64,000 nucleotides of DNA, from contig JACPQL010000051.1 in assembly GCA_016190445.1 (NCBI GenBank), forward strand, positions 38,505 through 102,504, in the 5' to 3' direction. The DNA is from Chloroflexota bacterium (GTDB lineage: Bacteria > Chloroflexota > Dehalococcoidia > Lucifugimonadales > JACPQL01). Shown piece by piece: positions 1 through 64,000 of this stretch; positions within the stretch are counted from its first letter, which is position 1, and each line of letters opens with the position of its first letter. A model generated the notes under the pieces. It worked only from the letters and a program-made list of their open reading frames with translations. It was not told where the DNA came from and searched no databases. The position numbers were made by a program, and so were the translations under genes.

Positions 1-44
1 GACCCCGCAGGGCCAGCGCCCACGACAATCAGATCGTAGTCCAT
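1..44 (-). CDS. 5' end of a FAD/NAD(P)-binding oxidoreductase (partial, runs off the window)
   Basis: The reverse strand reads ATG (44..42) then MDYDLIVVGAGPAG, a GxGxxG dinucleotide-binding N-terminus. A GAGGAAA purine run lies 9 nt upstream. Only 14 codons are visible. Confidence 0.4.
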   Translation of the reverse strand, partial: MDYDLIVVGAGPAG

Positions 45-132
45 CCCGTCTCGTTTCCTCTCTGTAATAGGATGGCAGCCACCGGGCGCGGCCACCGTAC
101 CCTACTTCGGCGGCCGCCACATTGCCCAAAGT

Positions 133-3100
133 TCACTCTTGCCCCGTTGGCCGCCGTACCAGACGCCGGTAGAGCAGATATGCCATTGCCGCCACGACAA
201 CTGTCACCAGGACGCCCGACAACGCCCACGCCCAGGCACCAAGCAAGCTCGACCTTGCCAGGACGGTGAAGGTCGCCGTCAGCTCTTCCACCGATACCTG
301 ATAGGTACCGGGCTGGTCGCGCACAATTGAAAAGGTCAGTGTCCGCCTCTCCCCTGCGTCCAGGGATACTCCTTGCACCGCCTCTGATACCCCGTTGACC
401 TCCAGAGTGACGGTGGTATCCCCTCTAGCATCGCCCCGGTTGCGCACCTCCAGCCGCGCCACCACCGGCTCGCCTGCCGGTGCCTCGCCTGGCTCCACGG
501 CTAGCCCGCCCAGAACAATGTCAGCGCGGGCCAGCGGCCTCACCAGGAACTCACCCCTCAGACCTTCAATCTCAACCACGTGACGGCCTGGACTCTCCGC
601 CTTTACACTAAAGCTCACTGGCACCGTGGCGAGCCCCGGCACCGAGAGCGGCCTCTCCTCCACAGGAAGCCCGTCCACGCTCAAGCGCACGGCGTACTCA
701 CCCTCAAGCTCACCCAGATTGGCCAGCAACACCCGCACTTGGACCAGGTCGCCCGGCCCTACCTCCCTGGGTGTCACATCCAGCCGGACCAGCTCAAAGG
801 TGGGCAGCGCCAGAGGGCGCGTCGCCAAAAACTGGGCTGTCCGCACCGACGCCACAGAGCCGCCCTGAGGAGTAACCACTAACTCCACGTTATGCAGGCC
901 AGGGGTGTCCACAGATATAGTCGCGGTGAAAGCGCGTAGCTCGCCTGGGTTTAGGGACACAGCACCCTCATCCCTCACAACGTCGTTGATTTTGAGCAAC
1001 ACCGTGCCATTCAACAGCCTTCCGGTCACGTTCTGGACCTCGGCCAGCACCGTCACGGGCGTGCCCCCGGGGGCGACCGCCGGCTCTACCATGAGCGACA
1101 TGACCACCAGGTCCGTTGGTGGCCTCAGCGCCACCTTGAACACATCCTTTAGCCCGTCCACCCTCACCGCGTAGCTTCGGGTATCCTGGCGCTGCACCTG
1201 AAAGGTCACCGGAATGAGGGTAAGCCCCTCCACACGCACCGTCCGCTCGGCCACAGTGGCCTCGTCAATCCACAGCCGCACCGTGTGCTCGCCCGGCTCT
1301 TCCCCCACGTTGGCCAACAGCACACGCACGGTCACAACCTCCTGCGGCCTGGCCAACGCTGGCCGCACCTCCAGCTCTCTCACCTCCAAGGCGGCAGGCC
1401 GGGGAGGGCGCGCCACCTCCAGCTCCCCGCGCAGGCCAGCCAGCCCCACCCTATAGGTGCCAGCGGCCCTGGGGACAAACCGGAACTCCACTCGCGTGGC
1501 GCTGGGGGCCTCAACGTATTGCCGGGACACCTGCATGGGCACACCATTCACCTCCAGCTCTAGCCACACCAGCCTGTCCGCCCCGCTGGCGTTAAGCACC
1601 AGGGCAGAGACAACCACCGGCTCACCCACCAGAGCGGTGAGTGGTGAGATGCGCAGCTCCTGGAAACCGGTCTGCCCTGGAGCCGCTGCGGGTGCCACGC
1701 GCAGGAACCTCTGCACGCCCTCCACCTCCAGGCGGTACAGGCCCGGACGCGGCGCCACGAAAGTGAACCGGGCCACCGCGCCGCCGTCTGCCCTGGCCTC
1801 CAGGGGTCGTGCGTCTGCCAACTCCCCGTCCACGCGCAGGAGCAGATTGACGGCAGGCCGGGTCCCAGAGTCTCCCAACCCCGCCTCGACACGCACCGGC
1901 TCCCCAGGCTCAGCCACCTGGGGCGAAAGGGTCACCTTAGACACGGCTATCTGAGGAAAGTCGGCCATGCTCACTATAGCCACAAACTCATCGCCGGGCA
2001 CGTTGGGCCCTGCCGCCTCCAGCAGAACGCGCCCCTGAGGGTCATCTCCCAGAGAGCGTAGCTCCATAGGGGCGGCGCCCTCCTTGCCAATACGCACGGC
2101 ACGCAGCTCCCCCAGGCCACCGCTGCGCTCCACCAGTTCGGGGGCCACCGCCAGCAGCGTGCGGGGTTGGGCCCCGGCAGGAAGGTTGCGATGGGCAGCA
2201 CGCACCGCCAGTGCTACGCTGGACACCGTCTTGCCCTGCTGTCGGGCCAGCACTTCAAGGGCGGCACTGGCCCAGCCCGGAAGGTCCACAGTGGGCGTGA
2301 GGTGCAGGAGGCCGTTGGTGGGAAAGCCACTCAGCTCCACCCCCAGGCCCACACCCACGCGCTCCTTGAACCCGTCCTCCCGGGACAAGACCGCATCCCG
2401 CATCTCCGCCTCCACCAATGCCGCATGGACCCTGACCGTGACCAAGCCCTCTCCAGTCACCTGGGCTCCCTGGGCCAAGACCCGGCCAACCACCTGGTAC
2501 AGCGGCCCGCGCAATGGAAGCTCCACCCGACCATCCTGGAAAGCCACTCCGGAGATAGGATCATGAAAGGAGGCCATGGCTTGACCCGGCTTCAACGCCA
2601 CAGGAAAGAGAAAGTCCAGCCCGCCCTGGGCCACAGTTGCTACCACGACGGCATCACCCACGATAGGCAGAGGTTGTCCCTCCGCATCCAAGGCCGACGC
2701 CATCGCGGTGCTGATGGGGACACGAGGTGGGAGGGGCAGGTCCACAACAGGGGCCGCCACCTGGAAATCACCTGTGAGCCCCTCCATGCTGACGGCGTGC
2801 GCCCCCACTTGCGTATCGCGCACGGGCAACACCATCTCTCTGCTCTCCCCAGGCTGGAGCACGCCCTCTATGCGCCTTTCCACCTGGCCATTCACCATGA
2901 GGGTGGTGCGAAAGCGGCCCACCGACATCCCCAGGTTCCGGGCCCTAACGGTGACCTCCACCGGCTGGCCAGGCACCACCGTCGAGGGGCGTACCACGAG
3001 GTCCGAGAAGACGATCTCGGAGGAGAACACCCGGAACACGTCCATCTGGCTGCCCACCTGGACAACGTAGCTATCGGGGATGGGCCTGACCACTCGGCCC

Positions 3101-3444
3101 GCTAGAATGCGGCCAGCCCCGCCAGGAAGCTCCCCGGTCCAGCGGTGCTCCACCACTCCATTTACCAGCAGCGGCACCGAGTACTCCCGGGCCGAAGAGC
3201 CGTAGTTGCGAAGAGTAGCCCGTACCTCGACAGGCTCTCCAGCGGGCACCTCATGGGGTGAGACAGAGACATCGGTGACGGCGATGACCTCGGCCTGGGC
3301 AGAGGATTCCAGAGGAGGGGCCAGCGAGGCAGCAAGTGCCTGGCCTGGCGACGACCCTGGCCCAAGTAGAGTGGCCCCCAGCAGAAGGGCGGCGCCCGCT
3401 ATCAGCCTGCGCCTGATGAAACACAGCCCCGGCTGCCACGTCAC
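133..3444 (-). CDS. Large surface protein made of repeated CARDB-like beta-sandwich domains with a C-terminal TM anchor
   Basis: ORF 133..3603. I place the start at GTG 3444, which forms a GTGA overlap with the stop of the upstream gene and directly precedes a signal peptide (RRRLIAGAALLLGATLLGPGSSPGQALA). About 100-aa units recur (V.V.A.L.N.G...G.Y.V.L.V.G). The C-terminus is hydrophobic, ending in LLYRRLVRRPTGQE. Confidence 0.8.
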   Translation of the reverse strand: MTWQPGLCFIRRRLIAGAALLLGATLLGPGSSPGQALAASLAPPLESSAQAEVIAVTDVSVSPHEVPAGEPVEVRATLRNYGSSAREYSVPLLVNGVVEHRWTGELPGGAGRILAGRVVRPIPDSYVVQVGSQMDVFRVFSSEIVFSDLVVRPSTVVPGQPVEVTVRARNLGMSVGRFRTTLMVNGQVERRIEGVLQPGESREMVLPVRDTQVGAHAVSMEGLTGDFQVAAPVVDLPLPPRVPISTAMASALDAEGQPLPIVGDAVVVATVAQGGLDFLFPVALKPGQAMASFHDPISGVAFQDGRVELPLRGPLYQVVGRVLAQGAQVTGEGLVTVRVHAALVEAEMRDAVLSREDGFKERVGVGLGVELSGFPTNGLLHLTPTVDLPGWASAALEVLARQQGKTVSSVALAVRAAHRNLPAGAQPRTLLAVAPELVERSGGLGELRAVRIGKEGAAPMELRSLGDDPQGRVLLEAAGPNVPGDEFVAIVSMADFPQIAVSKVTLSPQVAEPGEPVRVEAGLGDSGTRPAVNLLLRVDGELADARPLEARADGGAVARFTFVAPRPGLYRLEVEGVQRFLRVAPAAAPGQTGFQELRISPLTALVGEPVVVSALVLNASGADRLVWLELEVNGVPMQVSRQYVEAPSATRVEFRFVPRAAGTYRVGLAGLRGELEVARPPRPAALEVRELEVRPALARPQEVVTVRVLLANVGEEPGEHTVRLWIDEATVAERTVRVEGLTLIPVTFQVQRQDTRSYAVRVDGLKDVFKVALRPPTDLVVMSLMVEPAVAPGGTPVTVLAEVQNVTGRLLNGTVLLKINDVVRDEGAVSLNPGELRAFTATISVDTPGLHNVELVVTPQGGSVASVRTAQFLATRPLALPTFELVRLDVTPREVGPGDLVQVRVLLANLGELEGEYAVRLSVDGLPVEERPLSVPGLATVPVSFSVKAESPGRHVVEIEGLRGEFLVRPLARADIVLGGLAVEPGEAPAGEPVVARLEVRNRGDARGDTTVTLEVNGVSEAVQGVSLDAGERRTLTFSIVRDQPGTYQVSVEELTATFTVLARSSLLGAWAWALSGVLVTVVVAAMAYLLYRRLVRRPTGQE

Positions 3445-4139
3445 GCCAACAGCCCTTGCCCCACCGCCTCCCCCACTTCCCGCAGGTCCTTGGCGGTGTC
3501 CACTGCCCGCCAGAAGCCACCACACCTCAGGCCGAGCAGCCGATGCTGGGCAGCCAGAAGGGGAAACGTCTCGGTCTCGTGGTCCCCCACCTTCGGGAGC
3601 CACTCTGTGATCCCCCGGGAGAGGACATAGATGCCGCCGTTAATCCAGTACGGCAGGCGGGGCTTCTCCTCGAACCCACGAATGGTGCCCTCCTCCGACA
3701 CGTCCACGACGCCGAAGGAACTCCACAGAGGTGCCAGAAGCAGCGTGGCCATGGCTCCCGCCTTGGAGCGGTGAAGCTCCAGCATGGGTGCCAGAGGCTG
3801 GGTAGTCAGCACATCACCGTTGGTGGCGATCACCTCCTGCACGTCACCTGGAAGGGCCTCCAGGCCGCGCCTGATAGCGCCGCCTCGCCCCAGGGGAGTC
3901 TCCTCCACCAGGTAGTCCATCTTCAGTCCCACGCCAGCGCCGTCGCCGAAGTAGTCTGCGATTACCTCATGCAAGTACCCGCAAAGGAAGGTAACATGGC
4001 TTACACCGTTCAGTCGCAGCCAGTCCACATGGTAAGCCAGGATGGGCCTGCCACAGACCTCCACCATGGGCTTGGGCCTGCTATCGGTATGAGGGCGAAG
4101 ACGCTCGCCACGACCCCCAGCTAGTACCAGCGCGTGCAT
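3441..4139 (-). CDS. Sugar-1-phosphate nucleotidyltransferase (NTP_transferase family)
   Basis: The N-terminus MHALVLAGGRGERLRPHTDSRPKPMVEV matches the G-x-G-x-R-L-x-P...KP motif of glucose/mannose-1-phosphate nucleotidylyltransferases. Length is 232 aa. Confidence 0.85.
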   Translation of the reverse strand: MHALVLAGGRGERLRPHTDSRPKPMVEVCGRPILAYHVDWLRLNGVSHVTFLCGYLHEVIADYFGDGAGVGLKMDYLVEETPLGRGGAIRRGLEALPGDVQEVIATNGDVLTTQPLAPMLELHRSKAGAMATLLLAPLWSSFGVVDVSEEGTIRGFEEKPRLPYWINGGIYVLSRGITEWLPKVGDHETETFPLLAAQHRLLGLRCGGFWRAVDTAKDLREVGEAVGQGLLA

Positions 4140-5904
4140 CGAAAGACATTATAGTATCCGCCACACCCCTGGGCAACGAGACCGAAGCCCCGCTGCGGCG
4201 CACCTCGAAGAGCACCACCCGCTCCCACTTCGCCACCTCCTCAAACAGCTCCGGCTGGCCTCTTAGCTCGTCCAGGAAGGCCTGGGGGTGCTCCACTCGG
4301 TAGTAGTCAAACACCATCACATAGCGGCCCTCCAACTCGTCCAGCAACTGGTAGAGCCGCGGCCCGTCCGCCTCACCTGACCACATCATGTGGCGTATCT
4401 CCAGGACGGGCCGCCAGTTTCGGGCGCCCTCATCGTACCACCCGGCCACCACGGGGCGACCGGCGTAGTAGGGCACCAGAAAGTTGTCCCAGTGCCAGAA
4501 ACCAACTCCCAATACCCGGCCCTCAGTGCCGTTCTCCTCAAGCCACGAAAGTGCCTGGCGGACGGATGAGTCCACAACGTACGGCCGCATCAGCCGTTGA
4601 GAGGCCACCAGGGCATCCCGCAAGGGTATGACCATGAGCAGCGCCAGGGCCGCCAGAGCAAGGCCCACCAGCCACTCCCGGCGCCACCTCTGGCCCAGCG
4701 CCTGCTTCGCCTCCTCCCACACCCCCTGGAGCATGCCGACGCCCAGGATGATGAAAAAGGGTGCCGCGTACACGGGAAACCGCGCCACGTCCGTCCTATT
4801 AAACGGGGGAAGGCGGATCAGGGGATTCACCTGTTCACCCAGGCCCAGTGCCACCAGCACCAGGGCAGCCACCGCTGTGCCACTGAGACGCCCGGGGTGC
4901 ATCGCCGCCCACAACATGCCCCCGACCCCCAGGGCTAGGTGAACGATGCCCACGTATGAGGGATACGTGTACTTCCCTATGAAGCGCGGGTCAACCGGGG
5001 CCCGCACGAAAGCCTGAAGGGACACCGCCCAGAGCCCCGGCACCTCCCGCACGAAGTCCACCTGTGCCACCTGGCGCACAAAGAGGATCAGCCACCAGCC
5101 GCTCACCACGGCCGTGCCTGCGGCGAACAGCCCCGCCGCAAGCACCAGCTCCCGAGGGCGATATACCCTGGCCACCAGGTAGAAGGCCCCCCATGCCAGC
5201 AGGGCAACGCCCACCCCGAAGGAGGTCGTATGATGGGTCAGGACCACGAGCCCAAAGACAACCCCCGCCACCACCGTCAGCCGCCGGCTCCGGAGACGCA
5301 ACCCTCGCTCCAGAAGGGCCCAGGACACGATGGCAAAAGGCAGGGCAGCCACGGTGGTGTACCATCCCCAGAGCCCCACGCCCGTCATCACGGGGTAGGC
5401 CGCCACCGCCATGAGGCCAGCCAGGGTAGCCAGAAGCCTGGACACACCCATCTCCAGGGCCAGATAGTAGACGGCCAGGCCAAGACCGGCGTAGGCCGCC
5501 AGGAGGGCCGCGGTGTAGGCCCCAGCCAGGCTCACGCCAGGCAGCAGGGCCAGCACAGCCACCAGGGTGTAGCTGAGGGGTGGATAGGCAAAAAGGGGGG
5601 AGAAGCCGCCATACCAGTACGGGTCGGTCAGGCCGCGCTCCGCCCCGGTGAGCAACCGGTTGACGAACCAGCTCATGTGCAGGAAGGTGGGTGTGTCGTT
5701 CCCAGGCGCAAACCCTGGCCGTAGCAGCGGCCAGGCCAGGAACAGGGAGAGGCCCACCACCAGGGCCATGCCCAGGCCGTGGGGACGCAGCACCCCTCCG
5801 AGGGAGCGGAGCCAGGCAACAAACACAGCAGCGAAACGCATCGGGAGCAGTTTAGCTGGTGCCGGAAGCAGCGGCAAGGAAAAACGGCGAAGAGGTCCTG
5901 CCAC
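4081..5904 (-). CDS. Polytopic membrane protein, GT-C-fold glycosyltransferase-like (PMT/ArnT/YfhO type)
   Basis: 607 aa. There are about 11 hydrophobic helices in the first ~400 aa, then a soluble C-terminal domain of roughly 190 aa. GTG start lies 6 nt after the stop of the giant upstream gene. The 3' end overlaps the nucleotidyltransferase start by 59 nt. The family call rests on architecture only. Confidence 0.55.
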   Translation of the reverse strand: MAGPLRRFSLPLLPAPAKLLPMRFAAVFVAWLRSLGGVLRPHGLGMALVVGLSLFLAWPLLRPGFAPGNDTPTFLHMSWFVNRLLTGAERGLTDPYWYGGFSPLFAYPPLSYTLVAVLALLPGVSLAGAYTAALLAAYAGLGLAVYYLALEMGVSRLLATLAGLMAVAAYPVMTGVGLWGWYTTVAALPFAIVSWALLERGLRLRSRRLTVVAGVVFGLVVLTHHTTSFGVGVALLAWGAFYLVARVYRPRELVLAAGLFAAGTAVVSGWWLILFVRQVAQVDFVREVPGLWAVSLQAFVRAPVDPRFIGKYTYPSYVGIVHLALGVGGMLWAAMHPGRLSGTAVAALVLVALGLGEQVNPLIRLPPFNRTDVARFPVYAAPFFIILGVGMLQGVWEEAKQALGQRWRREWLVGLALAALALLMVIPLRDALVASQRLMRPYVVDSSVRQALSWLEENGTEGRVLGVGFWHWDNFLVPYYAGRPVVAGWYDEGARNWRPVLEIRHMMWSGEADGPRLYQLLDELEGRYVMVFDYYRVEHPQAFLDELRGQPELFEEVAKWERVVLFEVRRSGASVSLPRGVADTIMSFDARAGTSWGSWRASSPSYR

Positions 5905-5910
5905 CTGGTC

Positions 5911-8900
5911 TTAGGCGGCAGGGGCGCGCCGACGGCGGTACAGCAGGAAGCCGACAGCACCCGCTGCCAGCAGCACGACGACTATGGGTATGATGACCAG
6001 GAAGATGGGGAAGGGCTTCTCCGGCGCCACCACTACCTCGAAGGTGCCCCGCAGCCCGTCCACAGCCACGTTGTAGGTCCCGACCTGGTCCCGCGAGACC
6101 TGGAAGGACACCCTCTGGGACTGGCCCGCCGCCAGGGTCACCTCACGGCTCTCCACCACTGTCCCGTTGATCTCCAGCGTGACTGTGCGCGACCCGGCGG
6201 CGCCGCCCTTGTTGGTCACCTCCAGGCTTATAGAGACCAGCTCACCAGGCCGCACCTGGCGAGGCTCATAGGTCAGGCTCTCCACCACCAGCTCAGCCCT
6301 GGCAGGCGGCGCCCTCACCACAAACGTCTTGCTCAAGCTCTCCACCTGCACCACGTAGGCGCCAGGCTGGTCGCGCTTGACCTCGAACACCACAGGCGCC
6401 GAGGAGAGACCCTCAACCTCCACGCTCCGCGTCTCTGCCACATCCCCATTGACCAGCAGCCTCAAAGCGTAGGTGCCTTTAGTCTCTCCCTGGTTGGCGA
6501 GATTGAAGACCACCACCACCGTCTGGCCGGGGTCCACCTCCGATGGCCTGATGCTCAGATCAGAGACCACGAACTTGGCCGGAGATGGCGGCCGGACTAC
6601 GGAGAACCCACTCTTCAGGCCCAGCACCTCTACCTCATAGGCGCCCTCCTGCTGCCGCGTAACGTTGAACACGGCCCGGCGGGTGCCACGCGCCGGAATA
6701 GAGACAGAGGTCTCGTCCACCGGGACCCCGTTCACCCGCAGATCGAGGTCCACCTTGCCCGCCTGGTCGCCGGTGTTCGCCACCTGAATCGAGACCTCCA
6801 CCACCTGGCCAGGGGCCGCCTCCTGGGGTGAGACGCGCAGGTCGCTGGCCTGGACCAAGGCCGGGCTGAGGGGCCTGGCTACCTCAAAGGAGGACTGCTG
6901 GTCCTCCACGGTCACCCGGTAGACCGCCTCTCGCTGCCGCACCACAAAGAAGACCACCGCCACCTCCCTGCCCGCGCCCACCCCCACATTGCGGGCATCC
7001 TCCGCCACGCTGTCCACGGTCAGCAGCACCGTGAAGCCTGCTTCCACCTGGCTCTCGTTCTTCACCACCGCTTGAATCTGGACCTCCTGGCCTGGCTCAG
7101 CCACCTTGGGGACTACGCTCAACGCGGTTACTTTGAAGGTGGGTGCAGGCACTGCTGCGACCAGGGAGAAGATGGAGAACCCGTTGGGAGAGACGCCCAC
7201 GCACTCCACCTCTGCACCCACGACGGTACAGGTGGTGCTCAGCGCCTCCGGGTTACCTGCGTCGTCGCGGCGGGTCATCTGTATGGCGTCTATGCCGCCA
7301 TTCTGGTCCACCCACTGCCGACTCACCCGTATCCTCATCCGGACCTCGCCCACATCCACGCCGTTGTCCAGGTTCTCCCGCTCCACCACCAGGCCTGGGC
7401 CCACGGCCGCTACCGTGTTTCCCGCACCTCTGGCGATGAGTTCGAAGCCGGCGCGGGCGTCCTCCGGCAAGCGCCCGGTCGGATTGACCCGCAGGCGCGC
7501 GTTATTGGGCAGCCGCAGCAGATTCGCCTCCACGCCGAAGCTGACCCGCGCCAGGGCAGGGTCGGCGGCGGACATATCAACCGTCGCCTCCTCGGTACGG
7601 AGCGCCAGCCTCTTGACACGGGCCCGCCCCTTGTTCCCAGTGCCCACCACGCCCGCCTCGGTCTCGGCGATGAGCCGCATGGTGATGCGGCCCTGCTCAT
7701 CGCGTATCGGTATCTCCACCTGGTTGCCGTCAACCTTCACGCCTGTGGTAGGGTCTGTGAAGCTTCCAAGCTTCTCGCCCGCGGGCAGATCCAGGGGGAA
7801 GTCTATGTCTACCTTCCCATCGGGCGTCTCCTCCATCTCCACCGAGTCCCCGTTCAGGGCGACCGCGTTGCCCTGGGCGTCCAGGGCCCTGGCCGCCGCC
7901 CGGTCAATGCTGGCCGACGTGGGCAACGCCTGGTCCACCAGCGGGGCCAGCACGGTGAAGGAACTCCTTAGCCCGTCCACCTCCACCGCGTACGTGCCCG
8001 GCTCGTCTCTCTTGACCATGAAACGCAGTAGCCGCGTTTGCCCAGGCAGCAGGCGGCCTGTGCTCGCCGCATCCACAACGCCCCCTACCGCCACGCGGAC
8101 CTCGAACGGGCCGGGTGACCCGCCCACGTTGGCGACCCGAACGGTGACCTCCACGGGCTCACGAGGCGCCACAGTGCGCGGCGAGACCTGGAGATCGGAC
8201 AGCCTCATCAGAGGGGGCAACACCGCGAAGCTCACCGACTGGTCGCCGATCTGCACCACATAGGGACCGGGCTCCACGCGGGAGACGGTGAACCGGAGCA
8301 CCCGGGATGCGCCCGCTTGGATGCGGCCCTGCCTGGAGCCCTCCGCCGCTCCGTTCACAAAGAGCGTCAGGTCGTAATCAATGGCGGCGTTGCCGGTGTT
8401 GGTGACAGTCACCTCCACCTGCACGGGCGTGCCTGCGGCCACCTCGTTGACCGATACCGAGAGACCGCTGAGCGCCAGGCCCGCTGGCAGAGGCGTGGGC
8501 GTGGCTCCGGGCGCCGGCGTGGGTGTCGGGGTCGGCGTGGGCGTGGCCAGCGGCGGCGGAATCCGCGTCGGCGTGGGCGTGGGTGTAGGCCCAGGCGTCG
8601 GCGTGGCCGTCGGCGTGGGCGTGAAACCAGGTGGGAAGGGCGTGAGGGTGGGTGTGGGCGTTGGCACCGGCGCCACCGTGAACGAGCCCGACAGTGCTCC
8701 CACCGCCACGCTGTACGTCCCAAGCTCTGTTCGCGCAGTTGTCAAGGACAAGGTCTGGGACGCTCCAGGGGCCAGTGGGCCCACGTTGAGCGTCTGCTCC
8801 ACTGCCCCATTTATCAGCACGTTGACCGTGGTGTTGAGCAGCCCACCCCCCGTGTTGGACGCCACGAAGGAGATGGTCACCGACTGCCCAGGCAACACCG

Positions 8901-11900
8901 TGCCCGGGGAGACCGTCAGGCCCGAAAGGGTCAGCACGCCCACCGGAGTTGGCCCCGGGCCTGGGCCAGGGCCCGGCCCCGGCCCAGCCGCAGCCTGGAT
9001 ATCGAAGGCCAGGGAAGCCGTGACACTGCGGTTGGCCGCCTCGTCAACGGCGCGGACGGCGAAGGTGTGAGAGCCCACCGCTAGCGCCGTGGACACCGTG
9101 GTGCTGGTCACATCCCCAACGTTCACAAAGGCGCCGCCATCTACGCTGGTCTCATAGCTCACCACGTCGGTGGAGGCGGAGGCGTCCCAGGCGAAGCTGG
9201 GGGTAGTCACCGTGGCCGCCGACGTGCGGCGCAAGTTCGTGGGTGGCGCCGGCGGAGTGGCGTTCACGGTGAACGCCTTGGCCGCCGAGGCGCTGCGGTT
9301 GCCCGCCCTGTCCACCGCTCGCACAGCGAAGCTGTGGGCCGCATCCGACAGGGCCGTGGTCAGCGTGGTGCTCAGCACCAGTCCAATATCCTGGAAGGCT
9401 GCACCATCCACGCTGGTTTCATAGCTGACCACGTCGCTGGAAGTGGAGGCGTCCCAGGCAAAGCTGGGAGTGGCGTCGGTCGTCAACGACGTGTCCACCA
9501 CCAGGCTAGTGAGCCGCAAGTTAGTCGCCGGAGCGGGCGCCACCAGGTCCACAGTGAAAGCAAGAGAGGCATTCGGGCCCGTGGTGCTCTGGGTGTTGGT
9601 GGCACGAACCTGCACTGTGTGCGGCCCATCCGCCAGGGGGTCCCCCGCTGTCACACCAATGCGCGCCTGGAGCACGTTCCCTATGTTCTGGAACGCACCA
9701 CCATCTATGGCTATTTCGTAGAAGGCTATGGTCCCCGTCAGGCCGGTGGGCGGCTGCCAGACCACTAGCGGCGTGCTGGTGTTCACGAAAACGGCAGGCG
9801 GCTCCAGTCGAAGACCCTGCGGCGCGCCCGCCGGCGACGCTGCCAGTTGGAACACGAGCTCCGCCGGCACACTCCTGTTCCCGGCCTTGTCCACCGCCTC
9901 GACCTCCAGCTTGTATGTCCCATCGGCCAGAGGAGGTGTGGGCCCAAAGTTGAGCCCGGTCGTCTCGTCCGACAGCAGCTTGGTTTCACCGCTCCATATC
10001 TCCACGTGGTAGAAGGCGACCCCTATGTTGTCCACCGCCGCGTCCCACGCGAACGCAGGGGTGGAGGTGGTAGCTGGAGTAATCATCCGCAGGTTCGCGG
10101 GCGGCTGCGGTGGTGTCGTGTCCACAGTGAAGGTGAGGGAAGCCGCCGCGCCAATGGCCGCCAGGTTGTTGACTGCCAGCACCTGCACAGTGTGCAGTCC
10201 GTCCGCCAAGGGGCTCCCCACCGTCACCCCGATCCGCGCCTGGAGCACGTTCCCTATGTTCTGGAATGCCCCACCATCAATGGAGAACCCGTAGAAGGCA
10301 ACAGTCCCGGTAATCACTAGAGGTGGCTGCCAGACCACCAGCGGCGTGCTGGTGGTCACATAGACCGCAGGCGGCTCCAACCTCAGCCCCTGAGGCGCCT
10401 CCGGAGAGGCCACCGTGATGGTGAACACCAACTCGGCGATGGCACTCCGGTTCCCGGCCTTGTCCACCGCCACCACCTGCAACTTGTATGTCCCATCGGC
10501 CAACTGAGCCGTCGGCCCAAAGGTAAGCCCCGCGGTCTGTCCCGACAGGACCACCGTGGCACCGCTCAGCACCTCCACCAGGTAATGCGAGACCCCAATG
10601 TTGTCCACCGCTGCGTCCCACGCGAACGCCGGAGTGGAGATGGTGGCTGGGGTGGTCATCCGCAGGTTCGTGGGTGGGCCCGGCGGCGTTACGTCCACCG
10701 TGAAGATGAGGGAGGCAACCGGACCCGTGGTCCCCAGGTTGTTGGTCGCCCGGACCTGCACCGTGTGCTGCCCATCCGCCAAGGGACTCCCCACTGTCAC
10801 ACCGATGCGCGCCTGGAGCACGTTTCCTATGTTCTGGAACGCCCCACCGTCAATGGATATCTCGTAGAAGGCTATGGTACCGGCGAGGCCCGTGGGCGGC
10901 TGCCAGACTACCAGCGGCGTGCTTGCGGCCACAAACACGGCGGGCGGCTCCAACCGCAGCCCCAAGGGCATGTCGTCTGGCCCCAGGGCCAGCTCAAACG
11001 CCTGCTCCGCGGGCGTGCTCTGGTTCCCCGCCAGGTCTACCGTGACCACCCGCAGGGTGTGCATCCCGTCGGTAAGGGCCGAGGTAGGCCCAAAGGTGAG
11101 CCCTGCCGTCTGGCCTGACACCACCACCTGGCCCAGCGTGAGGACCTCCACCAGGTAGTAAGAGACACCCACGTTATCCGTGGCGGCGTCCCAGGCGAAG
11201 GCAGGTGTGGAAGTCGTGGCCGGGGTGGTCATCCGAAGATTCGTCGGCGGATTAGGCAGCGTGAGGTCTATGTTGAAGCCCAGGCTGATGGTGGTGCTGG
11301 TGTTGCCCACGTTGTCCTGCGCCAGCACATTGAAAGTATGGGGCCCTGCTGCCAGGTCAGCGGCGGGCGCGATGCCCGTGGCGACCACAAACTGGGGCGC
11401 CGCCGCGTCAACCCACCACTGATAGCCCGCGATGCCACTCCCCGGCGCCGGGTCGCTGGCAGCAGGCCATGAGAAGCTCGGACGCGGGTCGTTGGTCGGC
11501 GAGGAGGGGACCATAGTAACAGGCCCGGCAAGAACAGGCGCCACGGTGTCAATAGTGAAGGCAACGGCGGCGGCAGGTCCCGTGGTGCCCAACTTGTCAT
11601 AGGCACGCACGGAGAAGGTATGCGGGCCATCGGCAACCGCGGCAGCGGGCTGGAAGACGGTCGCGGTCCCTATGGACGTGAAAACGCCGCCACCGGCCAG
11701 GTCTATGGCCACCTCGTAGCCGCCGATGCCCCCGGGCGTGGAGGATGGCGCGGTCCATGTGAAGATAGGCCGGGCCTCTCTGCTCACCGCCGCTGGCGAC
11801 ACCGCCAAGTCCCGCGGCTCCGACGGCGCGGCGAATGCCTCTACCGACAGGTCCAGCCGGGTGGAGCCGCCTGGCGTAAAGGTGGCGGTCCCCCCCAGCA

Positions 11901-12285
11901 GGCCCTCCACATACAGATTGACCCGCTCGCCCTCCCGGCCTCCCTCGCGCACCGCAGCCGTGTCCAGGTCATCGCCCGGAACGCGGAAAGCATCCGCCAC
12001 CCCGTAGGTGCCGCCCTCAGCAGTAATGCCACTGGCGAAGGTGCCCACCTCCACAAAGGAGCCGTCAGGCTGCTGTGCAGCCACCCTGGCAGTGATAGTC
12101 AGACCGGGAGGGGCCAGAGCGCCTCCCCTGAAAACGCTCTCACCTCCCACACCCCCGGTGATGGTGACGTGGCCGAAGAAGGCGTTGTCCGCAACAGGCA
12201 CCGCCCCCAGAGGCGAAACGAGGAGAAACACGGCGGTACCGAGGAGGGCCACCAGAGTAGTGCCAAGGACTATTACTCTACGCAC
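5911..12285 (-). CDS. Giant (2124 aa) secreted surface protein: Ig/FN3-like tandem repeats, PT- and GP-rich linkers, CARDB-like repeats, C-terminal TM anchor
   Basis: GTG start followed by a signal peptide ([28 protein letters not shown]). Near-identical ~190-aa repeats are present ([23 protein letters not shown]..., [11 protein letters not shown]...[24 protein letters not shown]). The C-terminal third has CARDB-like units. The C-terminus reads [32 protein letters not shown]. Confidence 0.85.
   Translation of the reverse strand: [2124 protein letters not shown]
8480..8990 (-). repeat. Low-complexity coding repeats inside the giant gene: Pro/Thr-rich linker (about 8480-8675) and a (Gly-Pro) run (about 8951-8985)
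   Basis: The protein reads [62 protein letters not shown] and [17 protein letters not shown]. The + strand shows ggcccngg-type periodicity and GVGVGV shadow ORFs. Confidence 0.85.
9050..11270 (-). repeat. Tandem coding repeats, period about 573-582 bp (three two-domain units), then two shorter ~270-bp single-domain units
   Basis: Shadow ORFs on the + strand recur at 11180, 10598, 10025, 9443 and 9170 with near-identical peptides (ASHANAGVE.VAGV.IRRF.GG). The sense-strand protein repeats are visibly more than 80 percent identical. Boundaries are approximate. Confidence 0.75.
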
Positions 12286-12542
12286 CGAGCACCGGCTTCA
12301 TCGTTGCTGCCACCCACTGCTCCCAACCTTCAACTACAAAGGAGAGCCCTCCTTGACGGACGCTCCTGTGCAGGGTAGCCATTGGCCAAGGAGGACTCTC
12401 TAACAAGCTACTACCGCCGGGCCCCACATCCCGGCCTTCCGGCCGCTTTGTGGGCCCCACCCATCCTCACACCCAGCCTAGGACTCTCTCGGCTCCTATT
12501 TTTCTTAGTCGCACTCTCTTCACGAGCAGGCACACCCCGCCG

Positions 12543-15500
12543 CTACGGCGTGATCACGCCCGCCAGTGTGAAGAGCCAGAAGCCCTCCCCAGGATTGGAG
12601 TTATCCGTCTCGGTCAGCCGACGGAACACGCCAAGATATATCTGCAACTCCGCACCCTCCTCAAAGGGGAACACGATCTCGTTATCATAGGTGAGCAGGG
12701 AGGACCACTTCACCGTGGGCACTGTGAGGCCGCGGAGGAACTGGCTTACCAGCACCGTCTTCTCCGAGTGCAGGCCCACCAGGTTCCAACCGTCCACCAC
12801 ATTGAAGGTGGGCGGGACAGCGCCAGGAGCCAGGAACTGACCGCCAATGGTCGCCTTTATGGGAGCCGGCGTGCCCGTTGCCCCTGGCAGCAGGGCCTCT
12901 GACTGCTTGAACACCCGTACTGGCCTGGCGCCGGGCGTCCCGTCTATGACCGCCTGGGTCCCTGTCGCCCCGGCGTTGTTGATCCAGATCACATCTCCGG
13001 TGGCGGGATTCTTCAAGAACTCTCGCGCCCTTACCCAGAACCCGTTGCCCACGTTCCACTTGTTGGGCGGCGCAGCGGTGAACTCCACGTCGTCAAATGG
13101 GTCCACGGTGGAGTCCAGCGGGCTGGCGGTGAAGTAACCTTTGAACGCGCCGACCCCGGAAACACCACCACTCCACCAGGTCACAGACTCCACTACGTGC
13201 TTCAGCTTCACCGTGCTGATACCGGTGACCGCCTGGAAGTCTGGATTGACGTTAGGCACCACCTGCTCCAGCACCTCCGCCACCGTATCGTAGCTCGCGT
13301 CGGGCTGAAGAGGCATAGAGACCAGGTTAAAGCCAGGCATCAGGTAGATGTTGAACGCTTGCAACGTAGCGACGATAACCGCCTGCACCTGCCCCACAGC
13401 CACGTTGCCGGAGGCATCCGTAGCCTTGATGTTGAGCGAGAAGGTGCCGGGCGGCGTCCCTGAAGGCACCAGGATAGGCAACACGTAGTTGGCCAACAGG
13501 CTAATTTGCCACTGGTCTCTCACGGCTCCAGGTATGTTGGCCACCGGCTCCAGGGCCTGCGTGGTGCCGCTACCGGGCAACACGAACTCCACCGTCTTCA
13601 CCCCGCTGAAGTCATCCGCTGCCGTGACCTGGAAGACCACCGGGTCCTTCTGCCGCGCCGAGATGTTACCCACCGGGTAGATCACCGGCAGTACGGTCAG
13701 GGTTGGTGCAGTCACGTCCAGCACCAGGATCAGATCCGCGCAGCCAAACAGGCCGCCCTTGTCCTCCATTACCGCCATCACCAGGTTGTACCCTGAGCCC
13801 AGGGAAACGATCTGCGAGAACGTGGTGGTGGCATCGAAGACCTTCTTGCTGAACACGGGCTTCTCAAGCAGCCCCAGACTACTGATCAACGTGTTCAGCG
13901 AGGTCGCCTCGGCGGCAGTGATCTTCCCGTCAGCGCAGGTAGACCGCCGCAGCGCCTGCACCTGTGCCACCGCGCTGCTGGACGAGGAGGTGACAATGCT
14001 CATGTCCAACTGCTTCGGGTTGTCCTCCACATAGCTACCGCTCACCGTCTCCGCGGGTGTCTTAGTGGGATACACCACCAGCGCGCCCAGCATGGTGGAC
14101 GACAGGGCCACCGACAGAGTCACCTGGGGCGGCTTGCTGTCCAGGTACACCGTGTTTGTCTTGGTCGCAAGGAGGATGGGATCATAGGCTTTCCTGGTAG
14201 CGCTGGCGGTGACCGCGTTTTCGCCCTCCGCCAGAGGGAACTTGGCGGTGAACAGGAGCTGGCCCGGGTCCGCGGGGTCCACGTTCACGGTGATGTCACT
14301 CGCCGCCACGAAACCCGCGCCCAGCACCTTCACGTCGTCTACCAGCCAGCCTCGCCCATCGTTGCCCCAGGGGTCCCAGCTATCGAACAGGAACCGTATG
14401 AAGCCAGTCTTCCCCACCTGGCTGCTCAGGTCCAGGGTCACAGCCACCAGGTCTGGGGCTGGCATGGGGCCCGCGACCCAGAAGTTGGGGATAAAGACCA
14501 CAGCCCACGACTTGCCAGGAAGCGAGTCTGGAGGGTAGACCTTCCCCGGCTGCGGGAACTCGCCCGGCGCAGGCGGGACCGGCGGGAAGTCAATGATCTG
14601 GGCCAGGGTGGTGCATGCGCCACCCGTCTCGCAGAACTGTATGAGCTTGCGGTCAAACTGGTCGCCGCCTTCGGTATCGTACCAGGTCTTGAACTCCAGG
14701 CTAGTGCCCTGGATGGTCATGGTCGCGGTGTCCAGCGCCCCCGCGTTGGCAAAGCCTGGCGTGTTGAAGCTGTTCTGGGGCTCGATGCCGTAGTACCAGA
14801 GAGGGTTGCCGGGCGCGTCATCGCCCGGGGCCACGACAGTGGTCGCGTGCCACAGGGAAGGCTCCGACGCCGGACGGTACGAGAATGGCGCCCCTGGCCC
14901 CCCGCCAATGACGCTGCTCTTCCCGTACTGGGCCACATCCGGGGCGCTTATGGAGCCCGGCGTGCCCAGGGTAGATGCCCCGGTCTTGGCAGGATTACCG
15001 AACAGTACAGTCTCAGGAAGCAGTACCCCGACCACTACGTCCGTGGTGGCCACCGAGGGGTCGTTGACGGTGCCAGTGACCGGGATCTTGCCGCCCACCA
15101 GCTCAGGGGAGTCCGGCGTGAAGGCAGCGCCGTCCGCGGGAGAGGTGATGGTCACCGCGAACTCCTCCGGGGTGACCTTCCTCACTTCAAAGCTCTTGGC
15201 CTGGCTCACGGGGGCCTCACCAGTCACGTTGGCGATGAGGGTGGCAGTCCAGAGGCCAACGGAGGTCTTCTCCACCACCGCTCCGGGCTTGAACCCCTTG
15301 TACACCGCGGGGGGAAACTCGTAGATATCCGCGTAGTAGAGGACGTTGCCGTCCACCCCCAGGCCTTCTACTCCAGAAGGAGGAGCAGGGGCCATGAAGC
15401 CCTGGAGGAAGTTGACCGGCGGCGTGACGTCCGTGGGGTCAATGACCTGGAACGTTTGCCCCTTCATGATGAACAGGTTGCTACCCACTGTAGCCGCATC

Positions 15501-17357
15501 TGCACCCACGGCCTGGATGTCCGGGTTCGGGTCGCCAGGAGGCCCGTTCACCTTCACCGATTGGATGACGTTGCCCGTGGCGGGGTTGATAACGTGGTAC
15601 TCGGTAAAGGAGTAACCGCCACCGAAGTCATAGCCCGCGGACTCCTCCACCGCCAGTATGTTGCCGCCATACGTGGCCAGGGCGCCGATGGCGTCCACGT
15701 CCGTGCCGCTCACTGCCAGGATAACGGGCGTGGTGGTAAGCGTTCCTCCAGACAGGATGGCGAACTTCCACAAGCTGGGTGGGTAGGTCGAGTTGTCCGC
15801 CAGGTACAGGTTGCTCCCCACCACCGTCGCCCCTTTAATCTGGTCGGAGGAGGTGCCTGCGGCGGTGATCACCTCCACCGTCTGGAGGAGCCCAGTGCCC
15901 GTGCCCACCACCGCGTTGGGGTCCACCACCTGGGCCGGGTCAATCACCTCCACGAAATCGGCAGGCGCACCGTCCACCGCCACATAGAGTGGGCTGGAGG
16001 CGCCTGCCAGGGCGTGAGGTGTGGGGGTGGGCGGTGAGGCCGCGGCAGGAAGCACGCTGTAGTACAGCTTATCGGTGTCGCCGTCCGCGAAGATGAGCCT
16101 GCCGAGCGTGGCATTGTACGCCACACCTTCCAGGTCCGTCAGACTCACCGTCGCCGTAGATAGCGTGGAGCCGTCCCCGGGGTTCTGGAACACCACCCGG
16201 TTGCCCCCCACGCCGACTACGGCACCTATGTAATAAGGCTCGAAGGCCATACTGCTGTAGCCATCGGCACCGCCGAAAACGGCCAGCGGCGCGCTCCAGA
16301 CCGTCGGCGCAAAGGGGTCCCAGAGAAGCGGGTCCTCAAGGTAGACCGGCGCGCTCCCAGGCGGCGTCCGGAGGCCACCCAGCACCAACTGGCCCGCCCA
16401 CGGATCAAAGGCCATGCCGCCAGTGGGCGAGGCCACCGGCGAGTCAACCGGGTACGCCTGGCCGTCCAGGAACCCCATGGGGAACCCGGTTGCCGGGTCC
16501 AGCGCCTCCACCTTCATAAGCCCGCCATCCAGGTACGAGACGAAGAGGACGGGCGTCACTCCACCCACCAGCCCAAAGGTGATCGCCTGGGCCTGGTCGT
16601 TGGGGGCATCGGCCCAGCCTATCAGCGAGCCGTCAAACTCGTTCAGCGCCAGGATCTTGTCGGGCTGCCCCACATCCCCCTGCACCAGCAGGAACAACTC
16701 CCCTGCCGCGTCGTAGGAGGTCAGGTCAATGGGCTCCGTCGTCGCACCTGCCGCCAGGGGTATTTCCGCGAAGAGCTTGACCTTGGGGAGCACGTCGCTG
16801 GGCACTGGCGTCGCAAGGCGGAAGGCCAGCGGCTTGTTCGGCTCGTTGGGGAAAGGCAACTCCACCGGCACAGGGTACTTCTTGATAGGGGGCTTGAACT
16901 TCAGCGTGTACTTGATCTTGCCCGTGATGCCAGGGGGAACGTAGCCGTACCCGTATCCTCCTGGTGGCACCACAATGTCCTCATAGGTTACGGTCACGCT
17001 CAGCGTCCCCAGGGGGTTGCCGCTCCCGTCCTTGGGAAGCGAGCCGGTCATGTCCGTGGTCCCAGGGACCATCGGCAGAGCGAGGTTGCTCAAGAAAGCG
17101 GCAAAGGGACTGGGGCCCGCAACGGTCAGCTTAACGGAGGTAAGAGCCAGAAACTCGGCAGGGTCCACAGTGACCGTGCCATTGAGAGTCACAACCTCGT
17201 TCAACTTGTACTGAGGAGGCGCTCCTGCCTTGGTGGTACCCAGCGTGACCCCGGAACCCAGGGCCGGCCCCGCAGCTAGCAGCAAAGCGAGGATAATACC
17301 TAAAGTGACCGCTACCGGACCGAGGACCCGACTCCGCCGCCAGATACTTTTCCTCAT
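12543..17357 (-). CDS. Large secreted multidomain surface protein (beta-propeller-like repeats, MAM/InhA-like beta-sandwich, Ig-like domains)
   Basis: ORF 12543..17432. I prefer ATG 17357 (MRKSIWRRSRVLGPVAVTLGIILALLLAAGPALG), which has an AAGGAAGG RBS 6 nt upstream. Motifs recur (LYYSV, LYVAVDG, SNLYLADNS, NVLYYADIY). The block LEFKTWYDTEGGDQFD...GFIRFLFDSWDPWGNDGRGWLVDDVKV resembles MAM or immune-inhibitor-A type domains. No C-terminal TM anchor. Confidence 0.7.
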   Translation of the reverse strand: MRKSIWRRSRVLGPVAVTLGIILALLLAAGPALGSGVTLGTTKAGAPPQYKLNEVVTLNGTVTVDPAEFLALTSVKLTVAGPSPFAAFLSNLALPMVPGTTDMTGSLPKDGSGNPLGTLSVTVTYEDIVVPPGGYGYGYVPPGITGKIKYTLKFKPPIKKYPVPVELPFPNEPNKPLAFRLATPVPSDVLPKVKLFAEIPLAAGATTEPIDLTSYDAAGELFLLVQGDVGQPDKILALNEFDGSLIGWADAPNDQAQAITFGLVGGVTPVLFVSYLDGGLMKVEALDPATGFPMGFLDGQAYPVDSPVASPTGGMAFDPWAGQLVLGGLRTPPGSAPVYLEDPLLWDPFAPTVWSAPLAVFGGADGYSSMAFEPYYIGAVVGVGGNRVVFQNPGDGSTLSTATVSLTDLEGVAYNATLGRLIFADGDTDKLYYSVLPAAASPPTPTPHALAGASSPLYVAVDGAPADFVEVIDPAQVVDPNAVVGTGTGLLQTVEVITAAGTSSDQIKGATVVGSNLYLADNSTYPPSLWKFAILSGGTLTTTPVILAVSGTDVDAIGALATYGGNILAVEESAGYDFGGGYSFTEYHVINPATGNVIQSVKVNGPPGDPNPDIQAVGADAATVGSNLFIMKGQTFQVIDPTDVTPPVNFLQGFMAPAPPSGVEGLGVDGNVLYYADIYEFPPAVYKGFKPGAVVEKTSVGLWTATLIANVTGEAPVSQAKSFEVRKVTPEEFAVTITSPADGAAFTPDSPELVGGKIPVTGTVNDPSVATTDVVVGVLLPETVLFGNPAKTGASTLGTPGSISAPDVAQYGKSSVIGGGPGAPFSYRPASEPSLWHATTVVAPGDDAPGNPLWYYGIEPQNSFNTPGFANAGALDTATMTIQGTSLEFKTWYDTEGGDQFDRKLIQFCETGGACTTLAQIIDFPPVPPAPGEFPQPGKVYPPDSLPGKSWAVVFIPNFWVAGPMPAPDLVAVTLDLSSQVGKTGFIRFLFDSWDPWGNDGRGWLVDDVKVLGAGFVAASDITVNVDPADPGQLLFTAKFPLAEGENAVTASATRKAYDPILLATKTNTVYLDSKPPQVTLSVALSSTMLGALVVYPTKTPAETVSGSYVEDNPKQLDMSIVTSSSSSAVAQVQALRRSTCADGKITAAEATSLNTLISSLGLLEKPVFSKKVFDATTTFSQIVSLGSGYNLVMAVMEDKGGLFGCADLILVLDVTAPTLTVLPVIYPVGNISARQKDPVVFQVTAADDFSGVKTVEFVLPGSGTTQALEPVANIPGAVRDQWQISLLANYVLPILVPSGTPPGTFSLNIKATDASGNVAVGQVQAVIVATLQAFNIYLMPGFNLVSMPLQPDASYDTVAEVLEQVVPNVNPDFQAVTGISTVKLKHVVESVTWWSGGVSGVGAFKGYFTASPLDSTVDPFDDVEFTAAPPNKWNVGNGFWVRAREFLKNPATGDVIWINNAGATGTQAVIDGTPGARPVRVFKQSEALLPGATGTPAPIKATIGGQFLAPGAVPPTFNVVDGWNLVGLHSEKTVLVSQFLRGLTVPTVKWSSLLTYDNEIVFPFEEGAELQIYLGVFRRLTETDNSNPGEGFWLFTLAGVITP

Positions 17358-17681
17358 TAGAGCCTTCCTTAGCTTGCTCCAGGAACTGCACCCCAGGACC
17401 ACCCCCCCACCCACAATAGTGATACCCATCACCTATGCATTCGGCTTGGCAGCTTACGCTCCCAAACCCCCACTGTCAAGCGCCCCTGGGCACAAGAAGG
17501 CGTTCCATTCCCCGTGCGTCGCCAGATTCCCAGGGCGATCAGCCACTGCCACCGCCAGCAGCTACTCCAAAACTCCCTCGGGGTCCCAGGCCAGGGCCTC
17601 TCCCCAACGTAGCATCGTCCTGCCCTGCGAGCACTACGCCCAACGGCGCCAGTGCTCCCGGGCGTGGGCCTCTTGGCACTG

Positions 17682-18143
17682 CTAAGGAGGTGCCAGCAGA
17701 GGGCCAGCCACGCGCTTCCTTGTCTCCAGATTGACAAAGGTCTCGGTGTGCCGAACGCCTGGGATGACTCCAACCTTGGTGTGCAGAAGGACAGCCAGCT
17801 CCGCAGCAGAGGCCACGTGCACCCAGATGAAAAGATCGTATGAGCCCGTTGTGATAGCCACATACTCAGCCTCTGCAAGCTGTGCCAGTTGTCCCGCTGC
17901 GGCCTCGACCTGCGACGGGTCCACCTGAAGCCCCACCAGCGCCGAGGTATGATAACCAAGCTTGGTCGGTTCAGCCACCGCCACTACCCGGATTATCTCC
18001 TCCTGGAGCAGTCGCCCCAGCCGCCTCCGTATGGTGCCCTCGCTCACCTCCAGCTCCCTGGCCATCTGCGCGTGAGAGGCCCTCCCATCCCGTTGAAGCT
18101 CAACTATTATCTTCCGGTCCAGGTCATCCAACTGTACTGGCAT
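17682..18143 (-). CDS. Lrp/AsnC family transcriptional regulator
   Basis: MPVQLDDLDRKIIVELQRDGRASHAQMARELEVSEGTIRRRLGRLLQEEII is the AsnC-type HTH. An RAM/ACT-like C-terminal domain follows. Length is 153 aa. Confidence 0.9.
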   Translation of the reverse strand: MPVQLDDLDRKIIVELQRDGRASHAQMARELEVSEGTIRRRLGRLLQEEIIRVVAVAEPTKLGYHTSALVGLQVDPSQVEAAAGQLAQLAEAEYVAITTGSYDLFIWVHVASAAELAVLLHTKVGVIPGVRHTETFVNLETRKRVAGPLLAPP

Positions 18144-18469
18144 TTCTCACCTCCGGCAGTGCAGCATCCTACCCCCGTACTCCGCACGTGTCAACGCACT
18201 TGAGCAGCGACTTTGGGCGATTGGAGAGTGTTATCCGTACCTCGGCAGGACTCCCACGCCTTCACCCACACCGAAAAGGAACGGAAAGCGCCCGGACCGT
18301 TTGCCCTCCGCCTGGGACGCTGGCCATGGTATACTTATGAGCCGGTGCTATTTCTGATGACAAGCAGGAGAGTCAGCGCGCGTGGCCCCCTCCGGTCGAG
18401 GAAGGCCAACTGAAATGCCAAGCCCCCCCTCCCCCCGGCGTGGTCTTGCCTCAAAACCCAAGGAAAGTG

Positions 18470-18511
18470 CAGAGAACCAAGGTTCTCTGCCGGGGTCTGG
18501 GGTGTCCCCAG
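18470..18511. repeat. REP-like hairpins in the lrp/ccmH divergent intergenic region
   Basis: cagagaacc-aa-ggttctctg (18470..18489) and ctgggg-tgt-ccccag (18497..18511). The reverse complement (atctggggacaccccagaccccggcagagaacc) closely matches 37513..37547 (atctgggggacacccccagacccccgccagagagg). Confidence 0.6.
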
Positions 18512-18564
18512 ATACAAAACCCTCTCGGGTGGGTTGGGTGGGAAAGAAGTCGCTAGCCTTTTTC

Positions 18565-19095
18565 ATGACTTTTTGGGGCAAAGCCCCCCGGCGTGGCCTG
18601 GTCCTGACAGCCATCCTCTTACTCGCCGCCCTGTTGCTCCAGACCGCAGGATGCACCAGCCAGAAGGGCCCGCCCTCGTTGGAAGAGCAGGCCCAGGCCC
18701 TTGACAAGAGCCTGATATGTCCCGTATGCCCCGGCGAGACCCTGGACCAGTCCCGTGCAGAGCTGGCCAACCAGATGCGCGCCATCATCAGGGAGAAGCT
18801 GGCCCAGGGTGAGACGCCCGAGTCCATCCGGCAGTTCTTTGTGGACAGGTACGGGCCCAGCGTGCTGGCAGCACCTCCACGACAGGGATTCCAATTGACG
18901 GTGTGGCTGGTGCCGCCGGTAGCCGTGGCTGTAGGGGGTCTGCTGCTGGTCATGGTGCTGCGCCACCTGCGCCGCATCCCCCAGGCAGAGCAGCCAGTCT
19001 CCTCTGAGGAGGCCCTCCAGCCTTATCTGGCCATGGTAGACAAGGAGATGGAGGAGCAAATAGAGCGACCCAGCGGTGCACAGGAGGATGAATGA
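18565..19095 (+). CDS. ccmH: Cytochrome c-type biogenesis protein CcmH
   Basis: Internal ATG 18565 gives a signal/lipoprotein-like N-terminus (MTFWGKAPRRGLVLTAILLLAALLLQTAGC). The CxxC block ICPVCPGETLDQSRAELANQMRAIIREKLAQGETPESIRQFFVDRYG is followed by a C-terminal TM helix. Confidence 0.85.
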   Translation: MTFWGKAPRRGLVLTAILLLAALLLQTAGCTSQKGPPSLEEQAQALDKSLICPVCPGETLDQSRAELANQMRAIIREKLAQGETPESIRQFFVDRYGPSVLAAPPRQGFQLTVWLVPPVAVAVGGLLLVMVLRHLRRIPQAEQPVSSEEALQPYLAMVDKEMEEQIERPSGAQEDE

Positions 19096-21110
19096 ACGCG
19101 GCTGACATCGGCTCGGCGGCGCTCTGGGGCGCCCTGGCCCTCGCGAGCTACGCCGCTGTGGGCTCGGTGCTGGGAGTGTTGCAGCGACGCCCCCCCCTGG
19201 TGGAGAGCGCCCGGTATGCCGCTTACCTCACGGTGCCTCTTCTGGGAATCGCGGTGGCGAACCTGGTGGGCGCCTTCCTCACCCACGATTTCCAGATCGC
19301 CTATGTCTTCGATCACAGCAACACTGCCATGCCGCGCGCCTACACCTGGGTGGCCTTCTACGCCGGCAACCAGGGCTCTCTCCTTTTCGTCGCCTTTGTC
19401 ATGGCTTCCTTCTCGTCCCTGGCAGTGTGGCGCAGCCGCCACTCGGCCTCGCCCAGCCTCGCCTACTCCACCGCCGTGATGATGGGCGTGCTCACCTTCT
19501 TCACCGCAGTACTGATAGTCCTGGCCAACCCCTTCGAACTCCTTCCTTCTGCGCCCCTGGGCGGGCGGGGCATCAATCCGCTCCTCACCCACCCCGGCAT
19601 GTTCCTCCACCCGCCAGCGCTGATGACCGGGCTGACAGCGGTGACGGTGCCTTTTGCCTTCGCCATGGGCCACCTGCTGGCGCGCCCCGGCGCCGACCAG
19701 AACGAGTGGCTGGAGCCTGCCCGCACCTGGGCGATGGTCTCCTGGGCCTTGCTGGGTGCGGGAAACCTTCTCGGGGCCTGGTGGGCCTACACCATACTCG
19801 GCTGGGGCGGCTACTGGGGCTGGGACCCGGTGGAGAACGCGGGCTTCATGCCGTGGCTGGCCATGACGGCATTCGTCCACTCCCTCGTCGTCCAGAAGCA
19901 GCGCCGCATGTTCCATCGCTGGACCATGTCTCTCATCATCATCGCCTTCGCCCTGGCCAACTTCGGCGTCTTCATCAACCGGGGTGGCCCAGTCCCCTCG
20001 GTCCACTCTTTCGGCGCGTCCACCCTGGGATGGGTCTTCCTCCTCTTCCTGGGAATCAGCATTGTCGCCTCTCTGCTGCTCTTCTTCCTGCGCTATCCCT
20101 CGCTGGGGAACGCCCAGAGAATGGAATCCACCCTCTCCAGGGAGGGGGCCTTCCTGGTCAACAACATGCTCCTTCTCGCCATCACCTTCGTCACCTTCTG
20201 GGGAGAGATCTATCCCCTTATTTCGGACGCCTTTACCGGTACCACGGTGACGGTGGGGGCACCCTTCTACAACCAGGTGAATGGCCCCTTGATGCTGGCC
20301 CTCATATTGACCATGGGCGTGGGGCCTCTCCTCCCCTGGCGGCGCGCCTCCATGGCGAACCTCACCCGAACGCTCATGGTCCCCGGGCTGGTGGCCGTCC
20401 TGGTGGTGTCCGCCCTCGCCCTGCTGGGGGTGCGCAACGTCTATGCCCTTCTCTCTTTCGCGCTGATATCTACGGTGGCGGCCGGGATCATAGGTGAATG
20501 GACGCGGGGCACCCGGTCGAGGCACCGCCGCGGAGAGTCATATCCCGCAGCCTTCCTGCGACTCATCGCAGCCAACCGGCGCAGGTACGGCGGCTACATT
20601 GTTCACCTGGCCATTTTGTTGTTGGCCCTGGGCATAACAGGCTCCCGTTTCTACGGCATCCAGAGGGACGTGGCCCTGGCACCCGGGGAGCAGGCCACCA
20701 TAGGTAACTACCAGGTACAGTTCGTCGGGGCCACCTCCCTCACCTACCCTGACCGGCTGGAGCGGGTGGCCACCCTCCGCGCCTCCAACGGCGGCTCCGA
20801 CCTGGGCACTCTCACCGCGTGGCGCGCTTTTTATCCTGCGTTCAACATGGCCTCCACCCGGGCGGCCATCCGGTCCACGCCCCTGGAGGACCTGTACATC
20901 ATATTCGGCCAGGAACAGGAGAGCGGCGGTGCCACCTTCCGCCTGATGGTGAACCCTCTGGTCTGGTGGCTATGGCTGGCAGGCCCCATCTTCATCCTGG
21001 GGACGCTGGTAGCCCTCTGGCCGCAGCGGCTCCGCCCGCCGGGCCACATTGCCCGCCTCCAGCGGGAACGAGTGGCGACGCCTTCTTCAGCAATGGAGCG
21101 CCAAGAGTGA
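19092..21110 (+). CDS. ccmF: Cytochrome c heme lyase subunit CcmF
   Basis: 672 aa and polytopic. It carries the WWD-type motif WGGYWGWDPVENAGFMPWL. ATGA overlap with the ccmH stop. Confidence 0.9.
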   Translation: MNAADIGSAALWGALALASYAAVGSVLGVLQRRPPLVESARYAAYLTVPLLGIAVANLVGAFLTHDFQIAYVFDHSNTAMPRAYTWVAFYAGNQGSLLFVAFVMASFSSLAVWRSRHSASPSLAYSTAVMMGVLTFFTAVLIVLANPFELLPSAPLGGRGINPLLTHPGMFLHPPALMTGLTAVTVPFAFAMGHLLARPGADQNEWLEPARTWAMVSWALLGAGNLLGAWWAYTILGWGGYWGWDPVENAGFMPWLAMTAFVHSLVVQKQRRMFHRWTMSLIIIAFALANFGVFINRGGPVPSVHSFGASTLGWVFLLFLGISIVASLLLFFLRYPSLGNAQRMESTLSREGAFLVNNMLLLAITFVTFWGEIYPLISDAFTGTTVTVGAPFYNQVNGPLMLALILTMGVGPLLPWRRASMANLTRTLMVPGLVAVLVVSALALLGVRNVYALLSFALISTVAAGIIGEWTRGTRSRHRRGESYPAAFLRLIAANRRRYGGYIVHLAILLLALGITGSRFYGIQRDVALAPGEQATIGNYQVQFVGATSLTYPDRLERVATLRASNGGSDLGTLTAWRAFYPAFNMASTRAAIRSTPLEDLYIIFGQEQESGGATFRLMVNPLVWWLWLAGPIFILGTLVALWPQRLRPPGHIARLQRERVATPSSAMERQE

Positions 21111-21454
21111 CGATTCTGCTGAGCCTCCTCCTCGCTGCGGCATGCCTCTGGGTGCTCGCCTTGCCGTTCCGCCAGCGTCGTCAACAGGGGCCCGATACCC
21201 AGCCTGACCCGGTACAGGAGCTACGTGTCCAGAGGCAACGCATCTACGACGAAATAAGGACGCTGGGCCTGGAGCGGGACCTGGGGACCATCGGTGAAGA
21301 GGAGTACCAGTCGCGTCTGCGTTCGGCCCGCCTGCGGGCAGCGACAAACCTGCGAGACCAGGAGCAACTGGAGGAGCAGTTGCAAAGGCTGTCTGAGCAA
21401 CTGGAGGCCGAGGTGCAAGAGGTCCGGACCTCGCGGCGGAGGCGAGGCGCATGA
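21107..21454 (+). CDS. Small membrane-anchored coiled-coil protein of unknown function (ccm operon member)
   Basis: The GTG start forms a GTGA overlap with the ccmF stop. One N-terminal TM helix (VTILLSLLLAAACLWVLALPF) is followed by a charged helical tail containing GTIGEEEYQSRLRSARL (SHOCT-like). I recognise no family. Confidence 0.5.
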   Translation: MTILLSLLLAAACLWVLALPFRQRRQQGPDTQPDPVQELRVQRQRIYDEIRTLGLERDLGTIGEEEYQSRLRSARLRAATNLRDQEQLEEQLQRLSEQLEAEVQEVRTSRRRRGA

Positions 21455-22689
21455 GCACTCGCGCCCGAAGCCCGGCCCTGCGTACGATAACGGTGGCTAT
21501 CGCTGCCATCGCGCCTGCGCTCCTGGTAGCGCTCATGGCGCTTGCTCCCGCTCAGGCACAGGAGGCTCAGACCACCATCCAGGGGGCCGTCGCCAACGGG
21601 ACGCCGGGGGCGGCGCCGCCAGAGGGCGTCCCCGTGGCCCTTCACGTGGCCCGCCAGGGCGACCTCCTAGATGTGCGGGCAACCACCACATCCGCCCAGG
21701 GCAACTTCACTTTCGACAACGTCACTGCGGGCGAGGGAGTAGTCTACCGAGTGGTGGTTGTCTACCTGAACGCCATCTACTCCGCCATATTGGACCAGTC
21801 AGACCTCTCCCAACCGGTCCAGCTTACGGTGTACGAAGCCGGCGGTGACCCCGGGCTCGTCAGGGTGCCAACCAACACTGTCCTGGTGCAGTCCGCCGAC
21901 CGCGACCTCCAGCTTCTCACCGTGCTGGAGCTGGTGGCCCTGGACAACTCCGACCTTCGCGCTGTGGCGGCAGACAAGACCCCCCTTCTTCTCCCCCTGC
22001 CCCGAGGCGCCACCGACCTGCGGGCCTCCCTGGACCAGTTTGACGCGCAGGTGGTCCAGGTACAGGAGGGACTAGCCCTCACATCGGTGCTGGCTCCAGG
22101 CACCCACGAGCTTCTCCTCAGCTACAAGGTGGCCTACGGAGGCTCCGAGGCGGACCTGGCGCGCTCCTTCTTCCTCCCCACCGACAGTGTGCGCCTGCTG
22201 GTGCCAGCCATGCTGGCCCGGGTCCGCACCAGCGGACTGGCCCAGGAGCCGACAGTGAGTATGGGGGCCACGGACTACCTCTCCTTCCGGGCAACGGGCC
22301 TCCGCCAAGGCGACAGGGTGGAAATCCGCCTGGAGAGGCTACCAGCGTCATCCCCGCTCCTGCGTCTATGGCGGGCACTGGAGCGGACCACAGGGCGCAT
22401 CCTGCTGCCTGTCGCCCTTGGCCTGGGACTGGCTGCGCTCGCGGTCTACGGGCTGGTCTCGCGGCGACCGGCGGAGGGCTCCCTGCCCCAAGCCGCAGCT
22501 CCCACCGACCGCGCCTCCCTGGTGGCCGCACTGGCCGACCTGGACGACCGCTTCTCCACCCACAGCATAGGCCAGCAGGAGTACCGCGCACAGCGCGAAA
22601 CTCTCAAAGACCGCCTGCTGCGCCTGGAGCTTGGGCAAAGGGCTTCCCAGGCACAGCCTGCGGGCCAGGAACCCGCCCAGAACCCATAG
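21451..22689 (+). CDS. Secreted/membrane-anchored protein of unknown function (ccm operon member)
   Basis: ATGA overlap with the upstream gene. It has a signal peptide (ALLVALMALAPAQAQE) and a carboxypeptidase-regulatory-like beta domain (TTIQGAVANGTPG...GNFTFDNV). A late TM helix (LLPVALGLGLAALAVYGLV) precedes a tail containing HSIGQQEYRAQRETLKDRLL. Confidence 0.6.
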   Translation: MSTRARSPALRTITVAIAAIAPALLVALMALAPAQAQEAQTTIQGAVANGTPGAAPPEGVPVALHVARQGDLLDVRATTTSAQGNFTFDNVTAGEGVVYRVVVVYLNAIYSAILDQSDLSQPVQLTVYEAGGDPGLVRVPTNTVLVQSADRDLQLLTVLELVALDNSDLRAVAADKTPLLLPLPRGATDLRASLDQFDAQVVQVQEGLALTSVLAPGTHELLLSYKVAYGGSEADLARSFFLPTDSVRLLVPAMLARVRTSGLAQEPTVSMGATDYLSFRATGLRQGDRVEIRLERLPASSPLLRLWRALERTTGRILLPVALGLGLAALAVYGLVSRRPAEGSLPQAAAPTDRASLVAALADLDDRFSTHSIGQQEYRAQRETLKDRLLRLELGQRASQAQPAGQEPAQNP

Positions 22690-22781
22690 CGCGGCTGCGA
22701 GAGCAGACTGGTATAATTCTTGGATGTGGAGGAGGCGCAGGCCCCCTCACCACCCCGGAGGCCCAAGGTAGACATAAGGCT

Positions 22782-23645
22782 ATGAAGCACATGGAGCAGG
22801 AAACACCCGCCACTGCACGCCCCCAGGCCACCCGAACGGTGGCCGGCCGCCTGGGGGCATACGCCGTTGCAGGCGCCATCACCGCAGGGATGATCGCGCT
22901 GCTACTCGCGCTCAAAGGCGGCGCCCAGGGGACCCTGGCCCAGGCGGCGGGGCTACTCCCGTTTGGGTACGCCTTCGCCGCTGGGATGGTAGCGAGCGTC
23001 AACCCCTGCGGCTTTCTCCTGCTGCCATCCTACCTCTCATACCACCTGGGCATCGAGGAGAAGGGGTTCTTCACCTCCCCGGTGTACGTGCGTGGATATA
23101 GGGCCATGAGTCTCGGCCTGGCAGCCACGGCAGGCTTCGTCGTCGTCTTCTCGCTGGTGGGCGCTGTCATTGCCCTCGGAGGACGGTGGCTCGTCAGCCT
23201 CTTCCCCTTCGCAGGCCTGGGCATAGGGGTGGCCCTGGCGAGCCTGGGAGCGTGGCTCCTGATAACGGGGCGCTCTCTGGGCATCGCCTCCGCCAGCCGG
23301 ATCAGCGTGGCCCCCAGAAAGAACCTGGCCAACGTCTTCCTCTTTGGCATCGCCTACGCAATCTGCTCCCTCAGTTGCACGCTCCCCGTCTTCCTGGTGG
23401 TGGTGGGAAGCGCCCTGGCCACTCGAGGCGCCGCCGACTCCTTTGCCCAGTTCATCAGCTACTCCCTCGGCATGGGGGCTGTCCTGGTGAGCATCACCAT
23501 GGTCGCCGCGCTGTTCCGTGGGGCCGCCAGCCGGCCCCTTCGCTGGCTCATGCCGCACGTCCACGTCATCAGCGCAATGTTTCTCACGGGAGCCGGCGCG
23601 TACATCATCTTCTACTGGATACGGTACGGAGACCTGTTCTCCTGA
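22782..23645 (+). CDS. ccdA: Cytochrome c biogenesis thiol-disulfide transporter CcdA (DsbD_2 family)
   Basis: Internal ATG at 22782. The two conserved TM cysteines are present (VNPCGFLLLPSYL and AYAICSLSCTLPVFLVV). Polytopic. Confidence 0.8.
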   Translation: MKHMEQETPATARPQATRTVAGRLGAYAVAGAITAGMIALLLALKGGAQGTLAQAAGLLPFGYAFAAGMVASVNPCGFLLLPSYLSYHLGIEEKGFFTSPVYVRGYRAMSLGLAATAGFVVVFSLVGAVIALGGRWLVSLFPFAGLGIGVALASLGAWLLITGRSLGIASASRISVAPRKNLANVFLFGIAYAICSLSCTLPVFLVVVGSALATRGAADSFAQFISYSLGMGAVLVSITMVAALFRGAASRPLRWLMPHVHVISAMFLTGAGAYIIFYWIRYGDLFS

Positions 23646-24223
23646 TGCAGCACAAGACCAGCCGCCGCCCCCGCGTCCTTTTTCTGCTCTCCATCATCCC
23701 ATTCGTTGCGCTCATCGTCCTCTTCGCCTGGGCGCTGAACCGCACCGGCGGCCAGCCCGGCGGCCTGGCAATCAAGAACGTCCTGGGCGAGATCAAGGTG
23801 GAGCAGCAGCCCGCGCCAGACTTCACTCTGACCACCTTTGATGGCCAGGAGCTGCGGCTGGCGGACCTCCGGGGCAAGGTAGTCATGATTGACTTCTGGG
23901 CCTCCTGGTGCCCCCCGTGCCGGCAGGAGGCGCCCCTTCTGGCCCAGGTATACCAGGAGTACCGTGGCCGGGGGGTGGAGTTCGTGGGGGTAGACATCTG
24001 GGACGACGAGAGAGACGCCAGAGAGTTCATTCGCAGGTATGGGGTGACCTACCCCAACGGCCTGGACTCCAAGGGCACCATCGCCATCAACTACGGCGTC
24101 ACCGGCGTCCCTGAGAAGTACTTCCTGGACCGAGAGGGCTTCCTGGCAAAGAGGTTCGTGGGCCCCATGAACTCCACCAAGCTGCATTCGATCCTGGACG
24201 ACCTTCTGGCCCGCACCCCCTGA
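23645..24223 (+). CDS. Membrane-anchored thioredoxin-like protein (TlpA/ResA/CcmG type)
   Basis: The TGATG junction overlaps the ccdA stop. An N-terminal TM anchor is followed by DFWASWCPPCRQEAP (WCxxC) and YGVTGVPEKYFLD. Confidence 0.85.
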   Translation: MQHKTSRRPRVLFLLSIIPFVALIVLFAWALNRTGGQPGGLAIKNVLGEIKVEQQPAPDFTLTTFDGQELRLADLRGKVVMIDFWASWCPPCRQEAPLLAQVYQEYRGRGVEFVGVDIWDDERDAREFIRRYGVTYPNGLDSKGTIAINYGVTGVPEKYFLDREGFLAKRFVGPMNSTKLHSILDDLLARTP

Positions 24224-24237
24224 CCCTCCCTGCCTGC

Positions 24238-24266
24238 TTGACAAACTCCCGCTTTCTGTATATAAA
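24238..24266 (+). promoter_or_regulatory. Sigma70-like promoter upstream of the HTH-MenA-like gene
   Basis: TTGACA (24238..24243), 17 nt, TATAAA (24261..24266), about 58 nt before the ATG at 24324. Confidence 0.55.
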
Positions 24267-24323
24267 TGAGCCAGCCTGATCACTCCTGTAACAGGTCGTT
24301 GGCCTTACATTACGTCCATTACA

Positions 24324-25481
24324 ATGGAACAGACGCACCTGGCAACTGACCGGAGCCTGAGCGTGCAGCAGGTGGCAGCTCGCCTCGGCGTGACGCCGGT
24401 GACGGTCTATCGCCACCTCAGGCGTGGCACCCTTCCCCACTTCCGCTTTGGGGGAACGTTGCGTGTGCTGGAGACTGACCTGGACGCCTTTATACAGCGG
24501 GGACGACGCCACGGCGTATCCCCGATTCCACCGGAGAGGGCAAACGTACCAACGGCAAACACCCTGCCACAGCGCAGCCGGGCCTGGGCGGAGCTTGTGC
24601 GCCCCTCTTCCTGGACAGCCTCCCTGGTGCCTGTGCTGCTGGGCACAGCCATCGCCTGGAAGGACGGCCACCTCAACCCCATCCTTGTGGGGCTGGCGCT
24701 GGTGGGCGCCACCCTGTTGCACGCCGCCACCAACGTGATCAACGAACTGTTCGACGTCCGCCAAGGCGTGGACGCGGTCGAGTCTGCCGGCGGCAGCAAA
24801 ATGGTAGCCCAGGCCAGACTCCTCCCCGGCGAGGTGTACAAAGGGGGGCTGCTGCTGTTCGGCATGGCGGTGCTGGTGGGCGCCTACCTGGCCACGGTGC
24901 GCGGCTATTACATCGTGCTCGTCGGCACGGCTGCGGTGCTGGCTGGCTACTTCTACACTGCACCGCCGTTCCACTACAAGTACCGCGCCCTCGGCGTGCC
25001 CGTGGTGCTCGTTATGATGGGCCCCCTCATGGTGCTGGGCACCTATTTCGTGATGACAGGCACGGTCACCGCCCAGGCAGTGCTGGCCTCCATCCCGGTG
25101 GGGGTCCTGGTGGCCTCAATCTTCCATGCCAAGGACATCCGAGACGTGGAGAACGATGCCCGGGCCGGGTCCACCACCCTGGCCACGCTCATGGGGCAGA
25201 GGTCCGCTGGCAGGCTGTACACCGTCATGACCTTTGGCTGCTACGCCATCACGGTGCTCCTCGTCGCGCTGAGAACCTTGCCCGCCTGGTCTCTCATCAC
25301 GTTGCTGGCGTTGCTGGTGGCCATGCCAGCCTCACTGCACATGGAGCGCGGCACGCGGCCCCAGGGCGGTCCCACCCTCGCGCTGGCTGCCATTGACACC
25401 GCCACTGTCCGGCACCACCTGCTGTTCGGGGTGCTCCTCAGCATAGCCTTCGTTCTCCAGAGGGCCACAAGCTCATGGTGA
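24324..25481 (+). CDS. Fusion protein: excisionase/MerR-type HTH DNA-binding domain plus UbiA-superfamily (MenA-like) prenyltransferase
   Basis: The N-terminal ~60 aa (LSVQQVAARLGVTPVTVYRHLRRGTLPHFRFGGTLRVLETDLDAFIQRG) match the HTH_17/excisionase pattern. The rest is polytopic with Asp-rich motifs NVINELFDVRQGVD and DIRDVENDARAG. One uninterrupted ORF of 385 aa. Confidence 0.75.
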   Translation: MEQTHLATDRSLSVQQVAARLGVTPVTVYRHLRRGTLPHFRFGGTLRVLETDLDAFIQRGRRHGVSPIPPERANVPTANTLPQRSRAWAELVRPSSWTASLVPVLLGTAIAWKDGHLNPILVGLALVGATLLHAATNVINELFDVRQGVDAVESAGGSKMVAQARLLPGEVYKGGLLLFGMAVLVGAYLATVRGYYIVLVGTAAVLAGYFYTAPPFHYKYRALGVPVVLVMMGPLMVLGTYFVMTGTVTAQAVLASIPVGVLVASIFHAKDIRDVENDARAGSTTLATLMGQRSAGRLYTVMTFGCYAITVLLVALRTLPAWSLITLLALLVAMPASLHMERGTRPQGGPTLALAAIDTATVRHHLLFGVLLSIAFVLQRATSSW

Positions 25482-26188
25482 CCAGCCAGGAAACCCAGGC
25501 CAAGGCGCAATACGTAGGCTCCATGTTCGCCCGCATCGCCCGCCGCTACGACTTCGTGAACTCGGTCATGACCGCCGGTCGGCACGGGGCGTGGCGCCGG
25601 ATGGCGCTGGCCATGGCGGACCCGCCAGAGGGCGCCTTGGGGCTGGACGTGGCCTGCGGCACCGGCGATTTTGCCCTGGCACTCGCCCGCCGCCCGGTGC
25701 TCGGCGTGGTTGCCGCGGACTTCTGCCAAGAAATGCTGTCGGTGGCCAGAGAGAAGGCAAGCCGTCGTGGGGCTCAGGACCAGGTCCACTTCCAGATGGC
25801 CGATGCCCTGTCGCTCCCCTTTCCCGATGACCAGTTCCACTGTGTGACCATCGGTTTTGCGCTGCGCAACGTCGCCTCCATTGACCGCTGCCTCGCCGAG
25901 CTGTTCAGGGTGACTCGCCCCGGAGGGCGCACCGTCAGCCTGGAGCTGACCTCTCTGGGACGGGGGCCCCTGGCGCCTCTGGTGCACATCTACCTCAAAA
26001 AGGCCATCCCTATGTTGGGTGGCCTTCTCACCGGGCAGCGAGAGGCATACCGGTACCTGCCCAACTCGGTGATGGGCTTCCCCAGCCCGGAGAGACTGGC
26101 GGAGATGATGCGAAAGGCGGGCTTCTCCAGGGTGTGGTCCCGGCAGCTTGCCCTGGGCGCTGTCGCCATTCACGTGGGAGAGAAATAG
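25475..26188 (+). CDS. ubiE: Demethylmenaquinone/ubiquinone C-methyltransferase (UbiE/MenG)
   Basis: YDFVNSVMTAGRHGAWRR and LDVACGTGDFA (SAM-binding) are present. 237 aa. The start overlaps the upstream stop (ATGGTGA). Confidence 0.9.
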   Translation: MVTSQETQAKAQYVGSMFARIARRYDFVNSVMTAGRHGAWRRMALAMADPPEGALGLDVACGTGDFALALARRPVLGVVAADFCQEMLSVAREKASRRGAQDQVHFQMADALSLPFPDDQFHCVTIGFALRNVASIDRCLAELFRVTRPGGRTVSLELTSLGRGPLAPLVHIYLKKAIPMLGGLLTGQREAYRYLPNSVMGFPSPERLAEMMRKAGFSRVWSRQLALGAVAIHVGEK

Positions 26189-26240
26189 ACAGCCGAGCCG
26201 GACACCGGCATACGTTGCTTACCATAATTTAGGAGGTGTG

Positions 26241-27815
26241 ATGCCTACTCCCAGATCAGATGCATACGATGTGGTGGTCATAGGCGCGGGCCTGGCGGGC
26301 ATGACCGCCGGCGCCCTGCTGGCCCAGAACGGGATGCGGGTGCTGGTGGCGGACCACCGGCCCTCGCCCGGTGGCGTGTGTCACAGCTTCCAGCGTGATG
26401 GCTTTACCTTCGACGTGGGCCCCCACCTCCTCAGCGGCTGTGGCGACGGCTGGGTGGTGGACAAGGTCCTGCGCCGCATAGGTGGCCGGGAGAAGGTGGA
26501 GTTCCTCTCCGTGGACCCTCTGGCCCGGGTCACCTTCCCCGAACTCTCCTTCGACCTGCCCGCCAGGGGAGAGGAGTTCCTGGAGACCATCTCCCAGCGC
26601 TTCCCCTCAGAGAGCCGCCAGCTCGGGATGCTCTATCGTGAGATGCTGGCCATGTACCAGGAGGTGGACCAACTCCCGCACAGCTTTGGCATCTGGCAGT
26701 ACCTGAAGGTGCCCGTCAACCAGCCCATCTTCATGAAATACCCCTCCAAGACCTACCAGGCGAGCATGGACGACTTCCTCCTGGACCCACGCTTGAAGGC
26801 CGCCATCGCCTCGCTGTGGGTCTACTTCGGACTCCCGCCCTCCCGGATATCGGCGGTCTTCTGGACCATTGTCATGATGACCTACTTCCTGGGAGGCGGC
26901 TTCTACCCCAAGGGCGGGCTGGCGCAGCTTGCGCGGGCCTTCGCTGCGGGGCTGGAGAACAGCGGCGGGGAGCTGCTCCTCAACTCCCGCGCCGAGCGGA
27001 TCATGGTATCCAGAGGGCGAGTGGAGGGCGTCCAGTTCCGGGACGTCTCCGGCCAGTGGCTGCCTGGAGGAATGGCGGCGGGCCCGGACGCGCCTGCGGG
27101 CGAGACCTTCGTGGTGAAGGCTGACCACGTGGTGTCCGCCGGAGATGCCGTCAGCACCTTCCTGGACATGGTAGGAGAAGAACACCTGCCTGGCGGGTTC
27201 GTCAAAGGGCTCAGGAGATCGGAGCCGTCCCTTTCCCTGGTGAAGGTAGCCCTGGGAGTGGAGATGGACATGGTAGCCGCCGGGTTCGGGCGACACGACA
27301 CCGTCGTCTACGATAGCTACGACATGGACGCCGTCTTCGCCCGCATGAGGTCAGGGCTTCCCGATGCCCCGTGTGATGTAACCATCCCCTCGGTGACCGA
27401 CCCCTCCCTGGCACCCAAGGGGGCCCACACCGTCTACCTGTGGAACTACGCCCCCTACTCCGCGACCCAGGACTGGCAGGCCACTGGAGAGAAGGTTGCC
27501 GAGCAGTTCATCGGATGGATGGACGCCAGGGCTCCGGGCTTCGCGCGGGCGGTGCGACAGCGCCTCATCAACACGCCACAGACTTTCAGGGAATATGCCC
27601 TGACAGTGGACGGAGCGCCGTACGGATGGGCCTTCACCCCCAAGCAGATGGGCTTCAACAGGCTCCAGCCCAGGACGCCCATCAAGGGCCTGTATCTGGC
27701 AGGGCACTGGACCACGCCCGGCGCGGGAGTGGCCGGCGTGGTCATGTCGGGAGAGCGCACGGCGGACATAGTAGCGGCAAAGGAGGGATTCGCCCTATGG
27801 CGGAAGAGCGCGTAG
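26241..27815 (+). CDS. Phytoene-desaturase (CrtI)-family FAD-dependent oxidoreductase
   Basis: ATG 26241 has an AGGAGG 5 nt upstream. The N-terminus reads YDVVVIGAGLAGMTAGALLAQNGMRVLVADHRPSPGG. The C-terminal GLYLAGHWTTPGAGVAGV is typical of the CrtI/amine-oxidase fold. 524 aa. Confidence 0.8.
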   Translation: MPTPRSDAYDVVVIGAGLAGMTAGALLAQNGMRVLVADHRPSPGGVCHSFQRDGFTFDVGPHLLSGCGDGWVVDKVLRRIGGREKVEFLSVDPLARVTFPELSFDLPARGEEFLETISQRFPSESRQLGMLYREMLAMYQEVDQLPHSFGIWQYLKVPVNQPIFMKYPSKTYQASMDDFLLDPRLKAAIASLWVYFGLPPSRISAVFWTIVMMTYFLGGGFYPKGGLAQLARAFAAGLENSGGELLLNSRAERIMVSRGRVEGVQFRDVSGQWLPGGMAAGPDAPAGETFVVKADHVVSAGDAVSTFLDMVGEEHLPGGFVKGLRRSEPSLSLVKVALGVEMDMVAAGFGRHDTVVYDSYDMDAVFARMRSGLPDAPCDVTIPSVTDPSLAPKGAHTVYLWNYAPYSATQDWQATGEKVAEQFIGWMDARAPGFARAVRQRLINTPQTFREYALTVDGAPYGWAFTPKQMGFNRLQPRTPIKGLYLAGHWTTPGAGVAGVVMSGERTADIVAAKEGFALWRKSA

Positions 27816-28747
27816 CAACTGAACAACGGGCCAGCCGGCCCTCGCTGCGGTCCCGGTGGTACAGGGAGATACGGGCCCCGTTCCTCACAGCCTCCATCGT
27901 GCCTGTGCTCCTGGGCACTACCCTGGCCTGGGCCCGGGGGGGTGGGTGGAGCTGGGGCCTGTTCCTCCTGGCCATGATGGGAGCGGTCCTCCTGCACATC
28001 GGGACCAACGTCCTCAACGACTACTTCGACTACCGGGCAGGCACTGACAACGTCAACTTCGAGTTCCTGCGCCCCTACAGCGGGGGCAGCCGCATGATCC
28101 AGCTCCAGATGATGTCTCCCAGGGAGGTGCTGCTGGAGGCCATCCTGGCCTTCGCAGGTGCCACCATCGTTGGGGTGGCCCTCCTGTTCCTGGTGGGGCT
28201 ACCCATCCTGTACTTCGGCCTGGTGGGTATGCTCTCGGGCATCCTCTACACCGTGTGGCTGGTGAAGATAGGCATCGGCGAGGTGTTCGTGGGGCTCAAC
28301 TTCGGCGTCCTCATGACCGTTGGCGCCTATTACGTCCAGACCCGCACCATCTCCACAGAGGTGGCGGTGGCCTCCATCCCCATCGCGCTCCTCATAGCCC
28401 TGGTGCTGTTTATCAACCAGTTCCAGGACTACCAGGCAGATAAGGCAACAGGCAAGCGCCACCTGGTGGTCCGCATGGGCAGGGCACGCTCCGCCTGGGT
28501 GTACGTGGCGGGACTCGCGGCGACCTACGTGTCGCTGGTGGTGGGTGTGGCCGCCTTCGGCGTCACGCCCTTCGCCCTCCTGGCTCTGGTGACGGTGCCC
28601 ATAGCATGGAAGGCAGTGAGGACCGCCCGGCGCTTCTACGACGACTATCTTCGCCTCGCCCCGGCCAACCAGGCCACCATAATGGTCCACATGTTCGTGG
28701 GCCTGCTCATGACCGTGGGCTACCTCATACAGCGGGCCGTGGGGTAG
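27797..28747 (+). CDS. UbiA-superfamily prenyltransferase, MenA-like (second copy)
   Basis: ATG 27797 overlaps the upstream gene by 19 nt. Motifs NVLNDYFDYRAGTD and FQDYQADKATGKRHL are present. 316 aa, polytopic. Confidence 0.8.
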   Translation: MAEERVATEQRASRPSLRSRWYREIRAPFLTASIVPVLLGTTLAWARGGGWSWGLFLLAMMGAVLLHIGTNVLNDYFDYRAGTDNVNFEFLRPYSGGSRMIQLQMMSPREVLLEAILAFAGATIVGVALLFLVGLPILYFGLVGMLSGILYTVWLVKIGIGEVFVGLNFGVLMTVGAYYVQTRTISTEVAVASIPIALLIALVLFINQFQDYQADKATGKRHLVVRMGRARSAWVYVAGLAATYVSLVVGVAAFGVTPFALLALVTVPIAWKAVRTARRFYDDYLRLAPANQATIMVHMFVGLLMTVGYLIQRAVG

Positions 28748-28764
28748 CCCCGGGGAGGAGCGCG

Positions 28765-29967
28765 ATGACGCCATTCGATAGGTGCGGCCTGTTGGATGGC
28801 ATCGCCGTCCTGGACCTCTCCCAAGGCGTGGCCGGGCCGTACTGCACCCGGCTGATGGCCGGGCTGGGCGCCGACGTGGTGAAGGTGGAGCCGCCGGGGA
28901 CTGGGGATGTGACTCGGCGCCTGGGCCCCTTCTACCAGGACGACCCTCACCCAGAGAAGAGCGTCCCCTTCCTCTACTTGAACACAGGCAAGCGCAGCGT
29001 GACGCTGGACCTGGAGACGGCCAGCGGTAGGCACATCCTGCGGCGCCTGGCGAGCACCACACACCTGATTGTGGAGAGCTTCCCCCCGGGGACCCTGGAC
29101 GGCTGGGGACTGGGGTACGCAGACCTGGAGCGGGAGAACCCGGCGCTGGTGCTGTGCTCGGTGACGCCCTTCGGCCAGACAGGCCCCTACTCGCGGTTCC
29201 AAGCTACCGAGATGGTGGCGCAGGCAGCCAGCGGGCTGATGTATATCACTGGGGACCCGGAGCGGGAGCCGGTGAAGACCGGAGGCCACCTGGCAGGCCA
29301 CGCCGCGGGGCAGACGGCGTTCCTGGGAGCGGTAGTCGCGCTGTACCACGCACTGATGACGGGCCAGGGGCAGCACGTGGACATCTCCGAAGTGGAGGCC
29401 AGCACCGACCTCCTGGACCGGTGGATGATGGGGCCCTTCCAGGGCCAGGTGATGCGCCGACTGGGAAAGCGCCACCAGGTGGGATACCCCCACGAGCTTT
29501 TCCCCTGCCAGGACGGCCATGCCTATATCTGCAACCAGCCATCCTCCTGGTCGGTCATGACGGCGTTGCTGGGCAGGCCCGACCTGGACACTCCCCGCTA
29601 TCAAGAGCCCAAGGGCCGCATGGCCGACCGGGCTGCCCTGGACCCGGTGATCCTGGAGTGGACGCGGCAGCGCACCAAGAAGGAGGTCTTTCAGAAAGGC
29701 CAGGCCCACCGCATGGCCTTCGGCTACGCCGCAACGGTGGAGGACCTGGTGAACTCGGAGCAGTTGCAGGAGCGACAGTTCTTCGTTGAAGTGGACCACC
29801 CCTGCGTGGGAGCCCACCAGTACCCTGGCCCACCCTTCCGCTCCAGCGCCGCTCCGTGGCGACACGGGCGGGCGCCGCTGCTGAGCGAGCACACAGCGGA
29901 GGTGCTCTTGCCCCTGGGCTACTCCCGCCAGGACCTGGTGCTTCTGCGGGCCCAGGGGGTCATATAG
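28765..29967 (+). CDS. Family III CoA-transferase (CaiB/BaiF type), copy 1
   Basis: ATG 28765 has a GGAGGAG RBS upstream. The N-terminus LDGIAVLDLSQGVAGPYCTRLMAGLGADVVKVEPPGTGD is the family-III Rossmann signature. 400 aa. Confidence 0.9.
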   Translation: MTPFDRCGLLDGIAVLDLSQGVAGPYCTRLMAGLGADVVKVEPPGTGDVTRRLGPFYQDDPHPEKSVPFLYLNTGKRSVTLDLETASGRHILRRLASTTHLIVESFPPGTLDGWGLGYADLERENPALVLCSVTPFGQTGPYSRFQATEMVAQAASGLMYITGDPEREPVKTGGHLAGHAAGQTAFLGAVVALYHALMTGQGQHVDISEVEASTDLLDRWMMGPFQGQVMRRLGKRHQVGYPHELFPCQDGHAYICNQPSSWSVMTALLGRPDLDTPRYQEPKGRMADRAALDPVILEWTRQRTKKEVFQKGQAHRMAFGYAATVEDLVNSEQLQERQFFVEVDHPCVGAHQYPGPPFRSSAAPWRHGRAPLLSEHTAEVLLPLGYSRQDLVLLRAQGVI

Positions 29968-29969
29968 CC

Positions 29970-31271
29970 ATGCCCATCGGACATCAACGGGCCAGCCCTC
30001 TTCGCGGCGTGCGCGTGCTGGACCTGTCCCAGGTATGGGCCGGCCCCCGGTGCACCAAGCTCCTCTCCGACCTGGGGGCCGAGGTCATCAAGGTGGAGCA
30101 CGCCCGCCGCCCCGACCCCAACCGCGGCGTGATGGAGAGCCGCCGCGCTGCTGCTCCCACCCTCATGACCGAGCAGGAGCAGCGGGAGAGGTCCCGGGCC
30201 TCGGCGACGGAAGAACTCAACCGCAACGCCCTGGGGCTCTCCCTGGACCTGGCCACCACTGATGGCAAGCGCCTGTTCCTGGAGCTGGTCAGGGTGTGCG
30301 ACGTGGTGGCCAACAACTTCAGCTTTGGGGTGATGGACCGTCTGGGGCTAGGGTACGATGCCCTCAGAGAGGTGAGGTCTGACATCATCGTCATCGCCAT
30401 GCCCGCCTTCGGCGCCTCCGGGCCGTGGCGAGACCTGCTGACCTACGGCGCGGTGCTGGAGGCGATGGCGGGTATCTCCACCCTCACCGGCTACCCCGAC
30501 AGCGAGGTGCCCACCAAGTCGGGGGCCAACGTGGGCGACCCCATGAACGCCAACCACGCCGCAGGCGCCATCCTGGCAGCCCTCCTCTACCGCGCCCGCA
30601 CCGGTCGTGGCACCTTAATAGACTTCTCCCAATACGAGTCCATGGTGTCGGTCATCGGAGATGTCATCACCGACTATACCCTCAACGGGCGCGTCGCCAC
30701 CCGGCAGGCCAACCGCCACCCTACCTGGGCGCCCCACGGAGTGTACCGCTGCTCCGGCGACGACCGCTGGGTGGCCATCGCCGTGACCAGCGACCGGGAG
30801 TGGCGGGCCCTTTGCCAGGCCATGGGCCAACCCGCCCTGGCCGAGGACAGGCGCTTCGCCGACGCCGCCAGCCGCTGGCGCAACCAGGAGCAGCTCACCC
30901 CCATCATCAAAGGCTGGGCCTGCCGGCGCAGCCACTACGAGGCGATGCAATCGCTCCAGCAAGCGGGCGTCCCCGCCACCGCCCTGCTGGACACCCAGGA
31001 GGTTCAGGCAGACCCCCACGGGCAGGCGCGGGAGCGGGTGGTGCGGCTGCGCCACCCCGACGGCGTGGAGCACCCCTACTTGAGCACGCCCATCCACCTC
31101 TCACGGACGCCGCCCCACATCCGCGCACCGGCCCCGCTGCTAGGCGAGCACAACCGGCGCATCCTCCACGAGTTGCTGGGTATTCCGGGCAACGAGGTGG
31201 CCCGCCTGGAGGCGTCGGGGGTGTGCGCCACCCTCACGGCGCCGCCGGAGGGCCGCCCTGGCAGGGGCTAG
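29970..31271 (+). CDS. Family III CoA-transferase, copy 2 (adjacent to copy 1)
   Basis: The start lies 2 nt after the copy-1 stop. The N-terminus reads LRGVRVLDLSQVWAGPRCTKLLSDLGAEVIKVEHARRPD. 433 aa. Confidence 0.9.
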   Translation: MPIGHQRASPLRGVRVLDLSQVWAGPRCTKLLSDLGAEVIKVEHARRPDPNRGVMESRRAAAPTLMTEQEQRERSRASATEELNRNALGLSLDLATTDGKRLFLELVRVCDVVANNFSFGVMDRLGLGYDALREVRSDIIVIAMPAFGASGPWRDLLTYGAVLEAMAGISTLTGYPDSEVPTKSGANVGDPMNANHAAGAILAALLYRARTGRGTLIDFSQYESMVSVIGDVITDYTLNGRVATRQANRHPTWAPHGVYRCSGDDRWVAIAVTSDREWRALCQAMGQPALAEDRRFADAASRWRNQEQLTPIIKGWACRRSHYEAMQSLQQAGVPATALLDTQEVQADPHGQARERVVRLRHPDGVEHPYLSTPIHLSRTPPHIRAPAPLLGEHNRRILHELLGIPGNEVARLEASGVCATLTAPPEGRPGRG

Positions 31272-32641
31272 GCGCTGCGCCGTGAGGGCACACGCGGTCG
31301 CCGCAGCAAAGCGAAGGTGATGGCGCCTGCTCCCATGACCCCCACGAATATCCAGATGGCCATGGTGTAGCTACTGGTGCGGTCGAATATGGCCCCAGCC
31401 ACCACAGGCAGGGCCACCATCCCCCAGCTATACACCAGGCCCAAAATGCCCCGCAACGTGGCGAAGTTGCGTCGCCCAAAGAAATCGCCCACAATGGCCC
31501 AGTTCAGCGGGCTCAGGGCATCCACCACCGACAGGACAGCCACAAAAGCCCATAACTGCCACAGGCTACTGGCACCCTGAAGGAGGAGCAGAGCCAGGAC
31601 CCCCAGGGCCATGCCCCCGGCGATCATCATGGGACGGGACCACTTGTCCCCCAGCCACCCCAGGGCAATGCGCAAGGGAATGCTGAGAAAGGCCATGATG
31701 GCCAGAAGAAAAGCGCCAGTGGGCTCGCTCACACCCCTCCACACCATGATGGGCACAAAGTGCACCACCATGGTGCCCAGAACGCCGGTGCGCAGCATGG
31801 TGCCCACGGCCAGGACCCAGTAGGCGGGAGTGCGCAGCGCCTCCCTCACCGTAAACTCCTCGGAAACATCCGAGGCCACAGCGCCACTCCTTGACGAAGA
31901 GGCGGCATCCGTGAGGTCGCCATCCGGCCGCAGCCCAATGGACTCTGGAGAGCGATGCACCAGGCGTGCCACCGGGACCACTACGACCATTAGGACAATG
32001 CCAGCCAGGGCTGCCGTGGTGCGCCACCCCAGGTAAAGGATGCCGACCGCCAGCAACGGCGTTACCAGGGCCCCGCCCAAGCCGAAGGCGGAGATGGATA
32101 TGCCCATGGCCAGCCCCCTGCGCCGGACGAACCAGTTGTTCACCGCGGCCATGGTGGCGGCGCTAAAGCCACCGTTGAAGGCGATAGAGATGAGACCCAG
32201 GTAGACCAACAGGAACGCCACGAAGCCATTGACCCGGGAGAGGAGCACATAACCCACACCCATCACGACCACACCTACCATAACCATCGCCCGCGGGCCG
32301 AAACGGTCAATGAGGTAGCCTGCTGCCGGTCCCTCCACCGCTCCCTCCGCTCGGGAAAGGGAGAAGACCAGAGATGTGGCAGCGCGGCTCAGCCCCAGGT
32401 CGCGGCTAAGGGGTAGAAAGAAGACAGTGAAACCATAGAAGTAGACGCCCCCACCCAGAGCGTTGATCACACACGTGGCCGCCACCACCCACCACCCATA
32501 GAACACCCTGGCGGGCCAGCGCGGGGAAAGGATGCTCTTCACAATAAAAGTTGCTTTCTGGCCAAGAGTAACTGGGCCGCCCCAAATAGGGCGGCGCGCA
32601 ACCTCGCTAATATACCACGCCCCCACGCCGACCGCACCCAA
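31268..32641 (-). CDS. MFS transporter (oxalate/formate-antiporter-like subgroup)
   Basis: About 12 hydrophobic helices. The N-terminal motif FYGWWVVAATCVINALGGG is typical of this subgroup. The exact start is uncertain. Convergent with the CoA-transferase gene, with a 4-nt overlap. Confidence 0.8.
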   Translation of the reverse strand: MGAVGVGAWYISEVARRPIWGGPVTLGQKATFIVKSILSPRWPARVFYGWWVVAATCVINALGGGVYFYGFTVFFLPLSRDLGLSRAATSLVFSLSRAEGAVEGPAAGYLIDRFGPRAMVMVGVVVMGVGYVLLSRVNGFVAFLLVYLGLISIAFNGGFSAATMAAVNNWFVRRRGLAMGISISAFGLGGALVTPLLAVGILYLGWRTTAALAGIVLMVVVVPVARLVHRSPESIGLRPDGDLTDAASSSRSGAVASDVSEEFTVREALRTPAYWVLAVGTMLRTGVLGTMVVHFVPIMVWRGVSEPTGAFLLAIMAFLSIPLRIALGWLGDKWSRPMMIAGGMALGVLALLLLQGASSLWQLWAFVAVLSVVDALSPLNWAIVGDFFGRRNFATLRGILGLVYSWGMVALPVVAGAIFDRTSSYTMAIWIFVGVMGAGAITFALLRRPRVPSRRSA

Positions 32642-32727
32642 GCACCAATCTTGACCTGGCCACTGCCTCAGCCTATAGTCGCTCTATGGGGAGGTAGCAG
32701 AGCCCCTTGACGGTCAGGTGTGAAGCC

Positions 32728-33159
32728 ATGTCTCTGGAAGACCATCTGGACCCGGGCGAGCAGATCATCTCCAGATGCCATCCTTTCTACGCCACCTCCA
32801 AACGGGTGCTCCGGTACGGGAAGAAGGGGCAGATGGAGCAGGTAGAACACCTGCCTTATGCCCGTCTCTCCTCGGTGGAGCTCGTGGAGAGGCCCAGCCA
32901 CAAGGTGATGGTGACCGGGACGCTGATAGCCATCCTGGGGGTTGTACTGGCCACCATGGGGCTGGTCACGTCCATTCTGGCACTGGTGGCGGGCGTCGCT
33001 CTGGTGGCGTATGGAGGGATAGGCAGGCCAGGCTACTACCAGTTCCGCGCTCACAACATGAGTAAGGCAGAGGAGGGGCGATGGCGCATGGACCACCGAG
33101 TGGCGCCAGCGTTCATCGCCACCATAAGGACCATCATTGGGGAGCGCCGCGGCCTCTAG
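32728..33159 (+). CDS. Small membrane protein with bacterial PH-like N-terminal domain (hypothetical)
   Basis: MSLEDHLDPGEQIISRCHPFYATSKRVLRY... is followed by two hydrophobic helices (VMVTGTLIAILGVVLATMGLVTSILALVAGVALVAY). The start could also be TTG 32707. Confidence 0.45.
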   Translation: MSLEDHLDPGEQIISRCHPFYATSKRVLRYGKKGQMEQVEHLPYARLSSVELVERPSHKVMVTGTLIAILGVVLATMGLVTSILALVAGVALVAYGGIGRPGYYQFRAHNMSKAEEGRWRMDHRVAPAFIATIRTIIGERRGL

Positions 33160-33190
33160 AGGACAATGAACGGCACCCAACCATTGGTGA

Positions 33191-33219
33191 TTGCAGTCCA
33201 GTCGTTGGTTTGTTATACT
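33191..33219 (+). promoter_or_regulatory. Sigma70-like promoter upstream of the PAS-LuxR gene
   Basis: TTGCAG (33191..33196), 17 nt, TATACT (33214..33219), 36 nt before the ATG at 33255. Confidence 0.5.
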
Positions 33220-33254
33220 CACACCGGACACTTGACCGGGAGCGTAAGAACGAT

Positions 33255-33935
33255 ATGCCAAGGGAGCCAAAGAGCAACTTGCCGGAGGCCGCGTGGCTGG
33301 ATATGGTAACCCACGATGGCCTCTTCTCCGTGGACTCACACCAGCGGATTGAACACTGGAGCGAGAGCGCCCAACGTATCTTGGGCCATAGACCAGAGGA
33401 CGTGGAAGGCAAGCTGTGCTATGAGGTGGTCGGTGGAAGGGACTCCCAAAACCACCGCTTCTGTCGCCGCAACTGCCCGGTCATGGTCAACGCCCGTCGG
33501 CGCCGTCCGACGCCGGACTTCGACCTCCTCTGCGCTACCCCTGGCGAAGAAGCGCGGTGGATCAACGTTAGCGTGGCCGTTCCCAAGAAGGACAGTGGCG
33601 CCGTGGGGGCGGTACACATGTTCCGGGACGTGAGCCACCGCCGTCGCACAGAGGAGTTCGCCCGCAAAGCGACCAGTTCCCTCCGCGCGCTCCTGGGCGA
33701 TGACGCCTCCACCCAAGAGCCCGAGCCTAGCCCCACACCTGTACCCAAGCTCTCGCCCAGAGAGGTCCAGGTATTGAGGCTGCTCGCCACGGGCGTGACC
33801 ACCCCGCAAATAGCTGAGACTCTTCGGGTCAGTCCTGTTACGGCGCGCAATCACGTTACCAGGCTGCTGAGCAAGCTGGGTGCAAAGAGCCGCCTCCAGG
33901 CAGTGGTCTACGCCTCCCAGCGGGGCATCATCTAG
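33255..33935 (+). CDS. PAS-domain / LuxR-type HTH transcriptional regulator
   Basis: The PAS-like N-terminus (DGLFSVDSHQRIEHWSESAQRILGHRPEDVEGKLCYEVV) is followed by a C-terminal LuxR HTH (LSPREVQVLRLLATGVTTPQIAETLRVSPVTARNHVTRLLSKLG). It has a Cys cluster, C-x15-C-x3-C. Confidence 0.85.
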   Translation: MPREPKSNLPEAAWLDMVTHDGLFSVDSHQRIEHWSESAQRILGHRPEDVEGKLCYEVVGGRDSQNHRFCRRNCPVMVNARRRRPTPDFDLLCATPGEEARWINVSVAVPKKDSGAVGAVHMFRDVSHRRRTEEFARKATSSLRALLGDDASTQEPEPSPTPVPKLSPREVQVLRLLATGVTTPQIAETLRVSPVTARNHVTRLLSKLGAKSRLQAVVYASQRGII

Positions 33936-34080
33936 CCGCTCCCTCCTCCCCTTTTCCGCTTCTCTCGCCGTTGCCTGCCCAGGAAATTGGTGCGTTTGCA
34001 CCTTTTCTTGGCTGTTCCCCTCGGCCAAGATATCCTGTGGGCCAGTTCATCATGTCCTACCTCCCGACTGGAGGCCGGTC

Positions 34081-34824
34081 CTGAAGAGAGACGTCCTCAT
34101 CGTCGCCCTTCTCTGGGCGGTCCTGACCGCTGCGGGCGAGGTCCTGGTGACAAAGTGGGACCTTTTTCCTCTGGCCGCCGCCGAGGAGGCCAGAGTGGTG
34201 GACGACGCCTTCCGCGTCCTCATGATAATGTCCGTCCCCGTCTTCACTTTTGTGCTGGCGGCCTTGCTCTACGCCATTCCCCGTTTTCGCAAGGGAGGAG
34301 AACCCGCCGGCGACGGCCCGGCCATCCACACCCACGGACCCACGGTGGCCACGTGGTTCCTGGCCACCACCGCCCTGACACTGCTGGTCATTGTCTTTCC
34401 CGGCACCACCGGCCTGCTGGAGCTGAGACATCACGCCGCCAGAGAGCCGGACCTGGTGGTCAAGGTGGAGGGGACTCGCTTCTTCTGGAAAATGACATAC
34501 CCGCAGCAAGGCGTTTTGTCCGTGACGGAGTTGGTACTTCCCGTGGGGAAGAGGGTACGCTTCGAGGTCACCGCCACCGACGTGGTACACTCCTTTTGGA
34601 TACCAGCCTTCCGCACCAAGATAGACGCCGTCCCCGGGCTGGTCACCACCACCCACGTAACCCCCGACAAAACGGGCTCTTTCCAGGAGGACTCCTTCTT
34701 TCGGCTACAGTGCGCCGAGCTGTGCGGCGTGGCCCACTCCCTGATGCAGACCCCCGTCCGTGTGGTAGAGCAGAGCGAGTTTGAGTCCTGGGTCGCCAAG
34801 CAAGTCCCGGCGCCCAGCTCATAG
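34081..34824 (+). CDS. coxB: Cytochrome c oxidase subunit II (CuA type, no fused cytochrome c)
   Basis: CuA ligand pattern: HSFWIPAFRTKIDAVPG...CAELCGVAHSLM. There are two N-terminal TM helices. The start is uncertain. The frame has no ATG/GTG/TTG between the LuxR stop and TM1. I placed it at CTG 34081 because GGAGG (34070..34074) sits 6 nt upstream. ATG 33880 would overlap the LuxR gene by 56 nt. Confidence 0.75.
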   Translation: MKRDVLIVALLWAVLTAAGEVLVTKWDLFPLAAAEEARVVDDAFRVLMIMSVPVFTFVLAALLYAIPRFRKGGEPAGDGPAIHTHGPTVATWFLATTALTLLVIVFPGTTGLLELRHHAAREPDLVVKVEGTRFFWKMTYPQQGVLSVTELVLPVGKRVRFEVTATDVVHSFWIPAFRTKIDAVPGLVTTTHVTPDKTGSFQEDSFFRLQCAELCGVAHSLMQTPVRVVEQSEFESWVAKQVPAPSS

Positions 34825-34833
34825 GAGGATGGG

Positions 34834-36678
34834 ATGGCCCTTCTGCCACTGGTGAGAGGGCTAAGCTTGGGTGCGGTCGGATTCCTGCTGGGAGGCGGGC
34901 TGGCCGCTGGCATCAGGGGTCTCATGGGCCTGGACCCATGGTCAGCAGAGCCGGTCATTGTCGTGGGATATGTCTTCGGCCTCATCGGATGGCTCCTGGG
35001 GGTGGGCCTTTGGGGTACCTGGGCCAGGGAGTGGCTCGGTCTTGCCCCCAAGAAGGACCACGTCCACGACTGGCGACGCTACTTCCGCTTCTGCACTGAC
35101 CACAAGGTCATCGGCGTGCAATACCTGGTCACCTTCATGGTGATCATGCTGCTGGGCGGCCTGCTGGCGGTCCTCATGAGGGTAGAGCTGATGCAGCCGG
35201 GGAAGACCCTTATGGGACCCGGCCAGTTCAACAACGCCATGAGCCTCCACGGCATCCTGATGGTCGCCGTGGCTGTGGCCACCATCATGGGTGGGTTCGC
35301 CAACTTCCTGGTGCCGCTTCTCATCGGCGCCGAGGATGTGGCCTTTCCCCGCCTCAACGCCCTCAGCTATTGGATCATCCCACCGGTGGCGGTGCTTCTG
35401 CTGGCCACACCCCTGATGGGAGGATTTGACGCGGGCTGGACCGCCTACCCGCCCTTGAGTGTGATCAACGCCCCCGGCCAGACGCTCTACCTCCTGGCCT
35501 TCCTCACCTTTGGGATCTCCTCCATCGTAGGCGGAATGAACTTCCTGGCCACAATAATCACCCTGCGCGCACCGGGGATGAGCTGGTCCCGGCTGCCCAT
35601 CTTCGTCTGGTCCATTTTCGCCGCGGCCCTCATCAGCCTGACAGCCACCCAGTTCGTGGCCTACGGGCTACTGATGATAATCCTGGAGAGGGTCGCTGGT
35701 ACGTCCTTCTTCAACTCCGCCCAGGGGGGAGCCCCACTTCTGTACCAGCACATCTTCTGGTTCTACTCCCACCCTGCGGTGTACATCATGATCCTGCCCG
35801 CCTTCGGTGTGGTCCTGGAGGTGCTGGCCCACTTCTCCCGCAAGCCCCTCTTCGCCTACAAGTGGGTGGTAGGCGCGTTCCTGAGCATTGTGGTGCTCAG
35901 CTTCTTTGTCTGGGCCCACCACCTGTTCACCAGCGGCATGGCCGACTACCTCCACCTCCCATTCATGGTCACCACCGAACTAATCTCCATACCTACCGGC
36001 GTAGTGTTCCTGGCGGGCCTGGGCACCATCTGGCTGGGGCGCCTGTGGCTGACCACCCCCATGCTCTTCGCCCTGGGGTTCCTCTTCAACTTCCTCATCG
36101 GCGGCATCACCGGCATCTTCCTGGCCGATGTCCCCACTGACATCCAGTTGCAGGACACCTATTTCGTCGTCGCCCATTTCCACTACACCATCATGGGGGG
36201 CGAGGTCTTTGCCATCATGGCCGGGGGCTACTACTGGTTTCCCAAGATCACCGGTCGCATGTACAACGACCGGCTGGGCAAGCTCCATTTCTGGTGGATG
36301 CTGGTGACGTACAATCTCACCTTTCTCCCCATGTTCTGGGCCGGAGTGCAAGGGATGAACCGTCGGGTCGCGGACTTCCCTCCTGAGCTGGCCGGGGTCA
36401 ACCTCTTCGCCAGCATCGCCTCCTTTTTCCTGGCGGCCAGCTTCGTGGTGCTGGTGTACAACCTGGTGGTCTCCTGGAAGCGGGGGCCCGTAGCCGCAGC
36501 CAACCCCTGGAGGGCCCGGACCCTGGAGTGGCAGACCACCTCCCCACCCCCGCTAGAGAACTTCCCCGCCGAGCCCCAGGTAATGGGCTCCCCCTACGAT
36601 TACGGCGTCCCAGGGTCGGTCCACAGCCGGCCAGGCATCGCCGGAGGGGCCCAAGAGGTGAAACATGCGCAGGGCTAG
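34834..36678 (+). CDS. coxA: Cytochrome c oxidase subunit I (heme-copper oxidase)
   Basis: TDHKVIGVQYL, WFYSHPAVYIMILPAFGVV, WAHHLFTSGM and HFHYTIMGG are the canonical His-ligand blocks. 614 aa, with about 70 extra N-terminal residues containing two hydrophobic segments. Confidence 0.9.
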   Translation: MALLPLVRGLSLGAVGFLLGGGLAAGIRGLMGLDPWSAEPVIVVGYVFGLIGWLLGVGLWGTWAREWLGLAPKKDHVHDWRRYFRFCTDHKVIGVQYLVTFMVIMLLGGLLAVLMRVELMQPGKTLMGPGQFNNAMSLHGILMVAVAVATIMGGFANFLVPLLIGAEDVAFPRLNALSYWIIPPVAVLLLATPLMGGFDAGWTAYPPLSVINAPGQTLYLLAFLTFGISSIVGGMNFLATIITLRAPGMSWSRLPIFVWSIFAAALISLTATQFVAYGLLMIILERVAGTSFFNSAQGGAPLLYQHIFWFYSHPAVYIMILPAFGVVLEVLAHFSRKPLFAYKWVVGAFLSIVVLSFFVWAHHLFTSGMADYLHLPFMVTTELISIPTGVVFLAGLGTIWLGRLWLTTPMLFALGFLFNFLIGGITGIFLADVPTDIQLQDTYFVVAHFHYTIMGGEVFAIMAGGYYWFPKITGRMYNDRLGKLHFWWMLVTYNLTFLPMFWAGVQGMNRRVADFPPELAGVNLFASIASFFLAASFVVLVYNLVVSWKRGPVAAANPWRARTLEWQTTSPPPLENFPAEPQVMGSPYDYGVPGSVHSRPGIAGGAQEVKHAQG

Positions 36679-36871
36679 CCCGCGAGTTGCCCTGCGCCGG
36701 GGACTGTGGGTCTTCATCGCCCTGGTGGTGCTGGCGGTGGTGGAGTACCTGTTGACCCTGGTCATGAAAAGCGGGAACCTGCCCTGGATGGTGATCATGA
36801 ACATCATAGACGCAGGCCTCATCGCCTACTTCTTCATGCACATTGCCCAGCTCTGGCGACGGGAGGAGTAG
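36665..36871 (+). CDS. Small two-helix membrane protein, probable oxidase subunit IV-like
   Basis: 68 aa with two TM helices (LWVFIALVVLAVVEYLLTLV and MVIMNIIDAGLIAYFFMHI). It overlaps the coxA stop by 14 nt and abuts the subunit III start. The assignment rests on position and size only. Confidence 0.5.
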   Translation: MRRASPRVALRRGLWVFIALVVLAVVEYLLTLVMKSGNLPWMVIMNIIDAGLIAYFFMHIAQLWRREE

Positions 36872-37441
36872 ATGGCAGTCCACGCTCCAGCCGAGGCGCG
36901 ACGCCATGTCAGCCGCCTCGCCATAAACCGGCTCGGGCTCTGGCTTTTCCTGCTCTCGGAGGGCTTCCTTTTCGCCGCCATCATCTCCAGCCGCTACTAC
37001 CTCCAGGGGCTCAACCGGCCCGAAACGCTGAACCAGGTGCTGGGCCTGGGCATCACCATCGTTCTCATCGCCAGCAGCCTCAGTGCCTACCGTGCTGAGA
37101 CCTCCGCCGCCCACGGCGACCAAAAGGGCTTCTCAAGGAATACTCTTGCCACCATCATCTTTGGTGCCCTCTTTCTGGTGGGGGTCAGCATAGAGTGGAG
37201 AGAGGCATTCCACCAGTTTCCCCCCTACACAGGCTTCGGCACCATCTTCTTCACCATGACCGGCATACACGCCTTCCACGTCCTCACCGGCCTTCTTGCC
37301 CTGGGAGTGGTCTTCTTCCTGGGCCGCGATGGCCGCTTCACCAAAGGCGCCTCCTGGGGTGTGGAGGGTACCGTCAAGTACTGGCACTTCGTGGACGTGG
37401 CCTGGGTGTTCATCTACCCCACGCTCTACCTGGTGAACTAG
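36872..37441 (+). CDS. coxC: Cytochrome c oxidase subunit III
   Basis: FFTMTGIHAFHVLTGLLAL and YWHFVDVAWVFIYPTLYLV are subunit III signatures. 189 aa. Confidence 0.85.
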   Translation: MAVHAPAEARRHVSRLAINRLGLWLFLLSEGFLFAAIISSRYYLQGLNRPETLNQVLGLGITIVLIASSLSAYRAETSAAHGDQKGFSRNTLATIIFGALFLVGVSIEWREAFHQFPPYTGFGTIFFTMTGIHAFHVLTGLLALGVVFFLGRDGRFTKGASWGVEGTVKYWHFVDVAWVFIYPTLYLVN

Positions 37442-37473
37442 AAGCTATTCGGAAAACCCTCACCCCCTTTGGT

Positions 37474-37531
37474 CCCCCTCTCCCTTGCCAAGGGAGAGGG
37501 GGAGAAGAGTGAATCTGGGGGACACCCCCAG
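37474..37531. repeat. REP-like GC-rich hairpin pair downstream of the cox operon
   Basis: A 13-bp stem ccccctctccctt-gcc-aagggagaggggg (37474..37502) and a 7-bp stem ctggggg-aca-cccccag (37515..37531). An outer inverted 8-mer pair ttcggaaa (37448) / tttccgaa (37578) brackets them. Confidence 0.7.
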
Positions 37532-37681
37532 ACCCCCGCCAGAGAGGGCACCCCCCCTGGACTCCCCCGAAAGGGCATTTCCGAACAGCCGAAAGTTGGC
37601 AAAAGGCCGCAATGCTGCTACCCTACTGGCGCCGGGGCGCAGACCCCCGAGCGGGCGATGGCATTGAGAGGAGGAGCCCAC

Positions 37682-38491
37682 ATGCGGGAGAACAGGGTCA
37701 AGGCCAGAATGAAGCAGGGGAAGCTTTCCATTGGCATGCACGCCGGCTTCGCAGACCCCGCCATAGTAGAGATCATCGGGCTGGCTGGTTTCGACGCTGC
37801 CTTCATTGACATGGAGCACGGACCACTGGACCTCGGCTTGGTGGAGGAGATGGGCCGTGCCGCCGACCTGGTCGGCATAGTCTCTCTTGTCCGAGTCCCA
37901 GACAACAACCCCAAGACCATCCTGCGCCTCCTGGACGCGGGCATCCAGGGCATCTATGTACCCCACATCCGCAACCGGGAGGACGCGGTGGCAGCGGTGA
38001 ACGCCGCTCGCTACGCCCCATTGGGCGAGCGCGGTATGCACGCTGTAACCAGGGCCAGCAGCTACGGCTCCGTGCCCGTGGAGAAACACATCGCTTCCTC
38101 CAACGAGCAGGTACTCCTGGCAGTGATGGTGGAGGACAAGGAGGCGCTGGAGGAGATCGAAGGGATCGGCTCCGTGGACGGCGTGGACCTGGTGGCCGTG
38201 GGGCCCTCGGACCTCTCCCAGGCCCTGGGCGTCACGGACCCCACCGACCCACGCCTCCGCAGCGCGGTGGAGCGCATAGCCAGCACCCTCAAGCGAATAG
38301 GCAAGGCCCGCCTGGCCTTCCCCCTGGGCCATCCTGCCTTCCCCAAGGGCCCCAGCGAACTCCAAGCCATGGGCGTCGCCTACTCCAACTGCAACCCTCA
38401 CCCTTACAAACGCATACTGGACTCGATGCGGGAGCAGGTGGACAAGATCCGCTCCCAGCTCGGGGAGCGGCCCGCTAGCACCAGGGCGTAG
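37682..38491 (+). CDS. HpcH/HpaI-family class II aldolase (2-keto-3-deoxy-acid / 4-hydroxy-2-oxo-acid aldolase type)
   Basis: ATG 37682 has an AGGAGGAG upstream. KLSIGMHAGFADPAIVEIIGLAGFDAAFIDMEHGPLD and RVPDNNPKTILRLLDAGIQGIYVPHI match the HpaI/RhmA-type TIM barrel. 269 aa. Confidence 0.85.
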   Translation: MRENRVKARMKQGKLSIGMHAGFADPAIVEIIGLAGFDAAFIDMEHGPLDLGLVEEMGRAADLVGIVSLVRVPDNNPKTILRLLDAGIQGIYVPHIRNREDAVAAVNAARYAPLGERGMHAVTRASSYGSVPVEKHIASSNEQVLLAVMVEDKEALEEIEGIGSVDGVDLVAVGPSDLSQALGVTDPTDPRLRSAVERIASTLKRIGKARLAFPLGHPAFPKGPSELQAMGVAYSNCNPHPYKRILDSMREQVDKIRSQLGERPASTRA

Positions 38492-38530
38492 GGCCCTCCG
38501 AAGCCAAGGCGTGAAGGGAGGAGGCCAACT

Positions 38531-39508
38531 GTGCCGGACTACAAGGTGGCATTCCTGACCATGTTCCCCGCCGAAACGGCGCGGCTCATCATAGAGCCGG
38601 TGCCATCGGGGTTCCAAGTCACTACTGAACACACCTCGGCGCCAGAGGCGCGGAAGATAGAGATACTGAAGGACGCCGACTTCGTGATACTGTTCGGTGA
38701 GCGCCCCACCGACGCCATGCTGAAGGCGTGCCACAAGGCCCGCATGGTGCAGTTGCTAAGCGCGGGCTTCGACGCAGTGAACGTGGGCCTGCTGGGTGAG
38801 ATGGGCATCCCTGTAGCCAACGTTGGGGGTGTTAACCGCATCGCCGTGGCCGAGCACGCGGTGACGCTGATGCTGTCGGTCCTGCGGAAGCTGCCGCAGC
38901 GGATAGAGGCGGTGAAAACGGGCAACTGGCGCGCCGACGTCTCGGGGCTGGACACCTTTGAGCTGTACAACAAGCAGGTGGGCATAGTGGGGCTGGGGAA
39001 GATAGGGAGCTGGGTGGCCGGCATTCTCAAGGGCTTCCAGACCCACGTCGTATACCACGATATCCGAGACATACCCAAGAAAGAGGAACAGGAGCTAGAG
39101 GTGACCCGCGTGCCCTTTGAGGATCTGCTACGCACCTCGGACATCGTGACGCTGCATGTGCCCCTGGACAACACCACCCGGGACATGATTTCCACGCGGG
39201 AACTGGCGATGATGAAGCCCACCGCCGTCCTCGTCAACACGTGCCGTGGCCCGGTGGTGGACGAGCCCGCCCTCTATCAAGCCCTGAAAGACCGTCGCAT
39301 CTGGGCGGCTGGACTGGACGTGCTGGTGAAGGAGCCGCCAGACATGAGCAACCCCATCCTCACCCTGGACAACGCGATTATCACCCCTCACGCGGCAGGG
39401 TCCGCGCGCGACAACATGCCACGCCGAGGCAAGTTTGCCTTCCAGAACTTCCAGAGGCTCCTCAGCGGCCAGGAGCCTCTTTCCCTGGTCACGCCCACCG
39501 CAAAGTAA
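38531..39508 (+). CDS. D-isomer-specific 2-hydroxyacid dehydrogenase (NAD-binding)
   Basis: GTG start preceded by GGAGGAGG. VGIVGLGKIGSWVA (GxGxxG), LVNTCRGPVVDEPAL and ITPHAAGS are family hallmarks. 325 aa. Confidence 0.9.
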   Translation: MPDYKVAFLTMFPAETARLIIEPVPSGFQVTTEHTSAPEARKIEILKDADFVILFGERPTDAMLKACHKARMVQLLSAGFDAVNVGLLGEMGIPVANVGGVNRIAVAEHAVTLMLSVLRKLPQRIEAVKTGNWRADVSGLDTFELYNKQVGIVGLGKIGSWVAGILKGFQTHVVYHDIRDIPKKEEQELEVTRVPFEDLLRTSDIVTLHVPLDNTTRDMISTRELAMMKPTAVLVNTCRGPVVDEPALYQALKDRRIWAAGLDVLVKEPPDMSNPILTLDNAIITPHAAGSARDNMPRRGKFAFQNFQRLLSGQEPLSLVTPTAK

Positions 39509-39533
39509 GCGCTCATCCCCCACCCCTTACCCC

Positions 39534-39567
39534 GGGCCCAGGCAGGACAACTGCCTGGGCCCTTTGT
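39534..39567 (+). terminator. Rho-independent-type terminator after the dehydrogenase gene
   Basis: A perfect 12-bp stem gggcccaggcag-gacaa-ctgcctgggccc is followed by tttgt. Confidence 0.7.
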
Positions 39568-39650
39568 CTGCCTCTCCCGCCAGTGGCCGACAACAACCTT
39601 TTCGCGATGCTTCGCCCTTCCGTTTGCGATAAGATTCACAAGCAGGGGTC

Positions 39651-39680
39651 TTGACAACGCCGTCGGTGACATCCAAAATT
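39651..39680 (+). promoter_or_regulatory. Candidate sigma70-like promoter for SBP copy 1
   Basis: TTGACA (39651..39656) is followed after 17-18 nt by CAAAAT/AAAATT. This leaves a leader of about 200 nt before ATG 39883. The -10 box is weak. Confidence 0.4.
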
Positions 39681-39882
39681 ACCCCATTCTGGGTTCAGCC
39701 AACCATACAGGCTCTCCGCCTTTGGCCTGGCAAACCGAACGTGCAGTCTACAATTGGTGCGCTTTCCCCGCCCACGCAGGCGCATGTTATAGGGTTCTCG
39801 CAACCACAGGCTGCGAGACGCCCACCGAGGGGATGAGGCCCAGCGGCCGGAAGGGGCCATGGATGGGAGGAGGAGAAAACCG

Positions 39883-41673
39883 ATGAAGGCAAACACCTGG
39901 ATTCGCCCCAGAGCCCTCTTGGTACTGGCAGGGCTGCTTGCGCTCCTGGCACTGCTGGGCGCCTGCGCCGGCGCCGAGCCCACCGCCACACCCACCTCCA
40001 CGCCGACACCGACCACGGCTGTGGGGCCCGCGCCTACCCCTACCCCTAAGCCCTCCCCCACGCCTACGCCTACGCCCCGAGTGGTGATGGTGGCCACGCC
40101 CACACCCACCGCCACGCCGGGCGCCGTCCAGCCCACCGTCCGGACCCCCAAGGGCAGCATCACCGTGGCTAGCGGCCCACTATCACAATACACTCACTCA
40201 CCGGACCGGCGTTTCAGCGTATCCGCCGACTCCTTCTTCCAGGGCATCGCCTTCGAGTGGCTGGTGGGGGTGACCCCGGAGCACGAGATTGTCACGATGC
40301 TGGCAGAGAGCTGGGAGACCCCGGACAACGGCCACACCTGGGTCTTCAAGCTGCGCAAGGGGGTCAAGTTCCACAACGGCAAGGAGATGACCGCCGAGGA
40401 CGTGGTCGCCAGCCATAACAGCGCCCAGCAGGTGGGCACAAGTAGCTACTCTGGATGGGCCAAGGAGAACCTGAACCCGTGGGAGGGGGTGGACAAGTAC
40501 ACCGTCCGCACATCTCTCAAAGAGGAGGGGCGTCGCCTCTTTGTACCCGCCTATCTTGCCCGCTCCTCCTGGTTCGCCCAGATCATGTCCCCCAAGGAGA
40601 TGTTCGACAAGTACCCCGACAAGCCTTGGCCCGTGGCTGACGCCATTGGCACCGGCCCCTACCGCCTGGTGGAGCTGGTCCGCGGCGAGAAGATGCGCGG
40701 CGTCGCCCTGGACCCCAAGTCTGACTGGGCCCACTGGCGCGTCGTCCCTGCCTTCAAGGAGATTACCCTCCGCCCAGTGAAAGAGGACGGCACCCGCATC
40801 GCCATGCTGAAGACCGGTGCCGCCGACCTCATTGACGTTCCCACCGCCCTCAAGAAAGAGGTGACCAACTTCACCAACGTCAGCGCCAAACACGGCGCCA
40901 CGGCGGGCATGGCAAACATGGAGGGCTTGGACCACGAACTCAGCAAGTGGTGGAAGGTCAAGGAGTTCCGCATGGCCCTCAATCTGGCCATTGACCGCCA
41001 GGAGATCGCCGACTTCCTCTTCAATGGCGAGGCCGAGCCCATTGCCGCCATGCACTTCTCCCCAGGAGCCGAGGGATTTGACCCGAGCCTGAAGCCCTAC
41101 CCCTACGACCCGGCCAAGGCCCGTCAACTTCTAAAGGACATCAACTTCGACTTCAACCACACCTTCAACGTCTGGCTCCGTGGCATGGGAGGTGTGCCCG
41201 AACTCCAGGCCCTGGGGGAGGCTATTGCGGCAAAGTGGGAGCGTGAGCTCGGTCTCAAGACCAAGCTCATCCCCACCGACGCCACGGTCAGCCAGAACGC
41301 TATGCGCGCCCATGATCCCACCATCGTGGGCCACTTCATCACCTTCCGCTCCACCAACTTCCCAGACCTGTCCGTGCCCATCACCACCTTCTCCTCCGAC
41401 CCAGAGCTAAGGGGGCAGCACCAGATCATCCCCTGGCACGGGAAGGCGGCCACCCACGACACGCTGGTGGCACTCGCGGGGGCGGCGGACCCAAAGGAGC
41501 GAGCCCGCCTGGCCGGGGAGATACAGCGCTATCTGTACGAGAACTACGTCCACGTCCAGGGATGGTCGGTCCACGTGCTGTACGCCTTCAACCCCAAGAC
41601 CATCAAAGAGTTCAAGCCCCTACAGGGCTCCACCTACCTCAACTTCCTGGAGTACCTGGAGCCGCCAAGCTAA
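39883..41673 (+). CDS. ABC transporter substrate-binding lipoprotein, family 5 (DppA/OppA type), array copy 1 (class A)
   Basis: ATG 39883 follows GGGAGGAGGAG. Lipobox-like LLALLGAC is followed by a PT-rich tether. Signature FKLRKGVKFHNGKEMTAEDV. Class A motif SPDRRFSVSADSFFQG. 596 aa. Confidence 0.9.
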   Translation: MKANTWIRPRALLVLAGLLALLALLGACAGAEPTATPTSTPTPTTAVGPAPTPTPKPSPTPTPTPRVVMVATPTPTATPGAVQPTVRTPKGSITVASGPLSQYTHSPDRRFSVSADSFFQGIAFEWLVGVTPEHEIVTMLAESWETPDNGHTWVFKLRKGVKFHNGKEMTAEDVVASHNSAQQVGTSSYSGWAKENLNPWEGVDKYTVRTSLKEEGRRLFVPAYLARSSWFAQIMSPKEMFDKYPDKPWPVADAIGTGPYRLVELVRGEKMRGVALDPKSDWAHWRVVPAFKEITLRPVKEDGTRIAMLKTGAADLIDVPTALKKEVTNFTNVSAKHGATAGMANMEGLDHELSKWWKVKEFRMALNLAIDRQEIADFLFNGEAEPIAAMHFSPGAEGFDPSLKPYPYDPAKARQLLKDINFDFNHTFNVWLRGMGGVPELQALGEAIAAKWERELGLKTKLIPTDATVSQNAMRAHDPTIVGHFITFRSTNFPDLSVPITTFSSDPELRGQHQIIPWHGKAATHDTLVALAGAADPKERARLAGEIQRYLYENYVHVQGWSVHVLYAFNPKTIKEFKPLQGSTYLNFLEYLEPPS

Positions 41674-41753
41674 CAACTGCCGCTGGTCCCCCAGTTGAAG
41701 GACCAGCACACGGAAGCTGCCTCGGTCAAGCTGGAACAGGAGGTAACCGGACA
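41674..41753 (+). repeat. Conserved short inter-SBP spacer (type 1 of 3 copies)
   Basis: It shares gaaggaccagcacacg...ggaacaggaggtaac(c/t)ggacaATGaaagcgag with 43545..43622 and 47446..47523. It contains the RBS and shows no terminator hairpin. Confidence 0.8.
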
Positions 41754-43544
41754 ATGAAAGCGAGAGCCAGGGGTCATTTTAGAATACTTTGGGGTCTGGC
41801 CGGAGCGCTGGCCGTCCTGGCACTGCTGGGCGCCTGCGCCGGCGCCGAGCCCACCGCCACGCCCACCTCCACTCCGACACCGACCACGGCTGTAGGACCC
41901 GCTCCAACGCCAACCCCCAGGCCCTCACCCACGCCAACGCCGACAACCCGCGTGGTGATGATCGCGACGCCCACCCCCACCCCCACGCCGGGCGCAGTGC
42001 AACCCACCACCAGGACACCCAGGGGCAGCATCACCGTGGCCAGTGGGCCCCTGGCTGCCTACCCCCACTCGCCAGACTATCGCTTCGGGACCTCGGGGGA
42101 TGCCTTCTTCCTGCATCTGGCCTTCGAGTGGCTGGTGGGGGTCACCCCTGAGCACCAGCTTGTACCCATGCTGGCGGAGAGCTGGGAGAGCCCAGATGGT
42201 GGCCACACCTGGGTCTTCAAGCTGCGCAAGGGGGTCAAGTTCCACAATGGCAAGGAGATGACCGCAGAGGACGTGGCCACCAGCTATAACAGCACCAGGA
42301 AGAGTGGCACCAGCACCAGTGCTGGGTGGGCGCGGGCGAACCTTACTGACTTTGTCGTCGTGGACAAGTACACCGTCCGCACTACCATGGCACGGGAAGG
42401 TCAAAAGCTCTTCCTGCCCGCCTATCTCGGGCGCTCCTCCTGGTACGCTCAGCCGATTTCCCCCAAGGAGATGTTCGACAAGTACCCCGACAAGCCCTGG
42501 CCCGCCTCTGACGCCATCGGCACCGCCCCCTATCGCCTGGCGGAGGTGGTGAGAGGCGAGAAGATGCGCGGCGTGGCCCTGGACCCCAAGACAGATTGGG
42601 CCCACTGGCGCATTGTCCCCGCCTTTAAGGAGGTCACCGTCCGCCCGGTGAAAGAGGATGGCACCCGAATCGCCATGCTGAAGACCGGCGCCGCAGACCT
42701 CATTGACGTGCCCACCGCCCTCAAGGGCGAGCTGGCGGCCTTTGCCAAAGCCTCCGCTAAGAACGGGGCCACCGCGGGCCTGGCCAACATCATGGGCATG
42801 GACCACCCCCTCAGCAAGTGGTGGCAGGTCAAAGAAGTGCGAATGGCGCTCAACATGGCCATTGACCGCCAGGAGATTGCCGACTTCCTGTTCAATGGAG
42901 AGGCGGAGCCCATCGCGGCCCTGCACTTCGGCCCCGGCACTGAGGGGTTCGACCCTAATCTCAAGCCCACCGCGTACGACCCGGTCAAGGCACGCCAGCT
43001 CCTCAAGGACGCAGGCTACGACATGAACTTCGTGTGGAATATCTGGCTCCGAAGCATGGCCGGGGTGCCGGAGCTTCAGGCCCTGGGTGAGGCCATCGCC
43101 GCCAAATGGGAAAAGGAGCTGGGCATCAAGACCAAGCTCATCCCCACCGACTCCACCGTCAGCGATAGAGCTATGCGTGACCACGATCCGGCCATCGTGG
43201 GCCACTTCCTGACCCGGCGCTCCACCAACTTCCCGGACGTCTCCCTGCCCATCAACACCTTCTCCGTCTCAACCGTCGTGAGAGGCAGCCATAGCATCGT
43301 CCCGTGGCATGAGGCAGGCCCCACAGACAAGCTTTACCTCGATCTGTCGGCTGCCGCCGACCCCAAGGAACGGGCCCGCATAGCCGGGCAGATACAGCGC
43401 TACCTGCACGACGAGTATGTCCACGTGGACGCCTGGTCGGTGAATGTGCTCTATGCCTATAACCCCAAGACCATAGGCAAGTGGACGCCCCTCCAGGGCT
43501 CTACCTATCTGCACTTCCTGGAGTACGCCGAGCCGCCAAGCTAA
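41754..43544 (+). CDS. Family-5 SBP lipoprotein, array copy 2 (class B)
   Basis: ATG 41754 (MKARARGHFRILWGLAGALAVLALLGAC). PT tether. SPDYRFGTSGDAFFLH. FKLRKGVKFHNGKEMTAEDV. 596 aa. Confidence 0.9.
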   Translation: MKARARGHFRILWGLAGALAVLALLGACAGAEPTATPTSTPTPTTAVGPAPTPTPRPSPTPTPTTRVVMIATPTPTPTPGAVQPTTRTPRGSITVASGPLAAYPHSPDYRFGTSGDAFFLHLAFEWLVGVTPEHQLVPMLAESWESPDGGHTWVFKLRKGVKFHNGKEMTAEDVATSYNSTRKSGTSTSAGWARANLTDFVVVDKYTVRTTMAREGQKLFLPAYLGRSSWYAQPISPKEMFDKYPDKPWPASDAIGTAPYRLAEVVRGEKMRGVALDPKTDWAHWRIVPAFKEVTVRPVKEDGTRIAMLKTGAADLIDVPTALKGELAAFAKASAKNGATAGLANIMGMDHPLSKWWQVKEVRMALNMAIDRQEIADFLFNGEAEPIAALHFGPGTEGFDPNLKPTAYDPVKARQLLKDAGYDMNFVWNIWLRSMAGVPELQALGEAIAAKWEKELGIKTKLIPTDSTVSDRAMRDHDPAIVGHFLTRRSTNFPDVSLPINTFSVSTVVRGSHSIVPWHEAGPTDKLYLDLSAAADPKERARIAGQIQRYLHDEYVHVDAWSVNVLYAYNPKTIGKWTPLQGSTYLHFLEYAEPPS

Positions 43545-43622
43545 CAACCGCCTGACCCTTTCGCCGAAGGACCAGCACACGCACGCTGCCTCGGGCAAGC
43601 TGGAACAGGAGGTAACTGGACA
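43545..43622 (+). repeat. Conserved short inter-SBP spacer (copy 2)
   Basis: Nearly identical to 47446..47523, and related to 41674..41753. Confidence 0.8.
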
Positions 43623-45413
43623 ATGAAAGCGAGCGACAGGGTCCACCTAAGAGTCCTTTTCGGCCTGGCCGGGCTGCTTGTGCTCCTGGCGCTTCTGGGC
43701 GCCTGCGCCGGCGCCGAGCCCACGCCGACGCCAACCCCCACGCCCACCCTGGCGCCGGGCGCACCCACGCCGGCGCCTACGCCCAGGCCTTCTCCTACCC
43801 CTACTCCAACGCCCCGAGTGGTGATGGTGGCCACGCCGACCCCCACGGCCACGCCAGGCGCGGTGAAGCCCAGCGTCCGGGAGCCCAAGGGCAGCATCAC
43901 CATAGCCAACGGAAGCTTTGTGAGCGCCGCCCATTCCCCAGACCGGCGGTTCAGCTCCTCAGCCTCCGACTACTTCTACCAGCAGTTGGCCTTTGAGTGG
44001 CTGGTGGACGTCAACCCGGAGCACCAGAATTTCTCCATGCTGGCGGAGAGCTGGGAGACGCCAGACCAGGGCCACACTTGGATATTCAAGCTCCGCAAGG
44101 GGATCAAGTTCCACAACGGCAAGGAGATGACCGCCGAGGACGTGGCCGCCAGCTACATCAGCAACCAGAAGGTGGGCCAGGGGAGCGGCGCCGACTGGCA
44201 AAGGGCGAACGTCGGACTGGTAGAGTCAGTGGACAGGTACACGGTGCGCTTCGTCCTGAAGCCCGAGGACCGCCGGGCGTTCCTGCCGCCCTACCTTGGC
44301 CGCTCCTCCTGGTTCTCCCAGGTCATCTCCCCCAAGGAGATGTTCGACAAGTACCCAGACAGGCCGTGGCCCGCTCAGGACGCCATAGGCACGGGCCCCT
44401 TCCGCCTGGTGGAGGTGGTGAGGGGTGAGAAGATGCGCGGCGTGGCCCTGGACCCCAAGACCGACTGGACCCACTGGCGAATCGTCCCCGCCTTCAAGGA
44501 GGTAATCGTACGCCCAGTCAAGGAGGACGGCACCCGCATCGCCATGTTGAAGACGGGAGCCGCTGACCTCATTGACGTGCCCACTGCCCTCAAGAAGGAG
44601 GTGGCTGCCTACCGCCTTGTCCGCTCCAAGCATGGTTCCACCGCTGGCCTGGCCAACTTCATGGGCATGGACCACCCACTGAGCAAGTGGTGGAGCAAGA
44701 AAGAGGTCCGCATGGCCCTCAATCTGGCCATTGACCGACAGGAGATCGCCGACCACATCTTTGGAGGCGAGGCCGACGTCATAGCGGCCACCCACTTCTA
44801 CCCAGGGGTGGAGGGGTTCGACCCGGACCTCAAGCCCTATCCCTACGACCCGGCCAGGGCACGCCAGCTCCTCAAAGACGCGGGCTACGACTTCAACAAC
44901 GTGTTCAACGTCTGGCTTTACGCTGCTAGCGGCGTGCCAGAACTCCCCGACCTGGGTGTAGCCATCGCCGCCATGTGGGAAAAGGAGCTAGGGGTGAAGA
45001 CCAAGCTCATCCCCACCGACTCTCCCACATTCACCAACATGGGGAAAGTCCACGACCCCTCTGTCGTGGGCCACTTCTGGACCCGCCGCTCCAGTAGCTT
45101 CCCGGACCTCACGGTGCCCGTCTCCACCTTCTCCGTCTCGCCAAAGATGCGAGGCGACCACCGCAACATCCCGTGGCACTTTGAGTCACCCACCGATGCG
45201 CTTGTAGTGGCCTTGCAGGCGGAGGCAGACCCCAAGGAGCGCGAGCGGCTCGCCAGACAGCTACAACGCATACTCTACGAGGACTACGTCCATATTCAGG
45301 GTTGGTCGGTGCCCGTGCTCTACGCCTTCAATCCGAAGACCATCAAGGAGTACGAGCCACTCAACGGCTCCACCTACCTGAACTTCCTGGAGAACCTGGA
45401 GCCGCCAGGCTAG
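43623..45413 (+). CDS. Family-5 SBP lipoprotein, array copy 3 (class C)
   Basis: MKASDRVHLRVLFGLAGLLVLLALLGAC. PT tether. SPDRRFSSSASDYFYQQLAFEWLVDVNP. IFKLRKGIKFHNGKEMTAEDV. 596 aa. Confidence 0.9.
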   Translation: MKASDRVHLRVLFGLAGLLVLLALLGACAGAEPTPTPTPTPTLAPGAPTPAPTPRPSPTPTPTPRVVMVATPTPTATPGAVKPSVREPKGSITIANGSFVSAAHSPDRRFSSSASDYFYQQLAFEWLVDVNPEHQNFSMLAESWETPDQGHTWIFKLRKGIKFHNGKEMTAEDVAASYISNQKVGQGSGADWQRANVGLVESVDRYTVRFVLKPEDRRAFLPPYLGRSSWFSQVISPKEMFDKYPDRPWPAQDAIGTGPFRLVEVVRGEKMRGVALDPKTDWTHWRIVPAFKEVIVRPVKEDGTRIAMLKTGAADLIDVPTALKKEVAAYRLVRSKHGSTAGLANFMGMDHPLSKWWSKKEVRMALNLAIDRQEIADHIFGGEADVIAATHFYPGVEGFDPDLKPYPYDPARARQLLKDAGYDFNNVFNVWLYAASGVPELPDLGVAIAAMWEKELGVKTKLIPTDSPTFTNMGKVHDPSVVGHFWTRRSSSFPDLTVPVSTFSVSPKMRGDHRNIPWHFESPTDALVVALQAEADPKERERLARQLQRILYEDYVHIQGWSVPVLYAFNPKTIKEYEPLNGSTYLNFLENLEPPG

Positions 45414-45434
45414 GACAGCCATGGCCACCATCCC

Positions 45435-45468
45435 AGGTCCCGCCCCGGGGGACATCGGGGCGGGACCT
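45435..45468 (+). terminator. Hairpin terminator candidate after SBP copy 3
   Basis: A 13-bp stem aggtcccgccccg (45435..45447) pairs with cggggcgggacct (45456..45468) across an 8-nt loop. The downstream T-tract is weak. Confidence 0.55.
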
Positions 45469-45482
45469 GTTATCCCTACCAG

Positions 45483-45512
45483 TTGACAATGATGACATAG
45501 GTCAGCTAGACT
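45483..45512 (+). promoter_or_regulatory. Sigma70-like promoter for SBP copy 4
   Basis: TTGACA (45483..45488), 18 nt, TAGACT (45507..45512). The leader is about 135 nt. Confidence 0.55.
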
Positions 45513-45651
45513 CGTCGCACCACGCGCCAGAGTGGGCCTTTGAGTCCGCATGTGTGCGCTTGCGGGACGAATTTCGTAGCGCCTGTATCCCTCCCGGCAC
45601 CTAGCCCAGGGGAGGGAGTGACCGGGGTTGTCCCCCAGGAGGAGGTAGGCA

Positions 45652-47445
45652 ATGCAACTCACCACCAGGATTCGACCCAAGGCCCTCTGGGCACTGGCAG
45701 GGCTGCTGGCGCTCCTGGCACTGCTGGGGGCCTGTGCCGGTGCCGAGCCCACCGCCACGCCCACCTCCACTCCGACACCGACCACGGCTGTAGGGCCCGC
45801 TCCGACGCCCACACCCAAGGCTTCGCCCACCCCTACCCCAACGCCCCGCGTCATCCTTGTGGCAACCCCCACGCCCACGCCCACGCCGGGGGCTGTGAAA
45901 CCTGCCGTCCGCGAGCCCAGGGGAGGTATCACCGTGGCCAACGGGCCTCTGGCCAACTACCCCCAGTCACCGGACTACCGGTTCGGCGTGTCCGGCGACG
46001 TCTTCTTCCTGCACCTCGCCTTCGAATGGCTGGTGGGGGTAACCCCGGACCACCAGCTCGTCTCCATGCTGGCGGAGAGCTGGGAGACCCCCGACAACGG
46101 CCACACCTGGGTCTTCAAGCTGCGCAAGGGCGTCAAGTTCCACAATGGCAAGGAGATGACCGCCGAGGACGTGGCCACCAGCTATAACTCATGCGCCGCG
46201 AAGGGCACGAACACCACCCTCTGCGGCTGGAACAGGAGCACCCTGACCGCCTTTGAGGTGGTGGACAAGTATACGGTGCGCACCTCCCTCAAGCGCGAAG
46301 GGGACAAGCTCTTCCTGCCGGCCTACCTTGGCCGCTCCTCCTGGTACGGTCAGGTGATCTCGCCCAAGGAGCTTTTCGAAAAGTACCCCGACAGGCCGTG
46401 GCCTGGGGGCGAATCTATAGGCACGGGCCCTTACAGACTGGTGGAGGTGGTGAGGGGCGAGAAGATGCGGAGCATTGCCCTGGACCCCAAGACTGACTGG
46501 GCCCAATGGCGCGTCGTCCCAGCCTTCAAGGAGGTCAACGTCCTCCCAGTCAAGGAAGATGGCACCCGCATAGCCATGCTCAAGACAGGCGCCGCCGACC
46601 TCATTGACGTCCCCACCGCCCTCAAGAAGGAGGTGGCGTCCTACGCCAAAGCCTCGGCCAAGCACGGCGCCACCGCTGGCCTGGCCAACATCATGGGCAT
46701 GGACCACCCCCTCAGCAAGTGGTGGAGCAAGAAAGAGGTCCGCATGGCCCTAAACCTGGCCATTGACCGCCAGGAGATCGCCGACTTCCTCTTCAACGGC
46801 GAGGCCGAGCCTATCGCCGCCCTCCACTTCTCCCCCACCGCGGAGGGGTTCGATCCCAACCTGAAGCCCCACCCGTACGACCCGGCGAAGGCTCGCCAGC
46901 TCCTCAAGGACGCCAACTACGACATGAACTTCGTGTGGAACATATGGCTTCGCGCCATGGGCGGGGTCCCCGAGCTCCAGGCACTGGGAGAGGCCATCGC
47001 CGCCAAGTGGGAGAAGGAGCTGGGCCTCAAGACCAAGCTCGTCCCCACTGACGCCACCGTCAGCCAGAGTGCCATGGAGAAGCACGACCCGGCCATCGTG
47101 GGCCACTTCCTTACTCGGCGCTCCACCAACTTCCCCGATCTCTCCGTGCCCATCAACACCTTCTCAGTCTCCGCAGCGCTGAGGGGCAGCCACACCACAA
47201 TACCCTGGCACGAGGCTAGCCCAATAGACCCGCTCAACCTCCAGCTCGCAGCGGCGTCGGACCCCAAGGAGCGGGCCCGCATAGCCGGGCAGATACAGCG
47301 CTACCTGCACGACGAGTTCGTGCACGTGGGCGACTGGTCGGTGCACGTGCTGTACGCCTACAACGCCAAGACCATAGGCAAGTGGACGCCCCTCCAGGGC
47401 TCCACCTATCTGCACTTCCTGGAGTACGCCGAGCCGCCAAGCTAA
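45652..47445 (+). CDS. Family-5 SBP lipoprotein, array copy 4 (class B)
   Basis: GGAGGAGG RBS. MQLTTRIRPKALWALAGLLALLALLGAC. SPDYRFGVSGDVFFLH. The C-terminus GKWTPLQGSTYLHFLEYAEPPS is identical to copy 2. 597 aa. Confidence 0.9.
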   Translation: MQLTTRIRPKALWALAGLLALLALLGACAGAEPTATPTSTPTPTTAVGPAPTPTPKASPTPTPTPRVILVATPTPTPTPGAVKPAVREPRGGITVANGPLANYPQSPDYRFGVSGDVFFLHLAFEWLVGVTPDHQLVSMLAESWETPDNGHTWVFKLRKGVKFHNGKEMTAEDVATSYNSCAAKGTNTTLCGWNRSTLTAFEVVDKYTVRTSLKREGDKLFLPAYLGRSSWYGQVISPKELFEKYPDRPWPGGESIGTGPYRLVEVVRGEKMRSIALDPKTDWAQWRVVPAFKEVNVLPVKEDGTRIAMLKTGAADLIDVPTALKKEVASYAKASAKHGATAGLANIMGMDHPLSKWWSKKEVRMALNLAIDRQEIADFLFNGEAEPIAALHFSPTAEGFDPNLKPHPYDPAKARQLLKDANYDMNFVWNIWLRAMGGVPELQALGEAIAAKWEKELGLKTKLVPTDATVSQSAMEKHDPAIVGHFLTRRSTNFPDLSVPINTFSVSAALRGSHTTIPWHEASPIDPLNLQLAAASDPKERARIAGQIQRYLHDEFVHVGDWSVHVLYAYNAKTIGKWTPLQGSTYLHFLEYAEPPS

Positions 47446-47523
47446 CAACTGCCTGGCCCTTTCGCCGAAGGACCAGCACACGCAAGCCGCCTCAGCCAAG
47501 CAGGAACAGGAGGTAACTGGACA
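47446..47523 (+). repeat. Conserved short inter-SBP spacer (copy 3)
   Basis: See 43545..43622. The homology continues into the 5' end of copy 5, matching that of copy 3 (ATGaaagcgagcg.cagggtccacctaagagtcctttt). Confidence 0.8.
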
Positions 47524-49314
47524 ATGAAAGCGAGCGCCAGGGTCCACCTAAGAGTCCTTTTTGGCCTGGCAGGTATGCTGGCGCTCCTGGCGCTGCTGGG
47601 GGCCTGTGCTGGTGCCGAGCCCACGCCGACGCCAACCCCCACGCCCACCCTGGCGCCGGGCGTGCCCACGCCGACGCCTACACCCAGACCCTCCCCCACC
47701 CCTACTCCAACGCCTCGCGTCATCCTTGTGGCAACCCCCACGCCCACAGCTACGCCCGGCGCTGTCCAGCCCACCGTCCGCACCCCCAGGGGGAGCATCA
47801 CGGTGGCCAACGCCAGTTTCGCCGGTGGCGCCCACTCGCCAGACCGGCGCTTCAGCAACTCGGCCTCTGACTACTTCTACCAGCACCTGGCCTACGAATG
47901 GCTGGTGAACGTGAACCCCGACCACCAGCTCCTCTCCATGCTGGCCGAAAGCTGGGAGAGCCCAGACGGTGGCCACACCTGGGTCTTCAAGCTCCGCAAG
48001 GGCGTCAAATTCCACAACGGCAAGGAGATGACCGCCGAGGACGTGGCCGCCAGCTTCAACAGCAACATGAAGGTCGGTCTGGGTAGCGGCGCCGACTGGC
48101 AGCGCGGAGCGCTCCAACCGGTAGAGGCGGTGGACAGGTACACCGTCCGGTTCACCTTCAAGGAGGCGAGCCGCCGCATGTTCGTTCCCGCTTACCTGGG
48201 GCGCTCCTCCTGGTTCTCCCAGGTGATCTCCCCCAAGGAACTGTTCGACAAGTACCCGGACAAGCCCTGGCCCGGTGACGAGTCCGTCGGCACAGGCCCC
48301 TTCCGCCTGGTGGAGGTTGTACGAGGGGAGAAGATGCGCAGCGTTGCCCTGGACCCCAAGACCGACTGGACCCACTGGCGTGTAGTGCCTGCTTTCAAAG
48401 AGATAATCCTCCGCCCGGTGAAGGAGGACGGCACCCGCATCGCCATGCTCAAGACTGGCGCCGCCGACCTCATTGACGTTCCAACCGCTCTCAAGGGCGA
48501 GGTCTCCAAGTACACCATCGTCAGGTCCAAGGCCGGCTCCACCGCGGGACTGGGGAACTTCGAGGGCATGGACCACCCCCTCAGCAAGTGGTGGAAGATC
48601 AAAGAGTTCCGCATGGCCCTCAACCTGGCCGTCAACCGCCAGGATATAGCGGACTTCATCTTCTACGGAGATGCCGAGCCCATCGCCGCCCTACACTTCT
48701 CTGCGGAGGTAGGGGGGTTCGACCCGGACCTGAAGCCATACCCCTACGACCCGGCCAGGGCACGCCAGCTCCTCAAGGACATCAACTTCGACTTCAACCA
48801 CGTCTTTAACGTCTGGCTGTACCCGCAGGGCGGCGTGCCAGAACTCGCGGCCCTGGGCACGGCCATCGCCGCCATGTGGGAGAGGGAGCTGGGAGTCAAG
48901 ACCAAGCTCATCCCCACCGATTCGCCCACCTTCACCAAGCTGGTGACCAACCACGACCCATCCGCGGTGGGCCACTTCTGGGCGCGCCGGTCAAGCAACT
49001 TCCCTGACGTGGCACTACCCATCAGCACCTTCTCCGTCTCGCCAGTGATCCGTGGCGCCCACCGCCTCATCCCCTTCCATGAGAGCGCCCCCATAGATGA
49101 CCTCGTCAAGGCGCTGGAGGCCGAGGCGGACCCGGCACAGCGGGCAAAGATCGCCCGCCAGATACAGCACTTCCTGTACGACAACTACGTGCACGTGGAG
49201 GGATGGTCGGTGAACGTGGTGTATGCCTTCAATCCGAAGACCATTAAGGAGTACGAGCCCCTCAATGGCTCCACCTACCTGAACTTCCTGGAGAACTTGG
49301 AACCGCCCAGCTAG
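47524..49314 (+). CDS. Family-5 SBP lipoprotein, array copy 5 (class C)
   Basis: MKASARVHLRVLFGLAGMLALLALLGAC. SPDRRFSNSASDYFYQHLAYEWLVNVNP. The C-terminus KEYEPLNGSTYLNFLENLEPPS resembles copy 3. 596 aa. Confidence 0.9.
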   Translation: MKASARVHLRVLFGLAGMLALLALLGACAGAEPTPTPTPTPTLAPGVPTPTPTPRPSPTPTPTPRVILVATPTPTATPGAVQPTVRTPRGSITVANASFAGGAHSPDRRFSNSASDYFYQHLAYEWLVNVNPDHQLLSMLAESWESPDGGHTWVFKLRKGVKFHNGKEMTAEDVAASFNSNMKVGLGSGADWQRGALQPVEAVDRYTVRFTFKEASRRMFVPAYLGRSSWFSQVISPKELFDKYPDKPWPGDESVGTGPFRLVEVVRGEKMRSVALDPKTDWTHWRVVPAFKEIILRPVKEDGTRIAMLKTGAADLIDVPTALKGEVSKYTIVRSKAGSTAGLGNFEGMDHPLSKWWKIKEFRMALNLAVNRQDIADFIFYGDAEPIAALHFSAEVGGFDPDLKPYPYDPARARQLLKDINFDFNHVFNVWLYPQGGVPELAALGTAIAAMWERELGVKTKLIPTDSPTFTKLVTNHDPSAVGHFWARRSSNFPDVALPISTFSVSPVIRGAHRLIPFHESAPIDDLVKALEAEADPAQRAKIARQIQHFLYDNYVHVEGWSVNVVYAFNPKTIKEYEPLNGSTYLNFLENLEPPS

Positions 49315-49334
49315 CATGACCCCACCACCCCTCG

Positions 49335-49366
49335 AGGCCCACCCTGGCGGGTGGGCCTCCTTTTTT
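49335..49366 (+). terminator. Rho-independent terminator after SBP copy 5
   Basis: aggcccaccc-tggc-gggtgggcct is followed by cc-tttttt-g. Confidence 0.8.
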
Positions 49367-49473
49367 GCTTTCCCGCAATTGTTGCGCCGCTTCCGTCGGT
49401 TGTTGCCACCACCATCCCAGCCCCCAATGTCAGGACGGCCCGTCATCTGTGCAGAACCTCATGAACCCGCAAT

Positions 49474-49502
49474 TTGACAGGACACAGGGGGCCAAATATC
49501 CT
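49474..49502 (+). promoter_or_regulatory. Sigma70-like promoter for SBP copy 6
   Basis: TTGACA (49474..49479), 17 nt, TATCCT (49497..49502). The surrounding block gaacccgcaatttgacaggaca.agggggccaaatatcct is duplicated at 51491..51532. Confidence 0.6.
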
Positions 49503-49551
49503 GGGCGCGTCTAGTTACGAATACACACTACTCCACGGAGGAGGTTGAGGC

Positions 49552-51342
49552 ATGAGACTGAACGTACGGATTCGTCCCCAGGCCCTATGGGGACTGGTCG
49601 GGATGCTGGCGCTCCTGGCGCTACTCGGCGCCTGCGCCGGCGCCGAGCCCACCGCCACCCCGACCCCCACTCCTACCCTGGCCGCAGGGGCACCCACGCC
49701 GACCCCTACGCCCAGGGGTTCCCCCACTCCCACGGCCACACCCCGCCTTGTGGTGGTAGCGACCCCCACGCCCACAGCTACGCCCGGCGCGGTCCAGCCC
49801 ACGGTGCGGGTCCCCAGCGGCAGCATCACCGTGGCCAGCGGGCCCTTGGCCGCCTACACCCACTCCCCAGACTTCCGCTTCGGCGTCTCCGGTGACGTCT
49901 TCTTCCTCCACCCCGCCTTCGAGTGGCTGGTGGGAGTGACCCCAGAGCACGAGCTGGTCTCCATGCTTGCCGAGAGTTGGCAGACACCGGACAACGGCCA
50001 CACCTGGATATTCAAGCTGCGTCAAGGTGTCAAGTTCCACAACGGCAAGGAGATGACCGCTGAGGACGCGGCCGCCAGCTATAACACCTGCTTTAAGAGT
50101 GTCACCACAGGCACCCCGTGCGCCTGGGCCAGAGAGGCCCTCAATCCCTTTGAGGCAGTGGACAAGTTCACCCTTCGCGTAACACTGAAAGAGGCAGGGA
50201 GTAAGATATTCGTGCCTGCCTACTTCGCCCGCTCGTCCTGGTACGGCCAGGTCATCTCGCCCAAGGAGATGTTCGACAAGTACCCTGAAAAGCCCTGGCC
50301 CGTCCAGGATGCCATCGGCACAGGCCCCTACCGCCTGGTGGAGGTGGTGCGCGGAGAGAAGATGCGGCTGGTGGCCCTGGACCCGAAGGCCGACTGGGCC
50401 CACTGGCGCGTCCAGCCCGCCTTCAAGGAGATCATCGTACGCCCCGTCAAGGAGGACGGCACCCGCATCGCCATGATGAAGACCGGCGCCGTTGACCTCA
50501 TTGACGTCCCCGCCGCCCTCAAGAAAGAGGTGGCAGCCTTCACCTTCAGCCGCGCCAAGAACGGGGCCACCGCTGCTCTCCAGAACTTCGAGGGCATGGA
50601 CAACCCCCCCAACGGGTGGTGGAGCAAGAAAGAGGTCCGCATGGCCCTCAACCTGGCCGTTGACCGCCAGGAGATCGCAGACTTCCTCTTCAACGGCGAG
50701 GCCGAGCCCATTGGGGCCCTGCACTTCGGCCCCGGCACGGAAGGGTATGACCCAAGCCTCACACCCTACCCTTACGACCCCGCCAGGGCGCGCCAACTCC
50801 TCAAAGACGCCAACTACGACATGAACTTCGTGTGGAACGTCTGGCTGCGCGGCATGGGCGGCGTCCCCGAACTCCAGGCCTCTGGCGAGGCCATCGCCGC
50901 CAAGTGGGAGCGAGAGCTGGGCCTCAAGACCAAGCTCATCCCCACCGACGCCGCCGTCAGCGCCGCCGCCATGAACAACCATGACCCTGCCATAGTGGGG
51001 CATTTCATCACCCAGCGCTCCACCAACCACCCGGAGGTCACCATCCCCATCGTCACCCGCTCCGTAGGGCCGGCGGTGAGAGGGAAGCACGAATTGCTGT
51101 CGTGGCATGGCGTTGCCCCCACCGACGAGCCCACCAGGCAGCTTCAGGCAGCGACAGACCCCAAGGAACGGGTGCGCCTGGCCCAACAGATACAAAAAAT
51201 CCTCTACGACGAGTACGTCCATGTGGAGGGATGGGCGGTGAATGTGCTCTATGCCTACAACCCTAAGACTATCAAGGTGTTCAACACGCTCCAGGGCTCC
51301 ACATACCTCCACTTCCTGGAGAGCCTGGAACCGCCCAGCTAG
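49552..51342 (+). CDS. Family-5 SBP lipoprotein, array copy 6 (class B)
   Basis: GGAGGAGG RBS. MRLNVRIRPQALWGLVGMLALLALLGAC. SPDFRFGVSGDVFFLH. IFKLRQGVKFHNGKEMTAEDA. 596 aa. Confidence 0.9.
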   Translation: MRLNVRIRPQALWGLVGMLALLALLGACAGAEPTATPTPTPTLAAGAPTPTPTPRGSPTPTATPRLVVVATPTPTATPGAVQPTVRVPSGSITVASGPLAAYTHSPDFRFGVSGDVFFLHPAFEWLVGVTPEHELVSMLAESWQTPDNGHTWIFKLRQGVKFHNGKEMTAEDAAASYNTCFKSVTTGTPCAWAREALNPFEAVDKFTLRVTLKEAGSKIFVPAYFARSSWYGQVISPKEMFDKYPEKPWPVQDAIGTGPYRLVEVVRGEKMRLVALDPKADWAHWRVQPAFKEIIVRPVKEDGTRIAMMKTGAVDLIDVPAALKKEVAAFTFSRAKNGATAALQNFEGMDNPPNGWWSKKEVRMALNLAVDRQEIADFLFNGEAEPIGALHFGPGTEGYDPSLTPYPYDPARARQLLKDANYDMNFVWNVWLRGMGGVPELQASGEAIAAKWERELGLKTKLIPTDAAVSAAAMNNHDPAIVGHFITQRSTNHPEVTIPIVTRSVGPAVRGKHELLSWHGVAPTDEPTRQLQAATDPKERVRLAQQIQKILYDEYVHVEGWAVNVLYAYNPKTIKVFNTLQGSTYLHFLESLEPPS

Positions 51343-51362
51343 AATGGTCGTGGCCACCGTTC

Positions 51363-51396
51363 AAGGCCCACCCTGGCGGGTGGGCCTTCTTTTTTG
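51363..51396 (+). terminator. Rho-independent terminator after SBP copy 6
   Basis: aaggcccaccc-tggc-gggtgggcctt is followed by c-tttttt-g. It is homologous to the terminator at 49335. Confidence 0.8.
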
Positions 51397-51503
51397 CTTT
51401 CCTGTGGTTTTCGCTCTGCCTCCTTGGGGTTGTTGCCACCGCGGCCGGAGTCCCCGGTGCAAGAGCTACCCGCCATTTGTGCAGCACATCCCGAACCCGC
51501 AAT

Positions 51504-51532
51504 TTGACAGGACAGAGGGGGCCAAATATCCT
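51504..51532 (+). promoter_or_regulatory. Sigma70-like promoter for SBP copy 7
   Basis: TTGACA (51504..51509), 17 nt, TATCCT (51527..51532). Confidence 0.6.
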
Positions 51533-51587
51533 CTCCCGCGGCTGGTTACGAAGAACCACGGCTTCAGTAGAAGGAGGACTAGGCACA

Positions 51588-53375
51588 ATGCCGGGCACAT
51601 GGATTCGTATCAAAGCCCTCTGGGCGCTGGCAGGGATGCTCGCACTTGTGGCGCTGCTGGGAGCATGCGCAGGCGCCGAGCCCACTGCCACCCCGACCCC
51701 CACTCCCACCCTGGCCGCAGGGGCGCCTACGCCGACCCCCACACCCAAGGGTTCCCCCACACCCACACCAACACCGCGACTGGTGATCATAGCCACGCCC
51801 ACACCCACTCCCACGCCGGGCGCGGTCCAGCCCACGGCAAGGACCCCCAAGGGCAGCGTCACAGTGGCCAGTGGGCCCCTCTCCGCCTACTCCCACTCCC
51901 CAGACCGGCGCTTCAGCGTCGCTGCCGACTCCTTCTTCCAGGGCATCGCCTTCGAGTGGTTGGTGGGGGTGACCCCGGAGCACGAGCTGGTCTCCATGCT
52001 GGCCGAAAGCTGGGAGAGCCCTGACGGCGGCCACACCTGGATATTCAAGCTACGCCAGGGAGTCAAGTTCCACAATGGCAAGGAGATGACCGCCGAGGAC
52101 GTGGCCGCCAGCTTCAACAGCGACATGCAGGTGGGCACGGGCACGGCCAGCGCGTGGGCCAGGGAGAACCTGACCCCTTACGAGGTGGTGGACAAGTACA
52201 CCGTGCGCGTTTCCCTCAAGGGGGAAGGACGCCGCCTCTTCGTCCCCGCCTACATCGGCCGCTCCTCCTGGTTCGCCCAGGTCATCTCCCCCAAGGAGAT
52301 GTTCGACAAGTACCCCGATAAGCCCTGGCCCGTCTCCGAAGCCATAGGCACCGGCCCCTACCGCCTGGTGGAGGTGGTAAGAGGCGAGAAGATGCGCGGT
52401 GTCGCCCTCGACCCCAAGACCGATTGGGCCCACTGGCGTGTGGTGCCTGCCTTCAAGGAGATCACCCTCCGCCCCGTCAAAGAGGACGGCACCCGCATTG
52501 CCATGTTGAAGACCGGCGCCGCGGACATCATTGACGTCCCCACCGCCCTCAAGAAAGAGGTGGCGGGCTTCACCTTCAGCCGTGCGAAACACGGCGCCAC
52601 CGCTGGCTTGCTGAACACCGAGGGCATGGACAGCGACCTGAGCAAGTGGTGGAAGGTCAAAGAGGTCCGCATGGCCCTCAACCTGGCCATTGACCGCCAG
52701 GAGATCGCCGACTTCCTCTTCAACGGCGAGGCTGAGCCCATCGCAGCCATACACTTCTCCCCCGGCGCCGAGGGGTTCGACCCAAGCCTGAAACCCTATC
52801 CCTACGACCCAGCGAAGGCACGCCAGCTCCTCAAGGACGCTGGCTACGACATGAACTTCGTGTGGAACGTCTGGCTGCGCGGCATGGGCGGCGTCCCCGA
52901 GCTCCAGGCACTGGGTGAGGCCATTGCAGCCAAGTGGGAGCAGGAGCTGGGCGTCAAGACCAAGCTCATCCCCACCGACGCCACCGTCAGCGGCAACGCC
53001 GCCACCAAGCACGACCCGACCATCATCGGCCATTTCATCACCTTCCGCTCCACCAACTTCCCGGACATCTCAGTGCCCATCACCACTTTCTCCGGCGACC
53101 CGGACATAAAGGGGCGCCACGAACTGGTCCCCTGGCACGGAAAGGGGACCATCCACGACAACCTTGTGGCCCTTGGTGGAGCCGCGGACCCCAGGGAGCG
53201 CGCCCGCCTGGCTGGAGAGATACAGAAGACCCTCTACAACGACTATGTCCACGTGCAGGGTTGGTCGGTGCACGTGCTCTACGCCTTCAACCCCAAGACC
53301 ATCAAAGATTTCAGGACTCTCCAGGGCTCCACCTACCTCAACTTCCTGGAGTACCTGGAGCCCCCCACCCCGTAG
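51588..53375 (+). CDS. Family-5 SBP lipoprotein, array copy 7 (class A)
   Basis: ATG 51588 follows AAGGAGGA. MPGTWIRIKALWALAGMLALVALLGAC. SPDRRFSVAADSFFQG. HFITFRSTNFPD. 595 aa. Confidence 0.9.
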   Translation: MPGTWIRIKALWALAGMLALVALLGACAGAEPTATPTPTPTLAAGAPTPTPTPKGSPTPTPTPRLVIIATPTPTPTPGAVQPTARTPKGSVTVASGPLSAYSHSPDRRFSVAADSFFQGIAFEWLVGVTPEHELVSMLAESWESPDGGHTWIFKLRQGVKFHNGKEMTAEDVAASFNSDMQVGTGTASAWARENLTPYEVVDKYTVRVSLKGEGRRLFVPAYIGRSSWFAQVISPKEMFDKYPDKPWPVSEAIGTGPYRLVEVVRGEKMRGVALDPKTDWAHWRVVPAFKEITLRPVKEDGTRIAMLKTGAADIIDVPTALKKEVAGFTFSRAKHGATAGLLNTEGMDSDLSKWWKVKEVRMALNLAIDRQEIADFLFNGEAEPIAAIHFSPGAEGFDPSLKPYPYDPAKARQLLKDAGYDMNFVWNVWLRGMGGVPELQALGEAIAAKWEQELGVKTKLIPTDATVSGNAATKHDPTIIGHFITFRSTNFPDISVPITTFSGDPDIKGRHELVPWHGKGTIHDNLVALGGAADPRERARLAGEIQKTLYNDYVHVQGWSVHVLYAFNPKTIKDFRTLQGSTYLNFLEYLEPPTP

Positions 53376-53397
53376 ACCAGCAGCCGCCGCGCAGGAG

Positions 53398-53430
53398 GGC
53401 CCGCTCCGGTGTGACCGGAGCGGGCCTTTC
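53398..53430 (+). terminator. Hairpin terminator after SBP copy 7
   Basis: A 12-bp stem ggcccgctccgg-tgtga-ccggagcgggcc is followed by tttcc. Confidence 0.65.
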
Positions 53431-53510
53431 CTCTGCCACCTGCAACCCTTGCCACGATGCCATCCCCGGTACCTTTCCCCAGCCCTCCAGCAAATCCACG
53501 CGCACCCCAC

Positions 53511-53540
53511 TTGACAAAAGCGCCGATAGCCCCCTACACT
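53511..53540 (+). promoter_or_regulatory. Sigma70-like promoter for SBP copy 8
   Basis: TTGACA (53511..53516), 18 nt, TACACT (53535..53540). The leader is about 150 nt. Confidence 0.55.
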
Positions 53541-53691
53541 CCCCCTACTACCCACTTCTGGAAGGGCACCAGAGGTTGGTACCGTCTACACCCTCGACGC
53601 TTCGAGACGGATTTCGTACCCCACTCCTCCTGCTCCGGGGTAGCGTCACGGGAAAGCCATAACGGCCCACATATCATCTGGGAGGTGCATA

Positions 53692-55482
53692 GTGAAACGT
53701 AGATACTGGATTCGACCCAAGGCCCTCTGGGCACTGGCGGGGCTGCTGGCGCTTGTAGCGCTGCTCGGCGCCTGCGCCGGCGCCGAGCCCACCGCCACAC
53801 CCACTTCCACTCCCACACCCACCACGGCGGTAGGGCCCGCGCCAACACCCACACCCAGGCCATCACCCACCCCAACACCTACACCCCGCATCGTCGTGGT
53901 GGCAACGCCCACTCCCACACCCACGCCGGGCGCGGTCAAGCCCACCGTCCGCGAGCCCAAGGGGAGCATCACCTTCGCCAGCGGGCCCCTCTCCGCATAC
54001 TCGCACTCCCCGGACCGCCGCTTCAGCGTGGCCGCCGACTCCTTCTTCCAGGGCCTCGCCTTCGAGTGGCTGGTGGGAGTGACCCCCGACCACCAGCTCG
54101 TCTCCATGCTGGCAGAGAGCTGGGAGAGCCCTGACAACGGCCATACCTGGATCTTCAAGCTGCGCAAGGGGGTCAAGTTCCACAACGGCAAGGAGATGAC
54201 CGCCGAGGACGTGGCCGCCAGCTTCAACAGCGCCGCGGCTGTAGGCACGGGCACCTCCGCCGCGTGGCCCCGGTCCAACCTCACCCCCTTTGAGGTGGTG
54301 GACCAGTACACCGTTCGCACCTCGCTGAAGACAGAGGGGCGCCGGATGTTCGTGCCGGCCTACCTTAGCCGCTCCTCCTGGACGGCCCAGGTCGTCTCCC
54401 CCAAGGAGATGTTCGAGAAGTACCCCGACAAGCCGTGGCCTGTCTCCGACGCCATCGGGACCGGCCCCTACCGGCTGGTGGAGGTGGTTCGTGGCGAGAA
54501 GATGCGCGGCGTCGCCCTGGACCCCAAGACCGACTGGACCCACTGGCGAATCGTCCCCGCCTTCAAAGAGGTAATCGTCCGCCCGGTCAAGGAGGATGGC
54601 ACACGAATCGCCATGCTGAAGACCGGGGCCGCCGACCTCATTGACGTGCCCACCGCCCTCAAGAAGGAGGTGGCCGCCTTCACCAACGTCAGCGCCAAGG
54701 GCGGCGCCACCGCGGGCCTGATTAACCACGAGGGCATGGACGCCGAGGTGAGCAAATGGTGGAAGGTCAAAGAAGTCCGCATGGCCCTCAACCTGGCCAT
54801 TGACCGCCAGGAGATCGCCGACTTCCTCTTCAACGGCGAGGCCGACCCCATCGCCGCCATGCACTTCTCCCCAGGAACCGAGGGGTTCGACCCATCCCTC
54901 CAGCCGTACCCCTATGACCCCGTCAAGGCGCGCCAGCTCCTCAAGGACGCCAACTACGACATGAACTACGTGTGGAACATCTGGCTGCGCGGCATGGGCG
55001 GCGTCCCCGAGCTACAGTCCCTGGGCGAGGCCATCGCTGCCAAGTGGGAGCAGGAGCTGGGCGTCAAGACCAAGCTCATCCCCACCGACGCCACCGTCAC
55101 CGGCAACCTTATGGACAAGCACGACCCCAGCATCGTTGGGCAGTTCGTCACGTTCCGCTCCACCAACCATCCCGACGTATCGCTGCCCATCGTGACCTTC
55201 TCCGCCGACCCGGAGCTGTACGGGCGGCACGAGCTGAACCCCTGGCACGGCACTGCGCCCACCCACGACAACATTGTGGCTCTTGGCGCAGAGTCCAACC
55301 CCAAGGAGCGCGACCGCATTGCTCGAGAGCTACAGCGCTACCTGTATGATAACTACATCCACGTGCAGGGCTGGTCGGTAAACGTCCTGTACGCCTACAA
55401 CCCCAAGACCGTAGGCAAGTTCACCCCACTCCAGGGCTCCACCTACCTCAACTTCCTGGAGTACATCGAGCCCTCCAGCTAG
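53692..55482 (+). CDS. Family-5 SBP lipoprotein, array copy 8 (class A)
   Basis: GTG start after GGGAGG. MKRRYWIRPKALWALAGLLALVALLGAC. SPDRRFSVAADSFFQG. QFVTFRSTNHPD. 596 aa. Confidence 0.9.
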   Translation: MKRRYWIRPKALWALAGLLALVALLGACAGAEPTATPTSTPTPTTAVGPAPTPTPRPSPTPTPTPRIVVVATPTPTPTPGAVKPTVREPKGSITFASGPLSAYSHSPDRRFSVAADSFFQGLAFEWLVGVTPDHQLVSMLAESWESPDNGHTWIFKLRKGVKFHNGKEMTAEDVAASFNSAAAVGTGTSAAWPRSNLTPFEVVDQYTVRTSLKTEGRRMFVPAYLSRSSWTAQVVSPKEMFEKYPDKPWPVSDAIGTGPYRLVEVVRGEKMRGVALDPKTDWTHWRIVPAFKEVIVRPVKEDGTRIAMLKTGAADLIDVPTALKKEVAAFTNVSAKGGATAGLINHEGMDAEVSKWWKVKEVRMALNLAIDRQEIADFLFNGEADPIAAMHFSPGTEGFDPSLQPYPYDPVKARQLLKDANYDMNYVWNIWLRGMGGVPELQSLGEAIAAKWEQELGVKTKLIPTDATVTGNLMDKHDPSIVGQFVTFRSTNHPDVSLPIVTFSADPELYGRHELNPWHGTAPTHDNIVALGAESNPKERDRIARELQRYLYDNYIHVQGWSVNVLYAYNPKTVGKFTPLQGSTYLNFLEYIEPSS

Positions 55483-55506
55483 GGCCACCGCGGAACTGCC
55501 CGGCAA

Positions 55507-55542
55507 AGGGCCCGCCCCGGTGTTATCGGGGCGGGCCCTTCC
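55507..55542 (+). terminator. Hairpin terminator after SBP copy 8
   Basis: A 13-bp stem agggcccgccccg (55507..55519) pairs with cggggcgggccct (55527..55539), followed by tcctt. Confidence 0.65.
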
Positions 55543-55570
55543 TTATCGCAAGCGCCGCCGCCCAAACGCC

Positions 55571-55600
55571 TTGACAATGTTCATAGGAGGCGGCTACACT
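55571..55600 (+). promoter_or_regulatory. Sigma70-like promoter for the permease pair
   Basis: TTGACA (55571..55576), 18 nt, TACACT (55595..55600). The -10 hexamer is the same as in the copy-8 promoter. Confidence 0.55.
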
Positions 55601-55670
55601 GGCGGCATCCTTGCGGGGTCGCAGCAACGGATCGAAATGCCGTTGGCGGGACGCGGGAGGGAGAGGGTAA

Positions 55671-56588
55671 GTGCAAGGCTACATTTTGCGGCGGGTACTG
55701 GAGGGGCTGGCTGCCATACTCCTCATGACGGTCATAGTGTTCGCACTGGCACGCCTTTCAGGCAGCCCAGTGGACCTGGTGGCCGGCGAGTACGCCACCG
55801 ACGAGGACAGGGCCCGAGTTACCCACATGCTGGGACTGGACCGACCGGTGGCCCTGCAATACTGGATATTCCTCAAGAACTTCATGCGAGGTGACCTGGG
55901 GGAGTCTATCCGCACCCGTGAGAAGGTCACCGCCTCCATTCTGCACCGCTTTCCCGCCACGCTTCAACTGGCGGGAGGATCCCTCTTGGTGGCCCTTGTT
56001 ATAGCCGTTCCCCTGGGAGTGATCACCGCGGTCAAACGGGACACCAACATAGACACTGCGGGCAAGACCTTTGCCGTTTTGGGCCTGGCTCTGCCCAGCT
56101 TCTGGCTGGGCCTGGTGTTCATTGCCATCTTCGCAGTCAGGCTCCACTGGCTGCCTGCGGCCGGCAGAGGCGGGTTTAGCTACATGATCTTGCCTGCCGT
56201 GGCTATGGGGTGGCACGTCTCTGCTGGCATCCTGCGCCTGGTGCGTGGCAGCATGCTGGAGGTGCTGGACAGCGAGTACATCAAGCTGGCACGCATCAAG
56301 GGACTGCCGGAGTGGAAAGTGGTGTGGAAACACGCCCTGCGCAACGCCGTCATCGCCCCCATAACCTTCACTGCGGTCTACCTGGGCACCTTGCTCGCTG
56401 GCTCGGTAGTGATCGAAACGGTGTTCGTCTGGCCCGGGGTGGGCTTGCTGGCCATCGAGGCCTTCGGCTGGAGAGACTACCCGCTGGTACAGGGCATCAT
56501 CCTCTACATGACTGTTCTGTATATCTTCCTGAACTTGCTGGTGGACATTCTGTACGCTTACGTGGACCCGCGTATCCGGCTGACGTAA
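55671..56588 (+). CDS. ABC transporter permease, DppB/OppB-like
   Basis: GTG start after GGGAGGGAGAGGG. MQGYILRRVLEGLAAILLMTVIVFALARLSG is the typical N-terminus. The binding-protein-dependent transport inner-membrane component region is present (SEYIKLARIKGLPEWKVVWKHALRNA). 305 aa. Confidence 0.9.
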   Translation: MQGYILRRVLEGLAAILLMTVIVFALARLSGSPVDLVAGEYATDEDRARVTHMLGLDRPVALQYWIFLKNFMRGDLGESIRTREKVTASILHRFPATLQLAGGSLLVALVIAVPLGVITAVKRDTNIDTAGKTFAVLGLALPSFWLGLVFIAIFAVRLHWLPAAGRGGFSYMILPAVAMGWHVSAGILRLVRGSMLEVLDSEYIKLARIKGLPEWKVVWKHALRNAVIAPITFTAVYLGTLLAGSVVIETVFVWPGVGLLAIEAFGWRDYPLVQGIILYMTVLYIFLNLLVDILYAYVDPRIRLT

Positions 56589-56603
56589 CCCTCTGGAGAG
56601 CTG

Positions 56604-57500
56604 ATGGTGGATACTACTACTGCTGCCCCAATCCCTGGGCGGATCAACACCAGGACTCAGATGTTCCGCCATCTGCGGCGGATGCCCATCCTGCCGGCCG
56701 TGATCATAGTAGTCATGGTGGGAATGGCCGTGCTGGCGCCTGTGCTTTCCCCCCATTCACCCACCAGTGGCATACTGCGCGACCAGCTCAAGCCCCCCAT
56801 GTGGCTGGAGGGTGGCAGCGGTGAATACCCGCTGGGCACAGACCGCTTCGGACGAGACATCCTCTCTCGCATGATGCACGGTGCAAGGATATCGCTCATT
56901 GTGTCGCTGGTCTCCCTGGCGATAGGTGCCACCGTGGGCGCCACCCTGGGGCTCATATCGGGCTACCTGGGACGCTGGGTGGACGCCCTCATCATGCGCA
57001 TCGTGGACATGACGCTGTCCCTCCCGTTGTTCCTCATGGCCATAGTCCTGGCAGTGATCCTGGGGCCCAACCTCCTGAACGTGATCATCATAGTGGCCTT
57101 CCTGATATGGGCACGCTACGCCCGCATCATCCGGGGGGAGGTGCTCTCCCTTAGAAGCAGGGACTTCGTGGCTCTGGCTAGGGTGGCAGGTGCCTCCCAC
57201 ACACGTATCATTGTCAAGCACCTCTTCCCCAACGTGGCGCACACCCTCGTCATCCTCATAACCCTTCAGGTAGGGTGGGTCATCTTGCTGGAATCATCCC
57301 TCAGCTTCCTGGGCGTGGGCATCCCACCGCCCACCCCAGCCTGGGGCCTGATGGTGGCCGACGGCCGGAACTACGTGGACACGGCCTGGTGGATCTCGGT
57401 GGTCCCTGGCATCGCCATCGCGCTGATCGTTCTCTCCCTCAACCTGGCCGGCGACTGGCTGCGGGATGTGCTGGACCCCAGGCGCCGCCAGATGGCCTAG
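56604..57500 (+). CDS. ABC transporter permease, DppC/OppC-like
   Basis: PLGTDRFGRDILSRMMHGARISL is the OppC N-terminal motif. The EAA-like loop SRDFVALARVAGASHTRIIVKHLFPN is present. 298 aa. Confidence 0.9.
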   Translation: MVDTTTAAPIPGRINTRTQMFRHLRRMPILPAVIIVVMVGMAVLAPVLSPHSPTSGILRDQLKPPMWLEGGSGEYPLGTDRFGRDILSRMMHGARISLIVSLVSLAIGATVGATLGLISGYLGRWVDALIMRIVDMTLSLPLFLMAIVLAVILGPNLLNVIIIVAFLIWARYARIIRGEVLSLRSRDFVALARVAGASHTRIIVKHLFPNVAHTLVILITLQVGWVILLESSLSFLGVGIPPPTPAWGLMVADGRNYVDTAWWISVVPGIAIALIVLSLNLAGDWLRDVLDPRRRQMA

Positions 57501-57537
57501 CATCCTACCCGGCCTCTGATTCAGTCCTGGGCACACC

Positions 57538-57572
57538 AAAAGGCCCGCCCCAATGGGGCGGGCCTTTCCTTT
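57538..57572 (+). terminator. Terminator after the permease pair
   Basis: aaa-aggcccgcccc-aat-ggggcgggcct-ttcctttg: an 11-bp stem with A-rich 5' and T-rich 3' flanks. Confidence 0.75.
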
Positions 57573-57647
57573 GCCGGAGTGGCCCCACTCACACCTCAGC
57601 GCACGAATGGCCTTTCTGAATTGCGGAAAACTTCACAAGCTGACAGG

Positions 57648-57676
57648 TTGACAAGGGAAATAGGCCGCAATATACT
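57648..57676 (+). promoter_or_regulatory. Sigma70-like promoter for the SBP copy 9 / acyl-CoA dehydrogenase / CoA-transferase unit
   Basis: TTGACA (57648..57653), 17 nt, TATACT (57671..57676). Confidence 0.6.
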
Positions 57677-57776
57677 CTGGCCCTGTTGACCGCGGCCACA
57701 CCCCAGGACTCCCCAAAGGAGACACACCACGAAACCGAGCATCCACATCCGCTTCAATGTCTTTCTGCCACTGGTT

Positions 57777-59522
57777 GTGATACTGGCTCTTGTAGCGCTG
57801 CTCGGCGCCTGCGCTGGCGCTGAGCCCACCGCCACACTCGCTCCAACTCCCACGCCCACCCTGGCTCCCGGGGCGCCCGCGCCAACGCCCACGCCCAGGC
57901 CTTCTCCTACCCCTACACCAACACCCCGAGTGGTGATGGTGGCCACGCCGACCCCCACGGCCACGCCAGGCGCGGTGGCACCCACCGTCCGGGAGCCCAA
58001 GGGGAGCGTCACTGTGGCCTGGGCAGCCTTTGCCACAGACGCCAACTCGCCAGACAGGCGCTTCAGCCCATCGGGCTCAGACGCCGTCTTCCAGAGCCTC
58101 GCCTTCGAGTATCTGGTGGGTGTTACCCCCGAGCACCAGCTCGTCTCCATGCTGGCGGAGAGCTGGGAGAGCCCAGATAACGGTCATACCTGGGTCTTCA
58201 AACTGCGAAAGGGGGTCAAGTTCCACAACGGCAAGGAGATGAGCGCCGAGGACGTAGCCGCGACCTTCAACAGCTACATGAAGGTGGGCAGAGGCTCATC
58301 TGGCACGTGGTCCAAGGCGAACCTGAACCCCTACGAGGTGGTGGACAAGTACACAGTGCGCACCTCCTTCAAGCAGGAAGGCGTTCGGATGTTCCTGCCA
58401 GCCTACCTTGGCCGGTCTTCCTGGTTCGCCGGGGTGGTCTCCCCGAAGGAGATGTTCGAGAAGTACCCGGACAAGCCCTGGCCTGCGAGTGAGGCCATAG
58501 GCACCGGCCCCTACCGGCTGGCGGAGCTTGTCCGAGGCGAAAAGGTACGGCTGGTGGCCCTGGACCCCAGGACCGACTGGGTCCAGTGGCGAATCATCCC
58601 AGCCTTCAAGGAGATAATCGTCAAGCCGGTCGCCGAGGACGGCACACGGATTGCCATACTCAAGACCAGCGCCGCCGCCCTGATAGACGTCCCCACGTCG
58701 CTGAAGGGCGAGGTCTCCGGGTATACCCTCGCCAGGGCCGACGCGGGCGCCACCCTGGCCGTCTCGAACCACGAGGGGATGGACAACCCCCCGGACGGGT
58801 GGTGGACCAAGAAAGAGTTCCGCATGGCCCTTAACCTGGCTGTGGACAAACAGGCGGTGGCCGACTTCATTTTCAATGGCGAGGCCAAAGTCACACCTGC
58901 GTACCACTTCTATCCAGGAGCGGAGGGGTTTGACCCCGACCTGAAGCCCTACCCCTACGACCCGGCCCGGGCACGCCAGCTCCTCAAGGACATCAACTAC
59001 GACTTCAACTACGTGTTCAACGTATGGCTCTACAAGTGGAGCGGCGTGCCCGAGCAGCGGGAGTTCGGCACAGCGGTTGCCGCCATGTGGGAACGGGAGC
59101 TGGGCATCAAGACCAAGCTCATCCCCTCTGACACCTCCTCGTACCCGTTATTCCAGAACCACGACCCGCAGACAGTTGGCCAGTTCTTCGCCTCTCGCTC
59201 TACCAGTTTCCCCGACCTGTCGGTGCCAATCATGACCTTTTCCGTCTCAGCAGGGCTGAAAGGCCAACACAGGAACACTCCGTGGCACGGCAAGGGGCTC
59301 ACCGACGATCTCACGGTGGAGCTTGCTGCCGCCGTGGACCCGGCTGAGCGAAGCCGCATCGCCCGCCAGATAGAGCGCGTCCTGTACGACGAATACGTCC
59401 ACGTCCAGGGGTGGGCTGTGAACGTCCTCTTCGCCTACAACCCCAAGCAGATCAAGGAGTTCAAGCCCCTCCAGGGCTCCACCTATATGAACTTCCTGGA
59501 ATACCTGGAACCACCCAGCTAG
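57777..59522 (+). CDS. Family-5 SBP lipoprotein, array copy 9 (class C, most divergent)
   Basis: ALVALLGAC lipobox plus PT tether. SPDRRFSPSGSDAVFQSLAFEYLVGVTP. FKLRKGVKFHNGKEMSAEDV. The only canonical start is GTG 57777, which leaves an n-region-less signal peptide (see findings). 581 aa as called. Confidence 0.85.
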   Translation: MILALVALLGACAGAEPTATLAPTPTPTLAPGAPAPTPTPRPSPTPTPTPRVVMVATPTPTATPGAVAPTVREPKGSVTVAWAAFATDANSPDRRFSPSGSDAVFQSLAFEYLVGVTPEHQLVSMLAESWESPDNGHTWVFKLRKGVKFHNGKEMSAEDVAATFNSYMKVGRGSSGTWSKANLNPYEVVDKYTVRTSFKQEGVRMFLPAYLGRSSWFAGVVSPKEMFEKYPDKPWPASEAIGTGPYRLAELVRGEKVRLVALDPRTDWVQWRIIPAFKEIIVKPVAEDGTRIAILKTSAAALIDVPTSLKGEVSGYTLARADAGATLAVSNHEGMDNPPDGWWTKKEFRMALNLAVDKQAVADFIFNGEAKVTPAYHFYPGAEGFDPDLKPYPYDPARARQLLKDINYDFNYVFNVWLYKWSGVPEQREFGTAVAAMWERELGIKTKLIPSDTSSYPLFQNHDPQTVGQFFASRSTSFPDLSVPIMTFSVSAGLKGQHRNTPWHGKGLTDDLTVELAAAVDPAERSRIARQIERVLYDEYVHVQGWAVNVLFAYNPKQIKEFKPLQGSTYMNFLEYLEPPS

Positions 59523-59534
59523 CAAGGAGACAGC

Positions 59535-60716
59535 ATGGACTTCCGCTTCACTCCTGAGCAGGAGACCTTTCGCAAGGAGGTGCAGGAGTTCATTGCCCGG
59601 GAGACCACTCCAGAGCTACTGAAGGAGATGGACCCGGGGCTGGCCGGTGAGGCCAGCGGCCACGGCCCTCACACCAAGGCATTCATCAAAAGGCTGGGCC
59701 AGCAGGGATGGCTGGGCCTCGCTTGGCCCAAGGAGTATGGCGGCCAGGGCCGCTCCATGATCTACCAGTTCATTCTGGTGGAGGAGCTATCCGGCGCCCT
59801 GGTGCCCACCCCTGGCCTGACCCTCACCTCCGTGGGCCCCACCATAATGCGGGTGGCCAACGAGGAGATCAGAGGAGAGTTCCTGCCCGGCATCCTGAGA
59901 GGGGATATAGAGTTCGCCATCGGCTATACGGAGCCGGGCGCAGGCTCTGACCTGGCCTCCCTCCAGACGAGGGCGGTGCGCGACGGTGACGACTACGTCA
60001 TAAACGGCCAGAAGATGTTCACCACCGACGCCCACCACGCCACCCACGTGTGGCTACTCACCCGCACCGATACCGAGGTGCGCAAGCACCGGGGTATCTC
60101 GATGTTCATCGTGCCCCTGGACACCCCTGGCATAAGCGTGCGGCCCCTCTGGCATATTGGCGAGGGTCGCACCAACGAGACCTTCTACGACAATGTTCGG
60201 GTGCCAGCCCGCTACCTGGTGGGCGAGGAGAACATGGGCTGGTACTACGCCGCCATGGCCCTGGACTACGAGCGGGTGGGTGTGGCACCCTTCTCCCGGT
60301 ACGTGCGCACCTGGCGCCTCCTGGTGGACTTTTGCAAGGAGACCGCCTGGGACAGCAAGCCTCTCATAGCGGACCCGTGGGTGCGCAGCGCCCTGGCCCA
60401 GATGGGGGTGGAGGTGGAGGCGGCCCGCCTCCTCGCCTACCGCACCGCCTGGATGATTGACCAGGGACAGGTGCCTAACTATGAGGCCTCGGCCCAGAAG
60501 GTGTTCGCCACGGAGCTGGTCCAGCGCATGGCCAACACGGCCACCCAGATTCTGGGTCTGTACGCCCAGCTCATGACAGGCTCCAAGTGGGCACCCACCG
60601 ACGGCAAGTGGGAGCGCCTCTACCGCTCCGTCCGCAACCGCACCGTGGGCGGCGGCAGCAGCCAGATGCAGCGCAATATCATAGCCCTTCGTGGCCTGGG
60701 CCTGCCCAGGGGGTAA
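59535..60716 (+). CDS. Acyl-CoA dehydrogenase (IVD/LCAD-like catalytic-base arrangement)
   Basis: The AAGGAG RBS lies in the 12-nt gap after SBP copy 9. GYTEPGAGSDLASLQTRAVRDGDDYVINGQKMFTT is present. LDYER and VGGGSSQMQRN replace the MCAD-type YEGT. 393 aa. Confidence 0.9.
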   Translation: MDFRFTPEQETFRKEVQEFIARETTPELLKEMDPGLAGEASGHGPHTKAFIKRLGQQGWLGLAWPKEYGGQGRSMIYQFILVEELSGALVPTPGLTLTSVGPTIMRVANEEIRGEFLPGILRGDIEFAIGYTEPGAGSDLASLQTRAVRDGDDYVINGQKMFTTDAHHATHVWLLTRTDTEVRKHRGISMFIVPLDTPGISVRPLWHIGEGRTNETFYDNVRVPARYLVGEENMGWYYAAMALDYERVGVAPFSRYVRTWRLLVDFCKETAWDSKPLIADPWVRSALAQMGVEVEAARLLAYRTAWMIDQGQVPNYEASAQKVFATELVQRMANTATQILGLYAQLMTGSKWAPTDGKWERLYRSVRNRTVGGGSSQMQRNIIALRGLGLPRG

Positions 60717-60786
60717 GAGCGCACCCGGGGCCACGGCCCTGGCGACAGCCAGCCTTTGCCAAGCTTCGTCCGTCGAAAGGGGCGTC

Positions 60787-62013
60787 TTGTTTCCAGAGAA
60801 AGGAGAGGAACAGCCTCTATCGGGAGCACGGGTCCTGGAGGTAGGCAACTACATCGCCGGGCCCTTCTGCACCAAGCTGCTGGCCGACTTCGGCGCCGAG
60901 GTCATCAAGGTGGAGCACCCGGGCCGGGGCGACCTGGCGCGCCACGCAGGGCCCTTTCCCGATGACCTGCCGGACCCGGAGACCAGCGGGCTCTTCCTGT
61001 ACCTGAACGCCGGCAAGAAGAGCATCACCCTGGACCTGAGCACTCCCAGCGGTGCTCGCTACTTCCGGGAGCTGGCCTGTAGGGCCGACGCCGTGGTGGA
61101 GAGCCTGCGGCCGGGCGTCATGGCCCGCTGGGGGCTGGACTACCCGTCCCTCAGCACGGGCAGGCCGGGCCTCAGCAGCAGCAACCCCCGCCTGGTTATG
61201 GCCTCGGTCACCGACTTCGGGCAGACCGGCCCTTACCGGAACTACCCTGCCAGCCACCTGACCCAGTGCGCACTGGCGGGCTGGGCCTGGTATGCGGGGG
61301 AGCCCCAGCGACCGCCACTCCAGGCTGGCGGGCACTTCACACACTACTTGGTGGGTGCCGTGGCAGCAATGGGAATGCTGGCGGCGCTCTATCACCAGGC
61401 GGAGACGGACGAGGGCCAGTTCTTGGATATCGGCGGCCTGGAGGCGCTGGTCAGCGTCATAGCCCCGGCGGTCACCGCCTCAGCCATGGGGAGCGATAAC
61501 CCCGGTCGCCAGGGGAACGCCTTTCCAGGCACGGTGGAGTGCCAGGACGGCTATGTAGGCATCAACGCCCTGAGCTACGGGCACTGGGTGAGCGTGTGCC
61601 GCCTGCTGGGTCTGGAGGAGCTGCTGGATGACCCCCGCTTCGACAGCAGCTTTGGGCGTCAGCGCCACGGCCAGAAGCTGGTCGAGCAGGCACGCCCCTG
61701 GCTCATGGCCCGTACCAAGGAGCAGGTGTTCCAGGAAGGCCAGGAGCACCGCATTCCCACCGCCTACGTCAACACCCCGGAGGACCTGGTGCGCTCCCCT
61801 CACCTGGATGCCCGCCACTACTTCCGGCAGGTGGAGCACCCCCGGCTAGGACACGTAAAGGTGCCCGGACCACCGTTCCGGCTGGACGCCTCCAGGCCGC
61901 AGCCCGTGGCCTCGGCGCCGCGCCTGGGAGAGCACACCGCTGCGGTGCTGGAAGCCGAGTTCGGCCTTGACCGCGACGACCTCCGCCGTCTGCGCGCGGA
62001 GGGAGTGATCTAG
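60787..62013 (+). CDS. Family III CoA-transferase, copy 3
   Basis: LSGARVLEVGNYIAGPFCTKLLADFGAEVIKVEHPGRGD. I prefer the start at TTG 60787, whose N-terminal length matches the paralogs. ATG 60691 would overlap the ACAD gene by 26 nt. About 408 aa. Confidence 0.85.
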   Translation: MFPEKGEEQPLSGARVLEVGNYIAGPFCTKLLADFGAEVIKVEHPGRGDLARHAGPFPDDLPDPETSGLFLYLNAGKKSITLDLSTPSGARYFRELACRADAVVESLRPGVMARWGLDYPSLSTGRPGLSSSNPRLVMASVTDFGQTGPYRNYPASHLTQCALAGWAWYAGEPQRPPLQAGGHFTHYLVGAVAAMGMLAALYHQAETDEGQFLDIGGLEALVSVIAPAVTASAMGSDNPGRQGNAFPGTVECQDGYVGINALSYGHWVSVCRLLGLEELLDDPRFDSSFGRQRHGQKLVEQARPWLMARTKEQVFQEGQEHRIPTAYVNTPEDLVRSPHLDARHYFRQVEHPRLGHVKVPGPPFRLDASRPQPVASAPRLGEHTAAVLEAEFGLDRDDLRRLRAEGVI

Positions 62014-62014
62014 A

Positions 62015-62107
62015 AACTGCTGCAAAAGTCCTGAGGACTTTTGCAGCAGTTATCCCCACCCCCAGAGGGAGCGGGGGACCCCGTTGCAAAACTCCGTTTT
62101 GCAACGG
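62015..62107. repeat. Twin perfect palindromes between the paired CoA-transferase genes
   Basis: A 37-nt palindrome aactgctgcaaaagtcct-g-aggacttttgcagcagtt (62015..62051) and ccgttgcaaaac-tcc-gttttgcaacgg (62081..62107). Both have a TGCAAAA...TTTTGCA core. Confidence 0.85.
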
Positions 62108-62124
62108 CCTGTAGGAGGTAGTCC

Positions 62125-63366
62125 TTGAGAAGACTGCCGCTGGAAGGTATCAGAGTCCTGGACGCCACCCACTTCTGGGCCGGCCCATCCGCCACGGGCA
62201 TCCTGGGAGACCTGGGCGCCCAGGTGGTCAAGGTTGAGTCCATCCAGCGATACGATGCGGGCCGCACCCTCCAGGTTGACCTCTCCCAGGAGAAGGGGTA
62301 TGAACGAGCCCCCGCCTTCCAGGCGTTCAACCGCAACAAGCTGGGGGTGACCCTGAACCTGGGAGACGAGCGCGGCGTCCGGGCCTTTCGCGCTCTGGCC
62401 CGCGTCTCTGACCTGGTGATGGAGAACTTCAGCGCCGGCGTCATGGACCGCCTGGGGGTAGGCTATCAGGCACTGCGCCGGGAGAACCCCACGCTGGTCA
62501 TGATATCCATGTCCGGCTACGGCGCCACTGGCCCCTGGCGGAGCTATGTGGCCTTCGCCACCCCCATAGCCCAGGTGTCGGGCATCGCCCACCTCACCGG
62601 CTATCAGGGCGGCCCGCCACTGAGCAGGTTCAGCGCCTCGGGAGTGGACCCCATAGTCGGGCTTTTCGGGGCCATGGCAGCACTGGTCGCCCTCCATCAG
62701 CGGCGGCGCACTGGTCGCGGCTTTTACCTGGACTTCAGCCAGCACGAGGCCATCGTCAGCCTCATGGGCACACCCCTTATGGACTATGTGCTGAACGGGC
62801 GGAACCAGGCCCGACAAGGGGACCGCAACCCGGTGGCGGCCCCCCACGGCTGCTATCCCAGCCGGGGCGAGGACCGCTGGGTGAGCATAGCTGTCTTCAA
62901 CGACGACCAGTGGGAGCGCCTCTGTCATGCCCTGGAAAACCCGGAGTGGTGCAGGGATAGGCGCTTCGCCGACGCCGTGGGCCGCCACCGGCATCAGGAC
63001 GACTTGGACCAGCACATCACCAGGTGGACCTCCCAGCGGGACGCCCAGGAGACGGCCCGGCTGCTCCAGGAGGCGGGGGTCCCCGCCAGCCCTGTCCGCA
63101 ACTGCCGGGAGGTGCTGGATGACTCTCACCTGGAAGCGAGAGAGTTCTTTCTGGAGATGGACCATCCGGTGGCGGGCCGCCACAGGCAGCCTCGCCACCC
63201 TGTCCTCTACTCCAAAACTCAGCCACCACCGCCACGGCCAGCCCCCCTTCTGGGAGAGCACAACCAGGCCATCCTGAGTGGTCTGTTGGGCCTGAGTCGA
63301 GAGACCCTAGAGGAGCTGGAGCAGGACCAGGTAATCGGGACCGTCCCATTGCGGACCAAGGTGTAG
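62125..63366 (+). CDS. Family III CoA-transferase, copy 4
   Basis: TTG start after AGGAGG. LEGIRVLDATHFWAGPSATGILGDLGAQVVKVESIQRYD. 413 aa. Confidence 0.9.
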   Translation: MRRLPLEGIRVLDATHFWAGPSATGILGDLGAQVVKVESIQRYDAGRTLQVDLSQEKGYERAPAFQAFNRNKLGVTLNLGDERGVRAFRALARVSDLVMENFSAGVMDRLGVGYQALRRENPTLVMISMSGYGATGPWRSYVAFATPIAQVSGIAHLTGYQGGPPLSRFSASGVDPIVGLFGAMAALVALHQRRRTGRGFYLDFSQHEAIVSLMGTPLMDYVLNGRNQARQGDRNPVAAPHGCYPSRGEDRWVSIAVFNDDQWERLCHALENPEWCRDRRFADAVGRHRHQDDLDQHITRWTSQRDAQETARLLQEAGVPASPVRNCREVLDDSHLEAREFFLEMDHPVAGRHRQPRHPVLYSKTQPPPPRPAPLLGEHNQAILSGLLGLSRETLEELEQDQVIGTVPLRTKV

Positions 63367-63411
63367 TCCCCTCAGAGTCTTTCAAAGTTGTGGATTCGAC
63401 CCCCATCCTGA

Positions 63412-63468
63412 CCTTCCCCCGCAAGCGGGGGAAGGGACATATCCTCTCCCCCGTTGCACGGGGGAGAG
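63412..63468. repeat. REP-like GC-rich hairpin pair
   Basis: ccttcccccgc-aa-gcgggggaagg (63412..63435) and ctctcccccg-ttgca-cgggggagag (63444..63468). The CTCTCCC...GGGAGAG style matches 37474..37502. Confidence 0.7.
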
Positions 63469-63558
63469 TCCGAGAAGGGGCAAGAGCTGAAAGATCCCAG
63501 TAGTCCACACCCTTGCTTGCGGAGCTAGCGGCGCCCTGCTACAGTACAGGCAGGGTCA

Positions 63559-63650
63559 GGAGGGATCGCATAGTGGCCTAGTGCGCCCGCCTGCTAAGCG
63601 GGTTGGGGGCGATAGTCCCCTCACGGGTTCGAATCCCGTTCCCTCCGCCA
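63559..63650 (+). tRNA. tRNA-Ser (anticodon GCU), class II with long variable arm, CCA encoded
   Basis: Acceptor stem GGAGGGA/TCCCTCC. 3-bp D stem GCA/TGC with a GG-containing loop. Anticodon stem CCCGC/GCGGG with loop CUGCUAA. Variable arm GGGGG..CCCCU. T arm ACGGG-TTCGAAT-CCCGT. Discriminator G plus CCA. Confidence 0.9.
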
Positions 63651-63754
63651 CCTCTTTCATCTCACATCGCACCGCCACGGCCCAGCCGCATCAGCCAATT
63701 GGCGCCTCACTCTGTCCCGCCAGAGGCAGGCTACTTGGCCTGGTCTTCCGGCCA

Positions 63755-64000
63755 TCACCGAGCGGTAACATCTATGAAGGTGCGGGCCGTATAAAGCCTC
63801 TTGCCCGTGACCCAGTGGAAGAAGTCGAAGGCGACGGGGAACCGGCCGGGCTCCGTGGGCCTGATGAGCGCATCGCCGCGCATGGCTGCGGTGATACGGA
63901 TAGGCTCGCCCGCGGGAAGATTGATGGGGCGCGAATACTTCCCTGCGGGGGGCACCCCCCGGGGATAGCCGTCCACGGCGATGAGCTGGAGTGGCAGCCC
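63755..64000 (-). CDS. 3' end of a hypothetical protein (partial, open to the window edge)
   Basis: The reverse frame stays open from the window edge to the stop at 63755 (...LQLIAVDGYPRGVPPAGKYSRPINLPAGEPIRITAAMRGDALIRPTEPGRFPVAFDFFHWVTGKRLYTARTFIDVTAR). I recognise no confident family. Confidence 0.35.
   Translation of the reverse strand, partial: GLPLQLIAVDGYPRGVPPAGKYSRPINLPAGEPIRITAAMRGDALIRPTEPGRFPVAFDFFHWVTGKRLYTARTFIDVTAR

Follow-up and report, generated by a model that had tools for sequence, protein, structure and literature searches.

In Borrelia burgdorferi, the genes oppA1-oppA2-oppA3 lie upstream of oppBCDF and are joined by the plasmid-borne oppA4 and oppA5. Each of oppA1-3 possesses its own promoter, and mono-, bi- and tricistronic transcripts were observed by Northern blots. 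The OppA receptors are differentially expressed and work with a common translocator (PMC5736914). Similarly, for Pseudomonas aeruginosa, two reports describe five paralogous family-5 binding proteins, DppA1-A5, which have different substrates and a single DppBCDF translocator (PMC4206461, PMC12728205).

The window analysed here is a stretch of 64,000 nucleotides from an uncultured Chloroflexota bacterium. In it, nine paralogous genes for family-5 substrate-binding lipoproteins (SBPs) are placed in tandem and in the same orientation, and flank one permease pair (Table 1). One ABC-importer receptor gene has multiplied here in a lineage-specific manner; no orthologous array was found in the collections searched. 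The region is a clean and unusually large case of a layout that has precedents in Borrelia and Pseudomonas. As in the Borrelia Opp system, tandem Opp-type lipoprotein paralogues adjoin one permease set. However, Borrelia has three tandem copies, ATPase genes in the operon and peptide ligands, whereas here there are nine copies, no ATPase gene within the 64 kb, and CoA-transferase and acyl-CoA dehydrogenase genes as neighbours. Promoter use is experimentally demonstrated in Borrelia and predicted here. The dppA genes of P. aeruginosa, in turn, are interspersed with others, with one copy distant, and their products are periplasmic, not lipoproteins; a leader/follower grammar of junctions is not known to have been described for DppA1-A5.

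Another way of favouring a receptor is seen in malEFG of E. coli and hisJQMP of Salmonella, where REP elements form a stable hairpin past the receptor gene and raise its mRNA relative to that of the permease. Those hairpins belong to a repeat family spread over the genome and sit inside one operon, where transcription does not start afresh. At the present locus, in contrast, a promoter-like site of its own comes after every hairpin, and stems of the GGCCCGCCCC type are, within the window, confined to the array. From its sequence, the locus is quite probably a punctuated array, in which hairpin terminators with their own promoters alternate with plain linkers, which has grown by duplication and in which the receptors are set apart from the permease.

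The receptor genes and their neighbours

The copies (c1-c9) share 66-83% of their amino acids pairwise, with nucleotide differences of 17% or more between any two. PF00496 (SBP_bac_5) was matched by the copies tested, and all nine align at full length, with a lipobox reading LLGAC and a linker rich in Pro and Thr. The start of c1 was picked from a GGAGG Shine-Dalgarno sequence. Synonymous divergence is considerable (dS 0.52-0.89; pooled synonymous difference 0.3-0.6). Since dN/dS is 0.19-0.40 over all copies and the lipoboxes are intact, all of them are being maintained.

The first-pass annotation had divided the N-termini into leader and follower classes. These classes are as described, save that the motif of c6 ends in LVG and not LAG, and they correlate perfectly with the type of junction. 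It could be argued that the order of the junctions is not real, paralogues from several strains having been mis-strung or collapsed, as the source is a metagenome-assembled genome and repeats assemble poorly. Against this, the copies are far enough apart in nucleotides for unambiguous assembly, the nine ORFs are intact and in a single orientation, the junction types match the N-terminal classes without exception, and the array lies within a contig of 185.6 kb. Such an artefact is highly improbable.

The scores of permB and permC lie under every NCBIfam equivalog cut-off. An ORF with Walker A plus LSGGQ was found neither after permC nor anywhere in the window. An acyl-CoA dehydrogenase (ACAD) gene begins 12 nt past c9 and is followed by CoA-transferase (CoAT) genes. 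From adjacency, with ATPase genes absent, we infer that all nine receptors dock on permB-permC; their ligands presumably differ.

Table 1. Features of the array (positions in the window)
Feature	Position	Strand	Details
c1, leader type	39883..41673	+	MKANTWIRPRALLVLAG; PF00496, E 3.6e-61
c2, follower type	41754..43544	+	MKARARGHFRILWGLAG; identical to P0004
c3, follower type	43623..45413	+	identical to P0007
c4, leader-type 5' end, c2-like body	45652..47445	+	82% aa identity to c2
c5, follower type	47524..49314	+	78% aa identity to c3
c6, leader type	49552..51342	+	
c7, leader type	51588..53375	+	identical to P0001, NCBI MBI2873304.1
c8, leader type	53692..55482	+	GTG start
c9, most divergent copy	57777..59522	+	PF00496; start region anomalous
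Permease pair	55671..57500	+	permB 55671-56588, permC 56604-57500; PF00528, PF19300, PF12911
Short conserved spacer 1-2	41674..41753	+	fold z -0.29
Short conserved spacer 2-3	43545..43622	+	fold z -1.64; 71/78 identical to spacer 4-5
Short conserved spacer 4-5	47446..47523	+	fold z +0.43
Terminator-like hairpin after 2-hydroxyacid dehydrogenase gene, upstream of c1	39534..39562	+	12 bp stem, -29.9 kcal/mol, z -4.55; in terminator scan
Terminator-like hairpin after c3	45434..45469	+	15 bp stem, -34.9 kcal/mol, z -4.94; weak T tail GTTATCCC
Putative terminator hairpin after c5	49334..49372	+	hairpin 49334-49359, then T tail CTTTTTTG; -25.6 kcal/mol; in terminator scan
Putative terminator hairpin after c6	51363..51401	+	hairpin 51363-51388, then T tail; -23.1 kcal/mol, z -3.04; in terminator scan
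Terminator-like hairpin after c7	53395..53429	+	-33.6 kcal/mol, z -5.38; post-core tail TTTCCTCT
Terminator-like hairpin after c8	55506..55540	+	-36.1 kcal/mol, z -4.97
Terminator-like hairpin after permC	57539..57567	+	-31.0 kcal/mol, z -3.45; tail TTCCTTTG
Promoter-like site, [c1-c2-c3]	39651..39679	+	TTGACA-17-CAAAAT; 10/12 match
Promoter-like site, [c4-c5]	45483..45512	+	TTGACA-18-TAGACT
Promoter-like site, c6	49474..49502	+	TTGACA-17-TATCCT
Promoter-like site, c7	51504..51532	+	TTGACA-17-TATCCT
Promoter-like site, c8	53511..53540	+	TTGACA-18-TACACT
Promoter-like site, permB-permC	55571..55600	+	TTGACA-18-TACACT
Promoter-like site, [c9-ACAD-CoAT]	57648..57676	+	TTGACA-17-TATACT; 11/12, region's best match

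Two kinds of junction

The junctions fall into two classes, of which only the long one carries stable hairpins together with near-consensus, correctly oriented candidate promoters. The three short spacers (78-80 nt) are 83-91% identical to one another (65/78 to 71/78; 49-51/55 over the last 55 nt), spacer 1-2 matching each of the other two at 65/78. They fold no better than shuffled sequences, and the promoter scan found no promoter-like site in any of them. Such linkers are conserved and unstructured, and bear only a strong ribosome-binding site. Their likeness and lack of hairpins had been claimed in the first-pass annotation, with coordinates that proved exact.

The long junctions, in turn, measure 188-316 nt. 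A GC hairpin of 11-17 bp (-23 to -36 kcal/mol; z -3.0 to -5.4 against shuffles) is present in all seven: the six following c3, c5, c6, c7, c8 and the permease pair, where it had been expected, and a seventh upstream of c1, whose terminator/promoter block was absent from the earlier list. The hairpins are flanked by A-rich 5' and T-rich 3' DNA, and the one after c8 is similar in sequence to those after c3, c7 and permC. At least five T among the 8 nt past the GC core are found at six of the seven. A canonical T run is present at two only; most T tails are imperfect, and that after c3 is poor. The putative terminators may therefore leak, with uncertain efficiency, and read-through and nested transcripts are likely.

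These tails also fit a single long read-through operon driven from the c1 promoter, with the hairpins, like the REP elements of malEFG and hisJQMP, acting as barriers to 3'-5' decay or as processing sites and so stabilising the receptor cistrons ahead of them, and the TTGACA sites being minor. Every gene is co-oriented, most T tails are interrupted, and hairpins past binding-protein genes are a classical route to over-expression of a receptor relative to its permease. Yet the three short spacers lack hairpins, so hairpins are not general to receptor 3' ends. Moreover, each hairpin is followed by a perfect -35 hexamer, a 17-18 nt gap and TAnnnT (CAAAAT at c1), the strict motif is absent from the coding parts of the array, and the promoter block and the hairpin form separate islands of conservation. 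One continuous operon is unlikely, though it is the likeliest of the alternatives to the punctuated array.

Promoter-like sites

A promoter-like site lies 15-115 nt past the hairpin at all seven long junctions. The sites were judged against a sigma-70-type consensus, which may not be the host's own. The strict form, TTGACA-17/18-TAnnnT, occurs eight times on both strands of the window, where shuffles predict 0.21 +/- 0.43, and always outside long ORFs. Six of the eight matches are on the coding strand of six long junctions, exactly where the first-pass annotation had placed them. Of the other two, one precedes a minus-strand ORF of 1629 aa, 19 nt from its start. A looser scan gave 13 matches at 39-58.5 kb, covering the array (2.7 +/- 1.8 expected), and only three at 12-31.9 kb (2.0 expected). 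In addition, a block at 39624-39643, upstream of the c1 promoter, recurs at the copy-9 promoter with 16 of 20 positions matching.

Other loci were also compared. In a distant relative, locus L161 contains four perfect TTGACA-17 sites. Each of them lies between genes and in the proper orientation, which supports the use of this consensus within the lineage. Among the fetched loci with other tandem family-5 SBP arrays, one example from an uncultured Sporosarcina MAG (L025) holds four SBP homologues (tblastn) among six tandem SBP-sized ORFs upstream of a permease pair. Its two best promoter-like matches (11/12) are in intergenic gaps ahead of SBP-sized ORFs; in this AT-rich genome, however, such matches overall do not exceed background (48 against 43.5). 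That array is smaller, and its SBPs are just 25-30% identical to the copies described here.

Selective conservation, duplication and gene conversion

Of the long junctions, those following c5 and c6 are paralogous (z 83 against background). Their hairpin and T tail agree at 37 of 39 positions (95%) and the stretch from -35 to -10 at 28 of 29, with 85% identity at -60..-36. The DNA between these islands is 55-65% identical (76 nt at 62%), that flanking them 55-66%, and the flanking coding DNA 66-75%. Conservation thus sits on the hairpin and the promoter while synonymous sites have diverged, and these elements are probably under constraint; nor, at such synonymous distances, would seven perfect TTGACA hexamers be neutral relics. 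This selective conservation is the best evidence that the elements function. The remaining five long junctions can be aligned only at the hairpin and hexamers, which suggests that the grammar is maintained and not merely inherited. Hence the earlier proposal of an array built from cassettes is strictly true of the pair after c5 and c6, whose block is indeed duplicated, while the other junctions have only the hairpin and hexamers in common. Comparison with background, set beforehand as a test, placed the junction similarities well above it, including those of the short spacers (z 35-41).

A two-gene duplication of [2-3] into [4-5], also proposed earlier, is borne out: c2 and c4 are reciprocal best matches, as are c3 and c5, with equal dS (0.62 and 0.66). 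Around spacers 2-3 and 4-5, a tract of ~400 nt, from about -180 to +210, is 93-100% identical. The 5' edge of the duplication falls within the gene, near codon 17, and c4 therefore bears a leader-type, c1/c8-like 5' end; its first 90 nt are 82% identical to c1 and 66% to c2. This 5' end includes a run of 31/31 positions identical with c8. Judging from this run and the tract, gene conversion has clearly been at work in the array, and it could inflate apparent conservation.

It may thus be asked whether the likeness of the junctions is a mere by-product of recent duplication or conversion, uninformative on function. The conversion tracts would favour such a reading, as would linker types that are discordant with the similarities of the gene bodies. 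Nevertheless, the islands after c5 and c6 fall on the hairpin with its tail and on -60..-10, five of seven long junctions follow the same grammar though otherwise unalignable, and synonymous divergence is ~0.6. A by-product is accordingly improbable, though not as improbable as faulty assembly.

Predicted transcription and its meaning

The punctuated array may thus be pictured as follows. Tandem duplication has enlarged it, most of c2, the spacer and c3 being copied to give c4-c5; a second event would have copied a terminator-promoter-gene unit, producing the c6 and c7 junctions, and patches of gene conversion would have come later. The features are present, non-randomly placed and selectively conserved; we infer that the hairpins act as terminators and the hexamer sites as promoters. 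Each long-junction hairpin would be an intrinsic, probably partial, terminator and a stabiliser of the 3' end, past which transcription would restart from a housekeeping promoter close to consensus (TTGACA, 17-18 nt, TAnnCT-like). As primary transcripts we predict [c1-c2-c3], [c4-c5], [c6], [c7], [c8], [permB-permC] and [c9-ACAD-CoAT...], with nested longer RNAs probably arising by some read-through. Such a layout would let the cell tune its receptors, singly or in small groups, apart from the membrane translocator, and produce much more receptor than permease.

Receptor genes and their neighbours

The window is part of a 185,593-bp contig that belongs to a Chloroflexota genome assembled from a metagenome (MAG). 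Its plus strand carries nine paralogues (copies 1 to 9), each of 581-597 codons, in the stretch from 39.9 to 59.5 kb. The three copies tested, copies 1, 4 and 9, match the Pfam family PF00496 (SBP_bac_5; substrate-binding proteins, SBPs, of the Opp/Dpp/Nik type, cluster C) at 186-220 bits, the curated cut-off being 32.4 bits, and a full-length alignment holds for all nine. The database proteins P0001-P0008 from the same contig are identical to copies 7, 8, 4, 2, 6, 5, 3 and 9, respectively, and the copy 7 protein is NCBI MBI2873304.1. All nine carry a lipobox of the form L-[ASG]-[GA]-C (...ALLGAC/AGAEP) and, next to it, a tether rich in Pro and Thr, some 65 residues long. The nearest solved structures are HbpA, YliB/GsiB, AccA, NikA and DppA (E 1e-25 to 1e-17). 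Matches in NCBIfam and PDB do not assign the ligand class, every match falling far under the equivalog cut-offs; the best scores against the ligand-specific NCBIfam equivalogs (GsiB, NikA, OppA, DppA, CntA) were 95-99 bits, with cut-offs of 393-1098.

A single permease pair, permB-permC, sits between copies 8 and 9, so that nine SBP genes and one pair of permease genes are found within 20 kb, as in a multi-receptor ABC importer. Downstream of copy 9 come an acyl-CoA dehydrogenase gene and then two family-III CoA-transferase genes, and genes for an HpcH-type aldolase and a 2-hydroxyacid dehydrogenase lie on the 5' side of the array. The longest aldolase ORF begins on a perfect inverted repeat. 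This repeat probably serves as terminator to the cytochrome oxidase subunit III gene upstream, in which case the aldolase would really start farther downstream.

Copy 9 is peculiar in its start. A full signal peptide is encoded without a canonical start codon, and every such codon comes only after the charged n-region. Ahead of the annotated GTG the frame stays open and encodes TKPSIHIRFNVFLPLV, which is equal in length to the n-region of copy 8. An ACG AAA occurs here 7 nt past a perfect AAGGAG, at the place where the other copies have ATG or GTG AAA. ACG may serve as a non-canonical start here; alternatively, the start may be mutated (the signal peptide being truncated or the copy decaying), or the MAG consensus may be in error.

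Positions of the genes, junctions and sequence features of the array and its surroundings
Feature	Position	Detail
Strict promoter-like match outside the array	17479	minus strand
Inverted repeat TCCCCCTCTCCCTTG / CAAGGGAGAGGGGGA	37473-37503	perfect, 15 nt
Hairpin upstream of copy 1	39534-39562	
Part of this hairpin resembling the short spacers	39548-39565	loop, 3' arm and T tail
Block TTGCG..AA..TTCACAAGC	39624-39643, 57621-57640	upstream of copies 1 and 9
Promoter-like site, copy 1	39651	TTGACA-17-CAAAAT
Short spacer, copies 1-2	41674-41753	
Short spacer, copies 2-3	43545-43622	
Promoter-like site, junction after copy 3	45483	junction 238 nt
Block CGCTT(G)CG(G/A)GACG(A/G)ATTTCGTA	45557-45578, 53598-53618	leaders of copies 4 and 8
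Short spacer, copies 4-5	47446-47523	
Spacer start CAACTGCC(T)GGCCCTTT	47446-47462	also from 43545 and 41674
Hairpin, junction after copy 5	49334	
Island GGTTGTTGCCACC	49398-49410, 51428-51440	junctions after copies 5 and 6
Promoter-like site, junction after copy 5	49474	junction 237 nt
Island GTTACGAA	49515-49522, 51545-51552	junctions after copies 5 and 6
Hairpin, junction after copy 6	51363	
Promoter-like site, junction after copy 6	51504	junction 245 nt
Promoter-like site, junction after copy 7	53511	junction 316 nt
Promoter-like site, junction after copy 8	55571	junction 188 nt
permB-permC	55671-57500	
Promoter-like site, junction after permC	57648	junction 276 nt
Signal peptide region of copy 9	57713-57779	ACG at 57727, GTG at 57777
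Hairpin cluster between the CoA-transferase genes	62014-62124	palindromes 62021-62045, 62085-62103
Hairpin pair before tRNA-Ser(GCT)	63395-63480	

Two classes of junction

The first-pass annotation had divided the junctions of the array into short spacers and long junctions, and had described the former as alike and free of hairpins. Both these points were borne out. The three short spacers are identical at 65/78 to 71/78 positions, with 49-51 of the last 55 nt matching, and they fold no better than their shuffles (z -0.29, -1.64 and +0.43). The last 55 nt (89-93% identical) change several-fold more slowly than synonymous sites, although gene conversion is evident around two of the three spacers (see below). 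A promoter or terminator hidden in the short spacers was also considered and rejected, as the three contain no promoter-like site scoring 9/12 or more and no stable hairpin.

Right after the stop codon, the short spacers open with CAACTGCC(T)GGCCCTTT. At 17 of 18 nt this start agrees with the hairpin that precedes copy 1 (z 6.5); the spacers lack the 5' arm of that hairpin. The significance of the likeness is moderate only. The short spacers may derive from a terminator that was ‘disarmed’, its loss having fused the genes into an operon.

As for the long junctions, a strong GC hairpin had been claimed for each, and such hairpins are indeed present, with stems of 11-17 bp, fold energies of -23 to -36 kcal/mol and z of -3.0 to -5.4. 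A seventh block of the same design, with hairpin and promoter-like site, lies ahead of copy 1. In all, seven GC-rich hairpins begin 20-39 nt past stop codons, where the stem-loop of an intrinsic terminator is expected. The T tails are less uniform. The T-tail rule of the terminator scan is passed only by the hairpins after copies 5 and 6 and the one upstream of copy 1. An uninterrupted T run is present in two of the seven; four more have 5 T in the 8 nt after the GC core, and the hairpin after copy 3 has 3 in 8. A GGGCCCGCCCCGG-type stem is common to the junctions after copies 3, 7, 8 and permC.

Two further structured gaps were observed farther downstream. The two CoA-transferase genes are separated by 111 nt that fold into a row of three hairpins (-60.8 kcal/mol, z -7.8). 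Two of the three are perfect palindromes built on TGCAAAA...TTTTGCA, a pattern unique to them in the window. A terminator and operator pair or a structured RNA element may be present here; Rfam gave no match. Between the last CoA-transferase gene and tRNA-Ser(GCT), two adjoining perfect 11-bp hairpins, CCTTCCCCCGC/GCGGGGGAAGG and CTCTCCCCCGT/ACGGGGGAGAG, fold jointly at -51.7 kcal/mol (z -5.45).

Promoter-like sites

Each of the six long junctions was said to carry TTGACA-17/18-TAnnnT, and a perfect TTGACA, 17-18 nt ahead of a TAnnnT, is found in every one of them at exactly the position claimed. Together with the 10/12 site of copy 1, these six strict sites are all intergenic and co-oriented with the gene that follows, as expected of a sigma-70-type housekeeping promoter, for which a spacing of 16-18 nt was allowed. 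The strict pattern TTGACA-N16-18-TAnnnT has 8 matches on both strands of the whole window, against 0.21 +/- 0.43 expected from dinucleotide shuffles. Six of the eight are the long-junction sites, and another, on the minus strand, lies with its end 19 nt before the start of a 1629-codon ORF encoded on that strand. With a looser scan, 13 sites were found in the array against 2.7 expected, and 3 against 2.0 in the region 12-31.9 kb. Furthermore, a distant relative locus with an SBP gene, CoA-transferase genes and a permease pair (L161) has four perfect TTGACA-17 sites, all of them intergenic and correctly oriented; the consensus thus appears to be used in the wider lineage.

Several shared blocks were observed around these sites. 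The 5' leaders of copies 4 and 8, otherwise unalignable, have in common a 22-nt block, inside which lies the palindrome ACGAAtTTCGT. The palindrome occurs in the window at these two places only, with 0.14 expected. The block is a candidate operator (ACGAATTTCGT) common to both promoter units. The outermost promoters, those of copies 1 and 9, share a 16/20 block that ends 7 nt upstream of the -35 hexamer and is lacking from the inner promoters; its TTCACAAGC part is another candidate operator. The junctions after copies 5 and 6 contain two perfectly conserved islands, GGTTGTTGCCACC between terminator and promoter and GTTACGAA just past the -10 hexamer, and these may be regulator sites.

Constraint on the junctions

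The SBP paralogues are old. Their pairwise dS is 0.52-0.89 and dN/dS 0.19-0.40, with a pooled synonymous difference of 0.3-0.6 along the whole gene. The block of terminator and promoter after copy 5 had been proposed to be duplicated after copy 6, and the two junctions do align throughout (z 83), being the only pair of long junctions that can be so aligned. From 66-75% in the flanking coding sequence, identity is 55% between stop codon and hairpin, reaches 37/39 (95%) over the hairpin and T tail and comes to 62% in the next 76 nt; it is 85% from -60 to -36, 28/29 from -35 to -10, and 65% in the 5' UTR. The two short conserved islands fall on the terminator and the promoter as predicted from sequence.

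All other long junctions are mutually unalignable except for the hexamers and, in four, the shared stem, which argues that a common grammar is maintained and not just inherited. The possibility that all long junctions are copies of one cassette was ruled out, as those after copies 3, 7, 8 and permC share just the hairpin sequence.

Duplication and exchange among the copies

The proposed segmental duplication of two genes is confirmed. Copies 2 and 4 (82% amino acid identity, dS 0.62) and copies 3 and 5 (78%, dS 0.66) are reciprocal best matches with equal dS, and the period of the duplication is about 3.9 kb. On the 3' side the duplicated segment reaches as far as the stop codon of copies 3 and 5, since the junctions that follow them are unrelated, and its 5' edge is near codon 17. 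The first 90 nt of copy 4 are 82% identical to copy 1, 80% to copy 8 and 66% to copy 2. Two types of 5' module are present, a promoter with a WIRPKALW-type N-terminus (leader genes) and a short spacer with an MKAxxRxH-type N-terminus (follower genes: copies 2, 3 and 5). The 5' end of copy 4, being like that of copies 1 and 8, implies that each module travels as a unit and can be recombined onto different gene bodies.

The linker is TSTPTPTTAVG in copies 1, 2, 4 and 8 and TPTPTLAxG in copies 3, 5, 6, 7 and 9. These variants cut across the groups of body similarity, {1,7,8}, {2,4}, {3,5}, 6 and 9, which is a further sign of mosaicism. Along with an identical run of 31/31 nt in copies 4 and 8, the discordant linkers point to gene conversion. 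Conversion is also evident around the spacers of copies 2-3 and 4-5, where many windows from -180 to +210 are 93-100% identical.

Missing ATPase genes and the ligand question

No ORF with both Walker A and LSGGQ motifs, as expected of cognate OppD/OppF-type ATPase genes, was found anywhere in the 64-kb window. This was considered as a striking anomaly and ruled out. An ATPase-like ORF within 3 kb is also missing at 32 of 82 related permease loci; the absence here is therefore not exceptional. The distant relatives of the SBP subfamily at three loci (L160, L161 and L162) likewise adjoin permease pairs without ATPases, and they also adjoin CoA_transf_3, acyl-CoA dehydrogenase or MmgE/PrpD genes. 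The association of SBP_bac_5 with CoA_transf_3 genes recurs at L161 and L162. These surroundings hint at organic-acid rather than peptide substrates.

Within the receptors, pooled dN/dS is 0.6-1.0 in four patches (residues 171-200, 331-350, 461-480 and 501-520) and purifying elsewhere (0.06-0.4). The patches are candidate specificity-determining loops, compatible with a diverging ligand specificity. A rather speculative proposal, which is considered improbable as it stands, is that the nine receptors are not peptide or nickel binders and form a diversified panel for organic (poly)carboxylic acids. Uptake would run through an Opp-type permease pair, with borrowed ATPases whose genes lie elsewhere, and would supply the neighbouring genes for CoA-transferase, acyl-CoA dehydrogenase, aldolase and 2-hydroxyacid dehydrogenase.

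Predicted transcription of the array

A punctuated array is the best-supported reading of the locus. The predicted primary units are [copies 1-2-3], [copies 4-5], [copy 6], [copy 7], [copy 8], [permB-permC] and [copy 9-acyl-CoA dehydrogenase-CoA-transferase...]. The hairpins would act as terminators, probably partial ones, and would double as 3'-end stabilisers, so that nested read-through RNAs are likely. Such punctuation would let the receptor levels be set independently of the translocator. What the first-pass annotation had observed is hereby confirmed, and its interpretation is supported as far as sequence analysis reaches.

Other kinds of control were also considered and rejected. Neither a riboswitch nor a structured leader is indicated in the long 5' UTRs: the Rfam scan of junctions and 5' UTRs (gathering threshold and E<=1) gave no match, and the fold energies of the predicted 5' UTRs (43-197 nt) are no better than those of shuffles (z -1.8 to +1.6). 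For leader peptides, only spurious GC-rich ORFs without Shine-Dalgarno sequences are present in the junctions.

Relation to known systems and significance

In Borrelia burgdorferi, the family-5 lipoprotein genes oppA1-3 are arranged in tandem ahead of the genes for the opp permease and ATPases; each oppA gene has a promoter to itself, and transcripts with one, two and three cistrons occur (PMC5736914). In Pseudomonas aeruginosa, five DppA paralogues serve one DppBCDF translocator (PMC4206461, PMC12728205). The present locus is similar to both in having several paralogous receptors with a single permease pair; unlike Borrelia Opp, the window is without OppD/OppF-type ATPase genes. An independent tandem array of family-5 SBP-sized genes was also found upstream of a permease pair in an uncultured Sporosarcina MAG (L025, 3.9-20.3 kb); of its six ORFs of 514-554 codons, four are SBP homologues by tblastn. 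Its two best promoter-like sites (11/12) are in the intergenic gaps at 9593 and 11608, between tandem SBP genes. The logic of the array is thus already known.

Among the 164 related loci fetched, one SBP homologue is present in 143, two in 18, and three or four in 3, L025 being one of these. Scans of genome and metagenome contigs for orthologous arrays gave nothing above about 40% identity, and these scans and the database proteins contain no close homologue of the SBP subfamily outside this MAG. A second family of SBP_bac_5 genes has also expanded in this MAG, with at least six members (P0009-P0014 and P0019) on other contigs; a single 67-kb contig carries four. Mature-domain identity is only 32-35%, and the lipobox and Pro/Thr tether (CAGAEPTATPT...) are nearly identical. 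A literature search on Chloroflexi and on expansions of CoA-transferase and ABC-transporter paralogues found nothing specific. As judged from sequence, the locus stands out by its nine-copy size, the clean split between two junction classes and the lack of a close homologue outside the MAG.

Few regulatory signals are known for uncultured Chloroflexota lineages, and the locus offers candidate promoter and terminator sequences for one of them. The general picture of one ABC translocator with separately promoted binding proteins, established in Borrelia and Pseudomonas, is left unchanged. The locus points to a receptor panel tied to CoA-dependent organic-acid catabolism. If the carboxylic-acid proposal were true, the leader/follower promoter grammar and gene conversion would be a lineage-specific route to new, separately deployed uptake specificities in Chloroflexota. 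With its nine paralogues, two sharp junction types, readable duplication history and internal terminator/promoter footprint, the array would be, if the predictions hold, an unusually legible natural case of the expansion of a receptor family, in which each new copy gains or loses its own transcriptional control.

Follow-up and report, generated by a model that had tools for sequence, protein, structure and literature searches.

Why should the gene for a solute-binding lipoprotein (SBP) of the peptide-transport type lie directly ahead of genes for an acyl-CoA dehydrogenase (ACAD) and two family-III CoA-transferases? The question is raised by SBP9, which follows eight paralogs in the window, i.e., the whole 64-kb stretch of DNA that was analysed, and an earlier note on this DNA had proposed a transcriptionally fused module for the uptake and catabolism of organic acids. 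The gene arrangement is as that note described it: the SBP9 stop codon (TAG, 59520-59522) and the ACAD ATG at 59535 are separated by 12 nt that include AAGGAG, two full-length CoA-transferase genes follow, and the window also has a second transferase pair adjoining an MFS gene as well as an aldolase and a dehydrogenase gene upstream of the SBP array (Table 1). Every part of the locus belongs to a known protein family. The reading that we favour, which has a slightly better than even chance of being right, is that the unit joins the surface-tethered binding lipoprotein of a PepT-type ABC importer with the two enzymes that, inside the cell, would start the beta-oxidation-like breakdown of a bulky or branched carboxylic acid.

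Table 1. Features of the window that bear on the SBP9 locus (window coordinates)
Feature	Position	Strand	Remarks
Second a/b CoA-transferase pair (CoAT3, CoAT4)	28765..31271	+	
MFS transporter, oxalate/formate-antiporter or L-lactate type	31268..32641	-	convergent with CoAT4
HpcH/HpaI aldolase	37469-38491		upstream of SBP array
D-2-hydroxyacid dehydrogenase	38531-39508		upstream of SBP array
SBP copies 1-8, paralogs of SBP9	39859..55482	+	66-82% mutual identity
Two PepT-family ABC permeases (DppB/NikB-like, DppC/NikC-like)	55671..57500	+	sole translocator in window
Terminator-like hairpin closing upstream permease operon	57539..57567	+	14-bp perfect stem, 5' A-tract, 3' T-rich tail
Sigma-70-type promoter-like site	57648..57676	+	TTGACA-17 nt-TATACT
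SBP copy 9 (SBP9), family-5 (PepT/Dpp/Opp-type) solute-binding lipoprotein	57729..59522	+	PF00496, 1.8e-54
SBP9/ACAD junction	59523..59534	+	12 nt, caaggagacagc; Shine-Dalgarno AAGGAG at 59524-59529
ACAD, alpha-type subunit of alpha2beta2 ChsE4/FadE26/Tcur3483/PimC kind	59535..60716	+	all three ACAD domains
CoAT1, a-type family-III CoA-transferase subunit	60787..62013	+	full-length PF02515, 3.8e-103
Two perfect hairpins in CoAT1-CoAT2 spacer	62015..62107	+	62015-62051 (18-bp stem), 62081-62107 (12-bp stem)
CoAT2, b-type family-III CoA-transferase subunit	62125..63366	+	full-length PF02515, 7.3e-112
Two 11-bp G+C-rich hairpins 3' of CoAT2 stop	63412..63468	+	z = -4.4
tRNA-Ser(GCT), downstream cluster boundary	63559..63650	+	

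We read 57648-63468 as one predicted transcription unit, since it has a promoter-like site of its own, is preceded by the hairpin that closes the permease operon and runs from SBP9 into the ACAD gene with no terminator between them. The upstream hairpin has a 100% complementary stem (-34.7 kcal/mol, z = -3.5), and the promoter-like site, which matches at 11 of 12 positions, is the top-scoring one in 55.4-64 kb; similar TTGACA boxes lie upstream of several other SBP copies and of the permeases (12 sites where 2.3 are expected). The start coordinate that the earlier note gave for its feature, 57648, coincides with this site. Neither an inverted repeat nor a terminator-like site was found in the SBP9/ACAD gap or close to it, and a search downstream of the SBP9 promoter found no further promoter-like site, so that the ACAD and the transferases would depend on the promoter of SBP9. 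The proposed transcriptional fusion thus holds as a single predicted unit with its own promoter-like site, but the tight spacing is confined to SBP9 and the ACAD. The gap between the ACAD and CoAT1 is ~70 nt, assuming that CoAT1 starts, as it probably does, at TTG 60787 after AAAGGGG, and the 111-nt spacer between the transferase genes is filled by two very stable hairpins (-61.4 kcal/mol, z = -8.1) that could end or process the transcript between CoAT1 and CoAT2. No T-tract follows either of them, they have no second occurrence in the 64-kb window, and no Rfam family matched them above threshold. The hairpins at 63412-63468 are likely to be the end of the unit.

What SBP9 binds is less easily read from its own relatives. 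It has a lipobox (LLGAC) with a Pro/Thr linker and is 65-69% identical to copies 1-8, beyond which no relative exceeds 35% identity, and these only close relatives sit beside Dpp/Nik-like permeases, not acyl-CoA genes. Such company, together with membership in PF00496 and the ACAD's possession of its own Shine-Dalgarno sequence, is what one would expect if the adjacency were incidental, with SBP9 a binder of peptides, opines or metallophores whose transcript reads through, no substrate being shared, into genes of general or amino-acid-derived acyl-CoA metabolism. We regard this explanation as rather unlikely. The predicted dependence of the enzyme genes on the SBP9 promoter argues against it, as does the wide margin by which SBP9 misses the NCBIfam equivalog cutoffs for peptide, nickel and glutathione binders (DppA, 57 vs a cutoff of 1005; OppA, 38 vs 947). 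Its nearest solved relatives are the opine binder AccA and entries deposited as "Heme-binding protein A" and as "putative binding protein YliB", with DppA lower.

The comparison with other genomes weighs further on this point. Family-5 SBP genes (SBP5) are co-clustered in 4 of 11 independent loci whose ACAD is at least 55% identical to that of the window, as against 5 of 159 more distant ones (Fisher p = 0.001). The linkage in related genomes, on which the earlier note had staked its proposal, was found, in four gene orders, in L003, L088, L093 and L094 (ACAD 55-67% identical), where the SBP5 gene lies within clusters of ACAD, CoA-transferase and thiolase genes: SBP5-ACADa-ACADb-...-CoATa-CoATb in L003/4/95, CoATb-ACADa-SBP5 in L088, CoAT fusion-ACADa-ACADb-YHS-SBP5 in L093 and ACADa-ACADb-SBP5-SBP5-thiolase-DUF35 in L094. 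An Opp-type ATPase gene precedes ACADa in L089. Among more distant loci, L173 reads LacI-SBP5-permease-permease-ACADa-CoAT-ECH-ECH and has no ATPase gene, just as none is present in the gene list of the 64-kb window, and L162 resembles it, with SBP5-permease-permease adjoining the ACAD on the same strand. On the side of incidental adjacency, an SBP5 gene within 6 kb is absent from all 60 loci in which the ACAD shows 45-55% identity. The ACAD-linked SBPs of other genomes share ~25% identity with SBP9, which means that the recurrence is one of family and not of orthology.

Against solved structures the best matches of the ACAD are Tcur3481-Tcur3483 (6wy8_B, 7.9e-88) and ChsE4-ChsE5, i.e., FadE26-FadE27 (4x28_A, 6e-85), with the next match at 2e-43, so that alpha subunits of alpha2beta2 steroid ACADs outscore ordinary ACADs by ~40 orders of magnitude; PimCD is of the same kind, and the roles of alpha and beta subunits are as given in PMC11153573. 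The catalytic base, Glu246 of the LxxER helix, occupies the position of Glu247 in ChsE4, and the Pro-x-Pro loop (Pro89/Pro91-type) and GGG motif are retained. These matches, the name "3-oxocholest-4-en-26-oyl-CoA dehydrogenase alpha subunit" carried in some databases by homologs at 50-54% identity, and the MaoC pairs, thiolase-like protein and DUF35 protein of the relatives, which mirror ChsH1/H2-Ltp2, would suit a steroid or bile-acid side-chain module in which a ChsE4 orthologue acts on 3-oxocholest-4-en-26-oyl-CoA or a similar compound. That is very improbable, given that the ACAD reaches no NCBIfam equivalog cutoff (its top match, the PimC large subunit, scores 216 against 624), that Kst/Hsa-type ring-degrading genes, Mce4 and cyp125 were not seen in the window, and that activation goes by CoA transfer and not through a FadD-type ligase. 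In contrast to the ChsE4, Tcur and PimC systems, the ACAD gene keeps company with CoA-transferase and SBP genes and not with one for an acyl-CoA ligase. The ACAD family also takes in PimC and many uncharacterised paralogs from Dehalococcoidia and SAR202, whose metagenome-assembled genomes (MAGs) supply the nearest relatives.

The two transferases resemble, as the earlier note had suggested, the heteromeric succinyl-CoA:(R)-benzylsuccinate CoA-transferase BbsEF (9fn0, chains A and B), with which they share an arrangement of two adjacent paralogous family-III genes at just ~30-40% identity. CoAT2 (TTG start, AGGAGG 6 nt upstream) has 9fn0_B as its best solved relative (1.7e-70; 241 bits vs 101 for chain A), and CoAT1 prefers chain A (6.9e-48, 167 bits) to chain B (140 bits), the formyl-CoA transferase entry 10uh_A standing slightly above 9fn0_A. 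CoAT2 keeps the catalytic Asp in the motif GVDPIVG, aligned with the Asp of SUGCT, YfdE and 10uh, while CoAT1 has His in its place and is a probable non-catalytic partner; over the catalytic column of 9fn0 chain B two alignment programs disagree. In Chloroflexota, Proteobacteria and Actinomycetota loci the Asp is present in 29 of 30 b-type genes and 1 of 20 a-type genes, and the a-then-b gene order is conserved among relatives. A natural a-b fusion, full-length at 804 aa, has the Asp in its C half and lacks it in its N half, and there are another 11 partial fusions. The second pair in the window has Gly (CoAT3) and Asp (CoAT4) at this position; the score of the neighbouring MFS gene against SfMCT (4.8e-48) is below the cutoff. 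From this pattern we infer that CoAT1 and CoAT2 form a BbsEF-like a/b heteromer.

On sequence comparison the locus is a trimmed form of a widespread module of ACAD-alpha, ACAD-beta, YHS, MaoC hydratases, thiolase-like protein, DUF35 and CoA-transferase a and b. L003, the closest relative with context (67% identity), has a full 12-gene module, of which the window retains 3 functions, and a beta gene, directly 3' of ACAD-alpha in 61 of 81 related genes, is found neither after the ACAD nor anywhere else in the 64 kb. The motif by which beta subunits hold the ADP moiety of FAD is degenerate in the window ACAD just as in paired alphas. Loss of the beta, hydratase, thiolase and DUF35 genes could mean that the locus is the decaying remnant of an L003-type module, its pathway nonfunctional. 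A Shine-Dalgarno sequence (AAAGGAG, 57716-57722) precedes the SBP9 start position, which is ATG or GTG after a Shine-Dalgarno in copies 1-8 and ACG (57729) here; since the first canonical start, GTG 57777, lies just 11 residues ahead of the lipobox Cys and would give an abnormally short signal peptide, SBP9 may be poorly made. Decay would also suit the hairpin-filled spacer, viewed as inserted DNA (a-b gaps in relatives are ~2-60 nt), and the pairwise dN/dS of SBP9 (0.29-0.39, vs 0.18 for copies 1 and 7). We nevertheless think it unlikely, because all four open reading frames are intact with a strong GC3 coding signal, the enzyme genes all keep their Shine-Dalgarno sequences, the ACAD is under purifying selection (dN/dS 0.26 vs L087), and Glu246 and the CoAT2 Asp are retained. 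Alpha genes with no beta partner are, moreover, met with repeatedly in operons that look complete (L173, L088, L087, L089), and such orphans make up a separate clade (L023, L026, L039, L066).

If the locus is a functional, trimmed module, genes outside the window must supply the remaining steps and any beta subunit, as no hydratase, thiolase or DUF35 gene occurs anywhere in the 64 kb; the window does not, therefore, hold the complete route from uptake to aldol cleavage that had been proposed. Bulky-acid uptake, CoA transfer and dehydrogenation are the favoured parts of that route; aldol cleavage and any specific substrate are not. The aldolase is HpaI/GarL-like, lies 18 kb off and has its own terminator-like hairpin at 39534. 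Enzymes of this class act on free 4-hydroxy-2-oxo acids and not on CoA esters, and its proposed role as the cleavage step is not supported. In the relatives the C-C cleavage genes are those for the thiolase-like and DUF35 proteins.

As we picture the favoured route, flux would begin with capture of the acid by SBP9 and its delivery to the single permease pair, common to copies 1-8. Cases in which several SBPs serve a single translocator are known from the PepT family. The heteromeric transferase, with CoAT1 as a and CoAT2 as b by analogy with BbsEF, would make the acyl-CoA at no ATP cost, the CoA being donated by, e.g., succinyl-CoA. The ACAD, which is of the ChsE4/FadE26 type, would then place a double bond between the alpha and beta carbons; its Pro-x-Pro loop is the counterpart of the one to which ChsE4 owes its wider acyl pocket. 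The bbs pathway has a similar logic of CoA transfer, ACAD, hydratase and thiolase with a DUF35 partner (BbsAB) (PMC10818641), which relatives L003 and L005 match; the window differs in an ACAD that is not BbsG-like, in having no bss genes, and in a host that is probably aerobic, given its cytochrome c oxidase genes. The parts of Landry et al. 2017 (PMC5395668) that we draw on describe many family-III (CaiB/BaiF) transferase paralogs in SAR202 and other Chloroflexota, taken there to activate a variety of acyl compounds without ATP, and those parts do not mention a/b pairing, pairs in which one member lacks the Asp, or any association with SBP5/ABC uptake genes.

Among PepT-family (TC 3.A.1.5) importers, the systems of DppA/OppA, NikA, GsiB, HbpA, AccA and AgaA share with SBP9 the PF00496 domain and adjoining Dpp/Nik-like permeases; they differ from the nine tandem lineage-specific paralogs found here, with no ATPase genes at the locus and predicted co-transcription with acyl-CoA enzymes. 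CamABCD of Rhodococcus jostii RHA1 may be a family-5/PepT system. It takes up cholate metabolites, bulky steroid-derived carboxylates for CoA-dependent degradation (PMC8399759), and is likened to the window, by its described function, as ABC import ahead of such degradation. The pairing of SBPs with acyl-CoA enzymes recurs in related groundwater bacteria, and in the organism studied here bulky organic acids are the probable cargo of a "peptide-type" transporter.

The most likely reading of the 57.6-63.4 kb interval, which we hold at slightly better than even expectation, is that it constitutes an uptake-plus-activation unit whose substrate is a bulky carboxylic acid. By Pfam assignment, the four genes of this unit encode an SBP_bac_5 solute-binding protein (SBP9, the ninth SBP copy), a protein with the three acyl-CoA dehydrogenase domains (ACAD) and two full-length CoA_transf_3 proteins (CoAT1 and CoAT2). 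SBP9 would supply shared permeases with the acid, a BbsEF-like a/b transferase would make the CoA ester, a ChsE4-type ACAD would desaturate it, and later steps of the pathway would be encoded elsewhere.

Positions of the features discussed, in the window and in related loci (L numbers) found through ACAD homologs
Feature	Position	Strand	Remarks
Four very large ORFs	133-17432	-	1156, 607, 2124 and 1629 aa
UbiA gene to CoAT3 start	28747-28765		~17 nt
CoAT3/CoAT4, second transferase pair	28765-31271	+
Terminator-like hairpin after HpcH aldolase unit	39534
SBP copies 1-8	39859-55482	+
Leaders of SBP copies 2, 3 and 5	41.7-47.6 kb		~60 nt, 5'
Hairpin after SBP copy 5	49334-49359		GGCCCACCCTGGCGGGTGGGCC + T-run
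Hairpin after SBP copy 6	51363-51388		near-identical to the preceding
Permease gene pair	55671-57500		directly 5' of SBP9 unit
Hairpin closing permease genes	57539-57567		perfect, 14 bp
Promoter-like site	57648		TTGACA-17-TATACT
SBP9	57729-59522	+	ACG at 57729; TAG stop 59520-59522
First canonical SBP9 start	57777		GTG
ACAD	59535-60716	+	ATG start
Rejected terminator candidate	60767-60784		5-bp stem
CoAT1	60787-62013	+
Two spacer hairpins	62015-62107		perfect; stems 18 bp and 12 bp
CoAT2	62125-63366	+
Transferase fusion, L093	3619-6033		complete, 804 aa
SBP-permease-permease, L173	6395-9955
Opp-type ATPase, L089	1066-2043		immediately 5' of ACAD-alpha paralog
Two SBP genes, L094	2692-6368
YHS genes, L003; L090; L093	4056-4286; 12315-12521; 8509-8718

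The earlier note had described SBP9 as transcriptionally fused to the ACAD gene, and the junction agrees with this: the SBP9 stop and the ACAD start are separated by 12 bases (caaggagacagc), a scan of the junction for hairpins found none, and a promoter-like site matching at 11 of 12 positions lies upstream of SBP9, at the left coordinate given in that note, in this window of 62-68% G+C. Between that site and the permease genes, the latter are closed by a hairpin with flanking A and T tracts, and at the other end of the unit CoAT2 is followed by two G+C-rich hairpins and then a tRNA-Ser gene. Because TTGACA boxes of this promoter-like kind are also found ahead of SBP copies 1, 4, 6, 7 and 8 and of the permeases (12 sites against 2.3 expected), the array looks like a string of separate units, of which SBP9-ACAD-CoAT1-CoAT2 would be one. 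Within the unit, the spacer of ~70 nt between ACAD and CoAT1 folds like shuffled sequence (z = 0.1); a terminator candidate there was rejected as a weak site that overlaps the ribosome-binding site of CoAT1. CoAT1 and CoAT2 are 111 nt apart, as against ~2-60 nt for a/b transferase genes in most related loci, and the spacer holds two hairpins (z = -8.1), neither of which is followed by a T-tract. These hairpins have no second occurrence in the window and matched no Rfam family above threshold; they may act as a terminator or a processing site, or be an inserted element.

The ACAD protein scores above the cutoffs for the N-terminal, middle and C-terminal domains (PF02771, PF02770 and PF00441), and its top solved relatives are Tcur3483 (7.9e-88) and ChsE4/FadE26 (6e-85), with ordinary ACADs at 2e-43 or worse. 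The known alpha subunits match at 288-298 bits, compared with at most 152 bits for all remaining solved ACADs. Both Tcur3483 and ChsE4/FadE26 belong, as alpha subunits, to alpha2beta2 ACADs of steroid side chains. Among NCBIfam models the PimC large subunit (TIGR03204) ranks first, with its cutoff missed by far (216 vs 623.85). We consider it highly improbable that the pathway is strictly a steroid one. Glu246 of the window ACAD (LDYER) aligns with Glu247 of ChsE4 in chain 4x28_A (LNHER), the residue that Yang et al. in 2015 reportedly identified as the catalytic base, and the segment TVGGGSS has Gly in place of Glu at what we take to be the position of MCAD Glu376. Its P-T-P aligns with Pro89/Pro91 of ChsE4, and its GGG with the Gly at which 6wy8 and 6wy9 differ. 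In enzymes of this type the catalytic Glu is on the alpha subunit, as are the sites for the flavin ring and the substrate; the beta subunit binds the ADP-ribose of FAD, and the prolines make the pocket wider for bulky acyl groups (PMC11153573).

A beta-type gene stands immediately 3' of the ACAD-alpha gene in 61 of 81 related loci, and no beta-type match was found anywhere in the window. The nearest relative of the window ACAD, from locus L087 of the same sample (74% identity), is likewise an orphan alpha, i.e., one that lacks an adjoining beta gene, and the two are sisters in a neighbour-joining tree; among GTDB representatives the best match is 55% identical. L088, L089 and L173 also have orphans, and those of L023, L026, L039 and L066 form a separate clade. 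Orphan and paired alphas did not differ at the motifs examined to tell homomeric from heteromeric enzymes, so that the window alpha may act by itself or together with a beta subunit from another part of the genome.

The two transferases both cover PF02515 completely (model positions 1-366 of 366; 345.9 bits for CoAT1 and 374.5 for CoAT2). The likeness to BbsEF that had been proposed earlier holds, in that the two are adjacent paralogs of which CoAT1 is nearer to benzylsuccinate CoA-transferase chain A (167 bits vs 140 for chain B) and CoAT2 nearer to chain B, its best match (241 bits vs 101 for chain A). At the conserved Asp column of SUGCT, YfdE and 10uh, presumably the catalytic residue equivalent to Frc Asp169, the second gene of either pair (CoAT2, CoAT4) encodes Asp, and the first genes encode His (CoAT1) and Gly (CoAT3). 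A tally of 49 transferase ORFs from related loci of Chloroflexota, Proteobacteria and Actinomycetota shows the same one-sidedness, with Asp in 29 of 30 genes of the b-type (second subunit) and in one of 20 of the a-type (first subunit), the others having Q, H, E, Y, L or M. Relatives keep the order of a before b, and the complete transferase fusion in L093 has an Asp-less N-terminal half and an Asp-bearing C-terminal half; eleven more fusions, truncated, were seen among CoAT2 homologs (P0243-P0249, P0320 and others). Chain preference, one-sided Asp, gene order and natural a-b fusions together argue for CoAT1/CoAT2 being a putative obligate heteromer of one catalytic and one structural subunit, as the earlier note had surmised from adjacency; for a physical alpha2beta2 complex, the fusions and the one-sided Asp are indirect support. 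The context differs from that of BbsEF, in that the window genes scanned include none of the bss or bbsG/H/CD-like kind. As to Chloroflexus SmtAB (succinyl-CoA:L-malate CoA-transferase), also named in that note, the NCBIfam models that come nearest are for mesaconate or glutarate transferases, with scores of 200-243 bits where the cutoffs are 700-750.

The CoAT3/CoAT4 pair adjoins an oxalate/formate- or lactate-type MFS gene, a neighbour that fits the carboxylate theme and is no proof with regard to SBP9. On its 5' side is a UbiA-family prenyltransferase gene, which belongs to a quinone/haem-related run (UbiA, UbiE, an amine-oxidase-like flavoprotein and a second UbiA), and since CoAT3 begins so shortly after it, the pair may be co-transcribed with this run.

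SBP9 has a clear SBP_bac_5 domain (PF00496, residues 138-490; 185.7 bits vs a Pfam cutoff of 32.4) and fails all of the NCBIfam peptide equivalogs: DppA (56.7 bits vs 1005), OppA (38.1 vs 947) and Opp4A (70 vs 650). It is also below the cutoffs for NikA (96 vs 393) and GsiB (88 vs 594). The solved proteins nearest to it are the opine-binding AccA and entries deposited as 'Heme-binding protein A' and 'putative binding protein YliB', which are glutathione binders; DppA ranks behind these and, like OppA, is at about 20% identity. Equivalog failures and solved relatives alike give a weak hint as to the ligand class.

SBP copies 1-8 start with ATG or GTG at 27-28 codons ahead of the lipobox Cys and carry GGAGG 6-9 nt before that start; SBP9 has the same layout (AAAGGAG, then 6 nt), except that ACG stands in the start position. 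The lipobox LLGAC is found in all nine copies. From the first canonical start, which is that used by NCBI (581 aa), 11 residues precede the Cys and the charged n-region is absent, such that SBP9 has a full signal peptide only if translation begins at the ACG. This codon may reflect a rare non-canonical start, the loss of the start codon or a mistake in the assembly. That the locus as a whole is a decaying remnant strikes us as a poor prospect; the ACAD is under purifying selection (dN/dS of 0.26 relative to its L087 homolog).

Among 5.8 billion proteins, the only relatives of SBP9 at more than 35% identity are its eight paralogs, from which the nine-member family is judged to be a lineage-specific tandem expansion; for the same reason, conservation on the SBP side is uninformative. 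SBP9 is the most divergent of the nine copies (65-69% identity). Elsewhere in the array, terminator-like hairpins after copies 5 and 6 are near-identical and the 5' leaders of copies 2, 3 and 5 almost identical, so that the duplication units appear to have taken in flanking regulatory DNA.

Gene order at related loci (ACADa/ACADb, alpha/beta subunit genes; CoATa/CoATb, first/second transferase subunit; SBP5, family-5 solute-binding protein), with identity to the window ACAD
Locus	ACAD identity	Gene order
L003 = L004 = L095	67%	SBP5-ACADa-ACADb-YHS-MaoC-like x2-thiolase-like-DUF35-CoATa-CoATb-MaoC x2
L088	67%	CoATb-ACADa-SBP5
L093	56%	fused CoAT-ACADa-ACADb-YHS-SBP5
L089	56%	Opp-type ATPase-ACADa
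L094	55%	ACADa-ACADb-SBP5-SBP5-thiolase-like-DUF35
L173	distant	LacI-SBP5-permease-permease-ACADa (orphan)-CoAT-...-ECH-ECH
L162	distant	...SBP5-permease-permease-monooxygenase-ACADa-ACADb-YHS

Judged from the ACAD side, and within the near clade, the link to SBPs does appear meaningful. A first SBP HMM, drawn mainly from window copies, detected an SBP5 gene in two of 80 genome loci; with a broader HMM and closer relatives, an SBP5 gene no more than 6 kb away was seen in 4 of 11 independent loci with ACAD identity of at least 55%, against 5 of 159 below that level (Fisher p = 0.001). The linkage is upheld at the family level, without orthologues: the ACAD-linked SBPs are only ~25% identical to SBP9 and to each other, and what recurs is therefore the SBP family. 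The distant locus L173 has almost the layout of the window. A purely incidental adjacency of SBP9 and the acyl-CoA genes is, in our estimation, unlikely, if the least so of the three alternatives to an uptake-plus-activation unit that we weighed.

Several other features of these loci may be recorded. The two SBP5 proteins of L094 share with the window SBPs a post-lipobox GGAEPTAT and a Pro/Thr tether, their binding domains being ~25% identical to those of the window. Across phyla, the gene that follows ACAD beta encodes a YHS-domain protein of ~66-76 aa at 21 of the 52 loci whose flanks are complete. In Mycobacterium and other Actinomycetota (L061, L069, L077, L080, L082-L086), there is a conserved cluster with CoATb-CoATa on the opposite strand and then ACADa-MaoC-DUF35-ACADb-thiolase, which is related to the ACAD/CoA-transferase module and could be matched to no named pathway.

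The 64-kb window has nine SBP and two permease genes, and despite these no ABC ATPase gene was found in it. The SBP-permease-permease run of L173 is likewise devoid of an ATPase gene, and L089 has one of the Opp type beside its ACAD.

An HpcH/HpaI aldolase had also been placed in the pathway, and this part of the proposal is not supported. The protein is HpaI/GarL-like (153 bits vs a cutoff of 369), a class that cleaves free 4-hydroxy-2-oxo acids, and its gene lies 18 kb upstream in a separate unit that ends at a terminator-like hairpin; where cleavage genes are seen in related loci, they encode a thiolase-like protein plus DUF35. A Stickland-type route, from D-2-hydroxyacid dehydrogenase through CoA-transferase and dehydratase to the ACAD, was rejected because the window genes scanned showed no 2-hydroxyacyl-CoA dehydratase domain and because genes for an aerobic respiratory chain are present in the window. 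At the far end of the window, two of the four very large ORFs carry CARDB, Big_13 or fn3 Ig-like repeats and are, on account of these, probably surface proteins; the remaining two gave no hit to Pfam.

Every component of the putative uptake-plus-activation unit comes from known families; the novelty lies in its coupling with a PepT-type importer, in an alpha subunit that is an orphan and in how general the Asp-less partner subunit is. A broader and more tentative possibility, which we rate well below the unit itself, is that PepT-type importers have been recruited wholesale for bulky, branched or alicyclic acids, with SBP arrays feeding ATPase-less permeases and these a Chs/Bbs-like module. 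In this lineage of groundwater Chloroflexota, nine rapidly diverging lipoprotein SBPs would serve one permease pair, with terpenoid-, hopanoid- or steroid-derived acids or humic-like material as candidate cargo. The module would open with a CoA-transferase that contains a pseudo-subunit and with an ACAD alpha subunit, and the latter would act without a dedicated beta partner.

The four-gene unit (SBP, ACAD and two transferase subunits) offers an expressible route to the ligand, and there is testable enzymology both in family-III CoA-transferases that pair one catalytic with one Asp-less subunit, a class that spans phyla, and in FadE26-type ACAD alpha subunits with no adjoining beta gene. If the recruitment reading is correct, many "peptide/nickel" ABC transporters in uncultured Chloroflexota would have been mislabelled by annotation pipelines and would instead be gateways for recalcitrant organic acids, which would bear on the turnover of refractory dissolved organic matter by the abundant subsurface and deep-ocean Dehalococcoidia and SAR202.
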